This document shows positions 1 through 64,000 of a stretch of DNA of 64,000 nucleotides, one piece after another. A model generated the notes under the pieces. It did no database searches, had not been told where the DNA came from, and saw only the letters and a list, made by a program, of their open reading frames with translations. The stretch spans positions 320,001 through 384,000 of the forward strand of contig CAWDPO010000017.1 in NCBI GenBank assembly GCA_963804165.1. The letters are read 5' to 3'. This DNA is from an uncultured delta proteobacterium (GTDB lineage Bacteria > Desulfobacterota > Binatia > UBA9968). The stretch's first letter is position 1; each line of letters opens with the position of its first letter. The position numbers and the translations under genes were made by a program.

Positions 1-321
1 GTAGACCTGGTTTGCGGCAACCAGTGAGGCGGCGCCGGCGACATTCTGAATGATGATGTTGGGATTCCCGGGAATGTATTTCGGCAGAAACTCCGCGAGC
101 AAGCGCGGGTAGAGGTCGTAAACGTCTCCAGGCTTTGTGCCGACGATGAAGGAAATCGTTTTGCCTTGGTAGAAATTCGCTTGCGCGAATGCCAGTTCAA
201 GGTTCAAAGGGTTCAAAAGTTCAACGCCGGAAAGGATCAACAGTCCGAGAACTTTGAACGCTTGAACCGTTGAACTTTTGAACCGGGAGTGGAGGGAGAC
301 GACTGAGCCATAATTCACCAT
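1..321 (-). CDS. tctC: TctC/Bug-family tripartite tricarboxylate transporter substrate-binding protein (5' part; runs off the window)
   Basis: Not in the ORF track. Manual translation from ATG 321 (GGAGG upstream): MVNYGSVVSLHSRFKSSTVQAFKVLGLLILSGVELLNPLNLELAFAQANFYQGKTISFIVGTKPGDVYDLYPRLLAEFLPKYIPGNPNIIIQNVAGAASLVAANQVY. Confidence 0.9.
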   Translation of the reverse strand, partial: MVNYGSVVSLHSRFKSSTVQAFKVLGLLILSGVELLNPLNLELAFAQANFYQGKTISFIVGTKPGDVYDLYPRLLAEFLPKYIPGNPNIIIQNVAGAASLVAANQVY

Positions 322-378
322 ACACCTCCCGTTTTTGACAATCTGCTCGTCGAGCGTGATCGCGGTTTTGGGGCGGAA

Positions 379-1458
379 TTAATTCCCGAGCACCCACTTC
401 ATCCGTTCGATCACTTCCTTCGGTTGAACGATGACCTCTTGCGCGAGGGATTCTAGTTCGGCACCGGTAAGCGGATCCACATCCCAACCGCGCTTCGCAG
501 TTTCAGCGAGGAGTTCGGGATCTTTTAGCGTCTTTGAATAGGCCTCGCGGAGAATTTTGGTTTGCTCGGCCGACAAACGCGGCGGAGCGGTGATCGGCCG
601 GCCTAGGGTCGCCGCGGTCAAGATCACTTTGGCAAGTCGTTTGCCGCTATCCGGAGTTTTGTATTGCTGCATCAGCTCATTGAGCGTGGGTACATCCTTC
701 AAACGCTCGTCGCGCTTCGCGCCCGATTGCACGACAGGGCGAATGAAACCCGATTTGTGCCAGCGCTTGTAGGGCTCGCGGCCGAAGTAGGTCGCGATCA
801 ACGGCGACCAGCAGACTACTTCGTTGCGCTCCACAGCCAAGTCGATTTCCGAGCCGCCTTGATAGCCGCTGACGACGGTCGTCTTGACCCCCAACGTGTC
901 GTCCAGGAGCCGCGGAAAATAAAGACCGCTGTTGCCGGTTCCCGTGTTGCCGCATTTCGGCGGTTCCTTGGCATTGCGCAAATCTTCGATGGTTTTGAAA
1001 GGCGAATCGGCGCGAATGAAATGCACGATGTCATTCTTTTCCGGTGAGCCGATCCATGTGAACTTTCCCCAATCGAACTTCACTTCCGGACGCGCGACCA
1101 GTTGGTCGAAGTAAAGCGCCGGGTTGAAGGAACCGAGAGTCAGTCCATCGGGTTTGGCGACGCCGTAGATGTAGTTTGCAGCGACGGCACCGCCCGCCCC
1201 CGGCATATTCTGCACGACTACCGTCGGATTGCCGGGAATATGTTTGCCGATATGCTGCGCCATCAGGCGCGCCCACAAATCGTACCCGCCGCCCGCCGCG
1301 GTACCGACAATCACCCTAACGGTTTTGCCTTGGTAGACATTCGCTTGCGCGAATGCCGGTTCAAGGTTCAAAGGGTTCAAAAGTTCAAAGGCCAGAGCGA
1401 ATACGAATCCGAGAACCTTGAACGGTTGAACCTTTGAACTTTTGAACGGCCTTGGCAT
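379..1458 (-). CDS. tctC: TctC/Bug-family substrate-binding protein
   Basis: YQGKT..GGGYD..AR..IPGNP..VQNMPGAGG, KPDGLT, GYQGG..AVERNEV and DVPT motifs. Confidence 0.92.
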   Translation of the reverse strand: MPRPFKSSKVQPFKVLGFVFALAFELLNPLNLEPAFAQANVYQGKTVRVIVGTAAGGGYDLWARLMAQHIGKHIPGNPTVVVQNMPGAGGAVAANYIYGVAKPDGLTLGSFNPALYFDQLVARPEVKFDWGKFTWIGSPEKNDIVHFIRADSPFKTIEDLRNAKEPPKCGNTGTGNSGLYFPRLLDDTLGVKTTVVSGYQGGSEIDLAVERNEVVCWSPLIATYFGREPYKRWHKSGFIRPVVQSGAKRDERLKDVPTLNELMQQYKTPDSGKRLAKVILTAATLGRPITAPPRLSAEQTKILREAYSKTLKDPELLAETAKRGWDVDPLTGAELESLAQEVIVQPKEVIERMKWVLGN

Positions 1459-1461
1459 TTA

Positions 1462-2547
1462 TCATTCCCGCCCGAGCACCCACTTCATACGCTCGATGAT
1501 TTCTTTGGGCTGGGTCATGACCTCTTTCGACAGGGCTTGCAGTTCTTCGCCTTTGGTTGGATTGACTTCCCATCCCTGTTTGGCCGCGTCAGCGAGCAAT
1601 TCCGGGTCGGCGATGGCTTTGGCATAGGCGTCGCGGAGAATTTTGACGCGGTCAGCGGGTGTGCCCGGCGGAGCGCCGATTGGCCGGCCGAGGGTGGCGG
1701 CCGTCAGAATCACTTTTGCGAGACGCTGGCCCGCCTCGGCAGTCTTGTATTGCTGCATGAGCTCGTTAAGCGTTGGAGTGTCCTTCAGACGCGCATCGCG
1801 CTTGGCGCCGGTTTGTATCAGGACGCGTACATAGCCGGACTTATGCCAGCGTCTGTAGGGCTCGCGGCCAAAATAAGTCGCGAGCAGAGGCGACCAGCAG
1901 TAGACTTCGCCGCGCTCGATGGCCAATTCGATATCGGGGGCGCCGGGGTAGCCGCTGACGATTTGAGTTTTGATGCCGAGAGTTTCTTCGAGCAGCCGGG
2001 GAATATAGTGGCCGGTGGAGCCGGTGCCGGTGCTGCCGCATTTGGCCGGCTCCTTGGCGTTGCGCAGATCTTCGACGGTTTTGAAAGGCGTGTCGGCGCG
2101 CATGTAGTAGACGACGTCGTTTTTTTCCGGCGATCCGATCCAGTTAAATTTGGCCCAATCGAATTTCACTTCGGATCTGCCGACAAGTTGGTCGAAATAA
2201 AGTGCGGGGTTGACGGCACCGAGGGTCAAACCGTCGGGTTTGGCGACGCTATAGACATAGTTGGCGCCAATGATGTTGCCGGCGCCAGGCATGTTCTGCA
2301 CCACAATCGACGGGTTTCCTGGGATATGTTTGACGATGTGACGCGCCGTGAGCCGCGCCCAGAGATCGTAGCCGCCGCCTGTGGTCGAAGCGACGACCAT
2401 CGTGATGGTTTTGCCTTGGTAGAAGGGCGTCTGGGCAGACGCCCGTTCAACGTTCAAGGGGTTCAAAAGTTCAAGGGCCAGAACGGAGAAGAGTCCGAGA
2501 ACCTTGAACCCTTGAACTTTTGAACTCTTGAACTGAGTTTTCATCAT
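1462..2547 (-). CDS. tctC: TctC/Bug-family substrate-binding protein
   Basis: Same TctC motifs; close paralogue of 379..1458. Confidence 0.92.
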   Translation of the reverse strand: MMKTQFKSSKVQGFKVLGLFSVLALELLNPLNVERASAQTPFYQGKTITMVVASTTGGGYDLWARLTARHIVKHIPGNPSIVVQNMPGAGNIIGANYVYSVAKPDGLTLGAVNPALYFDQLVGRSEVKFDWAKFNWIGSPEKNDVVYYMRADTPFKTVEDLRNAKEPAKCGSTGTGSTGHYIPRLLEETLGIKTQIVSGYPGAPDIELAIERGEVYCWSPLLATYFGREPYRRWHKSGYVRVLIQTGAKRDARLKDTPTLNELMQQYKTAEAGQRLAKVILTAATLGRPIGAPPGTPADRVKILRDAYAKAIADPELLADAAKQGWEVNPTKGEELQALSKEVMTQPKEIIERMKWVLGRE

Positions 2548-3627
2548 TCAATTCCCCAGCACCCACTTCATCCGTTCGATGACTTCTTTCGGCTGGACCA
2601 TGACTTCCTTCGATAACTGCTCCATTTCTTCGCCACTGAGGGGTTCGATATCCCAACGTTGTCTTTTCGTTTCAGCGACGAGGTCAGGGTCTTTCAGAGT
2701 TTTGAGATAGGCTTCTCGGAGCAGTTTGAGCCGGTCAGGTGGAATGCCCGGAGTTGCGGCGATCGGGCGCCCAAGTGTGGCCGCGATCAAGATGACCCGC
2801 GTGAGGCGCTTACCGGCTTCCGGAGTCTTATATTGATCCATGAGCTCGTAGATCGTCGGCACGTCGGCTAAACGCGCATCGCGTTTACGGTTGGTCTGGA
2901 GCAGCACGCGGATAAAACCTTTTTTTTGCCAGGAAATGTAAGGCTCCCGCCCGAAGAAAGTAGCGACCAACGGTGACCAGCAATGGACCTCGCCGCGCTC
3001 GACGGCCAGGTCGACTTCCGAACCGCCAGCGTAACCGCTGACGATGGTATGTTTCGTGCCCAAAACTTCGTCGAGTAAGCGTGGAATGTAAAATCCGGTT
3101 GTGCCGGTTCCAGAACTGCCGCAGCGCGGCGGCTCTTTGGCCTTGCGGATATCGTCGATGCTTCGATAGGGCAAATCGGCACGCATGTAATGGATGATGT
3201 CGTTCTGTTCCGGCGATCCGATCCAGCCGATCTTGGCGAAATCGAATTTAACTTCCGGCCGGCCGACCAATTGATCGAAATAAATCGCCGGGAGGAGCGC
3301 GCCGAGAGTGAGCCCGTCCGGTTTAGCGACGTTGTAAAGATAATTAGTAGCGACGATGGACGCGGCGCCGGGCATGTTTTGCACCTGGATCGTCGGATTC
3401 CCGGGAATGTATTTGCCGTAGTAGCGGGCCAAGACCCGCGCCCAGAGATCGTAACCGCCGCCGGTGGACGAGCCGATAACGATTCGAATGGTCTTGCCTT
3501 GGTAGAAGGGCGTCTGGGCAGACGCACGTTCAAGGTTCAAGGGGTTCAAAAGTTCAAAGGTCAGAACGGAGACGAGTCCGAAAACCTTGAACGCTTGAAC
3601 CTTTGAACCTTTGAACGCCATTACCAT
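2548..3627 (-). CDS. tctC: TctC/Bug-family substrate-binding protein
   Basis: Same TctC motifs; C-terminus QPKEVIERMKWVLGN shared with neighbours. Confidence 0.92.
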   Translation of the reverse strand: MVMAFKGSKVQAFKVFGLVSVLTFELLNPLNLERASAQTPFYQGKTIRIVIGSSTGGGYDLWARVLARYYGKYIPGNPTIQVQNMPGAASIVATNYLYNVAKPDGLTLGALLPAIYFDQLVGRPEVKFDFAKIGWIGSPEQNDIIHYMRADLPYRSIDDIRKAKEPPRCGSSGTGTTGFYIPRLLDEVLGTKHTIVSGYAGGSEVDLAVERGEVHCWSPLVATFFGREPYISWQKKGFIRVLLQTNRKRDARLADVPTIYELMDQYKTPEAGKRLTRVILIAATLGRPIAATPGIPPDRLKLLREAYLKTLKDPDLVAETKRQRWDIEPLSGEEMEQLSKEVMVQPKEVIERMKWVLGN

Positions 3628-3655
3628 TTACTAGTTCGTCTGCAGCGGTACGCTG

Positions 3656-4687
3656 TTACATGCCGATCAGTTTCTTCACGCGTTCGACGACGTCGGGAGG
3701 AGCGGTCATGACTTCCTTCGCTAAAGCATCGAGCTCCTCACCCGTGGCCGGATCGATGTCGAGGCGGCGTTTTTCCGCTTCCGCTAAAAGAGCGGGATCG
3801 TTGATCGTCTTGTTGAAAGCGTCACGGATGATTTTGACCCGGTCGGCCGGTACTCCGGGAGGGAATACCAGCGGGCGGCCGAACTCATCCGCTGCGACGA
3901 CGACTTTCGTCAAGCGCCGGACGTTTTCCGGGGTCTTGTACTTGTCCATCAATTCATTGAACAGCGGCACGTCCTTGAGCCGTGGATCGCGCTTGCTTCC
4001 GGTCTGATAGAGCACGCGCACGAAATTTTTCTTGCGCCAGGTGATGAACGGCTCGCGGGCGAAGTAGGCGTTGATCGTAAAGGCCCGGCACTGAACTTCG
4101 CCGCGCTCGACGGCGAGGTCGATATCCGACCCGGCGACATAACCTGAGACAATTTCGAACTTGGTGCCAATGGCATCTTCCAAGAGTTTCGGCATGTAAT
4201 AGGCGGACGATGTTACGCCCGTTGCACCGCACTTTGGCGGCGTCGATGCGCTGCGAACATCTTCAATGGTTTTGTAAGGCGTATCGGCGCGCATATACAT
4301 GTGACTGTTGGAGCTCACGGTGCTGCCGATCCAGATGAACTTGCTCCAGTCGAATTTGGCTTCGGGGCGTTTGGCGAGCTGCTCGAAGTAAAGCGCGGGG
4401 TAGATCGCGCCCAAGGTTAGCCCGTCAGGTTTGGCGATATTGTAAACCTGATTGGTGCCGATCAACCCCGCCGCGCCGGCGACGTTTTGAATGATGATGT
4501 TTGGATTGCCGGGAATATGTTTCGGCATAAACTCCGCCACCAGACGAGGGTAGAGATCGTAAACGTCACCCGGCTTGGCGGCCGCTATGATCGTGATCGT
4601 CTTGCCTTGATAAAAGGGTGTCTGCGCCGACACATTCGGGGCCCACACGAACGACAACAACAAAAATGTGATGATTCTTCGATTCAT
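3656..4687 (-). CDS. tctC: TctC/Bug-family substrate-binding protein
   Basis: Conventional signal peptide (MNRRIITFLLLSFVWAPNVSA-Q) plus TctC motifs; RBS AAGGAG. Confidence 0.92.
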   Translation of the reverse strand: MNRRIITFLLLSFVWAPNVSAQTPFYQGKTITIIAAAKPGDVYDLYPRLVAEFMPKHIPGNPNIIIQNVAGAAGLIGTNQVYNIAKPDGLTLGAIYPALYFEQLAKRPEAKFDWSKFIWIGSTVSSNSHMYMRADTPYKTIEDVRSASTPPKCGATGVTSSAYYMPKLLEDAIGTKFEIVSGYVAGSDIDLAVERGEVQCRAFTINAYFAREPFITWRKKNFVRVLYQTGSKRDPRLKDVPLFNELMDKYKTPENVRRLTKVVVAADEFGRPLVFPPGVPADRVKIIRDAFNKTINDPALLAEAEKRRLDIDPATGEELDALAKEVMTAPPDVVERVKKLIGM

Positions 4688-4713
4688 AGGCTCTCCTTGT
4701 GAGAATACTCGAG

Positions 4714-5742
4714 TTACGTCCCCAATAGTTTTTTCATTCGTTCCACGACGTCCGGCGGTTGCGCTATGATTTCTTTTCCCAAAGCTTCCAGTTCTTCGCC
4801 GGAAACCGGATCCAATTCCAGCTTTTTCTTTTTGGCATCCTCAAGGAGCTCCGGATCGTTGACCGTCTTCATGAAGGCATCACGGAGAATCTTCACCCGG
4901 TCCGCCGGAATGCCGGGCGTGGCGACGATGGGACGACCGATTTCGTTGGCGGCTAGTATCACCGCCGCCAAGCGCTTCCCTGAATCGGGAGTTTTGTGTT
5001 GGTCCATGAGCTCGGGAAGTGTTGGAACGTCGGGCAAGAGAGCGTCCCGCTTTTTGCCGGTTTGAATGATGACCCGCACAAATCCTTTTTTGCGCCAGGT
5101 ATGAAAAGGCTCGCGGGCGAAAAAAGCGGCGATGGTGAATGCGCGGCATTGCACTTCGCCGCGCTCGACCGCAAGATCGACATCCGTGCCGGAGTTGTAA
5201 CCGGTGACGACGTTGAACTTCGCGCCGATCGTTTCCTCTAGGAGTTTGGGCAGGTAGTACGCCGACGATGCGGTGCCTTCGGCGCCGCACTTGGGCGGGA
5301 CGGAGGCTTTACGAATGTCTTCGATGGTTTTGTACGGTGTATCGCTGCGCATGTAGAGCAGATGATGCGATACGGTTGTGTTGCCGATCCAGGTAAACTT
5401 TTGCCAATCGAACTTGACCTCTTTTCGGCCGACCAGTTGATCGAAGTAGAGCGCAGGTTGGATCGAGCCGATGGTGAGGCCGTCTGGTTTGGCGACCTCG
5501 TAGATGTAGTTGGCCGCAACCATTGAGGCAACGCCGGGCATGTTTTGTACGATGATGTTGGGCGCACCAGGAATATGTTTGGGGATGAACTGGGCAACCA
5601 TGCGCGCGTAGAGATCGTACACGCTGCCGGCCGGCGTGCCCGCTACCAGCCGGATGGTTTTGCCCTGATAGAAGGGCGCTTGGGCTTGAACGAAAATAGG
5701 CGAGAGAACGACGAGGAGTAATGCTGAGATGCTTGGAAGCAT
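4714..5742 (-). CDS. tctC: TctC/Bug-family substrate-binding protein
   Basis: Start reassigned to ATG 5742 (MLPSISALLLVVLSPIFVQA-Q, GAGG upstream); TctC motifs. Confidence 0.9.
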   Translation of the reverse strand: MLPSISALLLVVLSPIFVQAQAPFYQGKTIRLVAGTPAGSVYDLYARMVAQFIPKHIPGAPNIIVQNMPGVASMVAANYIYEVAKPDGLTIGSIQPALYFDQLVGRKEVKFDWQKFTWIGNTTVSHHLLYMRSDTPYKTIEDIRKASVPPKCGAEGTASSAYYLPKLLEETIGAKFNVVTGYNSGTDVDLAVERGEVQCRAFTIAAFFAREPFHTWRKKGFVRVIIQTGKKRDALLPDVPTLPELMDQHKTPDSGKRLAAVILAANEIGRPIVATPGIPADRVKILRDAFMKTVNDPELLEDAKKKKLELDPVSGEELEALGKEIIAQPPDVVERMKKLLGT

Positions 5743-5955
5743 GAATGCCTCTTTATTTGGAACGCTACAGTTCCGGATAATCGGTTTGAATTGCGAATCT
5801 AAAAGGTCCAGCTGATTCCGTCGATAGAGTTCGTCAGTAGTTTTCCCGAAGCAATTCCGTTCGTCCCTTCGAGAAGACCTCAGCACGAATGGAGAAGATC
5901 AAAAAAGGATTGATCACTTTTCCATTCGTGTCGAGTGTCTCGCGGCATCAATTCG

Positions 5956-6981
5956 TCAGTCACCCAACAGCTTGCGCATGCGCGCGACAACGTCGGGCGG
6001 CGTAGCCATGACGTCTTTGGCCAAGGAGGCCATCTCATCCCACTGGGTCGGATCGATTTCGAGCCGGCGTTTTTCTGCCTCCGCCAAGAAGGCTCCTTCG
6101 GTGACTGTCTTGTCGAACGCATCGCGCAAAATCTTCACCCGGTCCAGCGGCACGCCCGGAGCAAAAACCAGCGGACGTCCGAAGTCGCCTGAAGCGAGAA
6201 TGACTTTGGCGAGGCTGCGTCCGGCATCACCGACTTTGTACCTGTCCATCGCCTCGTAAATTGTCGGAGATTCCTTAAGACGCGGATCGCGCTTGGTGCC
6301 GGTTTGGATGAGAACGTTGACAAAATTTTTCTTGCGCCAGGAAATGAAAGGCTCGCGGGCGTGGTACGCGGTAATCGTGAACGCGCGGCATTGCAACTCA
6401 CCGCGCTCGACGGCCAGATCGATATCCTGGCCCGACACGTAGCCCGACACGATATCGAACTTGGTGCCGAGGACTTCCTCCATGAGCTTCGGCATGTAGT
6501 ATCCGGTGGAGGCGACGCCGGTGGCGCCGCACTTGGGCGCGGTGTTGGCCTTGCGCACGTCGTCGACGGATTTGTAGGGCGTGTCGGCGCGCATATACAA
6601 GAGATGATTCGATTTGACCGGGCTACCGATCCAGAGAAACTTGCCCCAGTCGTATTTCGCTTCCGGTTTTTTGATCAATTGATCGAAATAAAGCGCCGGA
6701 TAAATCGCGCCGATCGTCAAGCCGTCCGGTTTCGTGACATTGTAGACGTGGTTGGCGGCGATCAACGAAGCAGCCCCGGGCATATTTTGCACGATGATGT
6801 TGGGATTGCCCGGTATGTGCTTGGTCATGTACTCCGCAAGCAGCCGCGGATAGAGATCGTAGACATCGCCGGCTTTGGTGCCGACGACGATGCTGATGGT
6901 CTTGCCCTGATAGAAGGGCGTCTGCGCCAGTAGAGCCGAGCTCCACCCGAGAGTGAGCACGAGGACGAGAATCAGAATCAT
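5956..6981 (-). CDS. tctC: TctC/Bug-family substrate-binding protein
   Basis: Start reassigned to ATG 6981 (AAGGAG RBS; MILILVLVLTLGWSSALLA-Q); TctC motifs. Confidence 0.9.
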   Translation of the reverse strand: MILILVLVLTLGWSSALLAQTPFYQGKTISIVVGTKAGDVYDLYPRLLAEYMTKHIPGNPNIIVQNMPGAASLIAANHVYNVTKPDGLTIGAIYPALYFDQLIKKPEAKYDWGKFLWIGSPVKSNHLLYMRADTPYKSVDDVRKANTAPKCGATGVASTGYYMPKLMEEVLGTKFDIVSGYVSGQDIDLAVERGELQCRAFTITAYHAREPFISWRKKNFVNVLIQTGTKRDPRLKESPTIYEAMDRYKVGDAGRSLAKVILASGDFGRPLVFAPGVPLDRVKILRDAFDKTVTEGAFLAEAEKRRLEIDPTQWDEMASLAKDVMATPPDVVARMRKLLGD

Positions 6982-7067
6982 AGTGTTTCTCCTTCCCGCC
7001 GGAATTTGGGCCGAAGCATATCCCTCAAGGCTGCTTGTGCGCAACCTTGAGGGGTGCCGACTGGTTG

Positions 7068-8102
7068 CTATTTTCCGCTCAACAATTTCTCCATACGCTG
7101 CACGACGTCCGGGGTTGACGCCATGACTTCTTTCGACAACGCCTCGATCTCCGCGCCGCTCGCCGGATCCATTTCGAGCCGGCGCTTTTCGGCGGTTGCC
7201 AAAAGCGCAGGATCGCTGACTGACTTGTCGAAGGCGTCGCGCAAAATCTTCATGCGGTCCGCAGGCACGCCTGGAGGGGTGACCAGAGGACGACCAAATT
7301 CGCCGGCAGACAAAACGACTTTCGCTAGGCTCCTTCCGGCGGCGCTGGTTTTGTATTTGTCCATCAACTCATAAATCGTCGGCGCGTCCTTGAGGCGCGC
7401 GTCGCGCTTGGCGCCGCTCTGCATCAGCGTGTTGACGAAACCGCGCTTGCGCCACGAGATGAAGGGTTCGCGGGCAAAATAAGCAGTGATCGTAAAGGCG
7501 CGGCAAACTACCTCGCCGCGCTCGACGGCGAGGTCGACGTCCTGGCCGGATTGATAACCTAAAACGATATCGAACTTCGTGCCGAGAGTTTCTTCCATGA
7601 GCTTCGGCAGATAGTAGCCGGTCGAAGTGATGCCGTTGGAGCCGCATTTCGGCGCTGCCGACGCATTCTTAATGTCGTCCATCGACTTATAAGGTGCATC
7701 CGAGCGCATGTACAAAAGATGATTCGACGTCACCGGGTTGCCGACCCAACCGAATTTCGGCCAATCGAACTTAACCTCGGGTTTTTTCGTGAGCTGCTCG
7801 AAATAGAGCGCCGGGTAAATCGCGCCGATCGTCAGGCCATCCGGCTTGGCGACAGTGTAAACTTGATTGGCCGCGATCATCGACGCGGCGCCGGGCACAT
7901 TCTGGATGATGATGTTCGGATTTCCGGGTATGTACTTCGGCATGAACTCGGCGAGCATGCGGGGATACAGGTCGTAAGCGTCGCCGGCCTTGGTGCCGAC
8001 GATAATCGTAATCGTTTTTCCTTGATAGAACGGGGTCTGGGCGTCGACATGACTGATCCCAAACAACGTCGTTAATAATAGGGCAACGAGCAAACGTAGC
8101 AT
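7068..8102 (-). CDS. tctC: TctC/Bug-family substrate-binding protein
   Basis: Signal peptide plus TctC motifs; GAGGAGG RBS. Confidence 0.92.
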   Translation of the reverse strand: MLRLLVALLLTTLFGISHVDAQTPFYQGKTITIIVGTKAGDAYDLYPRMLAEFMPKYIPGNPNIIIQNVPGAASMIAANQVYTVAKPDGLTIGAIYPALYFEQLTKKPEVKFDWPKFGWVGNPVTSNHLLYMRSDAPYKSMDDIKNASAAPKCGSNGITSTGYYLPKLMEETLGTKFDIVLGYQSGQDVDLAVERGEVVCRAFTITAYFAREPFISWRKRGFVNTLMQSGAKRDARLKDAPTIYELMDKYKTSAAGRSLAKVVLSAGEFGRPLVTPPGVPADRMKILRDAFDKSVSDPALLATAEKRRLEMDPASGAEIEALSKEVMASTPDVVQRMEKLLSGK

Positions 8103-8168
8103 TTAGTTCCTAACCTCCTCGGATAATTTTTTCCGCACGAACCTTACCATTTAAAAAGCTACTTTCAA

Positions 8169-9203
8169 CTAATTGCTGAGGATTTTTTTAACCCGGGCCA
8201 GGACATCCGGGGGCTGTTGCAAAATCTGCTGAGCAAGCTTTTCCAAACTCGCGCCGCTGGTCGGATCGACGTCCATTTTCTGTTTTTGCGTCTCGGCGAG
8301 CAGCTCAGGATCTTTCATGGCCTGATCGAACGCCTGACGCAGCATATTGACCCGGTCAGCCGGAATACCCGGCGTGCCAATGATCGGCCGTCCAAAGGAC
8401 TCGGCGGCGAGAATGACCTGGGCAACGCGGCGGCTGCTTTCCGGCACTTTTTCTTTCTCGAAGATCTCCGCGATCGTCGGCACGTCCGGGATTCTTTCGT
8501 CGCGTTTGGCACCGGTATAGAGGAGAACACGCACGAAGTTCTTCTTTTGCCAACTCAAGAACGGCTCGCGTCCAAAGTACGGCGACGCGGTCATGCCTCT
8601 GCACATGACTTCACCTTTTTCGACGGCGATGTCGATCTCGGATCCGCCCGGATAGCCGAGAACGGTGTTGATTTTCAAAGGCGGCAACGTGTCTTCAAGC
8701 ATGCGCGCGAGGATGAAATCGGTGCTCACGGTGCCGGTGGAGCCGCATTTGGGCGGCTCTTTGGCATTTTTGATATCGGCGATGGATTTGTACGGGCTAT
8801 CGGCGCGCATATAAAGAATCATCGGCTCACTCACCGGAGAGCCGATCCAGGCAAACTTGCGCAGGTCGAATTTCACTTCCGCACGGCCGACGATCTGGTC
8901 GAGATAAAGTCCACTGCTGGGAAAACCGATGGTCAGGCCGTCGGGCTTGGCCACGCTGTAGACGTAATTGGCCGCAACCACCGAGCCCGCGCCCGGCATA
9001 TTCTGCACGATGAAAGTGGGGTTACCCGGAATATATTTCGGCATGTAGCGCGCGAGCAGGCGCGCCCAGCGATCGTAAAAACCGCCGGTGGTAAAACCGA
9101 CGACCACTCGGATCTGCTTCTCTTGATAAAATGGCGTGGCTTGGGCGTGAAGCTGCGAAACCCAGGCAAAGACTAGACTTAGCGCTAAAATTGCAACTGT
9201 CAT
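8169..9203 (-). CDS. tctC: TctC/Bug-family substrate-binding protein
   Basis: Start reassigned to ATG 9203 (GGAG RBS; MTVAILALSLVFAWVSQLHA-Q); TctC motifs. Confidence 0.9.
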   Translation of the reverse strand: MTVAILALSLVFAWVSQLHAQATPFYQEKQIRVVVGFTTGGFYDRWARLLARYMPKYIPGNPTFIVQNMPGAGSVVAANYVYSVAKPDGLTIGFPSSGLYLDQIVGRAEVKFDLRKFAWIGSPVSEPMILYMRADSPYKSIADIKNAKEPPKCGSTGTVSTDFILARMLEDTLPPLKINTVLGYPGGSEIDIAVEKGEVMCRGMTASPYFGREPFLSWQKKNFVRVLLYTGAKRDERIPDVPTIAEIFEKEKVPESSRRVAQVILAAESFGRPIIGTPGIPADRVNMLRQAFDQAMKDPELLAETQKQKMDVDPTSGASLEKLAQQILQQPPDVLARVKKILSN

Positions 9204-9261
9204 GTGTCTCCCTTTTGTTCGCACCACCTTCGGATCGCGGTGCCGAGGATTTTGCACGTGC

Positions 9262-10350
9262 TTATTCAAGAAGTTTTTTGACGCGTTTGAGGACGGCCGG
9301 GGGTTGATTCATAACTCTTTTCGCCAATGCCTGCAGCTGTTCGCCGGTGACCAGCTCGATGTCCATGCGCGCTTTCTTGGCCTCGGCCAAAAGCTCGAGA
9401 TTATTCATAGCTTTGACGTAGGCCTCGCGGAGTATATTCACCCGGTCCGCCGGCGTGCCCGGCGCCACGATCATGGGCCGGCCGAAGTCGCCGCCGCGCA
9501 AAATGACATCAGCGACCCGACGGCTCTCATCCGCAGTATTTTCCTTATCAAAAATCTCGTAAATCGTCGGCACCTCTCCGACGCGCGCATCGCGCTTCTC
9601 CGAGGTTTGCAGGATATGTTGATCGAAACCTTTCTTGTGCCAGGTATCGAAAGGCTCGCGGCCGAAGTGGGGGGCAATGGTCATGCCGCGGCACTGAACT
9701 TCGCCCTTTTCCACGGCGATATCGATTTCACTGCCGCCGGCGTATCCCAAGATCGTGTTGATCTTGATGCCCAGCGTGTCCTCGAGCACTCGCGCGATCA
9801 AGTAGTCGGCGCCGGCCGTACCGGTGGCGCCGCACTTGGGCGGCTCGGGCAGTTTCCTCATGTCCTGGACGGATTTGAACGGAGCATCGGCGCGCGCGTA
9901 GAGGATGATATCGCTTTTCTCCGGCGAGCCGATGAAGTAGCCCTTGGTGATATCGAAGCGGACTTCTTTGCGCCCGGCGATTTGATCGAGATAGACGCCG
10001 TAGTTGGGCATGACGAGGGTAAGTCCGTCGGGTTTGGCGACGCCGAAAACATGGTTCATCGCGATCATCGATCCCGCGCCCGCCATGTTCTGGACGATGA
10101 AGTTAGGATTTCCCGGAATGTAAAGAGGCATAAAGCGGCCGAGCAGGCGCGCCCAGCGATCATAAAAGCCGCCCGGAGTGAGACCGACGATGATGCGGAG
10201 GGTCTTGCCTTGGTAAAAATTCGCCTGCGCGAATGTTTGTTCAACGTTGAAAGGGTTCAAGAGTTCAAGGACAGAGAAGACTAAGACTCCGAACACCTTG
10301 AACATTTGAACTTTTGAATCTTTGAATCGATTTTTCGAGAAATTGTTCAT
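9262..10350 (-). CDS. tctC: TctC/Bug-family substrate-binding protein
   Basis: TctC motifs; repeat-encoded leader; GAGGT RBS. Confidence 0.92.
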   Translation of the reverse strand: MNNFSKNRFKDSKVQMFKVFGVLVFSVLELLNPFNVEQTFAQANFYQGKTLRIIVGLTPGGFYDRWARLLGRFMPLYIPGNPNFIVQNMAGAGSMIAMNHVFGVAKPDGLTLVMPNYGVYLDQIAGRKEVRFDITKGYFIGSPEKSDIILYARADAPFKSVQDMRKLPEPPKCGATGTAGADYLIARVLEDTLGIKINTILGYAGGSEIDIAVEKGEVQCRGMTIAPHFGREPFDTWHKKGFDQHILQTSEKRDARVGEVPTIYEIFDKENTADESRRVADVILRGGDFGRPMIVAPGTPADRVNILREAYVKAMNNLELLAEAKKARMDIELVTGEQLQALAKRVMNQPPAVLKRVKKLLE

Positions 10351-10358
10351 AACTTACC

Positions 10359-11450
10359 TCACTCCACCAAGACTTTTTTCACCCGCTCGACGACATCGCG
10401 CGGCTGATTCATCAGCTCTTTCATTAACCCTTGGAGTTCTTCGCCCGGGGTATGTTCCATGTCCATTTGACCCTTTTTTGCTTCTTCAATCAGGCCCGGG
10501 TCGCGCATCGCCTTGGCGTAGGCATCGCGCAACAACTTGACTCGATCCGGTGGGTTTCCGGGTCCGGCGACCATCGGCCGGCCAAATTCCCCGCTCGCCA
10601 TAATAATCCGCGCCACGCCGCGCATCACTTCGGGAGATTTGTATTGATCCATCAGCTCGAACAGCGTCGGCGCATCGCCCATGCGCGGATCACGCTTGGG
10701 TCCGCCTTGAAGAATATGGCGGTCGAAGCCTTTCTTGTGCCAACTGTCGAACGGCTCCCGGCCAAAATGCGGCGGGATGTCCATGCCGCGGCAAATGATC
10801 TCGCCGCGCTCGACGGCGACATCGATTTCAGAGCCGCCTTGATATCCGCTCACGGTGTTGAGTTTCGCCTTGAAAGCCTCGTCCATGATTTTGGCGAGCA
10901 AGTAACCGGTGCTCGCGGTGCCCGTCGAGCCGCACTTCGGCGGTTCTTTCGCTTGAATAATATCGCTGACGTTCTTGAACGGACTATCGGCGCGAAAATA
11001 AAGCATGGTCGGCGCTTTTTCCTGGGTGCCGATAAATTCAAATTTGCGCATGTCGAACTTGACTTCCCTGCGCCCGACGATTTGATCTAAATAGAGACTG
11101 TTGATCGGCACGAGCAGCGTCAGCCCATCTGCCTTAGCCAGATTGTAGACGTAGTTGGCGGCGATCACCGAGCTGGCGCCGGGCATATTTTGCACGACGA
11201 AATTGGGATTGCCGGGAATGTGTTTCGGCATGTAGCGCGACAGCAAGCGCGCCCAACGGTCGTAAAAGCCGCCGGGGGTGAAGCCGACGATGATGCGAAC
11301 GGTCTTGCCTTGGTAAAAATTCGCTTGCGCGAATGTTTGTTCAACGTTCAAAGGGTTCAAGAGTTCAAGGACAGAGAAAATTAGGACTCCGACAACCTTG
11401 AACGTTTGAACTTTTGAACCTTTGAACCGATTTTTCGAGAGATTGTTCAT
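10359..11450 (-). CDS. tctC: TctC/Bug-family substrate-binding protein
   Basis: TctC motifs; repeat-encoded leader; GAGGT RBS. Confidence 0.92.
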   Translation of the reverse strand: MNNLSKNRFKGSKVQTFKVVGVLIFSVLELLNPLNVEQTFAQANFYQGKTVRIIVGFTPGGFYDRWARLLSRYMPKHIPGNPNFVVQNMPGASSVIAANYVYNLAKADGLTLLVPINSLYLDQIVGRREVKFDMRKFEFIGTQEKAPTMLYFRADSPFKNVSDIIQAKEPPKCGSTGTASTGYLLAKIMDEAFKAKLNTVSGYQGGSEIDVAVERGEIICRGMDIPPHFGREPFDSWHKKGFDRHILQGGPKRDPRMGDAPTLFELMDQYKSPEVMRGVARIIMASGEFGRPMVAGPGNPPDRVKLLRDAYAKAMRDPGLIEEAKKGQMDMEHTPGEELQGLMKELMNQPRDVVERVKKVLVE

Positions 11451-11458
11451 GACTTACC

Positions 11459-12526
11459 TCAGTCGGCAAGAATTTTTTTGACGAGATCGACGACCTCGCG
11501 CGGCTGGTTCAAAAGCCCTTTCATCTGCGCTTGGAGCTCTTCGCCGGGGGTGTGGACCAGGTCCATCTGGCCTTTTTTCGCCTCGTCGATCAAGCCTGGG
11601 TCGCGCATCGCTTTCCCGTAGGCATCGCGCAGCGCTTTGATTCGATCCGGCGGCACTCCCGGCCCAGCCATCATCGGACGGCCAAACTCGCCGCTGGCTA
11701 GCACGATACGGGTAAGATCGCGCATGACCGCGGGTGATTTGTACTGGTCCAATAATTCGAAAAGCGTTGGGACCTCCGCCAGGCGCGGATCACGCTTCGG
11801 TCCGCCTTGGAAAATATGCCGGTCAAAGCCTTTTTTATGCCAGCCGTCGAAGGGCTCGCGGCCAAAGTGCGGCGGCACATCCATCTCGCGGCATACCAGT
11901 TCGCCGCGCTCGACGGCGAGGTCGATCTCGCTGCCGCCCGGGTATCCGGTCACGCTGATGGTCTTTGCATTGAATGCCTCGATCAAAAGCTTCGAGACGA
12001 TATACGCGGTACTCGCGGTGCCCGTGGAACCGCATTTCGGCGGCTCTTTCGCCTGAATGATATCGCCGAGAGACTTGATCGGACTGTCGGCGCGAAAATA
12101 CATCATGGTCGGCGTCTTTTCCTGACTGCCGATATACTCAAACTTGCGCATGTCGTACTTCACTTCGCGCCGGCCGACGATCTGATCGAGGTGCAAGCTG
12201 TTGATGGGCATGAGCAGCGTCAGGCCGTCACTCTTGGCGACGTTGTAAACGTAGTTGGTGGCAACGACCGAGCTCGCGCCGGGCATGTTCTGGACGACGA
12301 AACTGGGATTGCCCGGAACATATTGCGGAATGTAACGGGAAAGCAGCCGAGCCCAGCGATCGTAAAAGCCGCCGGGCGTGGTGCCGACGATGATACGCAC
12401 CGTCTTGCCGCTGTAAAACGGCTCGACCTGAGCATGACCGCTTCGGCTAAGGCTGAGCGCGATTACTACGCAAGCGACTGCGAATCCGAGAGAGCCGCTT
12501 AACCTTGCGAGGTTTCGTGCCTTCAT
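11459..12526 (-). CDS. tctC: TctC/Bug-family substrate-binding protein
   Basis: Start reassigned to ATG 12526 (AAGGAGG RBS; MKARNLARL...SGHA-Q); TctC motifs. Confidence 0.9.
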   Translation of the reverse strand: MKARNLARLSGSLGFAVACVVIALSLSRSGHAQVEPFYSGKTVRIIVGTTPGGFYDRWARLLSRYIPQYVPGNPSFVVQNMPGASSVVATNYVYNVAKSDGLTLLMPINSLHLDQIVGRREVKYDMRKFEYIGSQEKTPTMMYFRADSPIKSLGDIIQAKEPPKCGSTGTASTAYIVSKLLIEAFNAKTISVTGYPGGSEIDLAVERGELVCREMDVPPHFGREPFDGWHKKGFDRHIFQGGPKRDPRLAEVPTLFELLDQYKSPAVMRDLTRIVLASGEFGRPMMAGPGVPPDRIKALRDAYGKAMRDPGLIDEAKKGQMDLVHTPGEELQAQMKGLLNQPREVVDLVKKILAD

Positions 12527-12659
12527 CGCAGGCCCCTCCTTGAGACCGATTGTCAGACTACGGGTTCGACAGTCTAGATCCTTTCCCGCAGACGAATGGG
12601 CGATTCGGCCGAGATACTGGGCAGTGGCTAATTTTTGCGGTGGGCCGAAAGGAAACGAA

Positions 12660-13160
12660 CTATGCGCCCAAACCAAGCCACGTAATGATCAATCCTTCCG
12701 GGAACGGTAGGGTCAGCAACTTGACAAATAGACCATAAAAAAAGAGCCACGCGATGACGGTCAGCGTGATCGATAAGACCCACGGCTCGCCGCCCTGGAA
12801 CCTGAAGTAGGCGAACATCATTAGTGGGATTGCGATGGGAAAGCCCAACAGCCAAATCGAAAAAAAGAAACCTAACAGCCATGAAAACATGATGATTGCT
12901 CTTTTCTTGGCGGTTACCGGGTCAACGTCCTTGGTAAACTGAAAATCCATCGGAGTTGGAGGAGCTCCGTCGTCCGACTGTTTGGCCTTGACGCCTTTCA
13001 AGTCCAGGATGACTTGAATCCCTGCGAAAATCACCATCGGAATACCGATGACCCAGGGATAGAGTCGCGCCTGGGGACGCCATTCGTAAGCCATATAAAC
13101 AAACACGCAAAAAAATATGAAAGCACAAAAGCTAAATATAGCCGCGGGTCTGATCTTCAA
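12660..13160 (-). CDS. tctB: TctB-family small membrane subunit of tripartite tricarboxylate transporter
   Basis: About 165 aa with 4-5 TM segments, ARLYP..IG, LLGF and FVKLLTLPFPEG ends; probable TTG start after AAGGAG; heads the tctC array. Confidence 0.85.
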   Translation of the reverse strand: MKIRPAAIFSFCAFIFFCVFVYMAYEWRPQARLYPWVIGIPMVIFAGIQVILDLKGVKAKQSDDGAPPTPMDFQFTKDVDPVTAKKRAIIMFSWLLGFFFSIWLLGFPIAIPLMMFAYFRFQGGEPWVLSITLTVIAWLFFYGLFVKLLTLPFPEGLIITWLGLGA

Positions 13161-13466
13161 CGCAAACTCCTTCCGAAATAATTCTGACAATGTGAAACGG
13201 CCAAGCCCTTTGGCGCAGCGGAATCTAACAGAGTTCTCGACCTTCGTCCATCGCTGCTGGTCATCGTAAACGCATTAAAATTACGCGGCCTATCCCTGCT
13301 ACAATCCCGACTTGCGCCTCTCGCTTAGCACAGAGACGAGCGATGGGTCAATGACCGGTTGCTCTTTCGTTGACGACGCGAGGTATGATAAATGGACTTG
13401 AATTACCCGTGAAATATTGACCCGCGATCGACGAGTTGCATCGCGCACAAAAGGAACTACTCGACC

Positions 13467-14663
13467 ATGGAGTTTCGCCTTTCCCCGGAAGAAGAAAATC
13501 TCCGCAAGTCCGTCCAGGAATTTGTCCGTGATGAGCTTATTCCCTTGGAGCCGGAATTTGCCAATGCTCCGGACATTTTTGAAGGCAGCCGCTGGAAAAG
13601 CCGGGTCAAATCGAGTCAGGATCCCGAAATCCAGCGCTATGTCGGGATCATGGAAGGACTCGAGAAAAACGCCGAAGCCAAAGGACTGTGGCATCTCGAC
13701 GTGTCGAAGGCGTACGGCGGCATGGAGGTGAGCAACGTCGCGCTGATCGCTGTCACCGAGGAGCTCGAGAAAAGCTCGATTCCCTTCGAACTCGGCAATC
13801 ATGTCTCGAATATCCTTTATAGCTGCAAAGGCGATCAAATCGACAAATATTTATGGCCGTGCATTCGCGGCGAGAAGACGTCGGCCTTCGGTTTGAGCGA
13901 GCCCGCCTCCGGGGCGGACCCGTCGATGATGCAAACCACGGCGACGCCCGACGGCGATTATTTCATGATTAACGGCACGAAGATGTTTCCGACATTCGCC
14001 GATGTCGCCGACTTCGTGCAGCTCTTCGCGCGCCTGCCGGGAACCACAGGACGCGAGGGCGTCACCTGTTTTCTGATCGATACCGGCACGCCGGGCTACC
14101 GAGTAGTGCGCAGTATCGCGACGATCGGCGGCACGGAGCCTTGCGAGCTAGTGTTCGAAGATTGCCGGGTTCACAAATCGCAGGTATTGGGCGAAGCCGG
14201 CAACGGCTGGGCGCTTAACCAAGCCTGGCTTGGAGCGAGACGATTTCAGGTCGGCATCCGCGCCCACGGCAAGTCTCAGCGCGTGCTGCGCGTCGTGCGT
14301 GAATTGTTACGGCATGAGCCGAAAGACGCCGATCAATATGCCGCTAGAGTCGGCTACTTTCTCGGCGAGATCGAGGCGCTGCGGACGCTGACCTATCTCG
14401 GCGCGTGGAAGGCCGATCAAAAAATGGATGTCCGCTCCGAAGCGGCTAATGTGAAACTTTTTGCCACGGAGCTCTTGCATCGGGTCACGGACTTCGCCCT
14501 CGAAGTCGCCGGACCGCCGGGTCTGCGCAAGAACCACGTGCTCGCGCAAACGTTTCGTCATGCGCGGGCGACGAGAATCGTCGAAGGCCCGTCGGAAATC
14601 CAACGACATATCATCCAGCGCGCGTTGTTTCGCGAAGGGATCGCTTCATTGGAATTGCTGTAG
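13467..14663 (+). CDS. acyl-CoA dehydrogenase
   Basis: AFGLSEPASGAD, INGTKMF, KLFATE and RIVEGPSEIQRHII motifs. Confidence 0.92.
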   Translation: MEFRLSPEEENLRKSVQEFVRDELIPLEPEFANAPDIFEGSRWKSRVKSSQDPEIQRYVGIMEGLEKNAEAKGLWHLDVSKAYGGMEVSNVALIAVTEELEKSSIPFELGNHVSNILYSCKGDQIDKYLWPCIRGEKTSAFGLSEPASGADPSMMQTTATPDGDYFMINGTKMFPTFADVADFVQLFARLPGTTGREGVTCFLIDTGTPGYRVVRSIATIGGTEPCELVFEDCRVHKSQVLGEAGNGWALNQAWLGARRFQVGIRAHGKSQRVLRVVRELLRHEPKDADQYAARVGYFLGEIEALRTLTYLGAWKADQKMDVRSEAANVKLFATELLHRVTDFALEVAGPPGLRKNHVLAQTFRHARATRIVEGPSEIQRHIIQRALFREGIASLELL

Positions 14664-14687
14664 GGACGCAGCATGCTGCGCCCCTAC
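14660..14687. repeat. GTAG-type REP palindrome overlapping the ACAD stop codon
   Basis: gtagggacgcagcatgctgcgcccctac; one mismatch from the copy at 15848. Confidence 0.8.
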
Positions 14688-14723
14688 AAAAAAGGGTCGA
14701 TGGCGAATCGTTAGCGATAATTT

Positions 14724-15845
14724 ATGGATCTCAAACTCACAGAAGAAGAAAAGCTGATTAAGGACACGGCGGCGAGGTTCGTGGACACGGAGTTGATCGC
14801 GCGGGAAGGAGCCTACTTGAAACAGCCCGCGCCGTTTTTGCCGCCGGGCGCACCGGCAAAGCGTGAGCTCAGTCCTGATCTACGCGACGAACTGACCGCG
14901 CGGGCGAAGCAGATCGGTCTCTGGACGCTGGAGCTGCCGGAAGTTTTTGGCGGCACATCGATGAGCGCCGTCGCTCGGGTGTTGATTCATCGCGAGTTCG
15001 GTCGCTCCGTGTTGCCGTTTCGACCGATAACGATTCCTGGATTCATGTTCGAAACCAGCTACGGTGAAGGCCTCGCCCAGGGCACGGTTTCCATGGCGCT
15101 GGGTTTTGAAGAAGCGCATAAGACCGGCGAACTGAGCCGGCTGCAAGTGCTTTACCGCCAGGAGCCCGACGGCTCGATCTTGCGCGATTCGTCAATCTAT
15201 ATTGCCAATTCCCACGTCGATCTGTTCCTGTTTCCCGCGCGGGAGCAGGGGACGCAGCGCTTGGGACTTTTTGTCATTGAACGCGACATGCCTGGGATTA
15301 CCCTTACGGATCAAGTCGACTTGACCACGGATGCGGCGGTGTCGCGGCTGGTGCTCGCGCACTGTAAAATTCCCAACGAGCAACTCCTCGGATACGAATA
15401 CGAGGCGGGGGAGATCATTGCCGGCGAACAATTGAGCATTGCCGCGCGTGCATTGGGCATCGCGACACGCTGCCTGGCGAGCTCCATTGAGCACGCGCGC
15501 AACCGCGTCACGTTCGGCCGCCGGCTGGCCGAGCGCCAGGCCATCCAATGGATGCTCGCGGACTTGTCGATCGAGATCAGAACATGCACTTGGCTCACGC
15601 TCGAAGCCGCATGGCGCTGTGATCAGGAACTGACTTATTTCGAAGAAGCCGCGTTGGCGAAAAAACGCGCGGCAAAGATGGCTTTTCAAGCCGCCGATAC
15701 CGCGATCCAGATCCACGGCGGGTATGGCGTGTGCAGAGATTTACCGTTCGAAGGCTTTTATCGCGAGGCGCGCCTCATGCGCTTGTTGTACGGGCGGGAA
15801 GAAGAGTTGGATCGAGCGGCGGGAGAGAAATTTTTGAGGCAATAG
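14724..15845 (+). CDS. acyl-CoA dehydrogenase family protein, degenerate (possible non-catalytic subunit)
   Basis: C-terminal RVTFGRRLAERQAIQWMLAD and AIQIHGGYG present; N-terminal SEP motif and C-terminal EG motif eroded. Confidence 0.85.
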   Translation: MDLKLTEEEKLIKDTAARFVDTELIAREGAYLKQPAPFLPPGAPAKRELSPDLRDELTARAKQIGLWTLELPEVFGGTSMSAVARVLIHREFGRSVLPFRPITIPGFMFETSYGEGLAQGTVSMALGFEEAHKTGELSRLQVLYRQEPDGSILRDSSIYIANSHVDLFLFPAREQGTQRLGLFVIERDMPGITLTDQVDLTTDAAVSRLVLAHCKIPNEQLLGYEYEAGEIIAGEQLSIAARALGIATRCLASSIEHARNRVTFGRRLAERQAIQWMLADLSIEIRTCTWLTLEAAWRCDQELTYFEEAALAKKRAAKMAFQAADTAIQIHGGYGVCRDLPFEGFYREARLMRLLYGREEELDRAAGEKFLRQ

Positions 15846-15847
15846 GT

Positions 15848-15875
15848 GTAGGGGCGCAGCATGCTGCGCCCCTAC
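15848..15875. repeat. GTAG-type REP, perfect 28-bp palindrome
   Basis: gtaggggcgcagcatgctgcgcccctac is its own reverse complement. Confidence 0.85.
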
Positions 15876-15921
15876 AACGACAATTTGTCGCCTATTGCTT
15901 GCGACTGAAAGGGGGGCTGCA

Positions 15922-17073
15922 ATGCGCAGGAAAAAAGTTTGTTTCGTGGGTTACGGTTCGACGGAATATTCGCGAAAGTCCGAAGCGTCGGCGCTTTCTT
16001 ACTATGCTGATGCAATCCGCGACGCGCTCAGGCAGACGGGGCTCGACAAAAAAGAAATTCGCGGATTCTCGATTACCACACAAGCGAGTCCCGATTACTC
16101 GCCGCACGTGGCGGAGCAGTTGGGTTTGGAAGTCGATTGGGTATTGAACGGCGACTACGGCGGCGCCGGCGGCGTGATGAGCGTCAGACGAGCGGCGGAC
16201 GCGATCGAATGCGGTCACCTCGATTTGGCGGTCCTAGTCGGCGGCAATTCCTTCGATCGCAGCACGCCGACGCAACGCCAGCTGGAGTATCAGCGCGGCA
16301 ACTTCGTCGACGTCTTTGGCTACGGCGGGCCGAATTCGCTGATGGCGCTGATTCAAAGACTGCACATGGCGCAGTATGAAACGACCCTCGAGCAGATCGG
16401 CAAGATCGCCATTGCCCAACGCTTCAACGCCATCAATAATCCACAAGCGCTGTTTCGTGAGCCGATGTCGATGGATGATTACCTCAACTCGCGGATGATT
16501 TCCGATCCGATTCGCCTGTTCGATTGCGTGATGCCGTGCTCCGGCGCGGAGTGCGTGCTTCTGGCCTCGGAAGAGAAGGCAAAGAAGATTACCGACAAGC
16601 TGGTGTATTTGGTGACGGACGCCGAGATCTCGCACTATCAGGTGGCGAACATGCTGCCCGACAAAACGACCTTCGGCCAGAAAGTCGTCGGCGAAAGAAT
16701 TTTCTCGGAGGTCAAGCGCGAAGACATCGATTTGCTGGAAATCTACGACGACTACCCGATCGCGGTGATGATTCAGATCGAGGACTTAGGCTTTTGCAAA
16801 AAAGGCGACGGCGGCAAATTTGTCGACGCCCATGATCTCACCTACAAAGGCGATTTTCCCGTGAACACGGGCGGCGGCGAATTGTCCGTCGGCCAAGCTG
16901 GACTTGCCGGAGGATTTCTCCATATCGTCGAGGCCCTGCGGCAGCTCCGCGGTGAAGCGGAAGGACATCAAGTGCGAAAAGCCGAGCGCGCTTTGGTCAC
17001 CGGGATCGGTTGGCTCAACTACGGGCGCAATCTCGGCACGACCGCCGCGCTGGTCATGGAAAGGAGAAAATGA
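15922..17073 (+). CDS. thiolase-superfamily protein (SCP2/Ltp2-like, lacks catalytic Cys)
   Basis: YLNSRMISDPIRLFDC, EIYDDY, PVNTGGGELS and VEALRQLRGEA motifs; GGAGG where classical thiolases have CASG. Confidence 0.88.
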   Translation: MRRKKVCFVGYGSTEYSRKSEASALSYYADAIRDALRQTGLDKKEIRGFSITTQASPDYSPHVAEQLGLEVDWVLNGDYGGAGGVMSVRRAADAIECGHLDLAVLVGGNSFDRSTPTQRQLEYQRGNFVDVFGYGGPNSLMALIQRLHMAQYETTLEQIGKIAIAQRFNAINNPQALFREPMSMDDYLNSRMISDPIRLFDCVMPCSGAECVLLASEEKAKKITDKLVYLVTDAEISHYQVANMLPDKTTFGQKVVGERIFSEVKREDIDLLEIYDDYPIAVMIQIEDLGFCKKGDGGKFVDAHDLTYKGDFPVNTGGGELSVGQAGLAGGFLHIVEALRQLRGEAEGHQVRKAERALVTGIGWLNYGRNLGTTAALVMERRK

Positions 17074-17489
17074 TGGCCGAAGCAAGAGCACCGCAAAAAA
17101 GTTTGCCCAAGGTAAACAAAGTCGATCAACCGTTTTGGGAGGGCGCGGCCGGCGGGAAATTCTTGCTGCAGAAATGCAAAAGCTGCGGCAAAGTGCAATT
17201 CTTTCCGCGCGTCGCCTGCGTCGACTGTTTCGGCGAGCTCGATTGGATCGAGTCCAAAGGCACCGGCAAGGTTCACACCTTTACTCTGGTCCGCGTTCCG
17301 CGCAATCCGGCATTCAAAGACGAAACGCCGATTTACTATATCAATGTGATTTTGGACGAAGGCGTGATCATGGAGAGCAGGTTGGTGGGGGACAGCAGAG
17401 AAAAAGTAAAGATGGGCGACCGCGTCAAAGTGGTTTTTCAAGAGACGCACGATCCGGGGATCAAACTGCCGTGCTTCGAGTTGGCCTAA
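17070..17489 (+). CDS. DUF35-family Zn-ribbon/OB-fold protein
   Basis: PFWEG, CKSCG..FFPRVACVDC, GTGKVHTFT; start overlaps the thiolase stop (ATGA). Confidence 0.9.
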   Translation: MMAEARAPQKSLPKVNKVDQPFWEGAAGGKFLLQKCKSCGKVQFFPRVACVDCFGELDWIESKGTGKVHTFTLVRVPRNPAFKDETPIYYINVILDEGVIMESRLVGDSREKVKMGDRVKVVFQETHDPGIKLPCFELA

Positions 17490-17492
17490 GAC

Positions 17493-17600
17493 ATTTTGGA
17501 TTTGAGATTTTGGATTGAAGACAGGAGAATACGATGATGTCAATGCGCGCAATGAATTTCTTGTCCGATAATCCAAAATCTAAAATCCAAAATCCAAAAT
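17493..17600. repeat. heptamer-based (TTTGGAT/ATCCAAA) inverted-repeat element
   Basis: Left arm attttggatttgagattttggatt, right arm aatccaaaatctaaaatccaaaatccaaaat; second copy at 19608-19716. Confidence 0.8.
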
Positions 17601-18594
17601 CAAGTTCGCTAGTTGTGGCGACCGTCATTGCATTCTTGCGTGAGCTGTTTGATCGGCTTCAAACGCCTTCGCCCAAGCCAAACCTCTCCGCGAGATTAAG
17701 GTTGGCTACCCATTGGGCGGTTCGTCCAGTTATTTCTGGGTTGCGTACCGCTCGGGTTCATTCGAAAAGCACGGCTTGAAGCTCGAACCGATTTACATCA
17801 GGGGCGGGCTTATGGGAATCCAAGCGGCTCTTTCCGGCGACCTGCCTTTGCAGTTGCAAGGGGCGTCTACGGTGGTGGCCGCGTGGGCGCAGGGCGCCAA
17901 GGAGTTTCAATTTATCGGCGCAGTCGGCAATCGGCTGGACTACATTCTGGCGGCGCATCCTTCGATCAAGAGACCCGAGGATCTCAAGGGGAAGCGAATC
18001 GGAGTCAGCCAACTCGGTTCGAGCACGGATTTCATCGCCCGGGTGGCCGTTCGACGGCTTGGGCTCAATCCCGAGAAGGACGTGCAGATCGTCGGCATTG
18101 GCGGCCAGGGAGACCGTTGGACCGCACTCACGGCCGGACAGGTTCAAGCCAGCGTGTTTCAATCTCCGTTCACCTTAAAGGCGCGCAAAGCGGGTTACCC
18201 TACGTTTATCGATTTTTCCAAGGAGGATTTCGAGTACACGGTTGCTGGACCGGTGACTATGCGCTCCTTCATCCGGACCGACAGAGACACTGTCATGAAC
18301 TTCATGCGCGGGTTGGCCGACGGCATGGATTTCTATCGCGACGAGAAAAATAAAGACCGCGTGCTGAAATTTCTAGGTGAATATTACCGTTCCAACAACA
18401 CCGAAGAATTGGATGAAACCCGCCGGACTTACACTCAGGTGACACCGGGATTGCCCTTGATTTCAGTCAAAGCACTGGAGAACGTGATCGCCAACGATAA
18501 GAATCTCAGCGGGATGAAATTGAATGCCAGTGAGTTGTTGGACTTATCTTTCCTTGAACAGTTGGCGCAGGAAAGAAAGGCGAAGGGACGCTAA
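17534..18594 (+). CDS. ABC transporter substrate-binding protein, NMT1/THI5/SsuA-like (one frameshift near 17640)
   Basis: Leader in one frame joins SNAFAQAKPLREIKVGYPLGGSS in the other; DLKGKRIGVSQLGSSTDF and GLNPEKDVQIV motifs. Confidence 0.82.
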
Positions 18595-18810
18595 TAAATT
18601 AACTCGGTCAAACCGTTCAAAAAGTTCAAGCCGTTCAAATCGTTCACCCCTCACCTTCCTTTCGACGCGGCCGGACCTTTCTCTCCCCCGCGACGCGGGG
18701 GAGATTCAAAGAGAGGGCTTGAACCCTTCGCAGCTCTCAGGGCAGGCTCCGCGAAGCGATTGAACAGCTTGAACGTCTGGAACTTAGGGGCCAAGAAAGA
18801 GGTAGGAGCA

Positions 18811-19605
18811 ATGGATTACCAGACAATTCTGTTCGACGTGCGTGATCAGATCGCTTTTGTCACCTTCAACCGGCCGGAGTCGATGAACGCCGTGAACCGG
18901 CAGATGGCAAAGGATCTGGTCGAAGCGTGCCGGCAGATCGAAGACGACAGCGCGATTCGCATCGCGATTTTTACCGGCGCAGGCGAAAAAGCTTTTTCCG
19001 CCGGCATGGATCTGAAAGAGCGATCGGAAACGGCGTCCTCGCCGATCGAGCGGCGCGCGCAGAAACTGTCGGCGACGATCCATACCCAGAGTCGCGCTGT
19101 GGCGGCGATCACCAAACCGACGATCGCCTCGATCCGCGGTTACTGTGTCGGCGGCGGGTTGGAATTCGCCCTGGCATGCGACATGCGCGTCGCCGCCGAA
19201 GACGCCAAGTTGGGACTTGCCGAGGTAAAGCGCGGCTTGATTCCCGGAGCCGGGGGCACGCAAAGATTGTCGCGCACGGTGGGCGTAGCGAAAGCGTTGG
19301 AGATTTGCCTCACCGGCGACAACGTCAGCGGCAGCGAAGCGCTGCGTTTGGGATTGGCTAACATCGTCGTGCCGGCCAACGACGTCATGAAAGCAGCGGA
19401 GGATTTGGCCAACCGCATTCTCAAGGGCGCGCCGATGTCGGTGCTGTTCATTAAAGAAGCGATCAAAAAAGGTATCGAGCTGTCGCTGGACGAGGGCTTT
19501 CGCCTTGAGTCCGATCTATCGGCGTTGATTGGCACCACGGAAGACAGCAAGGAAGGACCGCGCGCCTTCGCGGAAAAACGCGCGCCGGTGTGGAAGGGGA
19601 AGTAA
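18811..19605 (+). CDS. enoyl-CoA hydratase/isomerase
   Basis: FNRPESMNAVN, AFSAGMDL, GGGLEFALACD, LAEVKRGLIPGAGGTQRL; AGGAG RBS. Confidence 0.93.
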   Translation: MDYQTILFDVRDQIAFVTFNRPESMNAVNRQMAKDLVEACRQIEDDSAIRIAIFTGAGEKAFSAGMDLKERSETASSPIERRAQKLSATIHTQSRAVAAITKPTIASIRGYCVGGGLEFALACDMRVAAEDAKLGLAEVKRGLIPGAGGTQRLSRTVGVAKALEICLTGDNVSGSEALRLGLANIVVPANDVMKAAEDLANRILKGAPMSVLFIKEAIKKGIELSLDEGFRLESDLSALIGTTEDSKEGPRAFAEKRAPVWKGK

Positions 19606-19607
19606 GA

Positions 19608-19716
19608 ATTTTAGATTGCCGATTTTGGATTTTGGATTGGGGAGATGAAAATCCAGCAATAAGACACTCGCGTATACTCTCCGACAATCCAAAATCGAAA
19701 ATCTAAAATCCCAAAT
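19608..19716. repeat. heptamer-based inverted-repeat element (intergenic)
   Basis: attttagattgccgattttggattttggatt ... aatccaaaatcgaaaatctaaaatcccaaat. Confidence 0.8.
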
Positions 19717-19726
19717 GGAGTACGCA

Positions 19727-20545
19727 ATGGCGGACGAAAAAGTTTTATACGAAGTCAAAGATAAGATTGCTTGGATCACACTGAATCGGCCGGAATCGTT
19801 GAACGCGGTCAATCGGGACATGGTGAAATCGATTGTCGGTTACTGCCGCGAGGCGAATGAGGATCGCAGCGTTCAGGTCGTAATTTTTAAAGCCAACGGC
19901 GAGCGAGCGTTTTCGGTCGGCGGTGATATTAAGGATCGCGTGCGCGCAAGCGAGGCGGCCGCGACGGTGGAACCGGAGTCGCCGCTGGTGCTGCGCCAAG
20001 CGCGTTCCTCGGCGATTCCCGGCACGCCGGCGCCGGCGATCGCGGCGATTGACAAAATCACCATGGCGTTGCTGCACGGCTACACGGTGGGCACGGGGTT
20101 GTTGATGAGTCTCGCCTGCGATATTCGCATCGCCGCGGAAGGAGCGCGGCTCGGCGTCAGCGAAGTGCGTCTGGGTTTCATGGCGGGCTCCGGCGGCACC
20201 CAGCGCATGGCGCGGCTGATCGGCATTCCGAAAGCGTTGGAAATCTGTCTTTCCGGAGAGCTTTATGACTCCGCGGAATGTCACCGCATCGGCTTGGTGA
20301 ATCAAGTGGTGCCCTACGATCAGCTGATTCCCGCCGGTGAAAAGATGGCTGCGTCGTTCTTGAAGGGCGCGCCGCTGGCGCTGCGCTATATAAAGGAAGC
20401 GATTTACAAAGGCAGCGACATGACGCTGGAGCAGGGACTACGTTATGAGTCCGATCTGCAGAGCATGGTGATGCAGACCGAGGACGCCAAGGAAGGGCCG
20501 AAGGCGTTTGTCGAGAAGCGGCCGGCGGCGTGGAAGGGGAAATAA
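19727..20545 (+). CDS. enoyl-CoA hydratase/isomerase
   Basis: LNRPESLNAVN, SEVRLGFMAGSGGTQRM, EGPKAFVEKR; paralogue of the upstream gene. Confidence 0.92.
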   Translation: MADEKVLYEVKDKIAWITLNRPESLNAVNRDMVKSIVGYCREANEDRSVQVVIFKANGERAFSVGGDIKDRVRASEAAATVEPESPLVLRQARSSAIPGTPAPAIAAIDKITMALLHGYTVGTGLLMSLACDIRIAAEGARLGVSEVRLGFMAGSGGTQRMARLIGIPKALEICLSGELYDSAECHRIGLVNQVVPYDQLIPAGEKMAASFLKGAPLALRYIKEAIYKGSDMTLEQGLRYESDLQSMVMQTEDAKEGPKAFVEKRPAAWKGK

Positions 20546-20549
20546 GATA

Positions 20550-20653
20550 GTTCAAGGTTCAAGGGTTCAAGGTTCAAAGTCAGAGTGCCACGGTTGACAT
20601 TGCCATCGGATCGGGTTTCCGACCTTGAACTTTGAACGCTTGAACCTTTGAAC
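20550..20653. repeat. free intergenic GTTCAA/TTGAAC palindromic element
   Basis: Four GTTCAA units, about 45 nt spacer, four TTGAAC units. Confidence 0.85.
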
Positions 20654-20717
20654 ATTCTGCGAATGCGCAAAGGGTTTGGTTTGCGGCCGTAAACCCAATA
20701 GTCAGGTAGAAGTAACC

Positions 20718-22256
20718 ATGGGCACAAGTATCCCAATGCTGATGGGCGACGGATTGCGTCGCAATGCGTGGAAGTATCCGCTCAAAGTTGCCGCGAAAGA
20801 CCGGTCCGGGCAAATCACCTACGGCGAGCTCAACGCGCGCGTGAATCGGCTGGCACACGGGCTGCTTTCGCTCGGGGTGCGCAAGGGCGACGCGGTGGCG
20901 TTGTCGGTGGGGAATCGGATCGAGCATTTGGAAATCATTTTCGCCATCGCCAAGATCGGCGCACTCGCGATTCCTCTCGATGTTAAATGGAAGGCGCTGG
21001 AGCTCGCATCGGTGGTTTCGGCGTTCGAGCCGCGATTCATCATTCTTCAGGAAAACTGCGCCGATGAATTCGCCAAGGCAAAAGAACTCAAGGATCTGGG
21101 TTTTCTCAAACCGGTGTCGCTGTCGTCCGACCGAAGTTATGGCGGGCTTCTCGTCGGCCAGAGTCCGGAGGAGCCCGACGTCAATGTGAGCGAAGACGAT
21201 CCGTTTGCCGTTATGCTCACGTCAGGAACCACAGGATTTCCCAAAGGCTGTCTGACGACACAGCGGACATTTGTTTTTCACTGTATCAATAACGCGATCG
21301 AAAAGGGCTTGGGCGCGCATGATACCGCGATTCTCTCGTCGCCGATCTACTTCAACGCCGGCCGCTCGTTCACGATCGGGATTATCTACTTCGGCGGCAC
21401 GATGATCTTGCACGAACGTTTCGACGCCGAGGAGGTTTTACGGACCGTCGAGCGCGAAAAAGTAACCTACATCGGCGCGGTGCCGACGATGTGCGAGCGC
21501 ATGCTACATGTCTTGGAATCCAAGAAATACGACACGAGCACACTGCGCTGTCTCGCGATTACCGGCGGCAAGGTTCATCCGGCGGTGCTCGAGCGCTTGA
21601 AGAAAGAAATTACGCCGAACATTTACCGCACCTACGCTTCGACGGATTCGGGGCAGATGGCGATTTCGAAGCCCGGCGATATGGACGCAAAGCCGAATTC
21701 CGCGGGTCGGCCGGTCTGGTGTGTAGATCTGCGGATTGTCGACGACGCCAACCATTCCATGAAAGTCGGTGAAGTCGGCGAGATCATCTGTCAGAGTCCG
21801 CTCGCAACCCACGGCTATTACAAGAACGCCGAAGCAACCAACGCTTCGTTCCGGGACGGCTGGTTTTACACAGGCGACCTCGGCTATTTCGATGAAGACG
21901 GTTACCTCTTCGTCGCCGGCCGCAAGAAAGACATGGTAAAGAGCGGCGGCATCAGCGTTTACCCGTTGGAGATCGAAAGTGTCATCTACAGCCACCCGGC
22001 GATCCTGGAGGCCGCCGTCATCGGTGTACCCGATCCGCAGTGGGGCGAGGCTGTGAAAGCGGTAGTGGTTATCAAACCGGACGCGAATCTTGAAGCGAAA
22101 GACCTGCTCGGCTTCTGCAAGGAGCGGCTGTCGGCGTACAAAGTGCCCAAGTCGGTTGAGTTTCGTTCCTCGCTACCGCACACGGAAGTCGGTAAGGTCA
22201 ATAAAGTTAAATTGAAGGAAATGATTCTAGCAGGAAGCGAAAGCTTGAAAAGCTGA
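20718..22256 (+). CDS. AMP-binding acyl-CoA synthetase
   Basis: TSGTTGFPKG, GWFYTGDLG, GRKKDMVKSGG, YKVPK motifs. Confidence 0.93.
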   Translation: MGTSIPMLMGDGLRRNAWKYPLKVAAKDRSGQITYGELNARVNRLAHGLLSLGVRKGDAVALSVGNRIEHLEIIFAIAKIGALAIPLDVKWKALELASVVSAFEPRFIILQENCADEFAKAKELKDLGFLKPVSLSSDRSYGGLLVGQSPEEPDVNVSEDDPFAVMLTSGTTGFPKGCLTTQRTFVFHCINNAIEKGLGAHDTAILSSPIYFNAGRSFTIGIIYFGGTMILHERFDAEEVLRTVEREKVTYIGAVPTMCERMLHVLESKKYDTSTLRCLAITGGKVHPAVLERLKKEITPNIYRTYASTDSGQMAISKPGDMDAKPNSAGRPVWCVDLRIVDDANHSMKVGEVGEIICQSPLATHGYYKNAEATNASFRDGWFYTGDLGYFDEDGYLFVAGRKKDMVKSGGISVYPLEIESVIYSHPAILEAAVIGVPDPQWGEAVKAVVVIKPDANLEAKDLLGFCKERLSAYKVPKSVEFRSSLPHTEVGKVNKVKLKEMILAGSESLKS

Positions 22257-22463
22257 TCGCGAGAGCTTGGGGAGATTTTTCGTCGGGCGAGACTGTGTGA
22301 AAACACGTTCATGGTTGGATTGGGCTCACTGCGAACGGTGTGGTTTAACGGAAAAATGAGTATTTATCCGTTCGCCCGGAGCAGCAAAAGGGTGCGAAGC
22401 GTTGAACGGACCATTGGCGGCTGTAGGAATATTAGATCATCGCAACTGAAAGGAGACCTGATC

Positions 22464-23546
22464 ATGAAGTTTCTAGGCGGAGCTTGGTTATTCCTTTTTT
22501 CCGGATTGGTTTTGCTTGTTGCTCCTGCTTTCGCGGCGGAAAAGGCATTTTACCAAGGAAAGACTATAACTTTCCTGATTAACTTTTCCGCCGGCGGCCC
22601 GACTGATATCGAAGGCAGAATCGTGGCGCGCCATCTCGCCCGGCATATTCCCGGAAATCCGACGATCGTGGTGCAAAATATGTCCGGTGCGGGCGGAGTC
22701 ACGGGCATTAATTTTCTCGGCGAGAAGGCTAAGCAAGACGCTCTCACGCTGGGCTATTTTACCGGGCCCTACAATCACCACATGATGAAAAGTTCGACGT
22801 TGAGGATCGATCTGATGAAGGTGCCGTTCATCGCTGCGGTGGGGAGCGTGACGGTCTGCTACATACGGTCCGATGTTCCGCCGGGGATCAAGAAACCCAC
22901 GGACATCGCCAAAGCGGAGCGTTTCAGAGCCGGCGGCTTGTCATTCGACAGCAACAAGGACCTGCGTTTCCGGCTTGCCTTCGACATCCTTGGACTCAAG
23001 TACGATTACGTGACCGGTTACAACAGCAGCAACGACGCGCGGCTGGCTGTGCAGCGCAACGAGATTCAATACCATGATGAAAACATTCCGGGATACCGCG
23101 GCGTCGTCGAGCCGCAACTGGTGAAGACCGGCATTGTCACGCCGCTCTACTATCACGATGTCGTCAAACCCGATGGGACCATGGGAAAGAGCCCGGACTA
23201 CCCCGAGCTCAATTCATTTACCGAGGTGTACATGCAAATTCACGGCAACGCGCCGACCGGGATCAAATACGAAGTGCTCAAAGCGGCGAATATGGCCAGC
23301 CAGAATCTCAGCCGCGTGGCTTTGTTGCCGCCGAATTCTCCCAAAGAAGCGGTCGTTGCAGTGCGGCAGGCTTTTGCTTCGCTTTCCAAGGACGAAGAAT
23401 TCCTCGCGGAAGGTAAGAAGGTCATGCGCTTCCAGCCGCGCTTTGAGGTCGGCGAAGATGGCGAGAGACTCCGGGAAAGGGTGCTGAAGGCGCCCCCGGA
23501 GGTTGTCGATTTCGTGCGGCAATTTATCGAGCAGGCGAGGAAATAA
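22464..23546 (+). CDS. tctC: TctC/Bug-like substrate-binding protein (divergent)
   Basis: FYQGKTI..GGPTD..RHIPGNPTIVVQNMSGAGG; AAGGAG RBS. Confidence 0.85.
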   Translation: MKFLGGAWLFLFSGLVLLVAPAFAAEKAFYQGKTITFLINFSAGGPTDIEGRIVARHLARHIPGNPTIVVQNMSGAGGVTGINFLGEKAKQDALTLGYFTGPYNHHMMKSSTLRIDLMKVPFIAAVGSVTVCYIRSDVPPGIKKPTDIAKAERFRAGGLSFDSNKDLRFRLAFDILGLKYDYVTGYNSSNDARLAVQRNEIQYHDENIPGYRGVVEPQLVKTGIVTPLYYHDVVKPDGTMGKSPDYPELNSFTEVYMQIHGNAPTGIKYEVLKAANMASQNLSRVALLPPNSPKEAVVAVRQAFASLSKDEEFLAEGKKVMRFQPRFEVGEDGERLRERVLKAPPEVVDFVRQFIEQARK

Positions 23547-23595
23547 TTGGCTTGCAGGAATTCATCAAGCATGAACGAAAGGTGATACATCACGG

Positions 23596-24465
23596 ATGAA
23601 TCTAGAACCGAGACGACGATACTTTGATCATGATGGATTGCGATTGCATTATTGGGAGTGGGGCGATGCCAGTGCGGAGACGTACATTTTCGTTCACGGC
23701 GTGCGCGACCAGGGACGGAGCTGGGATCATTTTCTCGACGCATTGCTCAAGCGCGGCGTGCCGATCCAGCACGCCGTCGCCATCGACCTTCGAGGCCACG
23801 GCGACAGCGACTGGCCGGGCACCAGCCGCGGTTATCAGCACGAGGATTTTCTCTCCGACCTGGCCGGATTGCTCAAACATCTCGACAAGGAACCGATAAC
23901 TCTCATCGGTCACTCGCTCGGCGGCAGCATGTGTCTGCTCTACGCCGCGGCGTTTCCAGAAAAAGTGCAGCGCATGGTGCTGCTCGAATCGCTCGGCCCG
24001 TTCGCGCGCGCCGACGACGAGGTGCCGAACATTATCGCTGAGAGATTGAAAGGTCGCGACTACGTCGAGATTCCCTTTCCCCATGAAACGCTGGAGTCCG
24101 CTGCCAAGTCGCTGCAAAAAACCTTTCCACTGATTCCCGACGCCGCGGCGCTGCACATGGCGTGCCACGGCACGAGCTTCAAAGGCGGACGATACCGCTG
24201 GAAGCACGATCCGATCCTGCGCTACCGCACGACGACCGCGATGTCGGAAGGACAGATCGAAGCGTTTATCCGACGGTTGAAATGTCCGATCCTGTTTGTC
24301 TACGGCACTGAGAGCGATTTCATGAAATCCGTGCGCGGCCACCGCGCGCAACTTTTTCCCAACGCCAAGATCGTTCCAGTCGAAGGCGCCGGCCATCACA
24401 TTCCGCATGAGAAGCCGGAGGAATTGGCGGAGATCGTCGTGCCGTTCTTAATCAGCGGGGAATAG
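23596..24465 (+). CDS. alpha/beta hydrolase
   Basis: FVHG, DLRGHGDS, GHSLGG nucleophile elbow, GAGHH. Confidence 0.92.
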   Translation: MNLEPRRRYFDHDGLRLHYWEWGDASAETYIFVHGVRDQGRSWDHFLDALLKRGVPIQHAVAIDLRGHGDSDWPGTSRGYQHEDFLSDLAGLLKHLDKEPITLIGHSLGGSMCLLYAAAFPEKVQRMVLLESLGPFARADDEVPNIIAERLKGRDYVEIPFPHETLESAAKSLQKTFPLIPDAAALHMACHGTSFKGGRYRWKHDPILRYRTTTAMSEGQIEAFIRRLKCPILFVYGTESDFMKSVRGHRAQLFPNAKIVPVEGAGHHIPHEKPEELAEIVVPFLISGE

Positions 24466-24468
24466 CTC

Positions 24469-24586
24469 GTTCCAGACGTTCCAATCGTTCCAGCGGTTCC
24501 AGTCGTCTCGGAAGAATACATTGCTTATGTTATCTTCACGTCTTGTCCACGAGTGGAACGTTTGGAACCATTGGAACGACTGGAAC
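24469..24586. repeat. GTTCCA/TGGAAC 9-nt-period palindromic element
   Basis: gttccagacgttccaatcgttccagcggttccag ... tggaacgtttggaaccattggaacgactggaac; similar paired copy near 34613-34693, single arms near 43913-43951 and 53532-53570. Confidence 0.75.
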
Positions 24587-24609
24587 CACCAGTAACGAGC
24601 GAGGTGACT

Positions 24610-25062
24610 ATGTATCTGTCAGCGCAGAAAATTGCCGCAATGGAAGGCGTGCGTAGAGTCCACAATCTGAATCCGGCGGCGATTCGGATAGACAAGTCCC
24701 TCGGTGACGAAGTTGGCTTAACAAACATCGGTATTCATCTAATCACGATCGCGCCGGGGGATAAATCGACGGAATTTCATTCGCATAAGTACGAAGAAGA
24801 AGCGATTTACGTGTTGTCGGGTCATGGGACCGAAGTCATGGGCGATACGAGCCAAAAGATCGGGCCGGGAGATTTCATCGGCTTTCCCGCGGGCGGCGTC
24901 GCGCATGAGACGATCAACGACGGTTCAGAGCCGTTGGTTTGTCTCGTGATCGGACAGCGACTGGCACAGGATGTCGTCGACTATCCGCGCAAGGGCAAGC
25001 GGCTCTACCGCAACAGCGGGCAGCGGGATTTGGTTGACGTCGCCAATGTGGCAAAGCGCTAA
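24610..25062 (+). CDS. cupin-domain protein
   Basis: FHSHKYEEEAIYVLSG and GDFIGFPAGGVAH motifs; GAGGTG RBS. Confidence 0.9.
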   Translation: MYLSAQKIAAMEGVRRVHNLNPAAIRIDKSLGDEVGLTNIGIHLITIAPGDKSTEFHSHKYEEEAIYVLSGHGTEVMGDTSQKIGPGDFIGFPAGGVAHETINDGSEPLVCLVIGQRLAQDVVDYPRKGKRLYRNSGQRDLVDVANVAKR

Positions 25063-25099
25063 GTGTGCTTGCTCACGTTTCCCAAGAGAGGCTTAAGCC

Positions 25100-26065
25100 G
25101 TGCTGATCAACTGCGTCGCGTACCGTGACGGAAAAAAACTGGCTGATATTCCGGTCAGCCAGATTCATCTGTTCGTTAACGAGCCCGGCTGCTTCGTCTG
25201 GGTAGCCATTAAGGATCCTGATCCCGGGGAACTCGAAGCGATGCAGAAGGAATTCGGTCTGCACGACCTCGCCGTCGAGGACGCGCAGCACGGCCATCAG
25301 CGGCCGAAAATCGACGAGTACGGCCAGTCGCTTTTCATCGTCCTGCATATGATTGAAAGCAGCGGCGAGGAATTGAACGTCGGCGAAGTCTGCATCTTTG
25401 TCGACAGCAATTACGTTCTCTCGGTCCGGCACCGATCGCAACAAGGATTTGTCGACGTGCGCAAGCGATGTGAACAGGAGCCTGAACTGTTGCGTCACGG
25501 CTCGGCTTATGTGCTGTACGCGTTGATGGACGCGGTGGTGGACCGCTATTTTCCCGTGCTCGATGCCATCGAGACGGAGTTGGAACAGGTCGAGGATCGC
25601 ATTTTTGCCAAGCAAACCGAACGGGCGAGCATCGAAGCGCTCTATTGCATCAAGCAAAAGCTCATGACGCTGAAGCATGCGACCGAGCCGCTGCTCGAAG
25701 CGATGGGCAGGCTGCACGGTGGGCGGGTGCCGCAGCTCTGCGCCGGTCTGCAGGATTACTTTCGGGATGTTTCGGATCATCTGGTCCGATTGAGTCAGTC
25801 CATCGAGAGCCTGCGCGAAATGGTGACGACGGCGGTTTCGGCCAGCTTGTCGTTGATTACTTTGCAAGAAAATGAAGTGACCAAGCGTCTCGCGGCGTAT
25901 GCCGCGCTGGTGGCCGTGCCGACTTTGATCGCCGGCATCTACGGCATGAATTTGAGCACATGCCGGAAATCCAGTGGCAGCATGGCTACCCGGTATGCAC
26001 TTATCTCCATGGTCGTCATCGATCTTTTTCTCTTCTATCGCTTTCGCAAAGCGAAGTGGCTGTAA
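25100..26065 (+). CDS. corA: magnesium/cobalt transporter CorA
   Basis: LHDLAVEDA..HQRPKI, GIYGMN signature; two compensating indels near 25951 and 25991 scramble the expected NFEHMPEIQWQHGYPY. Confidence 0.92.
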   Translation: MLINCVAYRDGKKLADIPVSQIHLFVNEPGCFVWVAIKDPDPGELEAMQKEFGLHDLAVEDAQHGHQRPKIDEYGQSLFIVLHMIESSGEELNVGEVCIFVDSNYVLSVRHRSQQGFVDVRKRCEQEPELLRHGSAYVLYALMDAVVDRYFPVLDAIETELEQVEDRIFAKQTERASIEALYCIKQKLMTLKHATEPLLEAMGRLHGGRVPQLCAGLQDYFRDVSDHLVRLSQSIESLREMVTTAVSASLSLITLQENEVTKRLAAYAALVAVPTLIAGIYGMNLSTCRKSSGSMATRYALISMVVIDLFLFYRFRKAKWL

Positions 26066-26149
26066 GGTTCAGTTTCAGAGGTTCAGTATGCGATTGTGCG
26101 GCATTCCTTCGGAAAATCTCCCCTTCCTTTCTCTGACGCCGTGCCGCGA

Positions 26150-26252
26150 TGTCATCCTGAGGCCCTTCGATGTTCTCAGGATAAACTCCGCCGAAGGATC
26201 TCGGCTTTGTAAGTCGGGCATGCGAGATTCTTCGCTGACGCTCAGAATGACA
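26150..26252. repeat. TGTCAT...ATGACA REP-like paired element
   Basis: tgtcatcctgag...gaaggatctc...gagattcttcg...ctcagaatgaca; related copies at 28535-28617, 31150-31218, 32314-32387, 53757-53867 and 55180-55241. Confidence 0.8.
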
Positions 26253-26414
26253 TCGAAGCGACTTTCTTCCCTGCGATACGATCTTATTTTCAAAAAGGGC
26301 TAGTGCCTCGCGGAGACTCTCGATCATACGCAGACATTAGTTTTTCGTCCCATTGCGTTTGATGACTCACCTCAAGTTCTGATAGGGAACACGATAGATA
26401 TGGGGAGGACGGTT

Positions 26415-27233
26415 ATGGCTGAACTGACGACGGTTCTACAAAAGATCGATGAAGCGAGCGGGGTCGCTTGGTTGACGTTCAACCGGCCGGAGAAAAAAAA
26501 CGCCATGAGCCAGAAGTTCATGGCGGAATTGATCGCTGCGTTGAAAGAATTGGCCGAGAACGACAAGATCAAGTGCGTCGTGACGACCGGCTCGGGCGAC
26601 TCGTATTCCTCGGGGCTCGATCTTTATGATCTGCGCGAGTCGTGGAAGCGCAAACGAAATTGGGAACACGCCGGCACGACGTACGAGATCGTCAGGCTGC
26701 TGCGCAACATGCCGCAGGTTACGGTGGCGGCCGTGCGCGGCTGGTGTCTCGGCGGCGGTTTGGCGCTGATCAACGGTCACGATCTGTGCATCGCGGCGGA
26801 GTCGGCAAAGTTCGGCATGCCGGAGGTGATCCGCGGCAGTTACGGCGCGGTGGCGACTTCGACGCTGTTCCACAGCGGTATTCCGATCAAGAAGGCCTTT
26901 TATATTCAACTGACGGGGCGCAATCTCACCGCAGCGCAGGCCGAGCGGATCGGACTCGTCTCCGAGGTCGTGCCGGACGATCAGTTGGTGGAGAACGTCG
27001 AACAGCTGGCCAAAGAACTGGGCAGCCGCAACGCCGTGACCTTGGAGAGCGCGAAGATCGCCGCCTACATGCAGAAGGATATGGATTTTCAGATGGCGCT
27101 CAAGACGGATGACCTGGTGTCGCACCGCATGCGTTACTACACCAATCCGCTGAACGACGTGGAAGGTTATCTCCATTCGCAAAAGGGCGGCGGCACGACT
27201 GGGTATGTCAAGCCGGAGGATCGGAAGAAATAG
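26415..27233 (+). CDS. enoyl-CoA hydratase/isomerase family protein
   Basis: FNRPEKKNAMS, SSGLDL, GWCLGGG, FGMPE. Confidence 0.9.
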   Translation: MAELTTVLQKIDEASGVAWLTFNRPEKKNAMSQKFMAELIAALKELAENDKIKCVVTTGSGDSYSSGLDLYDLRESWKRKRNWEHAGTTYEIVRLLRNMPQVTVAAVRGWCLGGGLALINGHDLCIAAESAKFGMPEVIRGSYGAVATSTLFHSGIPIKKAFYIQLTGRNLTAAQAERIGLVSEVVPDDQLVENVEQLAKELGSRNAVTLESAKIAAYMQKDMDFQMALKTDDLVSHRMRYYTNPLNDVEGYLHSQKGGGTTGYVKPEDRKK

Positions 27234-27332
27234 ATTTGTTCAAGGGTTCAAGGTTCAAAAGTTCAAGGGTTGTCGGAAGCAACGGTGGCTTACCATTGAG
27301 TCAGCCCTGGGCTCTCGACATTGGAGGATTGT

Positions 27333-28463
27333 ATGTCTTTGCACACGCCTTTATGCGATCTGCTCGGCATTCAGGTGCCGATCATTCAAGCCGGCATGGG
27401 CTGGGACAAAGAAGGTTTGACGACCCCGCCGGCGTTGGTCGCCGCGGTGTCGAATGCCGGTGGCTTGGGTTGCATCGGCGGCAGCTCGATACGACCCGAA
27501 GTCATCCGCGAACGTATCCGCGCGGTTCGGCAGCTGACGGACAAGCCCTTCGGCGTCGATATCACGTTGCCGAAAATGGAAGATGTGAGAATTCCCGACC
27601 CAGACGAAGTGCACAAAGAGATCCAGGAAAAATTTCCCAAGCACGCCAAGTTCAACGATGAGTTGATTCCTAAACTCGGCTTAACGCCGCAGCCGCCGGA
27701 CCGAAAGAGCTGGGTCAAGACGCCGGCAGCAACACGCGAGCAGCTCAGAGTGATTCTCGAAGAGAACGTGCCGATCTTAATCATCGGTCTGGGCGATACC
27801 GCCGAAGTCGTTCCCCTAGCGCATGAGCGCGGCATCAAAGTCATGGCGCTTGCCGGCGCGGTCAAGCATGCGCTCAGTCATGCGCGCAAAGGCGCCGATG
27901 TAATTATCGCCCAGGGCTATGAGGCGGGCGGCCACACCGGAACCATCGGCAACTTTCCCTTGATTCCGCAGATCGTCGACGCTGTGAGACCGAAGCCCGT
28001 GGTCGCCGCCGGTGGCATTTCCGATGGCCGTGGCGTGGCGGCGGCACTGGCCTTAGGTGCCGTCGGTGTCTGGTGCGGTACGACATTCCTGGTGACGCGA
28101 GAAGGCGGTATCAATCCGATTTATAAAAAGCAGATTCTCAATGGCAGCTCGGAAGACTTTGTTCGTACGGCCTACACCAGTGGCCATTTCGCGCGCCACT
28201 ATCGCAGCGATGTCATCAAGGCCTGGATGAGCTCAGGGCTTGAGGCGATGCCGACGCCCTACCAGGGTAACGCGATGGACGAAGTGCGGCGCGCGGCCGA
28301 AGCGGCGGATCGTGTCGATCTTTTGCACGTCCCTGGCGGACAGGTTGCTGGAATGTTGAGCGAAGAGCGGAACAACGTCCCCGCCAGGGAGATCGTCGAA
28401 CGCATGGTTACAGAGGCGGCGCAGATCTTGAACGATATGCGCAGCCGATACGTGGGAGCGTAA
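27333..28463 (+). CDS. nitronate monooxygenase / FabK-like FMN oxidoreductase
   Basis: PIIQAGMG, AAVSNAGGLG, QGYEAGGHTG, AAGGISDGRG. Confidence 0.9.
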   Translation: MSLHTPLCDLLGIQVPIIQAGMGWDKEGLTTPPALVAAVSNAGGLGCIGGSSIRPEVIRERIRAVRQLTDKPFGVDITLPKMEDVRIPDPDEVHKEIQEKFPKHAKFNDELIPKLGLTPQPPDRKSWVKTPAATREQLRVILEENVPILIIGLGDTAEVVPLAHERGIKVMALAGAVKHALSHARKGADVIIAQGYEAGGHTGTIGNFPLIPQIVDAVRPKPVVAAGGISDGRGVAAALALGAVGVWCGTTFLVTREGGINPIYKKQILNGSSEDFVRTAYTSGHFARHYRSDVIKAWMSSGLEAMPTPYQGNAMDEVRRAAEAADRVDLLHVPGGQVAGMLSEERNNVPAREIVERMVTEAAQILNDMRSRYVGA

Positions 28464-28738
28464 GGGACGCAGTCGCACTAGGAAATTCCCCCTTTGCCAA
28501 GCAGGCTTTATCGCAATGGGAGAAAATCCCATGGTGTCATGCTGAGCGGCGCGAAGCATCTCGCATTTTCAGCTACCGACGAAGACGAGATCCTTCGGCG
28601 ATCGCCTCAGGAAGACATTTTGACGAAATTTCCAAATCGGGACTATCCCGCCAGTGCAAAGAATTAACCCTCGTTGAAAAGATGGGCGAGGGGAGATTTT
28701 CGACGAGAATCATCAACGATGGATTATAAGGAAGAACT

Positions 28739-31118
28739 ATGAGCGAGCCATTTCTCAAAGGATATCGAGCACTGGATCTCACCGGTTTGAGCGGCCAATT
28801 GTGCGGCCGCATTCTCGCCGACTTGGGTATGGAAGTGATCAAGATCGAACCGCCGGGCGGCGATCCGGTGCGCAACTTGGCGCCGTTCATTACTTCTGCA
28901 AATGGCGCCAAACTCAGCACGACGTTCGCGCATCTGAATGCCGGCAAAGCCAGCAAAGTTTTAGATCTCGATAAGGAAGCTGATCGCGCGACATTGCGCA
29001 AACTCGTTGAAACTGCCGATGTCGTGCTGGAAAGTTTTCAACCGGGTGAGTTGGCGGCGAAGGGCCTCGATTACAGCAACTTGGCGCAGATTAATCCCGG
29101 CATCGTCATGGCGTCGATCACGGGCTTCGGTCAGACGGGTCCGAAGAAAAATTTGGCGTGCAATGATCTCGTCGCGCTGGCGGAGAGCGGGTTTCTTTAC
29201 ATCTCCGGCGATCCGTCGCTGCCGCCGGTGCGGCCGCCGGAAACTCAGGCGTATTATTTTGGCAGTCTGTTCGCCACGGCCGGCGTGCTCGCCGCGCTTT
29301 ACCGGCGCGAGCGCACCGGGCAGGGCGATCACGTCGACGCGTCGATGCAGGAAGCGCTGGCGACGCAGGAGCATATCATTCGTCTCTGGGCCAACGAGCA
29401 ACAGATCGCCAAGCGCGCCGGCAGCCAGCACGGTTCAGTGGCGCCGGCGAAAATTTTTCCCTGCAAGGACGGGTACGTTTATCTTTACGTGACGCGCCAG
29501 CATTGGAAGTTATTCTTATCCGTTTGGAAGGATCATCCCGCCACGTTCGACACGCCGGATTGGCTCAACAATCTTTATCGCCGCGCTCACGCGGACGAGC
29601 TCAATCCCGCGGTGGAGGCTTTTCTCGGCAAATTTACCAGGGCCGAGATCACCGAGTTCCTGCAGACGAAGGGTATTCCCTGCGTGCCGGTGAACACGCC
29701 GATGGGGTTTGCCAATGACGAGCAAGTGCAAAGCCGCGGCTTCATGGCGCCCGTGGAGCATGCCGGTTTCGGCAGCACCAAACAGCCGGCGATGCCGTTC
29801 GTGATCGACGGCGCTCGGCCCGCCGTTGGGAGCGTGCCGGTGCTGGATAGTTGGCGCGACAGCGGCGAGAAGCGCAACGCGCCGCGCGAAATCGAATTCA
29901 GGCGCAAACAGCGGCACGGCTCCGCTCAACGGCATGCGCATCGTCAGCTTCGATCACGTGCTTGCCGGGCCTTACGGCACGACGATCTTGGCCGAGCTCG
30001 GCGCCGATGTGATCAAAGTCGAATCGAGCAAGGGCGGCATGGATCCGTTTCGCTTTTTCGGCACCGGCGAAGATCCCAATCTTTCGCCGCGCTTTCTCGA
30101 GTTCAACCGTAACAAGCGCTCTTTTACAGTCAACCTCAAACATCCCAAGGGACAAGGAGTGCTGCACGACTTGGTCGCTAAATCCGACGCCGTGTTGGAC
30201 AACTACAGCGTCGATGTCGTGGAGCGGATTGGCTTGGCTTATGATCAGCTATGCCGAGTGAAGCCGGACATCGTCAACCTGCGTATGCCCGGTCTCGGCA
30301 CCACCGGACCCAAACGCCACTTCTCGACCGTCGGCGTGAATATCACCTCGTTCACCGGGCTCACTTACATGTGGAATCATCCGGGCGTAACCAACCCGCC
30401 GATCGGTTCGCAGACGGTGTTTCCGGATTATGTCTCCGGCGTATTGTGCGCGATCATTATTATTTCCGGCGTGCTGCATCGCGACCGGCAGAAAAAGGGC
30501 GCGTTCATCGATCTGGCGCAATCTGAAGCGACGGCGTTCATGATCGGCGCAAATCTCATGGAAGCGGCGTCGAGCGGAATAAATCCCGAGCCGATCGGCA
30601 ATGTTTCGGTGTCCGTGGCGCCGCATGGTTGTTATCCATGCAAAGGTGAGGACCGCTGGTGCGTGATTGCCGCGGAGAACGAACAGCAATGGGCGGCGTT
30701 GGCAAAAATCTTGGGCACCGGCGTGGCGGGAAATCCACGCTTCACGACCAATGCGGAGCGGCTGCAAAATCGCGACGCTTTGGACAGCATTATCGAGCAA
30801 TGGACGAAGAACAAAGACGCCTTCGCGATGCGCGAGCAACTGCAAGAAGCCGGTATCCCTTGCGGCGTCGTGCAGACCGGCGAAGATTTAGTCAACGATC
30901 CGCAATTGCAAGCACGCGGCTTCATCGTCGCCGTCGACAATGCGCGACTGGGCAAAGTGGTGTTGCCGAATTTTCCTCTGCAATTTACCAACGCCAAACT
31001 GACTCGGCGATGGGAATTCCCGGTGCTCGGGAGAGATACCGAAACGGTATTGCACGACGTGGTCGGCTACGACAGCGAGAGAATTGCGGCGCTCAAGCAA
31101 GAGGGTGCGTTGGAATAG
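28739..31118 (+). CDS. fused two-domain CoA-transferase family III (CaiB/BaiF), frameshift near 29885
   Basis: Domain 1: LADLGMEVIKIEPPGGD, NAGKAS. Domain 2: APLNGMRIV..AGPY..LAELGADVIKVES, NRNKRS. No RBS before domain 2. Confidence 0.85.
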
Positions 31119-31255
31119 GTTTGAGACAACGAGTTCGGCCGATTAAGGCCGAGATTCTTCGGCTCCGTCTCAGAATGAAATTCATGGGTTGTCATCCTGA
31201 ACGAAGTGAAGGATCTCGCTTTCGCGGAATTGTCCGAAATAGTAAGGAAACGGTG

Positions 31256-32291
31256 ATGCGGTCACTACTGTTGGCTCTGATATCGGTTTGTTTCGTCGCC
31301 TCATTTGTATCCGCGCAGACCAAGTCGGTCGCCGATCTCGCCAACTATCGCGGCGCGGACCGAGAAGAGGTGCTCAAGGCGGGGGCGAAAAGAGAAAGCA
31401 AGATGGTGTGGTACACGAGCCTCACGGCGCACCGCGACATCGCCAATGTCTTCGAGGCGAAATATTCGGGCATCAAAGTTGAAACCTATCGCGCCGGGCC
31501 CAACGATTTAACGCGTCGCCTAATCACCGAAGCTCAGTCCAAGCGTAACATCGCCGACTTGATCGAGACCACGCCGGCGACGCTGATGATGATGCGCGAG
31601 AACAAGCTGTTGTCGCCGTATTTTTCGCCTCATTTGGCGCAGTTCCCCGACGATGCGAAAGAGGAAGCCGACAGAGGGCGAGTGTTCTGGACGACAGACC
31701 GCGAATCGATCGTCGGCTTGGGTTACAACCGAAATTTGATCCGCGCCGCCGACGTGCCGAAAAATTTTACCGAGTTAGCCAAGCCGGAATACAAAGGCAA
31801 AGTCGCCGTCAGCGGCGACACCACGGGAGTGCGATTCATCGGTGCGATGATCAAAGCCAAAGGCGAAGAGTACATCAAGCAACTGCGCGCGCTGGACATC
31901 CAGATGCACATGATTTCCGGCGGCGCAATGCATGAGTTGATGGCGGCCGGCGAGATGCCGATGTCGATTTCAATATTCCGAAACCATGTGCTGGCAGGGA
32001 AGCCAAAAGGCGCGCCGACGGAATGGGTGCCGATGGATTTGAATCCCACCAACGCCGGCGGCGTTGCCTTGCCCGCGGGAACCAACAGTCCGCACGCGGC
32101 GCGTGTTGTTTATTGACTTTCTGCTTAGCCCCGAGGGACAGAAGATCTTCGAGGAAAAGTTCCGCTTCGCCACTTCCACCAAGAACTACGGCTTCAAGCG
32201 CTGGTATCCGGAGAAGGGCTTCACGCTCGAACAATACGAAAAAGCCGAGGACCACTGGAAGAAACTGCTGAGGGATCTGGTTCGGCGCTAG
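31256..32291 (+). CDS. extracellular solute-binding protein (Fe/thiamine/polyamine cluster), frameshift near 32105
   Basis: Signal peptide, VWYTS, GYNRNL, SPHAA + LFIDFLLSPEGQKI across frames. Confidence 0.85.
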
Positions 32292-32482
32292 GTCATTTTA
32301 TTTGACCGATGGATGTCATTCTGAGGCAACGCCGAAGAATCTGGGCTTAGAATCGCGACGAGATTCTTTGCTCTGCTCAGGATGACAACGAGAACAAACT
32401 TGTCGCGTCGCTAGTCGTTGACAGTTTTGCTTAGAACGGAGTAGGACGAGGAAGTAATTATTCGAAAATATTTTAAGGAGGA

Positions 32483-33307
32483 ATGGCAATGGCAAATTAT
32501 CAGACTTTATTGGTCGACAACAAAGACGGCGTGACGACGGTCACGTTGAATCGTCCGGAGAAGCGCAACGCGATGAGCCCGCAGCTGCACCGGGAGATGT
32601 ACGATTGCTTAACCGACCTGCGTTACGACAAGGATACGCGAGTGATCATCATCACCGGAGCGGGGGAGAGCTTTTGCGCCGGACAGGATTTGAAGCAGTA
32701 TTTTATCGAGATGGATTCGCAGCCGGAGCGCGTGCGCGACGAGGTGCGGGAGAAGTCGCGCCAGTGGCGCAACGAGATCCTGCGCAAAATGCCGCAGCCG
32801 GTGATCGCGAAAATTAATGGCTGGGTATTCGGCGGCGGCTTCACCGTCGTGACAGGCTGTGACATCGCGATCGCGGCCGACGACGTGCAATTCGGTCTCT
32901 CGGAAGTCAATTTCGGTCATTTCCCCGGTGGCGAAGTGACGATTGTGTTGACGGAACATTTACAGCCCAAGCACGGACTTTACTATGCACTCACCGGCAA
33001 GACCATGAACGCAAAAGAGGCTGAGCGCATCGGCCTGATTACCAAAGCGGTGCCGCGGGCGGATTTGGACAAAGAGGTGATGGATATTGCGAACAACTTG
33101 AAGGAAAAAGCACCCTCGGCGCTCAACGCCGTCAAAGAAGCTTGGTATTACACCTTCTACTCCAATCCGGACGTCGCCTACGAGATCTCGGGTTTGATTT
33201 CCGATAAAGCGAAAGCAGCGATCGGCGGGCGGCCGGGCCTGCAACAGTTCGCGCGCAAAGAGTATCGGCCGGGGCTGGGGTCGTATAAATTCGAAGAGAA
33301 AAAATAG
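32483..33307 (+). CDS. crotonase, p-hydroxycinnamoyl/feruloyl-CoA hydratase-lyase (HCHL/Ech)-like
   Basis: LNRPEKRNAMSP, GQDLKQYF, NGWVFGGGF, FGLSEVNFG and C-terminal GLQQF..RPGLGSYK match the HCHL pattern. Confidence 0.8.
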   Translation: MAMANYQTLLVDNKDGVTTVTLNRPEKRNAMSPQLHREMYDCLTDLRYDKDTRVIIITGAGESFCAGQDLKQYFIEMDSQPERVRDEVREKSRQWRNEILRKMPQPVIAKINGWVFGGGFTVVTGCDIAIAADDVQFGLSEVNFGHFPGGEVTIVLTEHLQPKHGLYYALTGKTMNAKEAERIGLITKAVPRADLDKEVMDIANNLKEKAPSALNAVKEAWYYTFYSNPDVAYEISGLISDKAKAAIGGRPGLQQFARKEYRPGLGSYKFEEKK

Positions 33308-33310
33308 CTC

Positions 33311-33416
33311 GTTCAAAGGTTCAATCGTTCAAGGTTCAACGTTCCAGGAAGCTGAAGTCGAGCTCGGTTCCGTTCCGGCAAATCGTTGAACTTTGAACCG
33401 AGTGAAACGGTTGAAC
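33311..33416. repeat. free intergenic GTTCAA/TTGAAC palindromic element
   Basis: gttcaaaggttcaatcgttcaaggttcaac ... ttgaactttgaac..ttgaac. Confidence 0.8.
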
Positions 33417-33444
33417 GTTCGTAGTTAAGCTTCGGAGGACAGGA

Positions 33445-34599
33445 ATGGATTTCAATTTGCCTGAAGAACTGCAGATGCTCAAAGACACGGTGCGCAAATT
33501 CGTCGACAAGGAACTGATTCCGATCGAGATGCACACGCTCGAGAACATGGAGCTGAAGCCGGACATTCGCGAGCGGTTGGAAAAGAAAACCAAAGACATG
33601 GGACTTTGGATGTTCGACGTTCCTGAAGAGTACGGCGGCGGCGGGCTCGGCAGCTTGGCGCAGGTGCTGGTATGGGAAGAGCTGGCGCGCACGGTTGCGC
33701 TGCCGTCGCGCGGCCAGGGCATCTTCGGGCCTGAAATCCGGCCGATCCTTTACGCGTTGAACGACGAACAGAAAAAACGTTTTTTGGATCCGATTAGAAG
33801 CGGCGAGAAAAAGCTCTGCTTCATGCAAACCGAGCCGGACGCGGGCTCCGATCCGGCATCGATGAAAACCCGCGCGGTGCGTCAGGGCGATTATTACATA
33901 GTCAATGGCACCAAGCGTTTCATCACCGGCGCCGGTGAAGCCGACTTCGGCCAGCTGATGGCCGTCACCGATCCGGCGAAGGGCGCGCACGGCGGCATTT
34001 CCTGTTTCATGGTCGATATGAAGACGCCGGGGCTGACGCTTGTCACCCGATACAAAACGATGATGGGCGAGGAGCCATGGCATATCACGTTCGACGACAT
34101 GAAGGTGCCGGCGGAAAATATTGTCGGTAAAGAAGGCGAAGGCTTCAAGCTGGCGCAAAAATGGCTCGGCATCGGCCGGCTGAAACACGGCGCGCGCGCT
34201 CTAGGAGTCGCCGAGCGCTGCATCGAGATGGGCGCGCGCTATTCCAAAGAACGAATCACTTTCGGGAAGCCGCTGTCGGAACGGCAGGGAATTACATTCA
34301 AACTAGCTGATTCCTACGTCGAGCTGCACGCCGCTCGACTAATGGTTTATCAGGCCGCGTGGAAGAACGATCAGAAACAAGATATCCGCAACGAAGCTTA
34401 CATGGCGAAGCTATTCGCCGACGAGATGTCATTCCGGGTCGTCGACCGCGTGCTGCAAATCCACGGCGGCATCGGCCTGACCCTCGATCTGCCGCTGGCG
34501 AAGTGGTTTGTCGATCAGCGCAGCCGGATGATCACCGAAGGCGCATCCGAAGTCATGCGCATGGTGATCGCAAGGGAAGTCTTAAAAAAGTACAACTAG
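33445..34599 (+). CDS. acyl-CoA dehydrogenase
   Basis: FMQTEPDAGSD, VNGTKRFIT, LQIHGGIG, ITEGASEVMR. Confidence 0.93.
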   Translation: MDFNLPEELQMLKDTVRKFVDKELIPIEMHTLENMELKPDIRERLEKKTKDMGLWMFDVPEEYGGGGLGSLAQVLVWEELARTVALPSRGQGIFGPEIRPILYALNDEQKKRFLDPIRSGEKKLCFMQTEPDAGSDPASMKTRAVRQGDYYIVNGTKRFITGAGEADFGQLMAVTDPAKGAHGGISCFMVDMKTPGLTLVTRYKTMMGEEPWHITFDDMKVPAENIVGKEGEGFKLAQKWLGIGRLKHGARALGVAERCIEMGARYSKERITFGKPLSERQGITFKLADSYVELHAARLMVYQAAWKNDQKQDIRNEAYMAKLFADEMSFRVVDRVLQIHGGIGLTLDLPLAKWFVDQRSRMITEGASEVMRMVIAREVLKKYN

Positions 34600-34695
34600 G
34601 GAATCGAAAACAGTTCCAATCGTTCCAGATGTTCCAAAAGTTCCACCGGATTAAATCAGCTGGAACCGTTGGAACGATTGGAACTCCTGGAACGA

Positions 34696-35094
34696 CTATC
34701 GATTTTCCTTCGCAAACGACAGCTCCCAGCGATTGCCGTCGGGGTCGAAGACGTTGATCGAATAGTTTTCGCTGTCGCGGTGCGGCCGGACCTTTTCGAT
34801 GTTGGCGCCGATGTCTTGCAGGGCTGAAAGCGCCTTGTCTTTTTCCTGCCACGGAATATTCAACGTGTGATGCGGGTCGGCTTCGCGCGGCTTGATCGAC
34901 GCGTCGAACAGATGGACTTCAAAGTTGCCGAGGCGCACGTCGACTTCTTTGACCTGGCCGTTCTTTTTTTGATCTTCGGTCGGCTCGACTTTTTTCACGA
35001 TCTGACCGCCTAGCGTCTTGGTATAAAACTCCACCGATTTGTCGAGATCCTTCGCGCTCATGGCGAAAGTTCTGAGTCCTTTGATTTCAAACAT
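34696..35094 (-). CDS. VOC/glyoxalase family protein
   Basis: DLDKSVEFYTKTLG and FDPDGNRWEL; GGAGG RBS. Confidence 0.9.
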   Translation of the reverse strand: MFEIKGLRTFAMSAKDLDKSVEFYTKTLGGQIVKKVEPTEDQKKNGQVKEVDVRLGNFEVHLFDASIKPREADPHHTLNIPWQEKDKALSALQDIGANIEKVRPHRDSENYSINVFDPDGNRWELSFAKENR

Positions 35095-35176
35095 GGAAAC
35101 CTCCCTTTTATCCGGTGATAAATTCGATTGCTAAAGTTACGGCGGGGCCGTTTGAGTTGTCAAGACTCATGAGAGC

Positions 35177-36202
35177 TCACTGGTCCATTAGAACCTTGAC
35201 TCGCTCGATGATTTCCGGTGGCTGCGACATCACCTGTTTTGCCAGGGCTTCAAGCTCTTCACCGGTGGACGGCGTGATGTCGAAATTTTTTCGTTTGGCT
35301 TCCGCCAAGAGCTCGGGATCCTTCATGGTCTTTAGAAATGCTTCGCGCAAGATTCTCATGCGATCCGCAGGTATTGCCGGTGGCGCGACAATCGGACGGC
35401 CGAAATCAGTCGCGGCGAGCACCATCGGCACCAAGCGCCGCTCTGATTCAGGGGTTTTATGCTCGTCCATCAGCTCGCGAAGAGTCGGCACATCGGCCAA
35501 TCGCGGATCGCGCGTCTGGCCCGTCTGCATCAAAATGCGCGCAAAACCCTTTTTGCGCCAGGTGTGGTACGGCTCGCGGGAATGATAGGCTTGAATGGTG
35601 AATGCGCGACAGTGCAGCTCGCCCCGCTCAACGGCCAGATCGATTTCGCCTCCTCCCTGGTAGCCGGCGACGATAGTAAATTTCGTTCCCAACGTCTCTT
35701 CGAGCAGCTTGGGCATGTAACTGCCTGAAGTTCCGGCACCCGTCGAGCCGCATTTTGGCGGTTCCTTGGCTTTTCGAACGTCGGCCAAGCTCTTATACGG
35801 CAGATCGGCGCGCATGTAGAGAAGGTAATCCGATTTGTCCGAACTGCCGATCCAGGTGAACTTCGCCCAATCGTACCTGACTTCTTTTTGTTTTAAGAGT
35901 TGGTTGAAATAGATCGACGGCTGAATCGCGCCAATCGTCAGCCCATCGGGCTTAGAAACGTTGTAGATATAATTCGCACCGATGATCGATCCCGCGCCGG
36001 TCATGTTTTGCACGATGAAACTCGGATTACCCGGAATATGCTTGCCCATAAACTGGGCCATGAGCCGCGCGTAAAGATCATAGGCGCTGCCGGCGCTCGC
36101 CGCCGCGATGACGGTAATGGTTTTACCCTGATAAAAAGGAGTCTGCGCCCAGGCGGTGGGAGTCAGCAAAAGCAGCGGCAGGAGCCAAAAAAATCTCTTC
36201 AA
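35177..36202 (-). CDS. tctC: TctC/Bug-family substrate-binding protein
   Basis: Probable TTG start after GGAGG; signal peptide; TctC motifs. Confidence 0.9.
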   Translation of the reverse strand: MKRFFWLLPLLLLTPTAWAQTPFYQGKTITVIAAASAGSAYDLYARLMAQFMGKHIPGNPSFIVQNMTGAGSIIGANYIYNVSKPDGLTIGAIQPSIYFNQLLKQKEVRYDWAKFTWIGSSDKSDYLLYMRADLPYKSLADVRKAKEPPKCGSTGAGTSGSYMPKLLEETLGTKFTIVAGYQGGGEIDLAVERGELHCRAFTIQAYHSREPYHTWRKKGFARILMQTGQTRDPRLADVPTLRELMDEHKTPESERRLVPMVLAATDFGRPIVAPPAIPADRMRILREAFLKTMKDPELLAEAKRKNFDITPSTGEELEALAKQVMSQPPEIIERVKVLMDQ

Positions 36203-36350
36203 CGAGAAACCTCCGGAACGACTTGCCAAATCAAAGCTCAATATCGCTTAACACTCCGCTAAATACCGTGTCAATTGCCGACGATGGTCGCATTTCTCGA
36301 GGAATGACCGTGAGCGAAATTCGATTACGTCATGTTTCCCTCTCACAACA

Positions 36351-36380
36351 TTGACAGCACCGGCAAACGGGCGTTATAGG
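36351..36380 (+). promoter_or_regulatory. possible sigma70-type promoter of the TPP enzyme gene
   Basis: TTGACA-N18-TATAGG in a divergent intergenic region; weak -10 box. Confidence 0.3.
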
Positions 36381-36430
36381 ACAGATGGAATTCACGTCGC
36401 TAAATTACTCTTAGAACTGGGGGAAAGATT

Positions 36431-38089
36431 ATGATCGCCGGTCACGCAGTGGCTCAATGTCTTCGCAACGAGGGGGTACGGCATGTGTTCTGCGTGCCGG
36501 GTGAAAGCTATGTCGCGGTTTTGGACGGACTCTACAGCACGCCGGAAATTCGACTGATTACCAATCGCCAGGAAGGCGGCGCTTGTTTCATGGCAGAAGG
36601 CTATGCGAAGGCGACGCGCATGCCGGGGGTCTGTCTCGTTACCCGCGGTCCCGGCGCGACCAACGCGAGTATCGCGGTCCATAGCGCAAAGTACGATTCG
36701 GTGCCGCTGGTATTGCTTGTCGGACAAGTCGGTCGGGCGGCGCGCGGCCGGGAAGCGGGACAGGAAATCGATTACACGCACTTCTTCGGCACCATCGCCA
36801 AATGGGTCATTGAGATTAACGACGCGCGCCAAGTGCCGCGCATCATGGCGCGGGCGTTTCATATCGCACGCAGCGGCCGTCCTGGGCCGGTCGTGGTGTC
36901 GTTGCCGCGCGACATGCTCGAAGAAGACGCGAAAATTTCCATGATCGATCCGTATCCAATGGTACGATCCGATCCCGATCCTAAATCGATCGAGCAGATC
37001 GTCGATCGGATTAACGCGGCGAAAAAGCCGGTGTTGATCGCCGGCTCGGGAACGCAATATTCCAACGCGCGGCAGGAGTTGATCGATTTCTCCGAAAAGT
37101 TTCAGGTTCCTGTGCTCACCTCCTATAAACGCCAGGATGCTTTCCCCAACAGTCATCCGAACTACATTGGCAACCTGGCGAACGCCAACAAACACACGCG
37201 AAATTTGGTTTCCGATGAAGCCGATTTGGTGGTGGTGATCGGCAGCCGGCTCAATCAGCAGACCACCGCTAGTTTTGCTTTTCCCAAACCTGGACAACCG
37301 TTCGTTCAAATTTATCCCGACGAAGAAGCAATCGGCCAGAACTTGCGTCCCGACGTCGGTATCGTCGCCGATGCAAAAACGGCGTTGGCCGCGGCGCTCA
37401 AATTTCAAGGGCCAAGACCGAACGAGAGCCGGGCGGGTTGGGTCGCGGAACATCATGCCGCGCAAAAACGTTACGCGACTCCATCCGAGCGTCCGACGCA
37501 GCGCGTGTCGATGGAGCGGGTGATGGCGGATCTCAAGGCGGCGTTGCCGTCGGACGCGATCACGGCGACGGACGCGGGCAGCTTCGGTCAGTGGCATCAG
37601 CGCTATTTAGAATTCGATTACGCAGACTCCTATATCTCACCGAGTCTAGGATGCATGGGTCCGGGCGTTCCGTCAGCCGTGGCCGCGAAGCTTGCGCATC
37701 CGGGCCGCCTGGTTGTGGCGCACGCCGGCGACGGCGGATTTCTCATGACGGGCCAAGAAATGGCGACGGCAAAACAGTTTGGCGCCGACATCATCACGAT
37801 CGTCTACAACAACGAAGGATACAACTCGATCCGCATGCACCAGGTAGCGCAATATCCCGGACGTCCCTCCGGCAATGACCTGATGAATCCCGATTTCGCC
37901 GGTCTCGGTACCGCCTACGGTGCGTTGGGCTTGAAGGTAAATCGCGACGACGAATTCATGCCGGCTCTCAAGCAGGCGATGAGCGCGAACAGATCGGCAC
38001 TGATCGAGGTGTCGACCGACCTTGAATATGTCACGCCGACCGCGACGCTAACGGAACTCTCCGGGAGGCCGCTGCAGGGCGGGGATTAA
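36431..38089 (+). CDS. thiamine pyrophosphate-binding enzyme (acetolactate synthase-like)
   Basis: VFCVPGESY, RQEGGA, TRGPGATN and GDGGFLM...NN TPP motif. Confidence 0.92.
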   Translation: MIAGHAVAQCLRNEGVRHVFCVPGESYVAVLDGLYSTPEIRLITNRQEGGACFMAEGYAKATRMPGVCLVTRGPGATNASIAVHSAKYDSVPLVLLVGQVGRAARGREAGQEIDYTHFFGTIAKWVIEINDARQVPRIMARAFHIARSGRPGPVVVSLPRDMLEEDAKISMIDPYPMVRSDPDPKSIEQIVDRINAAKKPVLIAGSGTQYSNARQELIDFSEKFQVPVLTSYKRQDAFPNSHPNYIGNLANANKHTRNLVSDEADLVVVIGSRLNQQTTASFAFPKPGQPFVQIYPDEEAIGQNLRPDVGIVADAKTALAAALKFQGPRPNESRAGWVAEHHAAQKRYATPSERPTQRVSMERVMADLKAALPSDAITATDAGSFGQWHQRYLEFDYADSYISPSLGCMGPGVPSAVAAKLAHPGRLVVAHAGDGGFLMTGQEMATAKQFGADIITIVYNNEGYNSIRMHQVAQYPGRPSGNDLMNPDFAGLGTAYGALGLKVNRDDEFMPALKQAMSANRSALIEVSTDLEYVTPTATLTELSGRPLQGGD

Positions 38090-38110
38090 TATGGCGTCAT
38101 TCCGTCCAAA

Positions 38111-38182
38111 AAATCTCCCTTGCCCCTCTTTAGTAAAGAGGGGTGAGAATTGCACGGAGGAAAAGGGGGACAAGGGGGATTT
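38111..38182. repeat. CCCCT/AGGGG REP-like hairpin pair between convergent genes
   Basis: aaatctcccttgcccctctttagtaaagagggg ... aagggggattt; related copy at 42692-42782. Confidence 0.7.
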
Positions 38183-38261
38183 GAGTTCGACTTCAGCTGT
38201 TGCCATCGGTTGGACTTTTTAGACGAACTTCGGATCCAGAAGTGAAGGTCGGCGATCGCCG

Positions 38262-39374
38262 CTATATCGAATAGAAATCCTTGGGATTTCGCACCAGTAT
38301 TTTATCTACTAAAGCAGCTGAAAGATCCTCGCGCGCTTTCATCGTCTCGACCAGCGCCTTTTCTTCCGCGGGATCATTGTGACCGTAGTCGGAGCCGATC
38401 ATCAGGTGATCCTCGCCAATGTATTCCGCCAGGTACGGGATGTCTTCGTCCGCTTCACAGGCGACGTAGATCCGATAGTTGCGGAACAGATCTTTGCACG
38501 ACGCATGTTTCCAGCGCGCATCAGGAAAGGACGGGCGCGGGCGCGCCGAGCGCTTCAAGTGATGGTATAAGAACGGCACCCAACTTGCCGAAACTTCGAG
38601 AAAACCGAATTTCAAGCTAGGAAATCTTTCCGGAATCGCACTGGCCACGAGATCGCGAAAACCGATAATCGGCAGCAGGTGCGAGGCTGCGAAAGTTCCA
38701 TTCAATTCAAGATCGAAGAAGTCCAGTAAATGGCGGCAGCTTTGTCCGGTGTGAACACAGATCGGCAGGCCGAGCTTTTCGGCTTCCGCGTAGATCGGAT
38801 AAAAGTGAGGATTGTTCAGGGTGAGCGACCCCACGATGCCGCTGAAAAATATTCCCACGGCGCCGTTCAGTTTGGCCTCGTGCATCTCTTTGATAGATTC
38901 GTCCACGCTGTGCAGCGGCAGCACGGCGACCCAACGAAGGCGCCCGCGCGATTTGCCGAACACCTGCGCCAGGTACCGGTTGTAGGCGCCGCACAGTGCG
39001 ATCTCCAAGCCGACGTCGTCGGTGATGTGAATTAGAAATAACGTCGGGTAAATCACCTGCACGGCGACTCCAGCCTTGTCCATGTCGGCCAAGCGCGCTT
39101 CGACATCGGTAATTTCACGGCAGCCCAGGCTGATATCGGTCCTGCCGGCTTCGCGTTTCGACGCGGTCGGCGTGATGATGCGAAAGCCGCCTTTGCCGCT
39201 GGCTTTTGGAAAAATATTTCCGTCGATGAGCCACAGAACATTAAAATCCCGATACAGCGTGTCGTCCGGAGCGGCGAGCATGACAGGCCGGCGGTGATAC
39301 GAGTTTTTGTCAAATAGCTTCCACATGCTCTCCGACTCTGCGATGTGCGTGTCGGCATCGATGATTCCGGTCAT
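38262..39374 (-). CDS. amidohydrolase_2 family (LigW/ACMSD-like) metal-dependent protein
   Basis: IIDADTH, RLADMD, QVIYPT, PICVH, GSDYGH. Confidence 0.9.
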   Translation of the reverse strand: MTGIIDADTHIAESESMWKLFDKNSYHRRPVMLAAPDDTLYRDFNVLWLIDGNIFPKASGKGGFRIITPTASKREAGRTDISLGCREITDVEARLADMDKAGVAVQVIYPTLFLIHITDDVGLEIALCGAYNRYLAQVFGKSRGRLRWVAVLPLHSVDESIKEMHEAKLNGAVGIFFSGIVGSLTLNNPHFYPIYAEAEKLGLPICVHTGQSCRHLLDFFDLELNGTFAASHLLPIIGFRDLVASAIPERFPSLKFGFLEVSASWVPFLYHHLKRSARPRPSFPDARWKHASCKDLFRNYRIYVACEADEDIPYLAEYIGEDHLMIGSDYGHNDPAEEKALVETMKAREDLSAALVDKILVRNPKDFYSI

Positions 39375-39563
39375 AAAGATCTCCTCGAATACGGTCTTAC
39401 GAAATCTATCGAGGACCGATCGCCCGCGTCAAGCGGCTTGGCCGCATTGAATCTAGAAAAACGTTCACCGCACGGAGTTCGAGCCGAGAAAATATCGTAC
39501 GGATTGACAGCCAAATCTCGGCCGTGATTAAAGAGGCCCAGGGCCAAGGAAGGGAGGCTTGTC

Positions 39564-40682
39564 GTGATCAACGGATATCGAGTTTACGATGCCGACGCCC
39601 ACGTCAATGTGGCGCCACAGATGTGGGAAGATCTGCCGAAGGAATTCGCCGCGCGACGGCCGCGGCCGGCGTTGATCCACGACGGCGCCGAGCTTGGCGC
39701 GTTTACCGCGGGCTGGTTGACCGATGGGCGCATGGAGCCGCATGGGTTGGGGCCGGGCTTGCAGCCGGCGACGCCGCCGCGTTGGGTGGTCGAAGGGCCG
39801 GACCGGGGTTCTTTGACGCTCGTCGATCCGGACGCGCGCATCCGCGATCTCGAGCGTCTGGGGATCGACGTGCAGTTCTTGTTCCCGTCGACGTTATACG
39901 CGCGTTGGACGAGCGATCCGCGTTTCGAAGCGGCACTTTTTCGCGCCTACAATCGTTTCATCGCGCGCCAAACACGCGCCCACTCGAAACGTTTGAAATG
40001 GGCGGGCTTGATCCCGCTGCGCGAAGCGCGCGAGTCGATCGTCGCTTTGGAAGAAATGCTCAAGTTAGGAGCCTCGGCGGCCGTGGTGTTCGGCACGGCG
40101 GGTGACAAGATGCTATGCGACAGCGGTTTTCAGAATTTCTGGGAAGAGTTCGCGCGCTGCAGGCTGCCGCTCTGCGTGCACATGGCGGCGAGCTTCCCGC
40201 CGTTCGATAGCTGTGTGGAAAGTTTTCTCGATGCCCACGCGCTCAGCATGGCGTTGCCGGCGCAGATGGCCTTCGTCGCGCTGCTCGGTAGCGGTATGAT
40301 GGATCGCTATCCTGACTTGCGCATTGCCTTCATGGAGTTCGGCGCGGAGTGGATTTTCTACATGGTCGGCCGGCTGGATCATTATTTAGCGCGGGATCGC
40401 GAGATCCAACCGAGCGTGCTGAATGCGCGCATGCCTGAAAAAACTATGAGGGAATATCTTCGCTCCGGGCGCGTTTTCATCTGTGGCGAGATGGAAGACC
40501 CGCTGATGAAAGAAGAATTGGCGCTCATGGGCGAGGACCAGTTGCTTTACTCGTCCGATTACCCGCACGGCGAGGGGCGGGAAAACGCGGCTCAAGAGCT
40601 TTTACAGCGAAGCGATATCAGTGAAACGCAAAAACAGAAGATCCTTTATCAGAATCCGATAAGGCTGTTTGGGGATATTTAA
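39564..40682 (+). CDS. amidohydrolase_2 family protein
   Basis: YDADAH, QFLFPS, PLCVH, SSDYPH. Confidence 0.9.
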   Translation: MINGYRVYDADAHVNVAPQMWEDLPKEFAARRPRPALIHDGAELGAFTAGWLTDGRMEPHGLGPGLQPATPPRWVVEGPDRGSLTLVDPDARIRDLERLGIDVQFLFPSTLYARWTSDPRFEAALFRAYNRFIARQTRAHSKRLKWAGLIPLREARESIVALEEMLKLGASAAVVFGTAGDKMLCDSGFQNFWEEFARCRLPLCVHMAASFPPFDSCVESFLDAHALSMALPAQMAFVALLGSGMMDRYPDLRIAFMEFGAEWIFYMVGRLDHYLARDREIQPSVLNARMPEKTMREYLRSGRVFICGEMEDPLMKEELALMGEDQLLYSSDYPHGEGRENAAQELLQRSDISETQKQKILYQNPIRLFGDI

Positions 40683-40827
40683 CGCGTTCAAGCCGTTCAA
40701 ATCGTTCAACGCGTTCAAATCGTAAGGCGAATGTCGGTCGGTGGTCGGCGCGGGCGGAGGCTCTTTCAAACGTCGGGAAACCGTACTAAATAATAGAAAG
40801 CCAAATTATTTCAAGGAGACTTTGACC

Positions 40828-41916
40828 GTGGGAATTATCGATGCCGATACTCATATCGATGAAACCGATGACACCTGGGAGTACATGCAAGAAGCGGATG
40901 TGCAGTTCAAACCGGCGACCGCTTATCCGTCGAATCCGGATCCGAAGCTGCCGCCGGCGCGCTACTGGTTGATCGACGGCAAGCGCCAGATTCGCTTCAT
41001 TCGCAGCGACAAAGACTCGGGCACCACCGTGGCGACGCGCGAGCTGCTCGACGTCAAGGCGCGGCTCAAGCACATGGATGAGCTGGGCACGGATACCCAA
41101 GTGATTTATCCGACGCTTTTCTTGATGGAGGCGACGGAAAAGCCGGAGCTCAATTCGGCGATGCGCCGCAGCTATAACCGTTGGTTAGGCGACCGCTGCA
41201 GTCAATCGGGCGGACGACTGCGCTGGGTTTGCATGCCGCCGCTGCAGAAAATGGACGAAGCCTTGGCGGAAGTACGCTGGTCAAAAGAGCACGGCGCCTG
41301 CGGCATCTTGAAAAAAGGCGACCGCGAAGCGGGTAAGTATCCCGCTGATCCGTACTTCGAGCCCCTGTACGCGGAAGCGGAGAAGCTCGATCTGCCGATC
41401 TGCATTCACACCGGCTCGGGCGTGCCGGATTTCTCGCCGGCGCGGGAATTCTCCCACGGCCAGTTCATGCGCACGAAGGCGGCGGCGATGAACGGCATCA
41501 TCGGCCTGATTCTGCATAAGATCCCGACGAAATTTCCGAAGCTCCGCATCGGTTGCATCGAAGCCGGTTCCATGTGGGCGCCGTTTGTCGCCTACGATCT
41601 GCGCCGGCAACAGCTTCGTCAGCAGGGGCGCGAGAGCACGAGCGTGCTCGGTGTCCCGTTGCTGAACCTGGCGCAAAATGTATTTCAGGAAAATCGCGTC
41701 TATATCACCTGCCAGGTCGACGAGGATCTTCCATATATTATTAAATCCGTCGGCGAAGACAATTTGATGGTCGGCTCCGATTACACCCATCGCGATCCGT
41801 CGATGGAGCTTGAATTTCGCAAGGAGCTGCAAGCGCGCGCGGACAAGGGCGATATCCCGCAATCGGCCGTGCAAAAAATTCTCTACGACAACCCGAAGGC
41901 GTTTTACGGATTATAG
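40828..41916 (+). CDS. amidohydrolase_2 family protein
   Basis: GTG start after AAGGAG; IIDADTH, QVIYPT, PICIHTG, GSDYTH. Confidence 0.9.
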   Translation: MGIIDADTHIDETDDTWEYMQEADVQFKPATAYPSNPDPKLPPARYWLIDGKRQIRFIRSDKDSGTTVATRELLDVKARLKHMDELGTDTQVIYPTLFLMEATEKPELNSAMRRSYNRWLGDRCSQSGGRLRWVCMPPLQKMDEALAEVRWSKEHGACGILKKGDREAGKYPADPYFEPLYAEAEKLDLPICIHTGSGVPDFSPAREFSHGQFMRTKAAAMNGIIGLILHKIPTKFPKLRIGCIEAGSMWAPFVAYDLRRQQLRQQGRESTSVLGVPLLNLAQNVFQENRVYITCQVDEDLPYIIKSVGEDNLMVGSDYTHRDPSMELEFRKELQARADKGDIPQSAVQKILYDNPKAFYGL

Positions 41917-41964
41917 AACATGTTGTTCGGTCGTAGTTCAATTTGGATTTTTCAATCTATCAGC

Positions 41965-42026
41965 GTAGGGGCAGGCTCCTGTGCCTGCCCTGGGTCGAAC
42001 GGGCAACCACAGGGGGTTGCCCCTAC
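41965..42026. repeat. GTAG-type REP doublet
   Basis: gtaggggcaggc..gcctgccc and gggcaacc..ggttgcccctac in inverted orientation. Confidence 0.75.
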
Positions 42027-42046
42027 GAATTTCAGGAGGTCATGAG

Positions 42047-42598
42047 ATGATTGTTCTCAGTCCAGAAGGAAAAGCGCAAACGTCGGCGGCGAAAGTCGCG
42101 AGTTTGCCGCAGTTCACGGAACTGCGGGGCAAAGTGTTGGGTCTGCTCGATAATAGCAAGCCCAACATGGACAAGCTGGCCGAGCGCTTCGCCGAACAGC
42201 TCAAGGAAAAATACGGCGTCGCCAAGGTGATTAGCCGCCGAAAGCTCACTGCCCAGCAGGGCGCGCCCAAACAATATCTCGACGAACTGGCCTCGCAGGC
42301 TGATTTTGTTATTAGCGGGCTCGGTGATTGAGGATCGTGCACGTCGTGGAGTGTCCACGACTCAATCGAGATTCAAAAGCGCGGCCGCTTTGCGATCACG
42401 GTGATTACCCACGCCTTCGCCGCGTTGGCGAAATCTGAGAAGGAAGCCTTTGGCGCTCCGGATCATCCCGTGCTGGTCGTGCAGCATCCGATCGGCACGG
42501 TGAAGATCGAAGAAGTGAATAAAAAAGCCGACGCGGCGTTCAGTAAGCTGATCGAGATTCTGCTCGCGCCAGAGGCGGCGAGGACGAAAGTCGCGTAA
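42047..42598 (+). CDS. UGSC-motif selenoprotein (183 aa; Sec at TGA 42329-42331)
   Basis: AGGAGG RBS; frame stays open past TGA: ...ISGLGD-U-GSCTSWSVHDSIEIQKRG...; joins track ORFs 41981..42331 and 42401..42598 in frame; paralogue at 55645 has TGA at the same position. Confidence 0.88.
42343..42361 (+). promoter_or_regulatory. putative bacterial SECIS hairpin
   Basis: GTCGTGGA-GTG-TCCACGAC, a perfect 8-bp stem starting 11 nt after the UGA. Confidence 0.8.
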
Positions 42599-42857
42599 CC
42601 AAATTCGTTTCGGTTTCGGCTTCAAGTTCAGCGGCGTCTCGGAAATTCGTTCACAAAGTTTTTAGAGTTGGCAGCAGGTGAAGTCGAACGCAAATCCCCC
42701 TGTATCCCCCTTTTTTCAAAGGGGGGATTTTGTTCCGTGTGGTTCTCACCCCTCTTTGACAAAGAGGGGAAGGGGAGATTTCTCCGATGGAATGCCGTGG
42801 CAATAATTCAGCGACCTTCCGGAACAGGATATTAGCGCGTAGCCAGAGAAAGCGATT

Positions 42858-43910
42858 ATGACTACAGCAGCACTTCAAGCGGAACGTTTCGAAATACCCG
42901 ACGATATTTGGGCGGCGCAGGCTTTTTTCGAAGAAAAAGGTTGGGGTGATGGTTTACCGATCATTCCACCGACGGAAGAACGAGTGGCGCAAATGCTCGC
43001 GGCGACCAAGCGCAAACCCGACGAAGTGATCGGTGCGGTGCCGCCGCGCTGGGCTCAAGCGACGGTGGAGAAGATCGCCATCAACGGCGTGATGGCGGGC
43101 TGCAAGCCGGAATATATGCCGGTGCTGATCGCCGCGGCCGAAGCGCTCACCGATCCCAAGCTCAATCTCTATGCGTTGCAAGCGACGACCGGAGGGCCAG
43201 CGGTGATGCTCATCATCAACGGGCCGATCCGCAATCAGTTGAACATCAACGGCGGGTCCAATGCGTTGGGCGAAGGATGGCGCGCCAACGCGACCATCGG
43301 CCGCTTCGTGCAACTGGTGAAACGCAATATCGGCGGCTCCTATCCCGGCACGACCTGCAAGGCGACTCTAGGTTGGCCTGGAAAATATTCCATCTGCGTC
43401 GGCGAAAACGAGGAGGCGAGCCCGTGGGAGCCGCTGCACGTCGAGCGCGGCTTCAAAGCGGAGCAAAGCACGGTCACGGCGATCAGCGCGGATGCGTCGA
43501 TCCGCGCATCGGATTTGGACAGCTCGACGGCTGAAGGCGTGCTGATCAATTTCGCGCAGAAAATGGACGGACCGTCGGGGCCGGAAGCGATCATGGTAAT
43601 TTGCCCCGAGCACGCCAAGATCATCGCCGGCGATGGTTTCAGCAAAAAGGACGTTCAGAAATTCATCTGGGAGCGCGCCGCCTATCGTATGAAAGATCTT
43701 CCCGACGAGACTTTCGAGCAGCGCGTCAAGCGCCGATCGGATCTAAAGCTGACGCGCGACAGCATTATTCCCGTAACCGATAGGCCCGAGGACATACTCG
43801 TCATCGTCGCCGGCGGCGACGGCTCGCAGTCGCAGTACATTCACGTCTGGGGACAAAGCACGCCCGAGGGCGGGTCGACGAGATCGGTCACTAAAATAAT
43901 CAAAGATTAA
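42858..43910 (+). CDS. conserved hypothetical protein, partner of the UGSC selenoprotein
   Basis: DGLPIIPPTEERV..ML, EKIAINGVMAGC.PEY, ANATIGR, GWPGKY, SPWEP motifs shared with 56747..57814. Confidence 0.8.
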   Translation: MTTAALQAERFEIPDDIWAAQAFFEEKGWGDGLPIIPPTEERVAQMLAATKRKPDEVIGAVPPRWAQATVEKIAINGVMAGCKPEYMPVLIAAAEALTDPKLNLYALQATTGGPAVMLIINGPIRNQLNINGGSNALGEGWRANATIGRFVQLVKRNIGGSYPGTTCKATLGWPGKYSICVGENEEASPWEPLHVERGFKAEQSTVTAISADASIRASDLDSSTAEGVLINFAQKMDGPSGPEAIMVICPEHAKIIAGDGFSKKDVQKFIWERAAYRMKDLPDETFEQRVKRRSDLKLTRDSIIPVTDRPEDILVIVAGGDGSQSQYIHVWGQSTPEGGSTRSVTKIIKD

Positions 43911-44013
43911 GAGTTCCAAACGTTCAAATCGTTCCAGTCGTTCCAATCGTTTCGGATAGCGCTTGTCCGATGTATTACCCTCGCCCGCTCGCGGGAGAGG
44001 GGAGGGTGAGGGC

Positions 44014-44989
44014 GTGCATCGACCTTTCCTATTCATCAGCCTGCTTTTGAGCTTGTTGTCCCGTGGTGACATTTCTTTCGCCGCCGACAAGTTGCGCATA
44101 AGCTACTCGGGTACAACGACGAGCAACGCGCTCCTTTGGGTGACCAAGGAAGCGAAACTTTTTGATAGGAACGGCATCGACGCCGAAGTGCTTTACCTGG
44201 CTGCGTCGCTCGGCCAGACCGCGTTGATTGCGGGAGAGACTCAGTTCGCGGTTTACACCGGACTGTTGATGACGCCAACCCGGCTTGCAAGGCGCCGACG
44301 TGACGATGATCGCGGGATTTCTAAATTATTTAGTCTCCCGCTTGGTCGTGCGTCCCGACATCAAGACCGCTGCGGACTTGAAAGGCAAACGTTTGGCTGT
44401 GTCGCGCTTCGGCACGGCGTCGGATTTCGGCACCCGTCTCATGGTTTCCAAGCTCGGTTTGAATCCCGACACCGACGTTACGATTCTGCAGATCGGCGAT
44501 ACGCCGACCCGCGTCGCCGCGATGATGGCGAAGGGCGTGGACGGCGCGATCTTCGATCCGCCGGATCACAAGCGTGCGGTCGAAAACGGCGGCCGCATCA
44601 TGATGAACCTGGAAGAAACTGTGATTCCCTACCAACACGCCGGCTTGATGACGACGCGAAAGTACATCGCCGCCCGGCCGGATATCGTCAGACGTGTGGT
44701 CAAATCGATCGTCGAGGGCGCCGCGGTGGTGCGCAAAGATCCCGAGACCACCAAGCGAGCGCTGTCGGTCCGCATGCGCATCAAAGATCCCAAGGACCTC
44801 GAAGAAACCTATCAGCAGCTGCGCGGTTTCACGCAAGCCAAACCTTATCCGAGCCTCGAAGGTTTCAAAGCGATCTTGAATGATTTGTCGAAGCGCATGC
44901 CCGCGGCGAAAAATGCTGATCCCAAAGATTTTGCCGATCTCCGGTTTATCGAGGAATTGGACAAGTCGGGTTATATCGATGGGCTCTAG
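44014..44989 (+). CDS. ABC substrate-binding protein, NMT1/SsuA-like (frameshift near 44285)
   Basis: GTG start after GGAGG; ADKLRISYSG; DLKGKRLAVSRFGTASDF; ELDKSGYIDGL. Confidence 0.82.
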
Positions 44990-45064
44990 AACCGTTCCAA
45001 GTTCAATGTTCAAAGTTCAAAGTCGGACGATGCTATTGCATACGCGTGGGCGGTCTGGCTCGCG

Positions 45065-46022
45065 GTGATGCTTTTCATCTTGCCAGATTCGAGCGGTGCC
45101 GCCGACAAGCTCCGCATCGGCTACTCCGGAGCGACAGTCAGCAATGCGATGCTCTGGGTGACCGATGAAGGCAAGCTCTTTCAGAAAAACGGCATCGATC
45201 CGCAAATACTCTACCTGCAAACGACCCTTGGACAGACGGCAATGATTGCCGGCGAGATCGACATGTGCGTCTATTCCGGCAGTCTGCTTTCGTCGGCGCG
45301 GTTGCAGGGCGTCGACGTGGTCATGGTCGTGAGTTTTCTCAACAAGCCGCTATATCGGCTGGTGGTTCGCCCCGAGATTCGTACTGTCGCCGATCTCAAA
45401 GGAAAGCGGCTCGGCATCACGCGCTTCGGCACGGTCACCGATTCGATGTCCCGGCTCCTGGTTGGGCAGACTCGGGCTGGATCCGGATAGAGACGTTTCC
45501 TACGTACAGGTCGGCGACGTACCGGTGCTTCTAGCGTCCTTATCCAGCGGCAGGATCATTGACGGCGCGATCATTCAACCGCCTTACTATGTCAAAGCCG
45601 TAGCTTCCGGCATGCATGTTTTAGTCAACATGCAAGAGATGGATCTGCCGGTTCAGCAAACGGGCCTGAATACGACGCAAAAGTTTATTGCAAAAAATCC
45701 CGACGTCGTGCGACGAGCCGTCAAGTCCGTGATCGAAGGAATTCATCTAATGCGCACCAATCCCGCCGTGGCCAAGCGGGCGCTCTCCAAGCGCATGCAA
45801 ATCAAAGACGAAAAGGAGATTGGAGGATACCTATCAATTCTCAAAAGTTTCATTCAGGTGAAACCGTATCCGTCACTCTGGAAGGTTTCAGAACGATCTT
45901 CGAAGATCTGGCGAAAGCGGGTGCCGGCGGCGAAAACCGCCAACGCGAAGGAATATGTGGATACTCGATTCATCGACGAGCTGGACAAGTCCGGCTATAT
46001 CGACGGACTGTATCGCCAGTGA
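45065..46022 (+). CDS. ABC substrate-binding protein, NMT1/SsuA-like (frameshift near 45465; start uncertain)
   Basis: ADKLRIGYSG, DLKGKRLGITRFG, ELDKSGYIDGLY; paralogue of the upstream gene. Confidence 0.8.
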
Positions 46023-46218
46023 ACTGTAAGAGCTACATAGCGTTTGCCGTTTATGGTTTCCTTCGACTTCGCTCAGGGCAGGCTGCCTCACCACGAACGG
46101 CTTGTCCCTTGACCGTTCACCCTGCAGCTTGTCGAAGGGTTCTTCGAATTTAGACGTGAAGCAACTGTTATAGATCACTAGTGATGAACTGCTGTATGAC
46201 GGGTAACGGAAGAGAACG

Positions 46219-47214
46219 ATGTTGAGAGTAAAAAGATGGATGATTTGCTTTGCTTTCACTGTAGCTCTTGCTGCCGCCGCACAGGGACAAAGCCTGCCCA
46301 AAGTCCGCGCCGCCTACACCTCCATAGGCATCCAATTCGATCCGGTTTACATCATGAAGGAGCTCAACCTGTCGCGGAAATACGGCGTGGATGCCGAGAT
46401 TCTTTTTGTTCCGGTGAGCTCGCGCGCCGTTCAGGCGGCTCTGGCCGGCGAGATTCAGTTCATCACCAGCGCCGGCGTCGCGAACATCAACGCCAACATG
46501 AGCGGCGCTGACTTCGTCGGCCTGACCGCGACGCTCAATACTTTTGTGTTCAAAATCATCGCGCATCCGGATATCAAAAAGCCCGAAATGCTAAAGGGCA
46601 AGAAGGTCGGCATTTCCCGGCTCGGAGGCGCCAGCGATTTTTCCATCCGCTATGCGCTGACTCGCTGGGGCTTGGTTCCCGACAAAGACGTCGCCATTAT
46701 CCAGGTGGGCGGCGAGCAGGAAGAGTTTCTGGCGCTGCAAAACAAAGCGGTGGACGCCGTCGTTTTATCGGAGCCCTTCGCGGAGCTGGCGAAACGATCG
46801 GGTTCCGCCGTTCTCGCCGATTTAAGCCAGCTTGGCGTGGCCTATTCGATGCATGGCTTCGGTGCGCGAAAAAGTTTCATTCAGGCCAATCGGGACGTCG
46901 TCATCCGATTCATGAAAGCCTATCTCGAGGGCATCTATGTTTTTAAAACGAACAAAGACCTCGCGCTGAACGTCCTGAAAAAGTATACGCGGGTCGACGA
47001 TCTGTCCCTGGTACAAGTGGCTTATGACGAGATGTCGCAGAGACTGATCCGTAGAGCTCCCCACCCGGACCGCGAAGGCATTCAGACCATCATCGATCAA
47101 CTCGCCAAGACCCGCCCGCAAATGAAAAATCTCAACCCCGGCGACTTCATCGATCCGTCGATCTTGAAAGAAATCGAGGACAGCGGCTTTATTAAAAAGT
47201 TGTATGGAAATTAG
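46219..47214 (+). CDS. ABC substrate-binding protein, NMT1/SsuA-like
   Basis: Signal peptide; LKGKKVGISRLGGASDF; EIEDSGFIKKLY. Confidence 0.9.
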   Translation: MLRVKRWMICFAFTVALAAAAQGQSLPKVRAAYTSIGIQFDPVYIMKELNLSRKYGVDAEILFVPVSSRAVQAALAGEIQFITSAGVANINANMSGADFVGLTATLNTFVFKIIAHPDIKKPEMLKGKKVGISRLGGASDFSIRYALTRWGLVPDKDVAIIQVGGEQEEFLALQNKAVDAVVLSEPFAELAKRSGSAVLADLSQLGVAYSMHGFGARKSFIQANRDVVIRFMKAYLEGIYVFKTNKDLALNVLKKYTRVDDLSLVQVAYDEMSQRLIRRAPHPDREGIQTIIDQLAKTRPQMKNLNPGDFIDPSILKEIEDSGFIKKLYGN

Positions 47215-47313
47215 CGGTCGATGTGTCCATGCCTGATCCCTGATCTAATCCCGGATCTGACCCAAACAAACTAAACCTTTACTTCTACCTATCTGTGAGA
47301 TTAGGTGGTATCG

Positions 47314-48286
47314 ATGTCGAATCTTAAACTTACTCTTGCATGCTGGGACTACGATCGTACCCGGCCGCTCATGGATGGTCGGGTGAAGGCCGAAGGAATC
47401 GATCTCGACATAAAGGTCATGCGACCGCGCGAATTGTTTGCTCGGATGCTGGAAAAAAAAGAGTTTGAAATCTCCGAACTATCGCTTGGTCACTATGTCA
47501 CCCTCAAAGGCCGCGGCAGCTGTCCATTCATTGCGGTGCCCGTGGCGTTATCCAAGATCTTCCGCCACTCGTGTATTTACGTACGGACCGATGCGGGCAT
47601 CAGAAGCCCCCAGGACCTGCGGGGCAAGCGGGTGGGAACTACTCAGCTCGGGTCTACCGGAATTATTTTCATGAATGGAATGATGCAACACGAGTATGGC
47701 GTAGGTCTGGAGGATATCCACTGGTTCATTGGCGGATTGGATTCTCCCGCCACGAGACCGGTGGTTCCTCTGAGTCTGCCGGATAAAATTAAGGTTGACT
47801 TGCTTCCTTCGAGCCAAACCCTGGAGGCAATGCTAGAGGCCGGACAACTGGACGCCTTGTTCGCGCTGAACATTCCTTCGGTCTTCCAGAAGGGCTCAGC
47901 CCGCATAGCGCGCCTGTTTCCGAACTATTATGAAATAGAGCAGGACTATTATCGTCGCACAAAGATCTTTCCGATCATGCACACCGTGGTGGTCCGCGAC
48001 GATGTCTACCGCGAGAATCCATGGGTGGCCGGAAGTATCTATAAGGCCCTCTGCGAGGCTCGGGATCTAGCCGTCGACGGACTTTATGACACCGACGCGC
48101 TCCGCCTCTCGCTTCCTTGGCTCATCAACCATCTCGAGGAGACCTGGAAGGTCTTAGGGAAGATTTTGGACCTACGGTTTGGAGCCCAACCGTCCGGCTT
48201 TTGAGGCTATCGGCCAGTATGTCTACGAGCAGGGTTTCTCGCCCCGCCCAGTCAGCCCCGACGAGCTGTTCGCGCTGAATTTATGA
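47314..48286 (+). CDS. 4,5-dihydroxyphthalate decarboxylase (PhtD/OphC)-like protein; frameshifted near 48160
   Basis: LTLACWDYDRTRPLMDGRV, FRHSCIYV, IFPIMH; alternate frame gives FWTYGLEPNRP..YEQG..DELF. Confidence 0.75.
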
Positions 48287-48355
48287 AGACTCTTCGGCCA
48301 AGCGTTGCCACTAGCTCATGTTGTAAAACACTCATAGTTAAGTAGAGGAACATTG

Positions 48356-49210
48356 ATGAACGAAAGCATTTCTTCGACTCAGATGGGTGACCCTATGGTT
48401 CCGGTACCCATCCCGGCGCAGGTTCCGGTGAAAGAGGGGATGGCGGAGCTTCCCAACACTCATCTTGGGTATTGGGATACGGGCGGCAGTGGAGAGCCGG
48501 TCGTGTTCCTCCATCCAGCTTCGGGTAGCGCGCTGGTATGGCTGTACCAGCAGCCCGTATTTGCCAAAGCCGGTTACCGTGTCATCGCTTACTCACGGCG
48601 CAACTATTACAACTCGGACTCGGCGCCCCAAGAGAATCCGGGGAGCGGATCGGAAGACCTGCAGAATCTGATTGAATTCCTCGGTCTGGAGAAGTTCCAT
48701 ATAGTGAGCTCGGCCGCCGGCGGCAGTGTCGCTGCCGATTACGCGCTGTCCCACCCGGAGCGTCTGCTTAGCCTTACGGTATCCAGTAACAACCTTGCGT
48801 CTACCAAAGGCTACATTGCCGAAGCCGCCGCCAGGATTCTTAAATTCAACGAGTGGAACGATCTGCCGCGCTGGTTTCGCGAGCTCGGGTCTTCCTATCG
48901 CGGGGCTAACCCTGAAGGCACCGCTAAATGGACCGAACTCAACCACAAATCGGAGACCGGAAGGGGTGCCAAGCAAAAGTTGATGAATGTGGTGACGCCG
49001 GAGAAGCTGGAGACCCTTAAAGTCCGGACGTTGCTGATGACCGGCGCCGCCGATTTGTACACTCCGCCTTCTATCATGCGGATGATCGCGCGCCATGTTC
49101 CCAACAATGAGATGGTGATCGTGCCGGAGTGCGGCCATGCAATCTATTGGGAGCAACCCGAGCTCTTCAACCGCATTGTGCTGGGATTTATCGGCCGAAC
49201 TTCGAAATAG
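48356..49210 (+). CDS. alpha/beta hydrolase fold protein
   Basis: YWDTGG..VVFLH, YRVIAYSRR, CGHAIYWEQPELFN; elbow reads VSSAAGG. Confidence 0.85.
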   Translation: MNESISSTQMGDPMVPVPIPAQVPVKEGMAELPNTHLGYWDTGGSGEPVVFLHPASGSALVWLYQQPVFAKAGYRVIAYSRRNYYNSDSAPQENPGSGSEDLQNLIEFLGLEKFHIVSSAAGGSVAADYALSHPERLLSLTVSSNNLASTKGYIAEAAARILKFNEWNDLPRWFRELGSSYRGANPEGTAKWTELNHKSETGRGAKQKLMNVVTPEKLETLKVRTLLMTGAADLYTPPSIMRMIARHVPNNEMVIVPECGHAIYWEQPELFNRIVLGFIGRTSK

Positions 49211-49287
49211 GCCCGCGGTAGACCATTCGCGATGCTTTGCACATCCGAGTTCGAGTTTACCTCTTAGAAATTTCTCAGGAGATTGCC

Positions 49288-50362
49288 ATGAGAAAAAGCG
49301 TTCTTTCTGGCGTGATTTCAGTTCTGGTTTGCGCGTGGGTAGTGGCGGCAACGCCAACAGCGGCGCAGGAAACCGCCGGCCAGATTTTGGCGCGACTTGA
49401 AAAGCTTTCGGCCGAGAACCGGCAGAAAGCCCTGGTCGAGCGCGCAAGGAATGAGAAAGAAGTCACGTTTTATAGCTCGCTCCAGACCAGCGATGCGGAA
49501 CCCTTTCTGAAAGCGTTCAACAAACGATACCCCTTTATCAAGGTGAATACCTATCGTATCTCCGGCCAGAAACAGGTGATCATGATCCAATCGGAGTTCA
49601 ACGCCGGCAGGCATGCCTTTGACGTTACCAACGCCTCAGCCGCTCAAGCCTTTGGGATCAAGAAGACCGGCGCGTTGGACCCGTATCCAAGCCCACAGCG
49701 CCAATATTTTTCCACCGCGCACAAGGACAAGGAGGGATACTTCACTCCGACTTATATTGTGCCGGTAGTGCTTGGTTTCAACACCAACATGGTCAAGCGG
49801 AGTGAAGCGCCCAAACGCTATGAAGATCTGCTGGAGCCCAGATGGAAGAGCAATATGATTTTGGACATCGAGGAGTTTCCCTGGTTTGCCGTGATGCTCA
49901 AACACTATGGCCGGGAAAAAGGTTTGGACTACATGAGGAGACTGGCCAAGCAGGAGATCCAGATGGGCCGGGGACGCACGACCCAGGCGCAACTGATCAG
50001 CGCGGGCGAGCGAGCCGTCGGCATAGCGCTCAACAGTTCTTCCGTGCTCGACTTCAAGACTCGCGGCGCGCCACTCGACTGGACCATTCTCGATCCGTAC
50101 TACGCCAAACCCAACATGCTAATGTTTGCGCGCCACGCGCCTCATCCCCATGCAGCGGCGCTGTTGATCGACTGGACGCTCTCCGAGGAAGGCCAATCTT
50201 TACTGTCGACCTTGGGTTACGTGGTTGCGCGCAAGGGCGTGAAGCAAAGCGTCCCGGCATTATTGGAAAAGGAGAGTTTTCTCGCCGACCCTGATTTTAT
50301 TGGTCCGATCTTGGAAGAGACCGGCAAGAGACTTTCGCAGCGTATTCACAGGTGGACGTTAG
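49288..50362 (+). CDS. extracellular solute-binding protein (Fe/thiamine cluster); true end inferred across an indel near 50328
   Basis: Signal peptide, FYSSL, GFNTNMV, APHPHAAALLIDWTLSEEGQ; the track ORF runs to 50442 with an implausible tail. Confidence 0.8.
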
Positions 50363-50701
50363 TTAGAATGTGCCGGACTTGCCTGACTCTACTCAGCGTC
50401 TTGTTCATGACGCTGATTCCGTTTTTGCTGATAGAGATATAATTAGGCAATTAAGACGAGTGACATGACTCGAACCTGAATGCCGGCGGGAGTCAATCTT
50501 CAGGTCGGATGAGAGGTGAGATTATTCCGTTGGAGAAATCAATTCAATTAGAGGTTCCGATCACTCTGGTTGAGCCGAACGGCTCTGCGAACACCGTCTT
50601 CAACCGGTCTAGACAATCGTGGGCGATGCTTGGAGATCTAATGCATCCTGTGCCGCTGTCGTTCCGTCGCCTTATGCAGTTGTTAGTGGCTTCCACTTTC
50701 G

Positions 50702-51169
50702 TCACCGCCCTTCTCGGGCGCGAGATTCGACGGCACCCACCACCGCAAGAATTATCACGGCCAGGAGCGTGCTGAAGAGTGCCACGCCTAAACTGCCTAA
50801 GCCCACGGTCACGCCGATGGCAGCCGTCATCCACACGCCGGCCGCCGTCGTCAATCCTTGGATGTCACGCTCTTCGCTCAACTTGAGGATGGAACCGGCG
50901 CCAATGAAGCCGATGCCGGTCAGAATCCCTTGGATGACTCGCGACAAGCCGTCCAACGACATGCCGACGCCGGAGCAGGCGAGGATAAAGACGGCTGTGC
51001 CGAGGCTCACGAGTGTATGAGTCCGTAACCCCGCTGGCTTACCGGCCCGCTCGCGCTCGAACCCCACGACCGCACCCAACAGCGTGGCCGCTATCAACCG
51101 GATGATTACTTGGGTCAATTGCCTCGTGTTAGACAACCCTGAAGTTAATTCCTCCCAAAGGATATCCAT
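50702..51169 (-). CDS. MgtC/SapB family membrane protein
   Basis: GFERE..KPAGLRTH, GIGFIGAG, GLTTAAGVW. Confidence 0.92.
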   Translation of the reverse strand: MDILWEELTSGLSNTRQLTQVIIRLIAATLLGAVVGFERERAGKPAGLRTHTLVSLGTAVFILACSGVGMSLDGLSRVIQGILTGIGFIGAGSILKLSEERDIQGLTTAAGVWMTAAIGVTVGLGSLGVALFSTLLAVIILAVVGAVESRAREGR

Positions 51170-51693
51170 TGTGCATCTCGTCAAATTTTGTGGTGTTGGA
51201 TCAGTATCCTAACGTCCGCCCAAACCGCTGCGCTGCCCGGCATGGTGACGCCGCTCAGTGTTCCAGTCCGTTTCATTATGATGCTCAACTGTGAAACTAG
51301 CCGATGTAGCCGGCGACAAATGCCGGTCCGCCCATCTCCGAGCGCGGCTCGCATTCCGAATTACATATGGGTCACAATATCGTCGCCTTAAATCAACTCA
51401 TCAAGAATATGCCGACCGCCAAACCACAGTCCGGCATGGCGCCCATCTCCTACTGGCCCGCAGCCTATTTCGTCCGCTCGACCAGAGTCAAGATCGGTAA
51501 TCGACGTGAGATTGAACTGCGCGACCCCTCAAACAAGTCGCGTAAACTGTTTGTAGAAGAATACCGTTCGCAAACCGTAGTCCTGGAAATCCCCCGCCAG
51601 GTGCTTTTCAAGGTGGCGATACGCCAATGAAACGAGCGGTGTAGAGCGTCAGACCAAGACAATAGCTCTTTGGACTGTCGGCTCGCTCGAGCG

Positions 51694-52206
51694 TTAGCCG
51701 TCTTGTTGGAGATCGATATAGGCACCTTCGATCAACTGCGATGGATGGACCCCCAACTTTTCCATGAGTTCATGTGCCTCGCGGACGCCACGTTCGGAAG
51801 GCTCGTCATCGGCGAGCATGACTTCGATCTCGAGGAAGTGTCCCAGCCCTTCAACTCGGTCGAGGTGGACGCGAGTTCGGCCGACAAGGAACAGGGTGCG
51901 ATGTTTCCGAACGCGCCCGACCTGGCCATATGCCAAGGAGAGTGACGTGCGCATCGCGTCGGGATCAGACGTCGGCGAGCGCAGGTAAAACGATTCCTTC
52001 GGGCCAAGCTGATTCGCACGACGATAGAAGATGAGCTCGCCGCTTTCGTTTGAGAAGGCACGAAGCTTTAAACGTCCCGAGTCGCACCGGAAGAAAGTAT
52101 CGTCTTGCGCGATCTCGATGGGGCCTTCTATCGCGAGGGCGACAACCTTTAGTGCGAGTGTTTCAACGCTCTCGATACGCGCTTTGATTTCAATATTGCG
52201 TGCCAT
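51694..52206 (-). CDS. CYTH-domain / class IV adenylate cyclase-like protein
   Basis: NIEIKAR, GRLKLR, RVHLDRVEGLGHFLEIEV. Confidence 0.9.
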   Translation of the reverse strand: MARNIEIKARIESVETLALKVVALAIEGPIEIAQDDTFFRCDSGRLKLRAFSNESGELIFYRRANQLGPKESFYLRSPTSDPDAMRTSLSLAYGQVGRVRKHRTLFLVGRTRVHLDRVEGLGHFLEIEVMLADDEPSERGVREAHELMEKLGVHPSQLIEGAYIDLQQDG

Positions 52207-52385
52207 GTGGTTCGATGAATCCCAAACACAATTTCAGAAAATATGTCGCCGATCTGAATCATCACGAGATCGCCAAGCGCATGCAGGGATCCGTTTTTAG
52301 TTTCATCTTCCTGGCAAATTCGATAGATGATTAAGCCGTGGGCCTGGCAATTTCTGTGGGCAACCTAATGAAGGAGATCTATTCG

Positions 52386-53519
52386 TTGAATACGCCGAAG
52401 TCAAAGAGTTACGTTTATGTTCGCGAACGCGCTGCGATGGAAGCGCTGATCAAGCGCATCGGCGCGGCTGAAAGGGTCGCGCTGGACACCGAGGCTGACA
52501 GTCTCCACAACTACTTCGAAAAGGTTTGTTTGATCCAACTCTCGCTGGGAGAGCAGCACTATCTCGTCGACCCTCTCGCAGGTCTGGACCTGAGCGGATT
52601 CTTGGAAGCGTTGGCCGGGAAGCCGCTGATTCTGCACGGAGGCGACTTCGATCTACGCATGCTGCGAACGTCTCTGGGTTTCAGAGCGCGGGGTGAAGTT
52701 TTCGACACCATGATTGCCGCGCAATTGCTCGGCATCGAACAGATCGGGCTGGCTGCGCTCATCGAGCGATTCTTGGGAGTCACGATTGAAAAAACAGGGC
52801 AGAAGTCCGACTGGTCGCGCCGACCGCTGAGCGAGAAGCAGCTCAGCTACGCGGTCAACGACACGCGTTTTCTCGAGCCGCTTGCCGACTGTTTGGCTCG
52901 CGAGCTGAGCGAACGGGGCCGACTCGAATGGCAGGTGGAAAGTTGCCGAGCGATGGTGGAGTCGACCGGCCGTGATAAGTCACGCGATCCCGACGATGCT
53001 TGGCGAATCAGCGGGGCCGGGCGGCTGACCCGCCGCCAGCTGGCCTATCTGCGAGAACTCTGGCATTGGCGCGATGAGCACGCCAGGCGCGCGAACCAGC
53101 CGCCTTTCAAGGTCTTTAGCAATCAACAAATATTGGAACTCATCACGTGGGCGGAGTCTCACCCTGGCGCACCGCTGCAACATGGACCTAAGTTGCCGCG
53201 AAATGTCCGCGGCTCATTGCTGACAACACTCGAGGAAGCGCTCGCGCGGGCGACTGGAATGTCTCAGGCGCAGTGGCCGGAGCTGAGACGACGCGAACGC
53301 CCTGAGCCTCTAAGCGACGAGTGCTTGGAGCGGATCGACGCGCTGCGGGATGAATGCGCTCGCGTCGCCAAAGAGCTGGGCATCGCCGCTTCGACTTTGG
53401 CGCCCAAAGCCGCGCTCGAGGCCATCGCCCTGAGCCGGCCTCGGACCGTCGATGAGATTATGAAAAGCGGCGGACTGTTGCGCTGGCAGGCGCAACTTGT
53501 GCAAGAGCATGGGATTTAA
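52386..53519 (+). CDS. rnd: ribonuclease D (3'-5' exonuclease + HRDC)
   Basis: ALDTEAD..CLIQL, FDTMIAA, SDWSRRPLS..YAVND; start uncertain. Confidence 0.88.
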   Translation: MNTPKSKSYVYVRERAAMEALIKRIGAAERVALDTEADSLHNYFEKVCLIQLSLGEQHYLVDPLAGLDLSGFLEALAGKPLILHGGDFDLRMLRTSLGFRARGEVFDTMIAAQLLGIEQIGLAALIERFLGVTIEKTGQKSDWSRRPLSEKQLSYAVNDTRFLEPLADCLARELSERGRLEWQVESCRAMVESTGRDKSRDPDDAWRISGAGRLTRRQLAYLRELWHWRDEHARRANQPPFKVFSNQQILELITWAESHPGAPLQHGPKLPRNVRGSLLTTLEEALARATGMSQAQWPELRRRERPEPLSDECLERIDALRDECARVAKELGIAASTLAPKAALEAIALSRPRTVDEIMKSGGLLRWQAQLVQEHGI

Positions 53520-53975
53520 AGGAGTCGGACGGTTCCAGTCGTTCCAAACGTTCAAAACGTTCCAGTCGTTTAAGAATAGCCGGCGCGACCGGCTCAAGAT
53601 TTTCGTGTCTAAGCGAATTGCGATGGAGTTTACTGGTACGTCGTCTACGGTAGGAAGTCCGAACCGACGCATACGCAAGAGTTGCTTCGCGGATTGTCCC
53701 TAAATGTCTCTATCAGGGATGGTTGAAATCCCTCGCGTTCAGGCGAAATGAAAGTTCGTCATGCCGGCCCTTCAGCGCTGCTCAGGGTAAATTCCCAACC
53801 GGCATCCAGTTTCAATTTCAGTTCAAGCTCGAAACCCGCTTAGGTTCCGGCTTTCGCCGGAATGACAGAACCCCTCGGCTTGGAGCCGGGGGCCGTTCGG
53901 TTGATTTGCTTAGAAAACAACGCCCGTCTCTAAAACTTGCTCCTAAGAAATGCGGCGGCGTTTTCAATTGGTTCA

Positions 53976-55073
53976 TCATATCCCGTAAAACTGCCTCGGA
54001 TTGTCACACAAAATCTTTTCCACGAGGCTCGGCGGCACATCTTCTCGCGCTCTCATCTGCGTCACCAGATGAGTTTGTTCCGCAGGATCGTTGTGGCCGT
54101 AGTCGGAGCCGGTAAGCAGGTGGCCTTCGCCGGTGTATTGGATTAGGTAGGGAATATCTTCATCAGCCTCACAGGCGACGAAGAAACGGCAATCATCGAA
54201 AAGATCGGCCGGGGATTGCCATGATGCTTTCCAGCGCTTGCTGTTATCGCGCCGTAGCTTGTGGATCAAGAACGGTATCCAACTGGCGGAGGCTTCGATG
54301 AAGCCAAAGCGCAGTTTCGGAAACATGTCGGGAATCTGATTCAGCACGAGATCGCGAAACGCGTATAGGGGCGGGAAGCCGGAGTGAGACCATTGCCGAT
54401 TGCGTTCCAGATCGAACATCGCGGTGAGAGCCGGTGTGCCGGAGCCGGTGTGAATGCAGATCGGTAGATCGAGATCCATCGCCGTTTGATAGACTGGGAA
54501 AAAGTATGGGTTGTCCAACGTCAAGTTGCCTTCCATGCCGCGGAAGAATACGCCGACGGCGCCGTTTTGTTTAGCCCACTTCAACTCCTTCACGGATTCC
54601 TCGATGCAGCGCAGCGGCGGGATCGCCACCCAGTGGATGCGGTCGTGACTCTGCGCGCAAGCTTGCGCCATGAAGCGGTTATAGGCGCGGCTCAACGCTA
54701 CGTCGAGGTCGGCGTCGTCGGTGAGATAGATCAGGAACAAAGTCGGATAAACGACCTGAGCCGCGATGCCGCCGCGATCCATATCGGCAAGCCGGGCCGC
54801 TACGTCGGTCAGCTCTCTGCACGCGACCTGAATGTCTTTTCTGTTCGACTGGATCTTCGATGCCGATGGGGTGACGAGACGGAAGCCGCCTTTGCCGACC
54901 GGCTTGGGGAAAATATTGCCGTCGATGAGCCACGTCGCATTCCAGCCGCCGTATAAAGTATCGTCCGGCAGAGACAGCAAAACGGGCCTGCGCGGATACA
55001 TTTTTTCGTCGATCATCTGCCACATGGCTTCCGATTCGGCGATGTGGGTGTCAGAATCGATAACGGGTTGCAT
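53976..55073 (-). CDS. amidohydrolase_2 family protein, close paralogue of 38262..39374
   Basis: DSDTHIAESEAMW..RRPV..PDDTLY..WLIDGNIFPK..GKGGFR; GSDYGHNDPAE. Confidence 0.9.
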   Translation of the reverse strand: MQPVIDSDTHIAESEAMWQMIDEKMYPRRPVLLSLPDDTLYGGWNATWLIDGNIFPKPVGKGGFRLVTPSASKIQSNRKDIQVACRELTDVAARLADMDRGGIAAQVVYPTLFLIYLTDDADLDVALSRAYNRFMAQACAQSHDRIHWVAIPPLRCIEESVKELKWAKQNGAVGVFFRGMEGNLTLDNPYFFPVYQTAMDLDLPICIHTGSGTPALTAMFDLERNRQWSHSGFPPLYAFRDLVLNQIPDMFPKLRFGFIEASASWIPFLIHKLRRDNSKRWKASWQSPADLFDDCRFFVACEADEDIPYLIQYTGEGHLLTGSDYGHNDPAEQTHLVTQMRAREDVPPSLVEKILCDNPRQFYGI

Positions 55074-55381
55074 ATTCTAATCCTTTCATTTGGAAGCGTG
55101 TTTATATCACACGTCTGCTGTGCGGTGGGGGCTCTCTTCCCCTTGGCAGACCGTGTCTTGATTCGCACGATCATACTGACGTCATGCTGATCCTTCGCCG
55201 GAGTTTATCCTGAAGCAAGGTCGAAGGGGCTCAGAATGACATTAAGTCGCGCCTCCCGCGGGGGAGAAGGTAAAAAACCAGCTCGGACGCAACATCAAGA
55301 CTGACTCCGACGTTATGGCAGAAAACTTAGATCGACAAGCTGCGAGATCGTGAGATTTTTCGCTTTAGGATTCTCCTTCGC

Positions 55382-55492
55382 TATGTTGCAAGGATGCCGG
55401 TATTCTGAAACAGCATCAACTGGATGCCGAAGTGATCTTCATTCGCCGGCGGCACACTAGCGATGCAGGCGCTGGTCGGGCGAAGTCTGTAA
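55382..55492 (+). pseudogene. remnant of an NMT1/SsuA-type binding protein N-terminus
   Basis: Across frameshifts reads YVA.DAGILKQHQLDAEVIFI..GGTLAMQALVG, resembling neighbouring binding proteins; no start or continuation. Confidence 0.5.
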
Positions 55493-55644
55493 AAGAGATT
55501 CTCGCTGCGGTTACGAAAGCTAGAGCTAAAACAATTGCCCGGACCTGTCAACGAGAAATCGTCGGCCGGTAAGGTTGCAGCCAAACGATGAGTTTGCCTA
55601 TATAGGAACGTTCAAGTCTCGCGCTTGTTAGGAGGATTAGGTTC

Positions 55645-56208
55645 ATGGCGACGATCAAATTTCTCGATCCGAGAGTGACGATCAATCCCAAAGACCGGCC
55701 GCTGGTGCCGGGTCTGGATACGCTCGAAGGGAAAGTTGTCGGCATCATCGATAACGGGCAGGCCAACTCGACGACGATGTTTCAAGAACTCGCGCAACTG
55801 ATGCAAGAACAATTTCATACCAAAGAAGTTCTGTTCAAGACCAAACCGACGCACATGCAGGGAGCGCCGAAACCGATCATGGAGGAAATCTTAAGCCGGT
55901 GTGACGCAGTGATCACCGGTTTAGGCGCCTGAGGGTCGTGCACGTCGTGGAGTGTCCACGACGCCATCGAATTGCAAGAGAAAGGAAAGCCGACGGTAAC
56001 GCTGTGCCAGTCGATCTTCATGGAGCTGGCGCGCACCGAGGCGAAGTTTTTCGGCATTGTTAAATTGCCTCTGGTTGAAATCCCGCATCATCCCAGCGGC
56101 GGCGCGCGGCCTGGCGAACACCGGGCGGATGCCGAGGGCGCGATTAGTCTAGTTAATGAGCAGTTGACGTTGGGAGGGGATGGGTTGAAGAAGACGCGGG
56201 CGGGGTGA
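55645..56208 (+). CDS. UGSC-motif selenoprotein (187 aa; Sec at TGA 55930-55932)
   Basis: AGGAGG upstream; ...DAVITGLGA-U-GSCTSWSVHDAIELQEKGKPTV...; joins track ORFs 55645..55932 and 55972..56208 in frame. Confidence 0.88.
55944..55962 (+). promoter_or_regulatory. putative bacterial SECIS hairpin
   Basis: GTCGTGGA-GTG-TCCACGAC 11 nt after the UGA; identical to 42343-42361. Confidence 0.8.
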
Positions 56209-56270
56209 CGGGGAAAACGTGTTGCAAATTTGCAATGTGTGATTGAGTTTGTGTGTCTTGAGTAGGCGAT

Positions 56271-56680
56271 TCCTTTCCCCCTTGCGGGGAAAGGAAAGGA
56301 TAGGGGGTATGAACGCAAATAGAACGCGAGCTCGCCAGCTGCGGAAAAACCTAAGCAAAGCCGAACGATTGCTCTGGCGAAGATTACGGTTCTGGCAAGT
56401 AGACGGCTTCAAATTTCGTCGCCAACAGCCTTTGGGAAACTATATTGTTGATTTTGTCTCTTTGGAAAGACGATTGATCATTGAAGTGGACGGCGGACAG
56501 CATGCTGAAGATATGAATTATGATACCGACCGTGATGCTTGGCTACGTAATCAAGGTTTCGTGATTCTAAGATTCTGGAATAACGATGTGTTGAAGAACA
56601 TAGACGGCGTAGTGGAAGTGATTGCCAAGAATTTACAAAATACCCCCTTCCTCATTCCTTCCCCGCAAGGGGGAAGGAGG
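56271..56680. mobile_element. putative REP-flanked DUF559 cassette
   Basis: About 38-bp imperfect inverted arms (56271-56308 and 56642-56680) enclosing an AT-richer nuclease ORF. Confidence 0.55.
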
Positions 56681-56722
56681 TTAAGAACGAGGAGAAATGC
56701 CTCGTCGCCCTCTCGTCTTTAA
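56309..56722 (+). CDS. DUF559 / very-short-patch-repair-like endonuclease
   Basis: RARQLRKN...AERLLW..LR, FKFRRQ..GNYIVDF, IIEVDGGQH, RDAWL..QGF..LRFWNNDV. Confidence 0.9.
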   Translation: MNANRTRARQLRKNLSKAERLLWRRLRFWQVDGFKFRRQQPLGNYIVDFVSLERRLIIEVDGGQHAEDMNYDTDRDAWLRNQGFVILRFWNNDVLKNIDGVVEVIAKNLQNTPFLIPSPQGGRRLRTRRNASSPSRL

Positions 56723-56746
56723 ATGTGTGACTTGGAGCGTTCCATA

Positions 56747-57814
56747 ATGAAAACTCTCACCTCAAACCTCATCGAAGTCGAAGATAGCTGGGAAGCGGTC
56801 AATGACTGGTTCTGCAACGAAAAACTGAGCGACGGGTTGCCGATCGTGCCGCCGACGCCGGAGCGGGTCGAGAAAATGCTCGGCGCGACGGCGCGCGATC
56901 CGCAGGAAATCATCGGGCCGATACCGCCGAAGTGGGCGCCGTGCTCGATCGAGAAGATCGCGATCAATGCGGTCATGGCCGGATGCCTGCCGGAATATCT
57001 GCCGGTGATTGTCGCCGCAGTCGAAGCGATCTGCGAGCCGCGCTTCAATCTTTACGGCGTGCAGGCGACGACGGGATATGTCGGACCCGCGCTGCTGCTC
57101 AACGGTCCGATCAGAAAGCAGCTCAACGTCAATTGCGACTCGGGTGTATTCGGTCCCGGCTTTCGCTCCAACGCGACCATCGGCCGCGCCATGCGATTGA
57201 TTCTAATTACCGTCGGTGGCGGCTATCCGGGCGACACGGATCGATCGACGTTTGGCTGGCCGGGCAAGTACACGATGTGCTTCGGCGAAAATCAGGAGAA
57301 AAGTCCCTGGGAGCCGTACCACGTCGAATTCGGCTTTAAACCCGACGAAAGCGCCGTCACGGTGTTCGGCATCAACGGCTTTCTACCGATTCACACCGCC
57401 GGCAATCGCGGCGAGCAGGCGCTCTCGTCATTGGCAGAAGTAATCAAGATGCATCACGGCGTGAGCCATCTCGACGTCGGCAGCTTCGGCGGCGGCACGC
57501 CGCTGATCGCGCTCGGCATCGAAGACGCGGAAATCATGGCGCGTGACGGCATTACCAAGAAACAGGTCAAAGATTATTTGTGGGAGCATGCGTCGCTCAA
57601 GTTCTCCGAGATTCCTGCGCGCCGCAAAGGGCACAAGAGCGACGACGAGTTATTAAAAGACGCGCCGCACGTCACGCCCGATATGGTTGTCCATCTCTCA
57701 TCGAAGCCGGAAGACATCATGGTGATTGTCGTCGGCGGCAAGCACCGGCATTCCGTCTTCCTACCGATGTGGACGGGGCGCAATACGCTGTGTGTGATAA
57801 AGCCAATTCGATAG
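56747..57814 (+). CDS. conserved hypothetical protein, partner of the UGSC selenoprotein
   Basis: DGLPIVPPTPERVEKML, EKIAINAVMAGCLPEY, SNATIGR, GWPGKY; paralogue of 42858..43910. Confidence 0.8.
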   Translation: MKTLTSNLIEVEDSWEAVNDWFCNEKLSDGLPIVPPTPERVEKMLGATARDPQEIIGPIPPKWAPCSIEKIAINAVMAGCLPEYLPVIVAAVEAICEPRFNLYGVQATTGYVGPALLLNGPIRKQLNVNCDSGVFGPGFRSNATIGRAMRLILITVGGGYPGDTDRSTFGWPGKYTMCFGENQEKSPWEPYHVEFGFKPDESAVTVFGINGFLPIHTAGNRGEQALSSLAEVIKMHHGVSHLDVGSFGGGTPLIALGIEDAEIMARDGITKKQVKDYLWEHASLKFSEIPARRKGHKSDDELLKDAPHVTPDMVVHLSSKPEDIMVIVVGGKHRHSVFLPMWTGRNTLCVIKPIR

Positions 57815-57849
57815 TAATTGGAGTACTGAAGTGATGGAGTAATGGGAGG

Positions 57850-58866
57850 ATGGTGCTTTCGGTCATGAGAATCGAGGATGCAGGCTCGAGGATCGGTCGA
57901 GCCGCGGCGATCTTCATGCTTGCGTTTGTGTTAGCAACCCCTTGCGTGGCACAGGAGAAATTTCGCTTTCCCATCGGCGAGTCTTCGAAGACGTTAAGTT
58001 ACGGCCCGCTTTGGGTTGCCGGGAAAATGGGTTTCTTTGACAAGGAAGGCTTGGAGGTGCCGATCGTCACCATGCGCGGATCGCCGTTGACAATTCAAGC
58101 GCTGACCGCCGATTCGATCTACGTCGCCAACGCGACGGTGGATACTCTTATCAGCGCTTACGAGCGGGGCGCGGATATCACTATGATCGGCGGCCTGATC
58201 AACGGTCTCGGTTTGAGCATGATCGGCGGCAAGCCGTACAAGACCTACGCCGACCTGCGCGGCACAACCATCGGCACGCAGACGCTGACCTCCGGCACCG
58301 GCTTCGCTTTGCGCCTGGTGCTGAAGGTCCACGGCATGGAATATCCGCGCGATTACAAGTTGCTCAACATCGGCGGCGCAGCCGATCGCTATCAGGCATT
58401 AACCTCAGGCCAAATTTCCTCGGCGCCCGTTGGCGTGCCCCTCGATCTCGTCGCCAAGCAGCAAGGATTCAACATCATCGGTTACTTCGCCGATGATCAG
58501 CCCAATTTTCAGTTCAACGTCTACATCGTCAAACGCTCCTGGGCCGAAAGAAACCGGCCGCTGGTCGTGCGCTTTATGAAAGCGATGGTCTCGACGATGC
58601 GCTGGATGATGGACAATACCGAGACTGCCTGCGCTTATTTATCGAAGGAAATGGCGATCAGCGTAGAGCACTGCCGTTACGCTTCCGACTATAACTGGAA
58701 AAGCCGCATCTGGGACCGCAACGCCGAATTGAACCAGGAAGGCGTGCGCACGTTGATCAAAATCACTGCCGAGCAAGGCATTCTCAAGGAGCCGTTGCCG
58801 CAGCCGGCGAAGTACATCGATCAGAGTTTTCTCAAGCAGGCGCTGGCGGAAATTGGTAAGAGGTAA
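57850..58866 (+). CDS. ABC substrate-binding protein, NMT1/SsuA-like
   Basis: Signal peptide; PLWVAGKMGFFDKEGLEV; DLRGTTIG; VVRFMKAM. Confidence 0.88.
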   Translation: MVLSVMRIEDAGSRIGRAAAIFMLAFVLATPCVAQEKFRFPIGESSKTLSYGPLWVAGKMGFFDKEGLEVPIVTMRGSPLTIQALTADSIYVANATVDTLISAYERGADITMIGGLINGLGLSMIGGKPYKTYADLRGTTIGTQTLTSGTGFALRLVLKVHGMEYPRDYKLLNIGGAADRYQALTSGQISSAPVGVPLDLVAKQQGFNIIGYFADDQPNFQFNVYIVKRSWAERNRPLVVRFMKAMVSTMRWMMDNTETACAYLSKEMAISVEHCRYASDYNWKSRIWDRNAELNQEGVRTLIKITAEQGILKEPLPQPAKYIDQSFLKQALAEIGKR

Positions 58867-58896
58867 GGGGTGAAGCGTCAGGAATAAGGAGATTTG

Positions 58897-59898
58897 ATGA
58901 AATCGCGCGGCATTATTGCAGGAATGATACTGTTGATCGCTTTGATGTTCGTGTGGCGACCGGCGACGGCTCAAGACAAAATCAGAATGGGTCTCAGCTC
59001 GGTGAGCGGGCTTCACAGTGCGGTGTGGGTTGCGGAACAGAAGGGCTTGTTTCGTAAGCATGGAATCGACGCTGAAGTCATCGTGACTGGTCAGGGCGGC
59101 ACGGCGGGAATCAGCGCGCTGCTCGCCAACGATATCCAGATGGTGAACTCTGCGGGCGATGTTCTGGTAGCCGCGGCGTTGCGTGGCGGCGATACCGTGA
59201 TGGTCGCAAGTGTGGTCAACAAGGGGCTGCAGAGGCTCGTGACAAAGCCGGACATAAAAACCCCCGCAGATCTCAAGGGCAAACGGATCGGCGTCACGCG
59301 GATCGGCGCGGTTTCTCACTCCGTTCTGCTCATGATGCTACAGCGTTGGAAGATGACTGTGAATGATATTCAGGTGCTGCAACTCGGTTCATCGCCGAAT
59401 ATGTTGGCAAGCCTCGATAAAGGCGGCGTCGAAGGAGGCGTGCTGACAATTCCGTCGATGTTTGTGGCCGAAGATCGGGGTTATCGAGTGTTGTTGGATA
59501 TGGCAGATACCGACATTTACTATCTTCACACAATGGTCGCGACGACGCGGCAGTACATCAAAAACAATCGCGATAAGGTTTCAAGATTTCTCAAGGGGTA
59601 CGTCGAAGGGATTGCGTTCGTGAAGCAAAACAAGAAGGAAAGCTTGGAGATCGTCAAGAAAAAGCTTCGCATCGGCCCTGAACAGGAAAGAAATTTAGAA
59701 CGGTCTATCGATTTATTGATCGCAAAATACTACGAGAACGCTCCTTATCCCTCGCTGCGCGGCGTCGAGACCGTGCTCGGCTTCGTCGAAAAAGATAACC
59801 CCAAGGCAAAGGGCGCGGATCCAAAATCATTCGTCGATGACAGTTTGCTGCGCGAAATCGATCAGAGTGGTTTTATCAAAAAACTCTACGAACGTTAG
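58897..59898 (+). CDS. ABC substrate-binding protein, NMT1/SsuA-like
   Basis: Signal peptide; WVAEQKGLFRKHGID; DLKGKRIGVTRIG; EIDQSGFIKKLY. Confidence 0.9.
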   Translation: MKSRGIIAGMILLIALMFVWRPATAQDKIRMGLSSVSGLHSAVWVAEQKGLFRKHGIDAEVIVTGQGGTAGISALLANDIQMVNSAGDVLVAAALRGGDTVMVASVVNKGLQRLVTKPDIKTPADLKGKRIGVTRIGAVSHSVLLMMLQRWKMTVNDIQVLQLGSSPNMLASLDKGGVEGGVLTIPSMFVAEDRGYRVLLDMADTDIYYLHTMVATTRQYIKNNRDKVSRFLKGYVEGIAFVKQNKKESLEIVKKKLRIGPEQERNLERSIDLLIAKYYENAPYPSLRGVETVLGFVEKDNPKAKGADPKSFVDDSLLREIDQSGFIKKLYER

Positions 59899-60459
59899 AT
59901 CGTGAGTCGGATCGACCGCCGATCGGCGAATTCATCACATCTCCCAGTAGGTCGCTGCGGCGATCGAGCTTTAAGTTGTTTGCTGACAACTCGCGGTTTC
60001 TCCAGAAAAAATTGACAGGCGAACCTTCACGTCAGCGGTATTTGCGCCCTACGCCGGCTTCTCTTATTTCCAGGCAAATTTCTGTGTTCCGCCGTAGTGT
60101 GTTGATTTTGGGCAGATCCACGGCGATTACAGCCGTCAGCGATCGGATAGGTATTTCTCCATTCGTACACTTTTGGACGTATTTCACTTAACCCACCTCA
60201 ACATATTAAGTTGGCAAATTAAGGCATTTTTAGCAATCCTTTTCCGCAGCGCCGCAATCACAGAGACACTGTTTCGGCAATCAATTCCGTTACTCGCTTA
60301 AAGGCCACGGTGGTACAAAAAATGCTCGGATATCTGAGGCCATTCCGCGAACTATCGCGGCTTTGATCGACGCGCTCACACAGCGCTTTTGATGGCGCGT
60401 TGTAATTTAGCAAACCGATGTAATTAAAGAAGTTATTAGCGAAGGGCGATTACTCTCTA

Positions 60460-61968
<1,509 letters not shown>

Positions 61969-62169
61969 TGAAAAGATTTGGGATTGGGAAATGAAACTCG
62001 AGCCATTGATCACATATTGGCGTGGGCAGTTTGCGGACGAAGAGCGACGCTATGCCTGGCTCACGGTCATTCCGGTAATGCAGCTCCGCGCAGGCGTCGG
62101 TGCCGCAAACGGAGTGGTCCTATGGTTTTCGCAAAAGTCTCAGCACGTTTGAGAGGAGCGAGGTAAATC

Positions 62170-62541
62170 ATGGCAGACAAATCGATTCTGATCGTTGACG
62201 ACAATCCGGTGAACTCAAAACTCATCCGTGTCTTGTTGGCCGGAGAGGGATATGAAGTTCACACCGCGGCAGATGCCGAGGCGGCAATACGGGTCTTAGG
62301 GGGACTAAATCCGGATTTGATCCTAATGGATGTACAACTTCCGGGAATCGATGGTCTTGAATTGACCCGGCGGCTAAAGGCGGATCCGGCAACTCGGGGA
62401 ATCAAGATTCTCGGATTGACCGCGTATGCGATGAAAGGGGACAAGGAAAAAATATTGGCGGCCGGCTGTGACGGCTACATCGCGAAACCCATTGACACAC
62501 GCACATTGCCCAAGGTGATCGAGCACTATTTGGAAAGATGA
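62170..62541 (+). CDS. single-domain response regulator (CheY/DivK-like)
   Basis: ILIVDDN, LILMDVQLPGIDG, LTAYAMKGD, YIAKP. Confidence 0.93.
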   Translation: MADKSILIVDDNPVNSKLIRVLLAGEGYEVHTAADAEAAIRVLGGLNPDLILMDVQLPGIDGLELTRRLKADPATRGIKILGLTAYAMKGDKEKILAAGCDGYIAKPIDTRTLPKVIEHYLER

Positions 62542-62607
62542 CGGGAGGGAAATCGAGAGAATACCATGCATATGCATTCAGAAACGTCTCCCGCGGTTAT
62601 TTCGATA

Positions 62608-64000
62608 ATGAAGATTCTTGTGGTCGAGGACAACCCGATATCGCGAAAACTCACCCGTTTGGCACTGGAAGCGGAGGGATTCTCCGTGATTGAGGCGGCG
62701 GATGGGCAGACGGCGATCGATTATGTCACTCAGGAAATTCCCGACCTCATTCTCCAGGATATCCTTCTTCCCGACATGGACGGCTTCGAGATTGTTAATC
62801 GATTACACGCTCTGCCAGGCGCGGAGAAAATTCCTATCCTGGCGCTCACTGGCCTCATCTCAGCCGGAGATGAAAAAAAACTGCCGACGGCGCCTTTCGC
62901 GGATTATCTGTTCAAACCGGTAGAACCGTCGTTCTTGATCAGCACGGTGCGGGCGCACCTGGCAGCCAGTCAAACTTCCGAGCACATGCCCGGAGAGGGC
63001 CGGGTTGTCCTTGTCGTAGACGATGATCCGACGCAACTCAAACTCTTAGCCACCTATCTCGCCAATCTCGGTTTCGGTGTCACGACGGCTATTAACGGCG
63101 CCGATGCCATGGTCAAAGCCAAGACGACCCTGCCAGACGCGGTTTTCACTGATGTATTGATGCCCGAAGTAGACGGCTTCGAACTTTGCCGGTTGATTCG
63201 GCAACATGAGCGGCTCGGCAACACTCCGGTGGTGCTGTTGACCAACAATTACGGGGACGAGGCCGATAGACGCCTCGCGGTGGACGTCGGTGCCAACGCA
63301 CTGGTGCACCGCACGCCCGATTGTAAAGAAGCCGTCGAGGTCCTGCTCGCAAGTTTAGATCGTCCGGCGCCGTTACCAGAGCGCAATGACGCTGCGTTTG
63401 AAGCCGAACACAAAGAAAGCTTGTTGCGGCAGCTCAATCGTCAAGCGCGACTGAACGTCGATCTGGCACGCCGTTGCGCGGCGCAGAGCGCCCAGATCTC
63501 GGTGCTCGCAAGCGCGGCGCAAAGCTTTTTGCGATCCGGCGAAAACATTGAAAACCTTCTTTCGGAAATCCTTGCGCATTACCTGGCGGTCATCGGTTTC
63601 TCCCGCGGCGCGGTGTATTTGTTGGACGCCAGCGCACGGCTCAAGTTGTCGGGACAAATTGGATTCTCTCCGGCCAACGAAGCGGTCTTGGCGAATTTCT
63701 TCGGCCACGCGGAATTACTCCAAGAGATCATGGCCCGTGACGAGCCGATCATGATCAGCTCGCCGGCGAGCGACGCGCGATTTCAAGTCTTATTGACTGA
63801 GGCGTCGGTGCGTTCGATCCTTACCGCGCCGTTGGCGTTCGACGGCCGACCGCTCGGTGTAATTGCGCTTTTTTCCGACACTCGTGAGCTCTACCCGGAA
63901 TGGATCCACTTTTCCAATCTCATTCACGGCCAAATCAGCCAAGCCGTCGCGCTCTGGCAAACTATTGCGCAACTGAAATTCTTGGCCGATTACGATCCTC
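62608..64000 (+). CDS. multi-domain response regulator (two REC + GAF-like; probably followed by GGDEF), partial
   Basis: Not in the ORF track (no stop in window). Frame reads MKILVVEDN..QDILLPDMDG..FKP, then VLVVDDD..TDVLMPEVDG, and ends LKFLADYDP at the window edge, resembling the DxLT start of GGDEF domains. Confidence 0.82.
   Translation, partial: MKILVVEDNPISRKLTRLALEAEGFSVIEAADGQTAIDYVTQEIPDLILQDILLPDMDGFEIVNRLHALPGAEKIPILALTGLISAGDEKKLPTAPFADYLFKPVEPSFLISTVRAHLAASQTSEHMPGEGRVVLVVDDDPTQLKLLATYLANLGFGVTTAINGADAMVKAKTTLPDAVFTDVLMPEVDGFELCRLIRQHERLGNTPVVLLTNNYGDEADRRLAVDVGANALVHRTPDCKEAVEVLLASLDRPAPLPERNDAAFEAEHKESLLRQLNRQARLNVDLARRCAAQSAQISVLASAAQSFLRSGENIENLLSEILAHYLAVIGFSRGAVYLLDASARLKLSGQIGFSPANEAVLANFFGHAELLQEIMARDEPIMISSPASDARFQVLLTEASVRSILTAPLAFDGRPLGVIALFSDTRELYPEWIHFSNLIHGQISQAVALWQTIAQLKFLADYDP

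Follow-up and report, generated by a model that had tools for sequence, protein, structure and literature searches.

Adjacent genes for nutrient-binding proteins of an uncultured soil bacterium have a translated, hairpin-forming repeat at their 5' end, which raises the question of whether one short sequence could both encode a targeting peptide and act as an element at the nucleic-acid level. The original prediction, made for the window (the whole stretch of 64,000 nucleotides analysed here), held that a selfish palindromic repeat had been domesticated as a portable signal-peptide cassette of TctC paralogues.

Element copies in the window

Each of six tctC genes has an in-frame 89-bp unit at its 5' end, as had been noticed, and all six units are inside minus-strand open reading frames (ORFs). 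Five (195-283, 1359-1447, 2445-2533, 3528-3616, and 11339-11427) have four exact GTTCAA or TTGAAC hexamers per arm, and on the plus strand the first-arm linkers are 1, 3, and 2 nt, the spacer is 29 nt, and the second-arm linkers are 2, 2, and 2 nt. The copy at 10239-10327 is degenerate and retains three plus two exact hexamers. In the window, GTTCAA occurs 112 times (shuffle mean 35.7) and GTTCAANNGTTCAA occurs 29 times, against none in 100 shuffles. The 15-gene tctC array holds nine element leaders, six in the window and three just upstream (contig C17, 316878, 317994, and 319103, the first with a decayed arm), and nine is also the total with this leader among the approximately 108 TctC paralogues of the genome.

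The gene at 1-321 (minus strand, as all the tctC genes of the array described here), whose 3' part is cut by the window edge, has the leader MVNYGSVVSLHSRFKSSTVQAFKVLGLLILSGVELLNPLNLELAFA|QANFYQGKT, which contains copy 1 (195-283; 4 x GTTCAA, 29-nt spacer, 4 x TTGAAC; hairpin of -45.7 kcal/mol when 141 nt are folded). It is followed by genes at 379-1458 (359 aa; Pfam TctC, 53 bits), 1462-2547 (361 aa; stop 3 nt from the ATG of the next gene), and 2548-3627 (359 aa; Pfam TctC match), with copies 2 (1359-1447, -50.5 kcal/mol), 3 (2445-2533, -57.6 kcal/mol), and 4 (3528-3616, -58.1 kcal/mol). Five tandem paralogues with ordinary leaders occupy 3656-9269 (ORFs 3656-4687, 4714-5886, 5956-7044, 7068-8102, and 8169-9269); the real starts of some of them sit further in. 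The gene at 9262-10350, also a Pfam TctC match, has a partly decayed element leader with the weak hairpin of copy 5 (10239-10327; -32.1 kcal/mol, z -1.5), and the gene at 10359-11450 contains copy 6 (11339-11427; -43.2 kcal/mol). The mature domain of the latter is sister to that of its closest relative, the ordinary-leader gene at 11459-12676, which probably starts at MKARNLARL. The Pfam scan, which took five of the six element-bearing genes (the first being cut by the window edge) and two ordinary paralogues, gave TctC (PF03401) scores of 44-72 bits at a cut-off of 27. As predicted, the eight other tctC genes of the window have ordinary leaders, six in the array and two at ~22425-23528 and 35186-36154.

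The same element also occurs outside tctC, at positions that largely agree with those listed originally. Free intergenic copies are found at 20550-20653, with a 47-nt spacer and 4 nt past the stop of the ORF at 19715-20545, and at 33311-33416, where hexamer matching shows a partly decayed second arm. Single arms on the plus strand were found by hexamer matches at 27238-27266 (four hexamers) and 40686-40718 (a subfamily with a 9-nt period); another, placed at 44994 by the original prediction, is present, but its three exact hexamers span 45001-45020.

Translation of the element and probable export of its product

The reading frame was analysed in 66 element copies from 14 genomes, picked by the in-frame peptide motif. 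An in-frame start lies between the upstream stop and the first arm in 60 of the 66, being ATG in 56, and a Shine-Dalgarno-like 4-mer is present within 20 nt upstream of the start in 50 of these 60. The remaining six, several of them from frameshift-ridden assemblies, lack any ATG, GTG, or TTG ahead of the element. The frame is open across the element in 66/66 aligned copies, a figure to be read in light of the motif used to pick them, and the visible length differences are multiples of three: spacers of 29, 32, and 23 nt, as deduced from the peptides, and one 9-nt arm deletion. The expected frame and length constraint, absent from intergenic copies, was recovered in coding ones. Moreover, the mature N-terminus, Q(A/T)xFYQGKT, begins 4-5 residues past the element, as in ordinary paralogues, and therefore there is no room for an alternative start. 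Orthologous tctC genes have dN/dS values of ~0.03-0.09, indicating strong purifying selection on the mature domains, and the leader-bearing genes are evidently functional.

A purely untranslated element, with the start inside or after it and the hairpin acting as 5' UTR or intercistronic RNA, might be suggested by the in-frame TTG codons of the second arm, by the six copies devoid of an upstream start, and by arms elsewhere that, by eye, sit near gene 5' ends upstream of the recognisable N-terminus. Nevertheless, with initiation in or past the element, at most ~10 residues would precede the mature Q, leaving a periplasmic binding protein with no signal peptide, and the open frame, the length differences in multiples of three, and the composition of the spacer described below also stand against it, so that this reading seems very improbable. 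The upstream starts in 60/66 copies likewise speak against a true start downstream of the element, which had been named beforehand as one of the outcomes that would refute the idea. Translation of the element as a leader is well supported by these sequence comparisons.

On translation, the peptide FK(S/G/D)S(K/T)VQxFKV - spacer - ELLNP(L/F)N(L/V)E proved to be correctly quoted, and the predicted mapping was confirmed, with a Lys-rich n-region from one arm, an h-region from the spacer, and the residues leading up to an A-x-A|Q site from the other arm. In 65 of 66 copies, the net charge of the n-region is between +1 and +6. The 10-residue stretch ahead of the second arm has a median Kyte-Doolittle hydrophobicity of 2.78 and is uncharged in 61/66; in the nine leaders of this genome the value is 2.39-3.05, close to the median of 2.74 for 95 ordinary TctC leaders, on a genome-wide background in which 22% of all N-termini score at least 2.5, whereas intergenic spacers do not exceed 1.51 in any frame. 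The element is followed by tails such as RASA, PAAA, and RAFA and then by the conserved Q. The typical c-region of substrates of Sec and signal peptidase I is 3-7 residues long, and positions -3 and -1 are occupied by small residues; here, 13 residues, including two Glu, separate the h-region from the A-x-A site, which is longer than typical.

This atypical acidic stretch could point to an uncleaved membrane anchor or to a poor, tolerated signal. However, these proteins share the A-x-A|Q site and the mature N-terminus with ordinary paralogues, the mature domains are under strong purifying selection, and, where the first arm has decayed, it has been replaced by ordinary basic and hydrophobic sequence instead of being lost (L021_10714 and L021_9669), so that an anchor or poor signal appears improbable. 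Since the translated parts map to an n-region, an h-region, and an A-x-A|Q site, export of the leader-bearing TctC proteins by Sec, with cleavage like that of their paralogues, is most likely.

Nucleotide-level constraint, parent repeat, and spread of the leader

The hexamers are constrained beyond the peptide that they encode. Non-modal synonymous codons amount to 10/437 in the hexamers, compared with 56/119 in the linkers and, for the neighbouring FYQGKT codons within those genes, 122/370; TTG is used in 63/65 and CTT in 55/55 cases in the hexamers, but in only 21% and 9% in mature domains, and the dS of tctC orthologues is 1.0-1.9. The hexamers are, on this codon evidence, under nucleotide-level purifying selection across species, beyond protein need, and a single stretch of 89 bases thus appears to have two functions.

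Regarding the second function, the strong mRNA hairpin foreseen just after the start codon is borne out by folding in five of the six copies (minimum free energy -43 to -58 kcal/mol, z -2.9 to -6.0), beginning 7-12 nt past the AUG. So near the AUG, a hairpin should impede initiation. The hairpin arms showed no compensatory changes, and the correlation between arms is only rho 0.47, among non-independent copies. Where the first arm is down to two or fewer exact hexamers, the second still has 3-4 in 13/13 copies, a pattern that would fit an arm acting alone as well as a hairpin. In the window, Rfam gave no match at the gathering score, and the below-threshold matches on the elements were chance-level hits to miRNAs and sRNAs. 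Metatranscriptome contigs are short and mostly 90-95% alike, and transcript ends are not readable from them.

The parent family comprises 233 arms at 197 loci in the genome, its members being hairpins with arms of tandem hexamers or heptamers just past stop codons, and the derivation of the leader element from this free intergenic family is supported. With a rough gene model, under which 83% of the genome counts as coding, 138 of the 197 loci are intergenic, only 13 in divergent gaps, and 124 of the 137 intergenic loci with genes on both sides are downstream of at least one gene end. Single arms have GTTCAA in the sense orientation in 35 cases vs. 14, at a median of 18 nt past the upstream stop, and 156 of the 233 arms, about two thirds, have a partner chain below three and, hence, no recognisable partner. 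Linker patterns 1,1,1 and 1,1 (period 7) account for 41 arms; most others have mixed 7/8 periods, and coding copies have periods of 7-9 nt. One orthologous intergenic site has retained its arms around spacers that do not align, and sister species have a different heptamer word there.

These features bear on another explanation, in which the leader is likewise translated, and the hexamers of each arm stay frozen as a binding array for a trans-acting RNA- or DNA-binding protein, the stem being unselected. On that view, the tctC leaders would belong to a regulon spanning ~200 loci across the genome. The frequency of partnerless arms, their strand bias relative to transcription, the intact second arms beside decayed first arms, and the retention of arms around an unalignable spacer would all agree with such an array, and, in the available text of PMC4679880, heptamer direct repeats are proposed as sites bound by post-transcriptional regulators. 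Nevertheless, no candidate binder was identified, the different heptamer word of the sister species at the same site fits a structural role better, and paired copies fold far better than shuffles; on balance, this array seems rather unlikely.

As to its distribution, the leader was found exclusively in TctC among 5.8 billion database proteins (48/48 near-length and 17/17 short matches), which gave no long matches to it. In this genome, no other gene family clearly has the element downstream of the start, and the coding variant (linkers 1,3,2; spacer 29 or 32 nt) is absent outside tctC. An ambiguous case of an element downstream of a start is located at C30 43339. The coding copies are one distinct variant and not repeated insertions of the free element. 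The "portable cassette" is thus only partly borne out: portability across families is not supported (65/65 database proteins are TctC), but the leader does move among TctC paralogues. The leader requires at least 4-5 changes on mature-domain trees, its monophyly on the TctC tree is rejected (delta lnL 425, AU p = 0.0002), and leader subtypes differ between orthologues, e.g., G000_5202 and L017_4076. Since the leader is polyphyletic and its subtypes differ between orthologues, it moves among paralogues by recombination. In addition, leader-bearing orthologue groups are common to species with a tctC dS of at least 1, and thus the copies are old.

Polyphyly, together with the high copy number and palindromic form of the family and the 18 Y1_Tnp (PF01797) matches in the genome, could be accounted for by a mobile selfish element, similar to MITE or REP, inserted repeatedly and independently into tctC and conserved merely through youth. 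Against this, the copies are old, they share one variant that is absent outside tctC in the genome, no non-TctC protein with the leader was found, and 2/18 Y1 transposase genes are within 1 kb of an arm. No target-site duplications were obvious in the inspected flanks either, so that the "selfish" mobility originally assumed is not supported; a currently mobile insertion is largely refuted by the age of the copies, the tctC-only variant, and the lack of Y1 association, and the whole explanation is highly unlikely. Mobilisation as a REP or REPIN by RAYT was also discarded, since none of the 18 PF01797 genes is visibly flanked on both sides by arms. Integron attC sites (GTTRRRY/RYYYAAC, in cassette arrays) were rejected as well, because GTTCAA has C at position 4 and the element copies are found in conserved metabolic gene neighbourhoods.

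Proposed explanation and comparison with known systems

The reading that probably accounts for the data is a joint one, in which the leader is translated and exported by Sec, its hexamers are kept as nucleic acid, and it has spread by homologous recombination. The parent would be a hairpin repeat with tandem GTTCAA arms, normally located from a few to ~20 nt past a stop codon. One such hairpin, between two cistrons of the tandem tctC array, may have been absorbed into the downstream gene, with a start codon just upstream and the whole 89 nt read in frame. The GUUCAA arm would cross all three codon phases and give F-K, S-K, and V-Q, i.e., a basic n-region, the spacer would have been reshaped into a 10-residue hydrophobic h-region, and the UUGAAC arm, whose linkers of 2, 3, and 1 nt avoid the one phase reading UGA, would give ELLNPLN(L/V)E, running into the A-x-A|Q signal-peptidase site. 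The boundary stem-loop between cistrons presumably keeps the RNA role of the free copies, and could protect or process the 3' end of the upstream cistron or make downstream initiation dependent on ribosomes coming from upstream. The leader would then have spread within the array via homologous recombination and not by transposition. Nucleotide-level selection on the hexamers and leader exchange among paralogues are new beyond the initial sequence-only reading.

If the joint reading is true, the leaders would be a clear example from nature of a short sequence constrained twice at once, in its role as targeting peptide and in its role as an element at the nucleic-acid level, and would show how non-coding repeat DNA can become a working protein part. 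Synonymous recoding separates the peptide and nucleic-acid roles, which makes the tctC leaders a concrete test system that bears on what abundant gene-boundary hairpins do. For annotation, the lesson is that periplasmic proteins in genomes of this kind may be given leaders that look long and odd but are probably real.

A broader and more tentative possibility is that tandem-heptamer hairpins are a general, undescribed class of bacterial boundary elements, some of them with a PF05635 four-helix-bundle gene, whose arms are read by a trans-acting factor or RNase III. If so, the cleavable signal peptide would be the one protein site open to overprinting, with the same letters encoding both the export signal and RNA control, the cell could thereby set the output of each tctC paralogue, and the elements would supply the homology that shuffles leaders among paralogues. 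In this genome, two of five PF05635 gene matches are enclosed by 4 x GTTCAA ... 4 x TTGAAC, and, of 27 PF05635 loci inspected within the genus, 20 are flanked by inverted arrays of 16 nt or more, made of various short words. The tctC elements resemble the two GTTCAA-enclosed cassettes of this genome ("23S rRNA intervening sequence protein") in their arms, but the leader copies and most free copies have no gene between them.

The literature search found no paper describing a hairpin repeat that doubles as a signal peptide, nor any joining a Rickettsia palindromic element (RPE) with one. RPEs, which Ogata et al. reportedly described in 2000, are said to occur both between genes and in frame inside functional genes, and the analogy originally drawn with them applies here in that a palindromic repeat lies in frame in functional ORFs. 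RPEs occur inside many unrelated proteins, at varying positions, and, to our knowledge, have no assigned peptide function, whereas the tctC element is one variant at one position of one family, with a defined targeting peptide and with repeat words under nucleotide-level selection. Its host, to judge from the source names of homologues, is a Binatia-type soil MAG, and RPEs belong to Rickettsiales. REP/BIME elements with RAYT transposases are short, palindromic, high-copy post-stop elements that form mRNA hairpins. The parent family is similar in consisting of high-copy intergenic palindromes downstream of genes, but each of its arms consists of tandem hexamers, in place of one imperfect palindrome headed by GTAG, and no association with Y1 transposase genes was found.

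The cyanobacterial STRR are the same kind of repeat as the tandem heptamers, and the parent family likewise has three or more head-to-tail 7-nt units at many loci, at gene boundaries. TAACTGA heptamer direct repeats occur in marine Beggiatoaceae, cyanobacteria, and Bacteroidetes (PMC4679880), and (TTCAAAA)3 and other repeats occur in Nostoc PCC 7120 (bioRxiv 10.1101/2022.06.06.494920). Judging from the available text of both sources, these repeats and the parent family share 2-6 tandem 7-nt units, high copy number, positions adjoining gene starts or ends, occasional overlap with the ORF periphery, and a suspected post-transcriptional role. However, in the text available, those arrays are mostly direct and upstream of start codons, whereas here inverted pairs past stops are common, and a signal-peptide role is not described for them there. 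Finally, the opa genes of Neisseria have CTCTT pentamer repeats in the leader-peptide coding sequence, which act as a slipped-strand on/off switch because copy number shifts the frame (PMC3745409, in the text available). As in opa, short tandem DNA repeats are translated within a signal or leader peptide; nevertheless, compared with what that text describes, the tctC units are fixed at four per arm and spaced at 7-9 nt so that the frame is kept, and their arrays are inverted, hairpin-forming, and stable across species.

A translated repeat at the 5' end of tctC genes

Positions 1-12676 of the window hold 12 tandem genes of the TctC/Bug solute-binding family, all on the minus strand, and six of them carry at their 5' end an 89-bp palindromic unit, at exactly the coordinates of the original prediction (195-283, 1359-1447, 2445-2533, 3528-3616, 10239-10327, and 11339-11427). 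On the plus strand, the unit reads GTTCAA-N-GTTCAA-NNN-GTTCAA-NN-GTTCAA, a 29-nt spacer, and TTGAAC-NN-TTGAAC-NN-TTGAAC-NN-TTGAAC, with three hexamers gone from the copy at 10239-10327. Double hexamers are far above chance, numbering 29 in the window versus 0 in shuffles. Upstream of the window, the array goes on with three more leader-bearing genes and, in the genome that holds it (G000; 7.5 Mb, 46 contigs, 55.8% G+C), the element is found in 9 of about 108 TctC paralogues (110 tblastn matches of at least 200 aa), all nine within one 15-gene array. Many of the paralogues stand in tandem, on the contig of the window, C17, and on contigs C35 and C10. Homologous TctC proteins carry the source names 'Candidatus Binatia' or 'Deltaproteobacteria bacterium' (MAGs).

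The proposal that a selfish repeat has been domesticated as a portable Sec signal-peptide cassette is supported in part, since the translated leader stands, whereas portability across protein families does not. Among 66 leader copies drawn from 14 species of the genus, G000 included, 60 have an in-frame start (56 ATG) past the upstream stop and ahead of the first arm, preceded by an SD-like word in 50 of these, and some of the six start-less copies come from visibly frameshifted assemblies. Peptide comparison finds the frame intact in the visible length variants, namely the 'FKV' type with its 29-nt spacer, the 'FNRI' type with one additional codon, one copy shorter by two codons, and another shorter by a 9-nt unit. 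The ten residues ahead of the second arm bear no charge in 61/66 copies and have a hydropathy of 2.78, versus 2.74 in the h-regions of 95 ordinary TctC leaders; intergenic spacers reach at most 1.51 in any frame. Moreover, the 14 residues preceding this hydrophobic stretch are net positive in 65/66 copies, and the element is followed by R/P/Q-A/V/T-S/F/A-A and then by the conserved Q of the mature protein. The 13-residue acidic stretch before the predicted cleavage site (ELLNPLNLExxxA) is atypical. The second-arm linkers, 2, 3, and 1 in sense, place each UUGAAC in one of two UGA-free phases, and this coding variant occurs within G000 in the tctC array only. Two leader copies, L021_10714 and L021_9669, have lost the first arm and show an ordinary basic and hydrophobic sequence instead. 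No signal peptide would remain if translation began within the element or past it. These features lead to the conclusion that the element is translated and, judged from its sequence, very probably serves as a Sec-type signal.

A second constraint on the hexamers

Orthologous tctC genes differ by a dS of 1.0-1.9 with a dN/dS of about 0.03-0.09, so that their silent sites are saturated and the genes are under selection. Within the hexamers of the second arm, silent positions are almost invariant. Non-modal synonymous codons amount to 1/63 at E1 (modal GAA), 2/65 at L3 (TTG), 1/62 at N4 (AAC), 3/65 at L6 (TTG), 3/63 at N7 (AAC), 0/55 at L8 (CTT), and 0/64 at E9 (GAA), that is, 10/437 over the seven hexamer codons; they amount to 26/58 and 30/61 at the two codons whose third base falls in a linker, and to 122/370 at the FYQGKT codons a few residues downstream in the same genes. 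In the mature domains, only 21% of Leu codons are TTG and 9% are CTT. This codon pattern rules out peptide selection or codon preference as the cause of the hexamer invariance, and gene conversion within a genome is also ruled out, because the linkers vary between copies of one genome, whereas the hexamers do not. On the comparison of these copies, purifying selection acts on the hexamers at the nucleic-acid level. The double constraint on one 89-nt stretch and the exchange of leaders among paralogues are the most solid of the new findings.

Leader exchange and the parent element

A protein search seeded with 40 leader residues retrieved 48 near-length matches, of which 46 have a Pfam TctC domain and the other two are frameshifted TctC by sequence, as well as 17 shorter proteins, each an N-terminal piece of TctC (14 identified by reading the sequence and 3 by Pfam domain or TctC name); no longer protein matched this seed. 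The leader is found on TctC only, and the cassette is portable not across families but among TctC paralogues. Of the 30 other species in the genus, 15 have its coding-type arm, as do 2 of 59 genomes from the family's other genera and none of 16 genomes sampled from the order's other families; G005, which is unpublished, enters these tallies as a single genome with no match. The matches lie about 1.1 kb apart, the spacing expected of tctC arrays.

On a tree of 101 mature domains from G000, eight leader-bearing rows included, the leader changes at least four times; a second tree, which takes 51 array genes across four species, requires at least five changes. The log-likelihood drops by 425 units when the leader-bearing rows are forced together (AU p = 0.0002). 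The leader-bearing gene 10359..11450 and the gene 11459..12676, with an ordinary leader, form a sister pair. As far as these trees tell, the leader moves within the TctC family. Moreover, orthologues across species differ in leader subtype along with the first mature residues, which points to recombination tracts that span the leader. In another tctC array, near 211704 of contig C35, an in-frame peptide, MKTQFKSSQPFKAFQAF, precedes an ordinary leader; this peptide is similar to the first 17 leader residues of gene 1462..2547 in the window and could be a remnant of such exchange.

A census of the whole G000 genome, requiring at least three exact hexamers per arm, gave 233 arms at 197 loci. A crude longest-ORF gene model, in which 83% of the genome counts as coding, places 138 of these loci between genes. 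Of the 137 intergenic loci with genes on both sides, 124 follow the end of one or both neighbours, and only 13 are in divergent gaps. An inverted partner is present for 77 of the 233 arms (about one third), at spacers of 8-94 nt. Where a single arm stands in a co-directional gap, GTTCAA is in sense in 35 cases versus 14, and the median distance past the upstream stop is 18 nt. Short-linker arms with a period of 7-8 (141 arms) and arms with a 9-nt period (76 arms) form two subfamilies; of 121 genomes sampled from the phylum, 22 have the period-7 array, with a reversed control pattern nearly missing. The site of the free copy 20550-20653, after a stop codon, was compared with its orthologues (loci L031-L041): GTTCAA arms are kept in six species with unalignable spacers, and three others (G186, G021, and G019) have (ATTTTGG)n/(CCAAAAT)n hairpin arms there, an inner GTCGGA...TCCGAC-like stem being common to both types. 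Genes matching PF05635 ('23S rRNA intervening-sequence protein'), which encode a four-helix bundle, are enclosed by 4 x GTTCAA ... 4 x TTGAAC in two of five cases in G000 (19045-19584 and 21689-22220 of contig C34), and a third is surrounded by AGGCTTG-type arrays (55934-56248 of contig C45), all outside the window; across the genus, inverted arrays of assorted short words flank 20 of the 27 PF05635 loci examined, a count that omits one locus of G005. Given the genome-wide arms, the ATTTTGG-armed counterparts, and the arrays flanking PF05635, the element is a member of a class, the tandem-heptamer-armed hairpins at gene boundaries. Rfam gave no match at gathering score, the sub-threshold ones being due to chance.

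Y1/RAYT as a mobilising system is rejected on present evidence, with 2 of 18 PF01797 matches within 1 kb of an arm. At 249420-249672 of contig C2, a gap of 9 nt separates a GTTCAA arm and a truncated Y1_Tnp (PF01797) match (25.9 bits, profile positions 7-77), and this Y1-like ORF is apparently broken at the arm. A further pair of the 9-nt period, missing from the original prediction, lies in the window between ORFs 17713..18594 and 18760..19605, with 3 x GTTCAA at 18615-18638 and 2 x TTGAAC at 18760-18774. Arms are densest at 8-33 kb of contig C12 and at 114-152 kb of contig C34, with 19 and 15 loci per 100 kb, respectively, versus 2-5 elsewhere; GTTCCA-type 9-mer arrays are interspersed among them there, as is a recurring motif, GGGAACTTCCACGTTTCGGGAATTCTCGAAACGTCGAAA. 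At 43339-43437 of contig C30, a complete palindrome of the 9-nt period separates an ATG from an ABC-transporter ATPase gene (MVQNVQAVQDVQIVGELPGGLHALNELNVLNDLNKAKPLVEIQGVSKSF...) without breaking the frame and is either an N-terminal extension or a 5' UTR. That free copies cannot be translated is no general rule, since all three frames are closed in just 32 of 63 paired free elements, read from the GTTCAA arm to its partner.

The predicted hairpin and related systems

The element had also been expected to form an mRNA hairpin just past the start codon, and the computed fold agrees, with a stem that begins 7-12 nt after the AUG. In 141-nt windows, five copies are predicted to fold into a four-helix interrupted stem (MFE -43 to -58 kcal/mol, z -2.9 to -6.0), and the decayed copy gives a weak fold. 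The stop of the upstream cistron lies 0-28 nt before the AUG, and the stem is placed like the free copies relative to that stop. The preferred reading is an intercistronic hairpin, an RNA element that would protect or process the 3' end of the upstream cistron and would tie initiation on the downstream cistron to ribosomes coming from upstream. Each arm may instead act as a binding array, in line with the majority of genomic arms being single, with the second arm being intact in 13/13 copies whose first arm has decayed, and with the inner stem of six orthologous intergenic copies, which by eye showed no compensatory pairs. The dependence between the arms (Spearman rho 0.47 over 66 non-independent copies) is too weak to separate a hairpin from a lone arm. 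Part of window positions 1-6000 is contained in 20 sequencing runs, none of which contains half its words, and contigs of two soil or rhizosphere metatranscriptomes map to the array, a few at full identity and most at 90-95%; these contigs, 151-285 nt long, show no transcript ends, may originate from relatives or DNA carry-over, and were set aside as evidence.

No repeat-encoded, hairpin-forming signal peptide is described in the literature searched, a search thin on subscription journals and without supplements. Rickettsia palindromic elements (RPE) are palindromic repeats that lie in frame within genes and are the closest analogy in that respect. The parent arrays are closest to the heptamer direct repeats of Beggiatoaceae, cyanobacteria, and Bacteroidetes, which sometimes overlap ORF peripheries and for which the parts of the two sources consulted describe no signal peptide (PMC4679880; bioRxiv 10.1101/2022.06.06.494920). 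For a translated tandem repeat in a leader peptide, the closest analogy is the CTCTT repeat of the Neisseria opa genes; this repeat is a frame-shifting switch and no stable dual code (PMC3745409).

Follow-up and report, generated by a model that had tools for sequence, protein, structure and literature searches.

The window analysed here, i.e., the whole stretch of 64,000 nucleotides, carries two copies of a gene pair in which a UGSC-family selenoprotein is accompanied by a larger partner protein, a pairing that is close to obligate and widespread across genomes. With moderate confidence, we regard the two proteins as parts of one cytoplasmic, thioredoxin-fed reductase resembling GrdB-type selenoprotein B systems.

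Organization of the two modules

A preliminary description of this DNA saw one module present twice with the same layout, and all the genes that it listed are in place in both modules (Table 1). The layout itself is less regular, as a DUF559 endonuclease-like ORF splits UGSC2 from partner 2 and, by tblastn, the frame is broken in two of the three binding-protein genes of module 1. Between the two pairs lie MgtC-like, CYTH-like and RNase D-like genes, so called on the basis of their translations only. The copies are indeed paralogous but the duplication was not recent: identities of 38% for UGSC, 42% for the partner (tblastn/blastp) and 57% for AH1 and AH4, which are each other's closest paralogues, mark them as old paralogues. 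In the relative L003, whose orthologues of window genes are 81-89% identical, both UGSC-partner pairs are adjacent in one same-strand cluster that has neither AH1 nor AH4, and the pairs have stayed together there with AH2, AH3 and one binding protein.

Table 1. Features of the two modules, with positions in the 64-kb window
Feature	Position	Strand	Basis and remarks
Thiamine-diphosphate enzyme, acetolactate-synthase-like (context gene)	36431..38089	+	family cluster common with L003:41-1654, which is TPP_enzyme_N/M/C (Pfam, run on the L003 gene); same position kept in L003
AH1, Amidohydro_2, divergent	38262..39374	-	PF04909 at 2.2e-23; PDB relatives ACMSD, LigW, DitZ, ~E 1e-10
AH2, Amidohydro_2	39564..40682	+	PF04909 at 7.6e-16; 87% identity to L003 orthologue; relatives ACMSD and gamma-resorcylate decarboxylase, ~E 1e-15
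AH3, Amidohydro_2	40741..41916	+	PF04909 at 2.6e-23; 82% identity to L003 orthologue
UGSC1 selenoprotein, 183 aa	42047..42601 (42598 without stop)	+	PF24696 at 2.5e-45; NF041046 132.2 bits (cut-off 125)
UGSC1 Sec codon 95 (TGA)	42329-42331		motif GDUGSCTSWSVHD
UGSC1 SECIS-like hairpin	~42343-42361		
Partner 1, 350 aa, 'Unknown_1' domain	42858..43910	+	no Pfam/NCBIfam match
NMT1-type binding-protein gene, frame-broken	43963..44995	+	break ~44250 to 44285, where one gap separates window from relatives' contigs; tblastn frames 1 then 2
NMT1-type binding-protein gene, frame-broken	45044..46022	+	break near 45450-45490; tblastn frames 2 then 3; base 45469 missing from relatives' contigs
NMT1-type substrate-binding protein, intact	46219..47214	+	PF09084 at 3.6e-17; TIGR01728 at 3.4e-22 (below its cut-off)
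PhtD-like, 4,5-dihydroxyphthalate-decarboxylase-like	47305..48204	+	9jp7_A at E 1.3e-63; also weak NMT1 and Phosphonate-bd matches (Pfam)
Alpha/beta-fold hydrolase	48353..49210	+	PF00561 at 9.6e-19
Extracellular solute-binding protein, SBP_bac_6/1	49237..50442	+	PF13343 at 4.2e-18
AH4, Amidohydro_2, divergent from UGSC2	53976..55073	-	PF04909 at 7.3e-19
UGSC2 selenoprotein, 187 aa	55645..56208 (56205 without stop)	+	PF24696 at 2.8e-40; NF041046 112 bits (below 125-bit cut-off)
UGSC2 Sec codon 96 (TGA)	55930-55932		
UGSC2 SECIS-like hairpin	~55943-55963		
UGSC2 second TGA, codon 188	56206-56208		most likely the stop
DUF559 endonuclease-like ORF	56243..56722	+	PF04480 at 7.9e-41
36-nt inverted repeat bracketing the DUF559 ORF	56275-56310 / 56640-56675		
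Partner 2, 363 aa from ATG at 56723	56723..57814	+	no Pfam/NCBIfam match; start at 56747, as in the preliminary description, also possible
NMT1-type substrate-binding protein	57850..58866	+	PF09084 at 1.5e-19
NMT1-type substrate-binding protein	58894..59898	+	PF09084 at 2.1e-23; 82% identity to gene 3' of partner 2 in L003

Selenocysteine decoding

Judged from their sequences, both UGSC genes encode true selenoproteins whose in-frame UGA specifies selenocysteine, since the TGA is accompanied by a compensated SECIS-like hairpin and by selA, selB and selD, grouped on contig C16, and tRNA-Sec, on C24. The hairpin lies 14 nt 3' of the UGA, and all five of its predicted pairs are kept across 50 genes, with compensatory changes in four of the five (pair 21:27 is GC in 32 genes, CG in 18 and broken in none). 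Each of the four UGSC matches of the source genome has one TGA at the motif, and TGA occupies the Sec column in 71 of the 73 UGSC domains that score 90 or more in other genomes, the other two having Cys. This strong Sec bias of the family (PF24696, NF041046) is like that of the published set, for which the GOS survey counts are 255 Sec and 21 Cys forms (Zhang and Gladyshev 2008, PMC2398784; Zhang and Gladyshev 2007, PMC1976440).

Pairing of UGSC with its partner

The association of the two proteins is far beyond chance. UGSC lies beside the partner, on the same strand and in either order, in 65/79 partner loci of other genomes, and a partner was present within 1.5 kb in 30/30 UGSC loci (two of them from the source genome itself). 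Copy numbers can be high, with up to 16 UGSC matches per genome; UGSC and the partner each occur four times in the source genome, in two cases within a fused frame. Fusions account for 52 of 150 partner-family cluster representatives (34 starting just after the Sec codon, 14 full UGSC-partner fusions and four partner-UGSC fusions ending at Sec), both orders being known also from a Pfam check, and a further six representatives are tandem partner-partner proteins. Other fusions join the partner to AhpC-TSA/Redoxin domains (P0240, P0250) or to the ferredoxin-thioredoxin reductase catalytic chain (P0239). No third gene family conserved beside the pair was found in the 79 loci. UGSC was absent within 10 kb from 14/79 partner loci, six of these having C-terminally shorter forms, and in three UGSC-less loci the partner has an N-terminal CxxC extension.

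The pairing itself is not new, as a UGSC/Unknown_1 fusion with the motif AVNGVMAGCxPEY appears in Fig. S1A of Zhang and Gladyshev 2008 (PMC2398784). The A.N.VMAGC.PEY.P motif of that family also occurs in the window partner, which is by this sequence likeness the 'Unknown_1' domain. The published fusions are single chains, whereas the window has separate genes, with the two fused copies elsewhere in the source genome. A 2026 review (PMC13188914) gives the function of the family as unknown.

Kinship of UGSC with selenoprotein B

In its AF2 model (pLDDT 93.5) UGSC1 folds like flavodoxin and Sec sits between a strand and a helix; the model matched AzoR and SsuE chains (Foldseek E ~3e-5, TM ~0.45). 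The five beta-alpha units of AzoR, SsuE and flavodoxin are also in UGSC, but its sequence matched none of the flavin-binding families in Pfam, and the modelled likeness is one of fold only, with no flavin implied. A thioredoxin-like fold was proposed for UGSC in Zhang and Gladyshev 2008 (PMC2398784); the AF2 model is flavodoxin-like instead.

Profile comparisons show that the half of UGSC that carries Sec and the Sec module at the C terminus of GrdB-type selenoprotein B are homologous. Against 15 GrdB-family proteins with their TGA read through, hhalign gave Prob 96.2 and E 2.4e-9 in an alignment of 95 columns that places Sec on Sec (E 9.9e-7 with three sequences), compared to E 0.11 to 0.58 in four control comparisons. 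In addition, the Pfam UGSC model matched the C-terminal 150 aa of three of four GrdB-family proteins (1.1e-5, 4.9e-5 and 1.3e-4, the best at 26.1 bits for a cut-off of 25), although the selenoprotein B family, PF07355, was not matched by UGSC in Pfam. In GrdB/GrdF/GrdH and PrdB, as in UGSC, U-G-S/T-C comes immediately C-terminal to a beta strand, and the 'E..GIP.v.i' and 'HP.G' blocks that follow Sec in GrdB-type proteins are also in UGSC. Selenoprotein B (GrdB/GrdF/GrdH) belongs with the proprotein GrdE in glycine, sarcosine and betaine reductase, as does PrdB with PrdA in D-proline reductase. These enzymes combine a small Sec part with a larger second part, as UGSC-partner does, and a thioredoxin-type reductant like that of glycine and D-proline reductases is suggested for UGSC-partner by the fusions in its relatives, the N-terminal CxxC extensions in the three UGSC-less loci pointing the same way. 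The resemblance does not extend to the partner, which had no similarity to GrdE/PrdA (PF09338) or N-terminal GrdB in profile comparisons, and there is thus no basis for presuming a pyruvoyl-based mechanism. The source genome has four separate GrdE/GrdB-like pairs at other sites.

The partner and its predicted complex with UGSC

Partner 1 carries the motifs DGLPIIPPT, MAGCKPEY (Cys82), QATT, NATIGR and GWPGKYSIC (Cys180), in agreement with the preliminary description (DGLP..PPT, AGC.PEY, ATT, NATIGR, GWPGKY), which had recognised no function for it. Its own family is large (5681 50%-identity clusters at E<=1e-3), with Arg149 and Glu183 invariant and Arg142, Asn144, Thr111, Cys82 and Cys180 near-invariant. 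The AF2 model of partner 1 (pLDDT 95.2) had no clear solved relative in structure comparison; the best Foldseek rows, which are weak, were class I (iron-sulfur) fumarate hydratases (E 3.1e-3, TM 0.22-0.25), and the same family gave Z 3.5 (VIA).

Docking was modelled on a natural Cys-form fusion, P0192, which is 45% identical and has its halves joined in nature, rather than on the window's own proteins. Its halves docked with an ipSAE of 0.77 versus 0.01 for the best control (14-row alignment), the ipSAE mark being one reached by 116/157 solved complexes and 2/215 mismatched pairs; contacts agreed between runs to 91% or more, and pLDDT was at least 80 in the UGSC half, which was the chain scored. 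As modelled, UGSC docks through its N-terminal strand and its U/C-G-S-C loop onto the most conserved surface of the partner, which in P0192 includes DGLP..PPT, PP..G.AT, the helix before AGC, the QATT loop and NIGG. The Sec-equivalent loop (residues 97-103, CGSCTAW) is within the predicted interface, but Cys261 and Cys359 (window Cys82 and Cys180) are outside the confident contacts. Together, the 65/79 and 30/30 pairing, the fusions and the predicted docking support the earlier proposal of an uncharacterised two-subunit selenium-dependent enzyme.

Proposed mechanism and alternatives

In the reductase that we favour, Arg149, Glu183, Arg142, Asn144, Thr111, Cys82 and Cys180 of the partner would line a pocket that binds a small substrate. 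The Sec of glycine and D-proline reductases attacks the bound substrate, and by analogy Sec95 would do the same; Cys98 may then resolve the adduct to a selenenylsulfide, which a thioredoxin-type CxxC protein encoded outside 36-62 kb of the window would re-reduce. Counting against this mechanism are the partner loci that lack a nearby UGSC, the absence of any Pfam- or NCBIfam-detectable thioredoxin-like gene in 36-62 kb, the two partner cysteines that fall outside the confident contacts, and a redox motif that is not universal: of the 14 fused full-length representatives, four lack both Cys positions and two have the first only, and the fused copy on C11 of the source genome has the motif USTC and Ala replacing the partner Cys. 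Such forms also weigh on the notion that an interface metal or iron-sulfur cluster is bound jointly by Sec95 and Cys98 of UGSC and by Cys82 and Cys180 of the partner in a metalloenzyme, e.g., a hydro-lyase. Four conserved chalcogen residues over two chains and the fumarate hydratase matches would fit such a site, which we nevertheless hold to be very improbable, given the weakness of the fold match, the position of both partner cysteines outside the confident interface, the Ala at the partner Cys in the C11 copy, and near-invariant columns with no conserved His/Asp ligand motifs except D31. The UxxC motif and the AhpC-TSA/Redoxin fusions could instead speak for general thiol or selenol defence or repair, for instance through peroxidase activity or the reduction of oxidised proteins or small disulfides, with no catabolic role. 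This is quite unlikely in view of the many paralogues per genome, a large partner with a conserved Arg/Asn/Thr/Glu pocket, a Sec module related to substrate-specific selenoprotein B and not to peroxiredoxins, and the recurrence of binding-protein, CoA-transferase and MmgE/PrpD neighbours.

A broader possibility is that the amidohydrolases, the PhtD-like gene, the pairs and the NMT1 proteins form a single pathway for catabolism of an aromatic or heterocyclic carboxylic acid, with the selenoenzyme as its reductive step. The kinship of the amidohydrolases with ACMSD, LigW and gamma-resorcylate decarboxylase, the PhtD homologue, the close paralogy of AH1 and AH4 and the cluster retained in L003 are in its favour, as is the source genome, where NMT1 genes lie within 4 kb of 4/4 cores and amidohydrolases of 2/4, versus 30% and 11% of random 1.8-kb segments (both, 6.7%). 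Background rates put the chance of these at ~0.008 and ~0.07, respectively, but the four cores are paralogous and two are 12 kb apart, and hence they are not independent; the genome has ~311 NMT1 and ~93 Amidohydro_2 loci. The MgtC-like, CYTH-like and RNase D-like genes and the two broken binding-protein genes also intervene between the pairs. Beyond close relatives the linkage fades: by home-made profiles (Pfam check on 144/537 neighbouring proteins), Amidohydro_2 and NMT1 each lie within 4 kb in 5/79 partner loci of other genomes, and a member of one of four binding-protein families in 23/79 (directly adjacent in 18/79). We therefore consider the single pathway doubtful, and the case made in the preliminary description for a coupling with uptake and with the decarboxylation or hydrolysis of such acids is weak. 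That description had set its case on linkage to amidohydrolases or binding proteins and on a complex, and with little of the former linkage and a minority of the latter, yet a predicted complex, only half of the contrary outcome was found. The amidohydrolases, PhtD-like gene and NMT1 proteins are mostly a lineage-specific setting, outside any conserved system. Within 4 kb of the pair, the density of TctC-family genes is about threefold that at greater distances (4.3 versus 1.4 per 100 kb), CoA-transferase and MmgE/PrpD genes recur beside pairs in other genomes, and the gene surroundings in the different genomes suggest that the substrates are small organic acids taken up by the cell.

Gene content of the window

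The genes named in a preliminary description of the window, which saw there two copies of one module, were all recovered in ORF lists and in Pfam and NCBIfam scans (see the table). The four amidohydrolases, AH1 to AH4, matched PF04909, the family of ACMSD-type decarboxylases and hydratases (7.6e-16 to 2.2e-23), and the three intact NMT1-type binding-protein genes matched PF09084 (NMT1/THI5-like; 3.6e-17 to 2.1e-23). Two further NMT1-type genes in module 1 have one frame change each by tblastn; soil-metagenome contigs of relatives (90-95% similar), used solely to examine these two frameshifts, have a one-base difference at about 44169-44331 and one base absent at 45469, so the breaks are either peculiar to this genome or assembly errors. 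The endonuclease-like DUF559 ORF between UGSC2 and partner 2 is flanked by 36-nt inverted repeats and resembles a small insertion.

Features of the window, with module 1 at 38262-48204 and module 2 at 53976-59898
Feature	Coordinates	Strand	Match or remark
TctC-family (Bug-type) genes	1-12676; 22311-23546; 35177-36241		array at 1-12676 on minus strand
Intergenic element, ~110 nt	38095-38205; 42669-42797		two copies, inverted
AH1 (Amidohydro_2)	38262-39374	-	PF04909
AH2 (Amidohydro_2)	39564-40682	+	PF04909
Arrays of 9-nt unit	40668-40741; 43904-43959; 53523-53578		GTTCAAATC / GTTCCAGTC
AH3 (Amidohydro_2)	40741-41916	+	PF04909
UGSC1	42047-42598	+	PF24696, NF041046
Partner 1	42858-43910		no Pfam or NCBIfam model
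NMT1-type gene, frame-broken	43963-44995		tblastn
NMT1-type gene, frame-broken	45044-46022		tblastn
NMT1-type gene, intact	46219-47214		PF09084
PhtD-like gene	47305-48204		solved 4,5-dihydroxyphthalate decarboxylase 9jp7_A, E 1.3e-63
AH4 (Amidohydro_2)	53976-55073	-	PF04909
UGSC2	55645-56205		PF24696
DUF559 ORF	56243-56722		between UGSC2 and partner 2
Inverted repeat, 36 nt	56275-56310 / 56640-56675		
Partner 2	56723-57814		no Pfam or NCBIfam model
NMT1 gene	57850-58866		PF09084
NMT1 gene	58894-59898		PF09084

A selenoprotein and its partner

UGSC has been without a known function since about 2007, and is called a selenoprotein of unknown function in the available portions of papers up to the present (PMC1976440, 2007; PMC2398784, 2008; a 2022 paper; PMC13188914, 2026). 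Both UGSC proteins of the window scored far above the cut-off of 25 bits of PF24696 (155.1 and 138.7 bits), and UGSC1 also exceeded that of NF041046 (132.2 bits; cut-off 125), below which UGSC2 fell (112 bits). The U-G-S-C motif, with an in-frame TGA, reads GDUGSCTSW in UGSC1 and GAUGSCTSW in UGSC2, and exactly one TGA, at the motif, was found in each of the four UGSC matches of this 7.5-Mb genome, which has selA, selB and selD grouped on one contig (C16; selD contains a TGA too) and tRNA-Sec on another (C24). A SECIS-like hairpin begins 14 nt 3' of the UGA in both window genes; across 50 aligned UGSC genes its five predicted pairs are all kept, four of them with two-sided changes. At pair 21:27, 32 genes have G-C and 18 have C-G, none of them breaking the pair, and the change of a Trp codon TGG to Cys TGC is accompanied by a change in the third base of the opposite Val codon. 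At 79 loci of other genomes, the Sec column held TGA in 71 of the 73 UGSC domains that scored at least 90 bits (weaker matches being excluded) and Cys in the other two (Natrialba, Sphingomonas). Together these observations show that the in-frame UGA of UGSC is read as selenocysteine. Cultured carriers of the pair include Robertmurraya sp. (L036) and Natrialba asiatica (L057, with a Cys form).

The partner, too, is already in print, at least as far as a shared motif identifies it. Zhang and Gladyshev (2008) described a fusion of UGSC with "Unknown_1", and their alignment of the latter (Fig. S1A) shows AVNGVMAGCRPEYMP (PMC2398784), which is the AGC.PEY block of the partner; the published alignment shows 60 columns, so the comparison stays at the level of the motif. 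Both window partners have the block, A.N.VMAGC.PEY.P.., with the conserved Cys, as in Unknown_1. Neither UGSC as a family nor its fused form with Unknown_1 is thus new, and the window adds another split, duplicated instance.

A gene-neighbourhood comparison across genomes, fusions included, had been suggested as a check in the preliminary description, and the pairing was borne out from both sides. At loci fetched from other genomes with a partner profile, a same-strand UGSC adjoined the partner in 65 of 79 cases, sometimes upstream and sometimes downstream. Of 201 genomes of the phylum that were sampled, 24 were matched by the UGSC model of Pfam (up to 16 times in a single genome), and at all 30 loci fetched from such matches (two of them from the window's own genome) a same-strand partner lay within 1.5 kb. 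At the remaining 14 partner loci, where UGSC was absent within 10 kb, the AGC cysteine is retained; six of these partners are shortened at the C terminus and three have an N-terminal extension bearing CxxC. Of the partner family's 150 top-ranking cluster representatives (Pfam serving as a check), 81 were stand-alone, 34 started with UGSC sequence from just after the Sec codon, being Sec-type fusions that gene callers had truncated, 14 were full UGSC-partner fusions and 4 were partner-UGSC fusions ending at the Sec codon; the others were tandem partners (6), proteins with other N-terminal (6) or C-terminal (3) extensions, and fragments (2). By these counts, the pairing of UGSC with its partner is almost obligate.

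Two further copies of the pair in this genome, on contigs C33 and C11, are fused. The C11 paralogue (L002:8791-10452, minus strand) reads G-H-U-S-T-C and MAGARPEY, with Ala replacing the conserved Cys of the partner, and it adjoins TctC-type and NMT1-type binding-protein genes.

The partner family is very large: the candidates scored included 7065 hits, and clustering at 50% identity gave 5681 clusters (E<=1e-3). It has neither a database model nor a recognisable solved relative. Profiles of the partner and of UGSC gave nothing meaningful against the sequences of solved structures (top rows: DnaB helicase, E 0.79; designed protein, E 0.014). No Pfam family was common to the nearest clusters of the partner in the ESM Atlas, where the automatic name "Thioredoxin family protein" probably reflects fused members. 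A shorter form, covering profile positions 1-282 of about 350, was seen at six loci (L005, L007, L009, L010, L011 and L027), five of which belong to MAGs with the label Poribacteria, and keeps DGLPVVPPT and the AGC cysteine. There were also gene orders of partner-UGSC-partner or UGSC-partner-partner (L041, L054, L063, L050) and tandem partner-partner proteins of about 700 aa (P0123, P0124, P0162, P0173, P0251, P0268), and such arrangements suggest that the partner may work as a (pseudo)dimer.

A link to selenoprotein B

A profile of UGSC aligned with a profile built from 15 GrdB-family proteins in hhalign with a probability of 96.2 (E 2.4e-9) over 95 columns, which placed Sec on Sec and also aligned the blocks 'E..GIP.v.i' and 'HP.G'. 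Against the three GrdB-like sequences of the window's own genome only, the E value was 9.9e-7, and four controls (UGSC with GrdE-like, the partner with GrdE-like, and the partner with both GrdB-like alignments) gave 0.11 to 0.58. The Pfam UGSC model matched the last 150 residues of three of four GrdB-family proteins (1.1e-5, at 26.1 bits with a cut-off of 25; 4.9e-5; 1.3e-4), the C-terminal part of the fourth going unmatched. Neither window UGSC was matched by PF07355, the GrdB family, and PF24696 was the only family reported for them at E<=1e-3, so UGSC has the Sec module of selenoprotein B yet stands outside PF07355. On these alignments, the Sec module of UGSC, U-x-x-C after a strand, is homologous to that of GrdB, GrdF, GrdH and PrdB. 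The likeness ends at the second part of the system, which for GrdB is the pyruvoyl proprotein GrdE/PrdA (PF09338), whereas UGSC's partner showed no similarity to either GrdE/PrdA-like or GrdB-like profiles (E 0.58 with the GrdE-like profile, which has three rows) and is, by profile comparison, not related to GrdE/PrdA. No mention of the homology between UGSC and GrdB was met in the available portions of the literature on UGSC selenoproteins, and it could be in print elsewhere.

The same genome has four pairs of GrdE/PrdA-like (PF09338) and GrdB-like (PF07355) genes (C45:201640-204035, C11:51244-53586, C11:83933-86404 and C10:43551-46093; L112-L119), with all of its PF09338 matches on contigs other than that of the window. 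Beyond the stretch that the Pfam model covers, the GrdB-like genes continue as ...LTST-U-GT.TRSGA and then for about 85 more residues; in the three that were read through, ...LT[ST]T is immediately followed by a TGA (Sec), outside the model, where ordinary gene calls would truncate them, and the C10 copy has an internal TAA and looks broken. The TGA was present at the equivalent place in 12 of 12 GrdB-family genes from nine other genomes of the phylum, a count that excludes a partial match and this genome's broken copy, with the motif U-G-T/S-C-T-R-C-G.

Predicted folds and a modelled interface

The model of UGSC1 (pLDDT 93.5) has five beta-alpha units, with Sec95 between a strand (87-93) and a helix (96-111), and its best matches were flavodoxin-like, among them AzoR and SsuE (E ~3e-5, TM ~0.45) and flavodoxin. 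A thioredoxin-like fold had been suggested for UGSC in 2008 (PMC2398784); with a flavodoxin-like model and no thioredoxin-fold protein among the matches listed, that proposal was set aside. The partner model (pLDDT 95.2) gave no Foldseek row at E<=0.001, the top row being a class I (iron-sulfur) fumarate hydratase (E 3.1e-3, TM 0.22-0.25, rmsd 18 A; VIA Z 3.5). VIA-align against 48,161 representative chains reached a top Z of 5.8 over 74 residues, and its rows mostly span residues 135-331, so the N-terminal half was barely covered.

For docking, P0192, a naturally occurring fusion in the Cys form with 45% identity to partner 1, was split between its domains and used with 14 aligned fusions. 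Its halves gave an ipSAE of 0.77 against 0.01 for the best control, a mark that 116 of 157 solved complexes attain but just 2 of 215 mismatched pairs. Contacts agreed between runs by at least 91%, and pLDDT was at least 80 in the UGSC half, which was the chain scored. Since the two halves naturally form a single chain, the docking tells where they touch, not whether they bind. The confident contacts involve, on the UGSC side, the N-terminal strand and CGSCTAW (residues 97-103) and, on the partner side, the PPT of DGLP..PPT, IPPMMGRAT, the helix before AGC, NLLPIQATT and NIGG, so that the conserved motifs listed in the preliminary description make up most of the partner's side. As modelled from this fusion, the Sec loop would dock on the conserved face of the partner. 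On the earlier question whether UxxC nears the AGC cysteine, the Sec-equivalent loop is in the modelled interface; the partner's two conserved cysteines (Cys82 and Cys180 in partner 1) lie outside the confident contacts.

Is there a module?

The same kinds of gene do occur twice in the window, as the preliminary description had it, but a recent duplication is ruled out by the identities of the paralogues (UGSC 38%, partner 42%, AH1/AH4 57%), by which measure the two modules are old paralogues. In a MAG labelled Candidatus Binatia (L003), orthologues 81-89% identical to the window genes lie on a single strand in the order TPP enzyme, AH2, AH3, UGSC1, partner 1, UGSC2, partner 2 and the orthologue of the NMT1 gene at 58894, with AH1 and AH4 absent from the cluster; the two pairs, adjacent there, are 11.7 kb apart in the window with other genes between them.

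Neighbours were tallied at the 79 loci of other genomes with home-made profiles, which agreed with Pfam on 19 loci; Pfam was run on the first 144 of 537 neighbouring proteins, and for the other three batches the home-made profiles took its place. Within 4 kb of the pair, Amidohydro_2, NMT1 and SBP_bac_5 genes were each found at 5 loci and TctC at 12, and any of four binding-protein families at 23 (directly adjacent at 18); no third conserved gene family stood beside the pair in the 79 loci. TctC was the commonest neighbour cluster, with a density about three times higher near the pair than 4-10 kb off (4.3 vs 1.4 per 100 kb), and family III CoA-transferases, MmgE/PrpD, TPP enzymes and ADP-forming acyl-CoA synthetases also recurred. 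In the window's own genome both families are unusually expanded, NMT1-type genes to about 311 loci (41 per Mb) and Amidohydro_2 genes to 93. Among 20,000 random 1.8-kb segments, NMT1 lay within 4 kb of 30%, an amidohydrolase within that distance of 11%, and the two together of 6.7%; for the real UGSC-partner cores the figures were four of four with NMT1 and two of four with an amidohydrolase. Taken together, these tallies and random rates point to a partial but real tendency of the pair to adjoin a binding-protein gene. For amidohydrolases, the link does not extend outside this lineage. Of the recurrent linkage expected from the preliminary description, then, the part concerning binding proteins survives for a minority of loci and that concerning amidohydrolases largely falls away: the window's "module" mostly reflects local gene order, in a genome where genes of both kinds abound, and it is a caution against reading the pair's neighbours as one pathway.

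A candidate enzyme

In glycine and proline reductases, the Sec acts on the substrate. By analogy, in the likeliest mechanism the partner would bind the substrate, Sec95 of UGSC1 would act on it, Cys98 would form a selenenylsulfide and a thioredoxin-type protein would restore it. The last step is proposed on account of partner fusions in relatives, of which two carry AhpC-TSA/Redoxin domains and one the catalytic chain of ferredoxin-thioredoxin reductase; no gene for such a protein was found in 36-62 kb of the window. A Sec-based chemistry common to the whole family is argued against by the lack of both cysteine positions in 4 of the 14 full-length fused representatives and by the C11 copy, which has USTC together with the Ala in its partner part.

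The preliminary description had proposed a two-subunit selenium-dependent redox enzyme coupled to uptake and to decarboxylation or hydrolysis of aromatic or heterocyclic acids. A more far-reaching reading, which we consider rather unlikely, would make UGSC and the partner a new class of Sec-dependent reductases, in which the Sec module of glycine and proline reductases is set on a substrate-binding subunit of a fold unseen in solved structures, for the reductive bond cleavage of imported organic acids in aerobic soil and water bacteria, with both pairs here belonging to a pathway that also uses ACMSD-type amidohydrolases and a PhtD-like decarboxylase. The near-obligate partner, the Sec module related to selenoprotein B and the thioredoxin-type fusions open a concrete route for testing what UGSC does.

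Other features of the window

No tRNA genes were found in the window, and there was no Rfam match at the gathering score within 36-62 kb. TctC-family paralogues number at least 12, most of them in the minus-strand array. The short arrays of the 9-nt unit lie directly 3' of AH2, partner 1 and an RNase D-like gene, and the element is widespread, as very many metagenome contigs stack on 43900-43973. The two copies of the ~110-nt intergenic element, 79-82% complementary, bracket AH1-AH2-AH3-UGSC1, and other intergenic gaps hold similar GGGGA/TCCCC-rich elements.

Follow-up and report, generated by a model that had tools for sequence, protein, structure and literature searches.

Positions 42047-42598 of the window (the whole 64-kb stretch of DNA analysed here) are best explained as one gene, which very probably encodes a UGSC family selenoprotein of 183 residues, with its in-frame UGA decoded as selenocysteine (Sec). 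An earlier note on this DNA had described a hidden selenoprotein at this place; its observation is confirmed by our analysis and its interpretation is supported. As the UGSC family was already published in 2008, this gene (hereafter copy 1) is a plain member of it and the finding is correct but ordinary. The biological question is the function of the UGSC family, and four comparative results make it testable in cultivable carriers, namely a near-obligate pairing or fusion with an unnamed family, a predicted flavodoxin-like fold, a weak similarity to the selenoproteins GrdB and PrdB, and the occasional presence of trxB/trxA genes as neighbours. The features discussed are collected in Table 1.

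Table 1. Position and description of the features of the window that are discussed in the text.
Feature	Position	Strand	Description and basis
Amidohydro_2 family gene	40741..41916	+	Directly upstream of copy 1; PF04909, 83.7 bits
Shine-Dalgarno-like AGGAGG	42034..42039	+	7 nt before the ATG of copy 1 (42047); read from the sequence, function presumed
Probable UGSC family selenoprotein gene, copy 1	42047..42598	+	183 codons, Sec = codon 95, stop TAA 42596-42598; open frame with the TGA read through, profile matches
In-frame TGA, proposed Sec codon of the U-G-S-C motif	42329..42331	+	Sequence; TGA at 87/87 motif sites (sites collected by a peptide pattern tied to the hairpin); Cys in homologues
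SECIS-like hairpin, 8-bp stem GTCGTGGA/TCCACGAC, GUG loop	42343..42361	+	Fold, frozen synonymous codons, pair counts, absence in Cys forms, uniqueness of the 19-mer
Partner gene 1	42858..43910	+	350 aa; no Pfam/NCBIfam match; corresponds to the GOS domain 'Unknown_1'; invariant Cys82 in M-A-G-C
Probable UGSC family selenoprotein gene, copy 2	55645..56208	+	187 codons; Sec TGA 55930-55932; same hairpin 55944-55962; true stop TGA 56206-56208
Partner gene 2	56723..57814	+	363 aa; 42% identical to partner 1 (E = 2e-101); no family

The UGSC genes and their in-frame TGA

Copy 1 scored 132.2 bits against the NCBIfam profile NF041046, named 'UGSC family (seleno)protein' (curated cut-off 125), and 155.1 bits against Pfam PF24696 (cut-off 25), the latter matching residues 3-173, that is, across the TGA. 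With both cut-offs passed, the gene belongs to an already defined UGSC (seleno)protein family, as had been claimed. Read directly from the sequence, the codons after the TGA are GGA TCG TGC ACG TCG TGG AGT GTC CAC GAC, corresponding to G-S-C-T-S-W-S-V-H-D, and the TGA is in frame with them as the earlier note had stated, the frame remaining open to its TAA. Among 52 family sequences no change is seen at C95 (where the Sec codon is taken as C), S97, or C98, and hardly any at G96. The Cys homologues that had been suggested as a check were found, both in the databases (P0005, P0036, P0041, and P0043) and in six plasmid genes that carry TGC or TGT at the position of the TGA.

The second UGSC gene of the window, copy 2, is 38% identical to copy 1. 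It reached 112 bits against NF041046, under the cut-off of 125, and its N-terminal half scored 54.6 bits against PF24696 (cut-off 25). Apart from the presence of two paralogues in one window, the second of them below the NCBIfam cut-off, nothing essential distinguishes this case from the known family, with which it shares the profile scores, the placement of the U-G-S-C motif, a length of about 180 aa, the alignment of TGA with Cys, and the association or fusion with 'Unknown_1'. A UGSC-containing protein was described in the 2008 GOS study of Zhang and Gladyshev (PMC2398784), whose Table 2 counts 255 Sec versus 21 Cys UGSC forms and places the family among the most abundant selenoprotein families of ocean and freshwater metagenomes, and a 2026 review still includes UGSC among the selenoproteins of largely uncharacterised function (PMC13188914).

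In 21 close relatives, 7, 3, and 13 of the 13 first, second, and third positions vary in codons 12-24 past the TGA, a stretch that follows the hairpin and precedes any alternative start; this mostly third-position variation means that translation continues in frame past the TGA. The homologues likewise read on beyond this codon, their ending there being what the earlier note had named as contrary to its proposal. ORF calling with table 11 splits copy 1 into 41981-42331 and 42401-42598. Both UGSC genes of the window are cut in this way at codon 95 or 96 and public records err likewise: public protein sets contain many UGSC N-terminal fragments of about 100-140 aa and the UGSC gene of Paracoccus ferrooxidans is annotated as two hypothetical proteins, which bears out the claim that standard gene callers split the gene. 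Among cultivable organisms, TGA forms are carried by the P. ferrooxidans plasmid pFER4 and the Acidovorax sp. T1 plasmid p2-T1.

The hairpin downstream of the TGA

According to the earlier note, an 8-bp stem with a GUG loop starts exactly 11 nt 3' of the TGA, and both the sequence and the fold agree with this: the arms GTCGTGGA (42343-42350) and TCCACGAC (42354-42361) enclose a 3-nt GTG loop, and the first arm starts 11 nt past the TGA. Counted from the U of the UGA, the hairpin occupies nt 15-33 and has G23 and U24 in its loop. The Escherichia coli element is described as a stem-loop of nt 15-31 that has G23 and U24 and is separated from the UGA by 11 nt (PMC8659212), in line with the statement in the earlier note that bacterial SECIS elements lie directly 3' of the UGA with an 11-nt spacing in fdhF. 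The element of copy 1 thus resembles the fdhF type in lying within the coding sequence, in beginning at nt 15 after an 11-nt spacer, and in presenting G23/U24 in the apical loop (PMC8659212), but it differs in being a perfect 8-bp stem with a 3-nt loop, with no apparent bulged U17, no conserved lower stem, and no match to an Rfam model. In fact, Rfam gave no match in the whole window at gathering scores, nor in 42280-42430 at E <= 10. Taken alone, the sequence has a folding energy inside the shuffle range for both the 60 nt (z = -1.30, 19/200 shuffles as stable) and the 40 nt (z = -0.88, 32/200) past the TGA; not being significant, this energy was left out of the evidence for a SECIS. Inverted repeats of at least 8 nt are present 10 times in the 1-kb region around the hairpin, and by itself the single sequence does not rise above chance. 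The exact 19-mer of the hairpin occurs only twice in the window, at the two UGSC genes and 11 nt past their in-frame TGAs, when the shuffle expectation is zero.

The comparison among homologues is more informative. A TGA is present at 87/87 CTSWS[VI]HD-type sites, in many lineages, and in both paralogues of the window; the count of 87 is biased as the sites were collected by this peptide pattern, itself tied to the hairpin. At these sites the loop Ser is always AGT (87/87, when AGT makes up 10% of the Ser codons in the background), TCG encodes the stem Ser at 85/87 (background 35%), CAC the His at 83/87 (39%), and GTC the Val at 42/42 (31%). Immediately 5' of the hairpin the codons for Gly and Ser vary freely, the synonymous freezing being confined to the hairpin. 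Stem pairing is kept in 98.8% of the cells among 84 distinct sequences, and compensatory changes were found at two stem pairs, TCA with CAT (L032 and L038) and ACA with GAT (L017 and L040), a thin covariation given that six of the eight stem pairs are invariant and double changes occur in four cells only. The hairpin is weakened or absent in the six TGC/TGT homologues (0 to -8.2 versus -11.1 kcal/mol), and the Embleya Cys form retains the T-S-W-S-x-H-D peptide, yet encodes it with TCC and AGC. In a divergent subfamily with U-G-S-C-T-P-A-V-L-R-A (L043, L045, and L076) the hairpin is a different one, likewise beginning at nt 15 and with GU in its loop. At the level of sequence, this comparative evidence is decisive for the Sec reading, unlike single-sequence folding; the hairpin behaves like a bacterial SECIS and is predicted to bind SelB. 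The comparison of Sec and Cys forms is furthermore a clear case of an in-frame SECIS freezing the codons and the peptide that it overlaps.

Two readings of the TGA that dispense with selenocysteine have to be weighed against these data. If the TGA were a real stop, the region would be either a pseudogene with a nonsense mutation or two small genes, one of 94 aa and another whose product begins at GTG 42401, and the exact table-11 split together with the many short N-terminal records would be as expected. The Sec machinery was likewise not seen in the window, in which ARAGORN found 0 tRNAs, and therefore no tRNA-Sec, and in which selA, selB, and selD were absent, with 0/56 scanned ORFs matching a Sec-machinery Pfam family. 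However, a real stop would not account for a TGA kept at the motif sites of many lineages and in both paralogues, nor for the third-position-dominated variation between the hairpin and 42401; that GTG is not conserved, relatives encoding L or F there, the NF041046 and PF24696 profiles span the TGA, and the Cys forms are single contiguous proteins. All these data make a real stop very improbable. Still less credible is that TGA is an ordinary sense codon, read as Trp or Gly under genetic code 4 or 25, and that no selenocysteine is involved. Ten full-length database homologues do carry W at the TGA position, as a code-4 gene caller would print it, but 13 of the 47 Pfam-supported ORFs of the window end in TGA at lengths that fit their families, so that this genome uses TGA as a normal stop, and copy 2 itself stops at a TGA; moreover, a conserved hairpin that is lost in Cys forms would have no role under a simple reassignment. 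The W of these homologues is most simply taken as a gene-calling artefact on short contigs.

Selenocysteine at codon 95 thus being the preferred reading, the mechanism would be that of E. coli fdhF, in which the mRNA hairpin, with G23/U24 in its apical loop, would recruit SelB with Sec-tRNA(Sec) to the ribosome so that the UGA is decoded as selenocysteine. As the hairpin lies inside the coding sequence, the Sec forms hardly vary in the T-S-W-S-[V/I]-H-D peptide or in the codons for it.

The partner gene

Each UGSC gene of the window is followed by a partner gene, and partner 1 matches the alignment of 'Unknown_1' in Fig S1A of PMC2398784. More than 7000 relatives of partner 1 were found, all of them unnamed or 'hypothetical'. 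The partner lies downstream of the UGSC gene on the same strand at 73 of the 74 sites with at least 1200 nt of room, and it is fused in frame to UGSC at 22 sites, this pairing spanning Binatia, Burkholderiales, Dehalococcoidia, haloarchaea, and Actinomycetota. A single locus, L077, has room and yet lacks the partner, and in Roseovarius and Arthrobacter the order is reversed, with the partner before UGSC. The UGSC-'Unknown_1' fusion was already printed in 2008 (main text and supplementary Fig S1A of PMC2398784); our fusions came from the DNA of the loci, and no longer (fused) relatives were scored in the protein collection. From the synteny and the fusions we infer that the UGSC protein would be the small redox subunit, and the downstream partner the large subunit, of a two-part enzyme.

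The nature of the large subunit was approached by profile and structure comparisons. The partner profile had 0 matches among PDB sequences, and 69 partner sequences gave scattered weak matches only to NCBIfam models, none of them to GrdE or PrdA. The ESM Atlas clusters nearest to the partner were unnamed or auto-named 'Thioredoxin family protein' and had no Pfam family in common. A class I fumarate hydratase fold was considered, as the best Foldseek match was 7xky_A (alpha subunit) at E = 1.3e-4, but with a TM score of 0.23-0.27 and an rmsd of 18 this match is too poor and no fold is named for the partner.

Predicted fold, kinship and possible function

The AF2 model of UGSC (pLDDT 91.8) has five alternating beta-alpha units, with the U-G-S-C motif placed after strand 87-93 and opening helix 96-111. 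Redox-active selenol/thiol pairs usually have this geometry, with the UxxC at the start of a helix. Foldseek matched the model to PDB structures of a flavodoxin-like azoreductase, CheY-like proteins, and the G-domain of FeoB (TM 0.37-0.51), and no thioredoxin-named protein was among the PDB matches listed; the complex I subunit 8e9i_O, which is among them, may have a thioredoxin fold. The fold of UGSC is thus predicted to be flavodoxin-like and not thioredoxin-like. The UGSC profile had two chance-level matches only among PDB sequences, and the ESM Atlas returned no usable match for the natural Cys homologue P0005. With the thioredoxin-fold UxxC selenoproteins of the GOS study (Trx-like and Prx-like) UGSC shares the UxxC at a helix start, the existence of Cys homologues, and the abundance in metagenomes, but it differs in the five beta-alpha units of its model, whose best PDB matches are mostly flavodoxin-like.

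A second kinship is suggested by the profiles of selenoprotein B of the glycine, sarcosine, betaine, and D-proline reductases (GrdB TIGR01917, TIGR01918, GrdF, GrdH, and TIGR04483). TIGR01917 (GrdB) was matched by 17 of 52 UGSC members at E <= 0.01 (best 8.7e-8) and one divergent member matched PrdB TIGR04483 at 2.8e-5, all far under the curated cut-offs (for example, 21.8 versus 602.2 bits), while Pfam GRDB was matched by 0/52 members at E <= 0.1. The similarity is weak but recurrent, covers about 80-95 residues around the Sec, and includes the UGSC Sec itself, with L067 residues 83-167 aligned to model positions 327-406 of 431 and L043 residues 77-172 to 129-219 of 238; the Sec positions of GrdB and PrdB may fall within the same stretches. 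UGSC and GrdB/PrdB also have in common a Sec in U-x-x-C and the work with a second subunit, as is proposed here for UGSC. However, the GrdB model has 431 positions and that of PrdB 238, compared to about 180 aa in UGSC, the UGSC partner does not resemble the pyruvoyl proproteins GrdE and PrdA, and no GrdA-like gene was seen. The hosts differ as well, those of UGSC being probably mostly aerobic soil and water bacteria and not amino-acid-fermenting anaerobes as for GrdB. In grd operons trxB/trxA lie alongside, and a similar arrangement is found in an Arthrobacter plasmid, with the order trxB-trxA-partner-UGSC, and in Roseovarius, with partner-UGSC-trxB; of 89 loci, 6 contain a trxB-like gene, which is missing from the other 83 and from the window.

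Taken together, these similarities allow a tentative proposal. By analogy with the Sec region of GrdB/PrdB, the selenolate of UGSC would attack a substrate held by the partner, Cys98 would resolve the adduct to a selenenylsulfide, and the thioredoxin system, encoded beside the pair as trxB/trxA in some lineages, would re-reduce it. UGSC and its obligate partner might then be an uncharacterised, thioredoxin-recycled, selenium-dependent reductase, distantly derived from the Sec domain of glycine/proline reductase B. In aerobic lineages from soil and fresh water and in haloarchaea, it would reductively cleave an organic or amino acid that the cell imports. We regard this as a speculative possibility that is rather doubtful in its full form but, if true, it would tell what one of the most abundant selenoprotein families of the environment does. 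It could also be that UGSC is a true selenoprotein acting as a free-standing thiol/selenol oxidoreductase, such as a thioredoxin-like antioxidant, whose neighbourhood and fusions reflect a loose coupling. The literature places UGSC with thioredoxin-like redox proteins, as a protein of unknown function (PMC2398784; PMC13188914), and the locus with room but no partner and the two reversed gene orders would be compatible with such independence. This is nevertheless unlikely when the adjacency of the partner from Binatia to haloarchaea, the in-frame fusions, the invariant Cys of the partner, and a predicted fold that is flavodoxin-like instead of thioredoxin-like are considered.

The wider neighbourhood was compared from two sides. 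Among 50 distant loci with 94 neighbour ORFs there is no conserved third gene and the immediate neighbours are heterogeneous, including TctC (20/94), aconitase (4), PEP mutase (3), EPSP synthase (3), and response regulator (3) genes. TctC genes are very numerous in Burkholderiales, and for this reason the TctC neighbours are not taken as a specific link. With the window proteins as queries, 80 loci yielded amidohydrolase matches near the UGSC-partner module in 18 cases and matches to NMT1-type binding proteins in 12, Binatia-like relatives supplying 13 of the former and all 12 of the latter, which is attributable to shared ancestry. The Amidohydro_2 gene upstream of copy 1 may belong to its functional context, and an amidohydrolase gene is also found with the module in one haloarchaeal operon.

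Family membership and read-through of the TGA

The earlier note had described copy 1 as a selenoprotein gene with an in-frame TGA and an open frame beyond it, and both features proved correct to the base, with the frame remaining open as far as the TAA (see table). The read-through product scores 132.2 bits against a cut-off of 125 for the NCBIfam model NF041046, "UGSC family (seleno)protein", and 155.1 bits for Pfam PF24696, in a match over residues 3-173 that spans the TGA, which bears out the family assignment made in that note. Copy 1 is an ordinary member of an already defined selenoprotein family. Copy 2 shares 38% identity with copy 1 and, with 112 bits, stays under the NF041046 cut-off of 125. 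The GOS study counted UGSC among its major families, and in its Table 2 the entry "UGSC-containing" belongs to the UxxC families and comprises 255 Sec and 21 Cys sequences (PMC2398784). The family is also listed in a 2022 review (PMC9312934), and a 2026 review places it under NF041046 and classes its function as largely uncharacterized (PMC13188914). A whole-word search for "UGSC" in the literature from 2015 on returned no paper characterising it. In RefSeq, the Cys forms carry names based on NF041046.

Features of the window
Feature	Position	Strand	Remarks
TctC-family array	379-13190	-	eleven tandem solute-binding protein paralogues, then a TctB gene
Palindrome CCCCTCTTT..AAAGAGGGG	38123-38143		related to those around copy 1
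Upstream palindrome	41964-42027		27-nt imperfect inverted repeat
AGGAGG	42034-42039	+	precedes the copy 1 ATG
Copy 1	42047-42598	+	ATG at 42047, TAA at 42596-42598; 183 codons with the TGA read through
In-frame TGA of copy 1	42329-42331	+	followed by codons for G-S-C-T-S-W-S-V-H-D
Inverted repeat GTCGTGGA / TCCACGAC	42343-42350 and 42354-42361		GTG loop; starts 11 nt after the TGA
Downstream palindromes	42692-42769		two G/C-tract hairpins
Partner 1	42858-43910		follows copy 1
NMT1-family gene	43963-44989		frame 1 to 2 near 44200-44285
NMT1-family gene	45047-46022		frame 2 to 3 near 45442-45462
Copy 2	55645-56208	+	TGA at 55930-55932; 19-nt hairpin at 55944-55962, identical to that of copy 1
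DUF559 gene	56243-56722		endonuclease-like, 159 aa; ends 1 base before partner 2
Partner 2	56723-57814		follows copy 2
Histidine kinase	60460-62541		followed by a single-domain response regulator

Were the protein to terminate at the TGA, the downstream part would be a separate gene whose first possible restart is the GTG at 42401. Among 21 close relatives, the 13 codons from the hairpin to this GTG vary at 7 first, 3 second and all 13 third positions, and the GTG itself is not conserved. This pattern argues against termination and a separate downstream gene, and translation most probably runs on through the TGA of copy 1. A general reassignment of TGA is ruled out, because the codon terminates 13 of the 47 Pfam-supported ORFs of the window as well as copy 2 and is therefore an ordinary stop in this genome.

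In the alignment of 19 sequences from the first protein search, ten full-length homologues have W printed at the Sec position (database proteins P0002-P0004, P0006-P0008, P0019, P0024, P0025 and P0029). It is likely that this W stands for a TGA that gene calling on short contigs translated under code 4, an artefact that conceals selenoproteins in protein databases. Homologues with Cys at the TGA position, a check proposed in the earlier note, are found in four sequences of the same alignment (P0005, P0036, P0041 and P0043) and in six plasmid genes. Furthermore, a DNA scan with one genome per species and the peptide pattern CTSWS[VI]HD gave 603 relatives, the best 80 loci of which were kept; their sources are Binatia or "delta proteobacterium" MAGs (best-segment identity up to 93%), Burkholderiales, Dehalococcoidia and others, which makes a Binatia-like organism the probable source of the window. 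TGA is present at 87 of 87 motif-matching sites in these loci and the window, a count that is biased because the scan pattern is itself bound to the hairpin, and that is uninformative on the Sec:Cys ratio of the family.

The hairpin downstream of the TGA

The 8-bp stem with a GUG loop lies exactly where the earlier note had placed it. Taken singly, neither the 60-nt nor the 40-nt stretch 3' of the TGA folds more stably than its dinucleotide shuffles (z = -1.30 and -0.88, respectively), the kilobase around the copy 1 hairpin contains ten inverted repeats of at least 8 nt, and Rfam gave no match at gathering scores or at E <= 10. Within the window, the 19-mer hairpin sequence occurs only at copies 1 and 2. 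The case for more than chance is carried by the comparison with relatives and not by the single sequence.

In fact, the codons of the hairpin are nearly frozen when compared with how often each codon is used for its residue in the remainder of these genes: the loop Ser is AGT at 87/87 sites (10% elsewhere), the stem Ser TCG at 85/87 (35%), His CAC at 83/87 (39%), Val GTC at 42/42 (31%) and Ile ATC at 45/45 (66%). In the Gly and Ser codons that separate the TGA from the hairpin, each of the four bases occurs at the third position. In 86 sequences, 84 of them distinct (locus L021 was left out because its contig ends inside the hairpin), 98.8% of the stem cells are paired, a value that falls to 16-54% when the 3' arm is shifted by 1-3 columns. 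Six pairs are invariant, and at each of the other two a compensatory change has turned G-C into A-U in two sequences. Covariation is thin, as the stem lies over residues that do not vary.

Nine plasmid loci, fetched via the partner protein, served as a control with Cys forms. The two with TGA, from Acidovorax and Paracoccus, keep the hairpin (-11.1 and -9.3 kcal/mol). TGC or TGT is present in two Natrinema loci, Halalkalicoccus, Roseovarius, Embleya and Arthrobacter, where the same 19 positions give -8.2, -6.3, -7.5, -2.3, -4.4 and 0.0 kcal/mol, in that order, and the AGT loop codon is kept in none of the six. The peptide has drifted in the Cys forms (TSWCVYD, SSWTMHD, CSCCIRD, SSCSVFD); that of Embleya retains T-S-W-S-x-H-D, but its TCC and AGC codons disrupt the stem. 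The ninth locus, from Neorhizobium, yielded no UGSC gene. A divergent UGSC subfamily with U-G-S-C-T-P-A-V-L-R-A (loci L043:4574, L045:9973 and L076:8896) has a GC-rich hairpin of different sequence, whose stem again begins at nt 15, counting from the U of UGA, and whose loop contains G-U; this is independent support. Frozen codons, pairing, the Cys-form control and this subfamily together support the reading of the hairpin as a putative SECIS. For the E. coli element, a 17-nt stem-loop at nt 15-31 is described that is separated from the UGA by 11 nt and in which G23 and U24 are important (PMC8659212); the geometry of copy 1 matches it (stem-loop at nt 15-33, loop G23-U24-R25). No bulged U17 is seen in copy 1.

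Intergenic palindromes, perhaps REP-like elements or terminators, also flank copy 1 on both sides, and a related one recurs at 38123.

The partner protein and its gene neighbourhood

Partners 1 and 2 (350 to 363 aa, 42% identical) matched no Pfam or NCBIfam family. The protein collection holds more than 7000 relatives and, among the 120 matches listed, all are unnamed or "hypothetical". Across 85 locus sites, the partner is next on the same strand at 73 of the 74 with at least 1200 nt downstream, the exception being locus L077, and a partial copy is still visible at 6 of the 11 sites with too little downstream sequence. The spacer ranges from about 6 to 650 nt, and at 22 sites both genes form one reading frame with the Sec TGA as sole internal stop (two of these ORFs run off the contig, and that of L023 is short). 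The "UGSC/Unknown_1" fusion alignment in Fig S1A of the GOS study contains A-[VI]-N-[GA]-V-M-A-G-C-[KR]-P-E-Y-[ML]-P... (PMC2398784, supplement 1). The partner is the protein aligned there, and the fusion is therefore already published. What is newly added here is the extent of the pairing, which spans Binatia, Burkholderiales-type betaproteobacteria, Dehalococcoidia, haloarchaea, Rhodobacterales and Actinomycetota and includes both orders of the two genes. A separate partner paralogue, with 31-36% identity to partner 2, accompanies the divergent subfamily. In the partner, C82 (in M-A-G-C) is invariant and C180 nearly so; AF2 modelled the protein with high confidence (pLDDT 88.5, pTM 0.90), and no convincing match was found among solved structures. 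Some related MAG loci (L003, L020 and L065) show the partner split over two frames, and the DUF559 gene located exactly between copy 2 and partner 2 may be an inserted selfish gene.

No universal third gene was found beside the module among the loci compared. A trxB-like gene is present in 6 of 89 loci and absent from the window: the order is trxB-trxA-partner-UGSC in the Arthrobacter plasmid and partner-UGSC-trxB in Roseovarius, and in the Acidiferrales locus L022 such a gene comes immediately after the module. In the Neorhizobium galegae plasmid (L087, 2501-4479), a partner homologue is directly followed by a trxB-like gene, and the 2.5 kb examined around it showed no UGSC gene. The partner family may also be functional where UGSC is missing. 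Amidohydrolase-type neighbours recur, as Amidohydro_2 in the window and its Binatia relatives and as DUF6282 or amidohydrolase in Natrinema and L077. DUF6282 follows the partner in both Natrinema plasmid operons (L082 and L084), and in L077 (2902-4395), the sole roomy locus without a downstream partner, a DUF6282-like gene follows UGSC; it may be a further component. Other frequent neighbours are organic-acid solute-binding proteins (TctC, NMT1, DctP) and CoA-transferases, which are very common in these genomes generally. Both NMT1 genes just downstream of partner 1 change frame midway, and are pseudogenes or assembly indels. The TctC array is an unusually long head-to-tail run of a single family.

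Predicted fold, possible distant kin and possible role

The AF2 model of the UGSC protein (pLDDT 91.8) has five alternating strand-helix units and places U95 between strand 87-93 and helix 96-111. The top PDB hits of this model are of the flavodoxin-like type, namely azoreductases, a flavodoxin-like domain, CheY-type receivers and the FeoB G-domain, with query-normalised TM of 0.37-0.51. No thioredoxin-named protein is among the matches listed, which include the complex I subunit 8e9i_O, a protein that may have the thioredoxin fold. When 52 family members were scanned against NCBIfam at E <= 0.01, 17 matched the GrdB model TIGR01917 (best 8.7e-8), 4 TIGR01918, 2 GrdF and 1 GrdH, and one divergent member matched PrdB (2.8e-5), these being models of selenoprotein B of glycine, sarcosine, betaine and D-proline reductases. 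The stretches matched to GrdB and PrdB include the Sec of the UGSC proteins; all such scores are far below the curated cut-offs, and none of the 52 matches Pfam GRDB at E <= 0.1. The similarity thus points to possible remote homology rather than to family membership. From the fusion, the motif geometry, this weak similarity and the neighbourhood we infer that UGSC could be a selenol/thiol redox subunit acting on a substrate that the partner holds, that it might be recycled by thioredoxin, and that it may be related to the B proteins of glycine and proline reductases.

Elsewhere in the window, the histidine kinase resembles an ethylene receptor in its N-terminal domain (PF25487, 138 bits).
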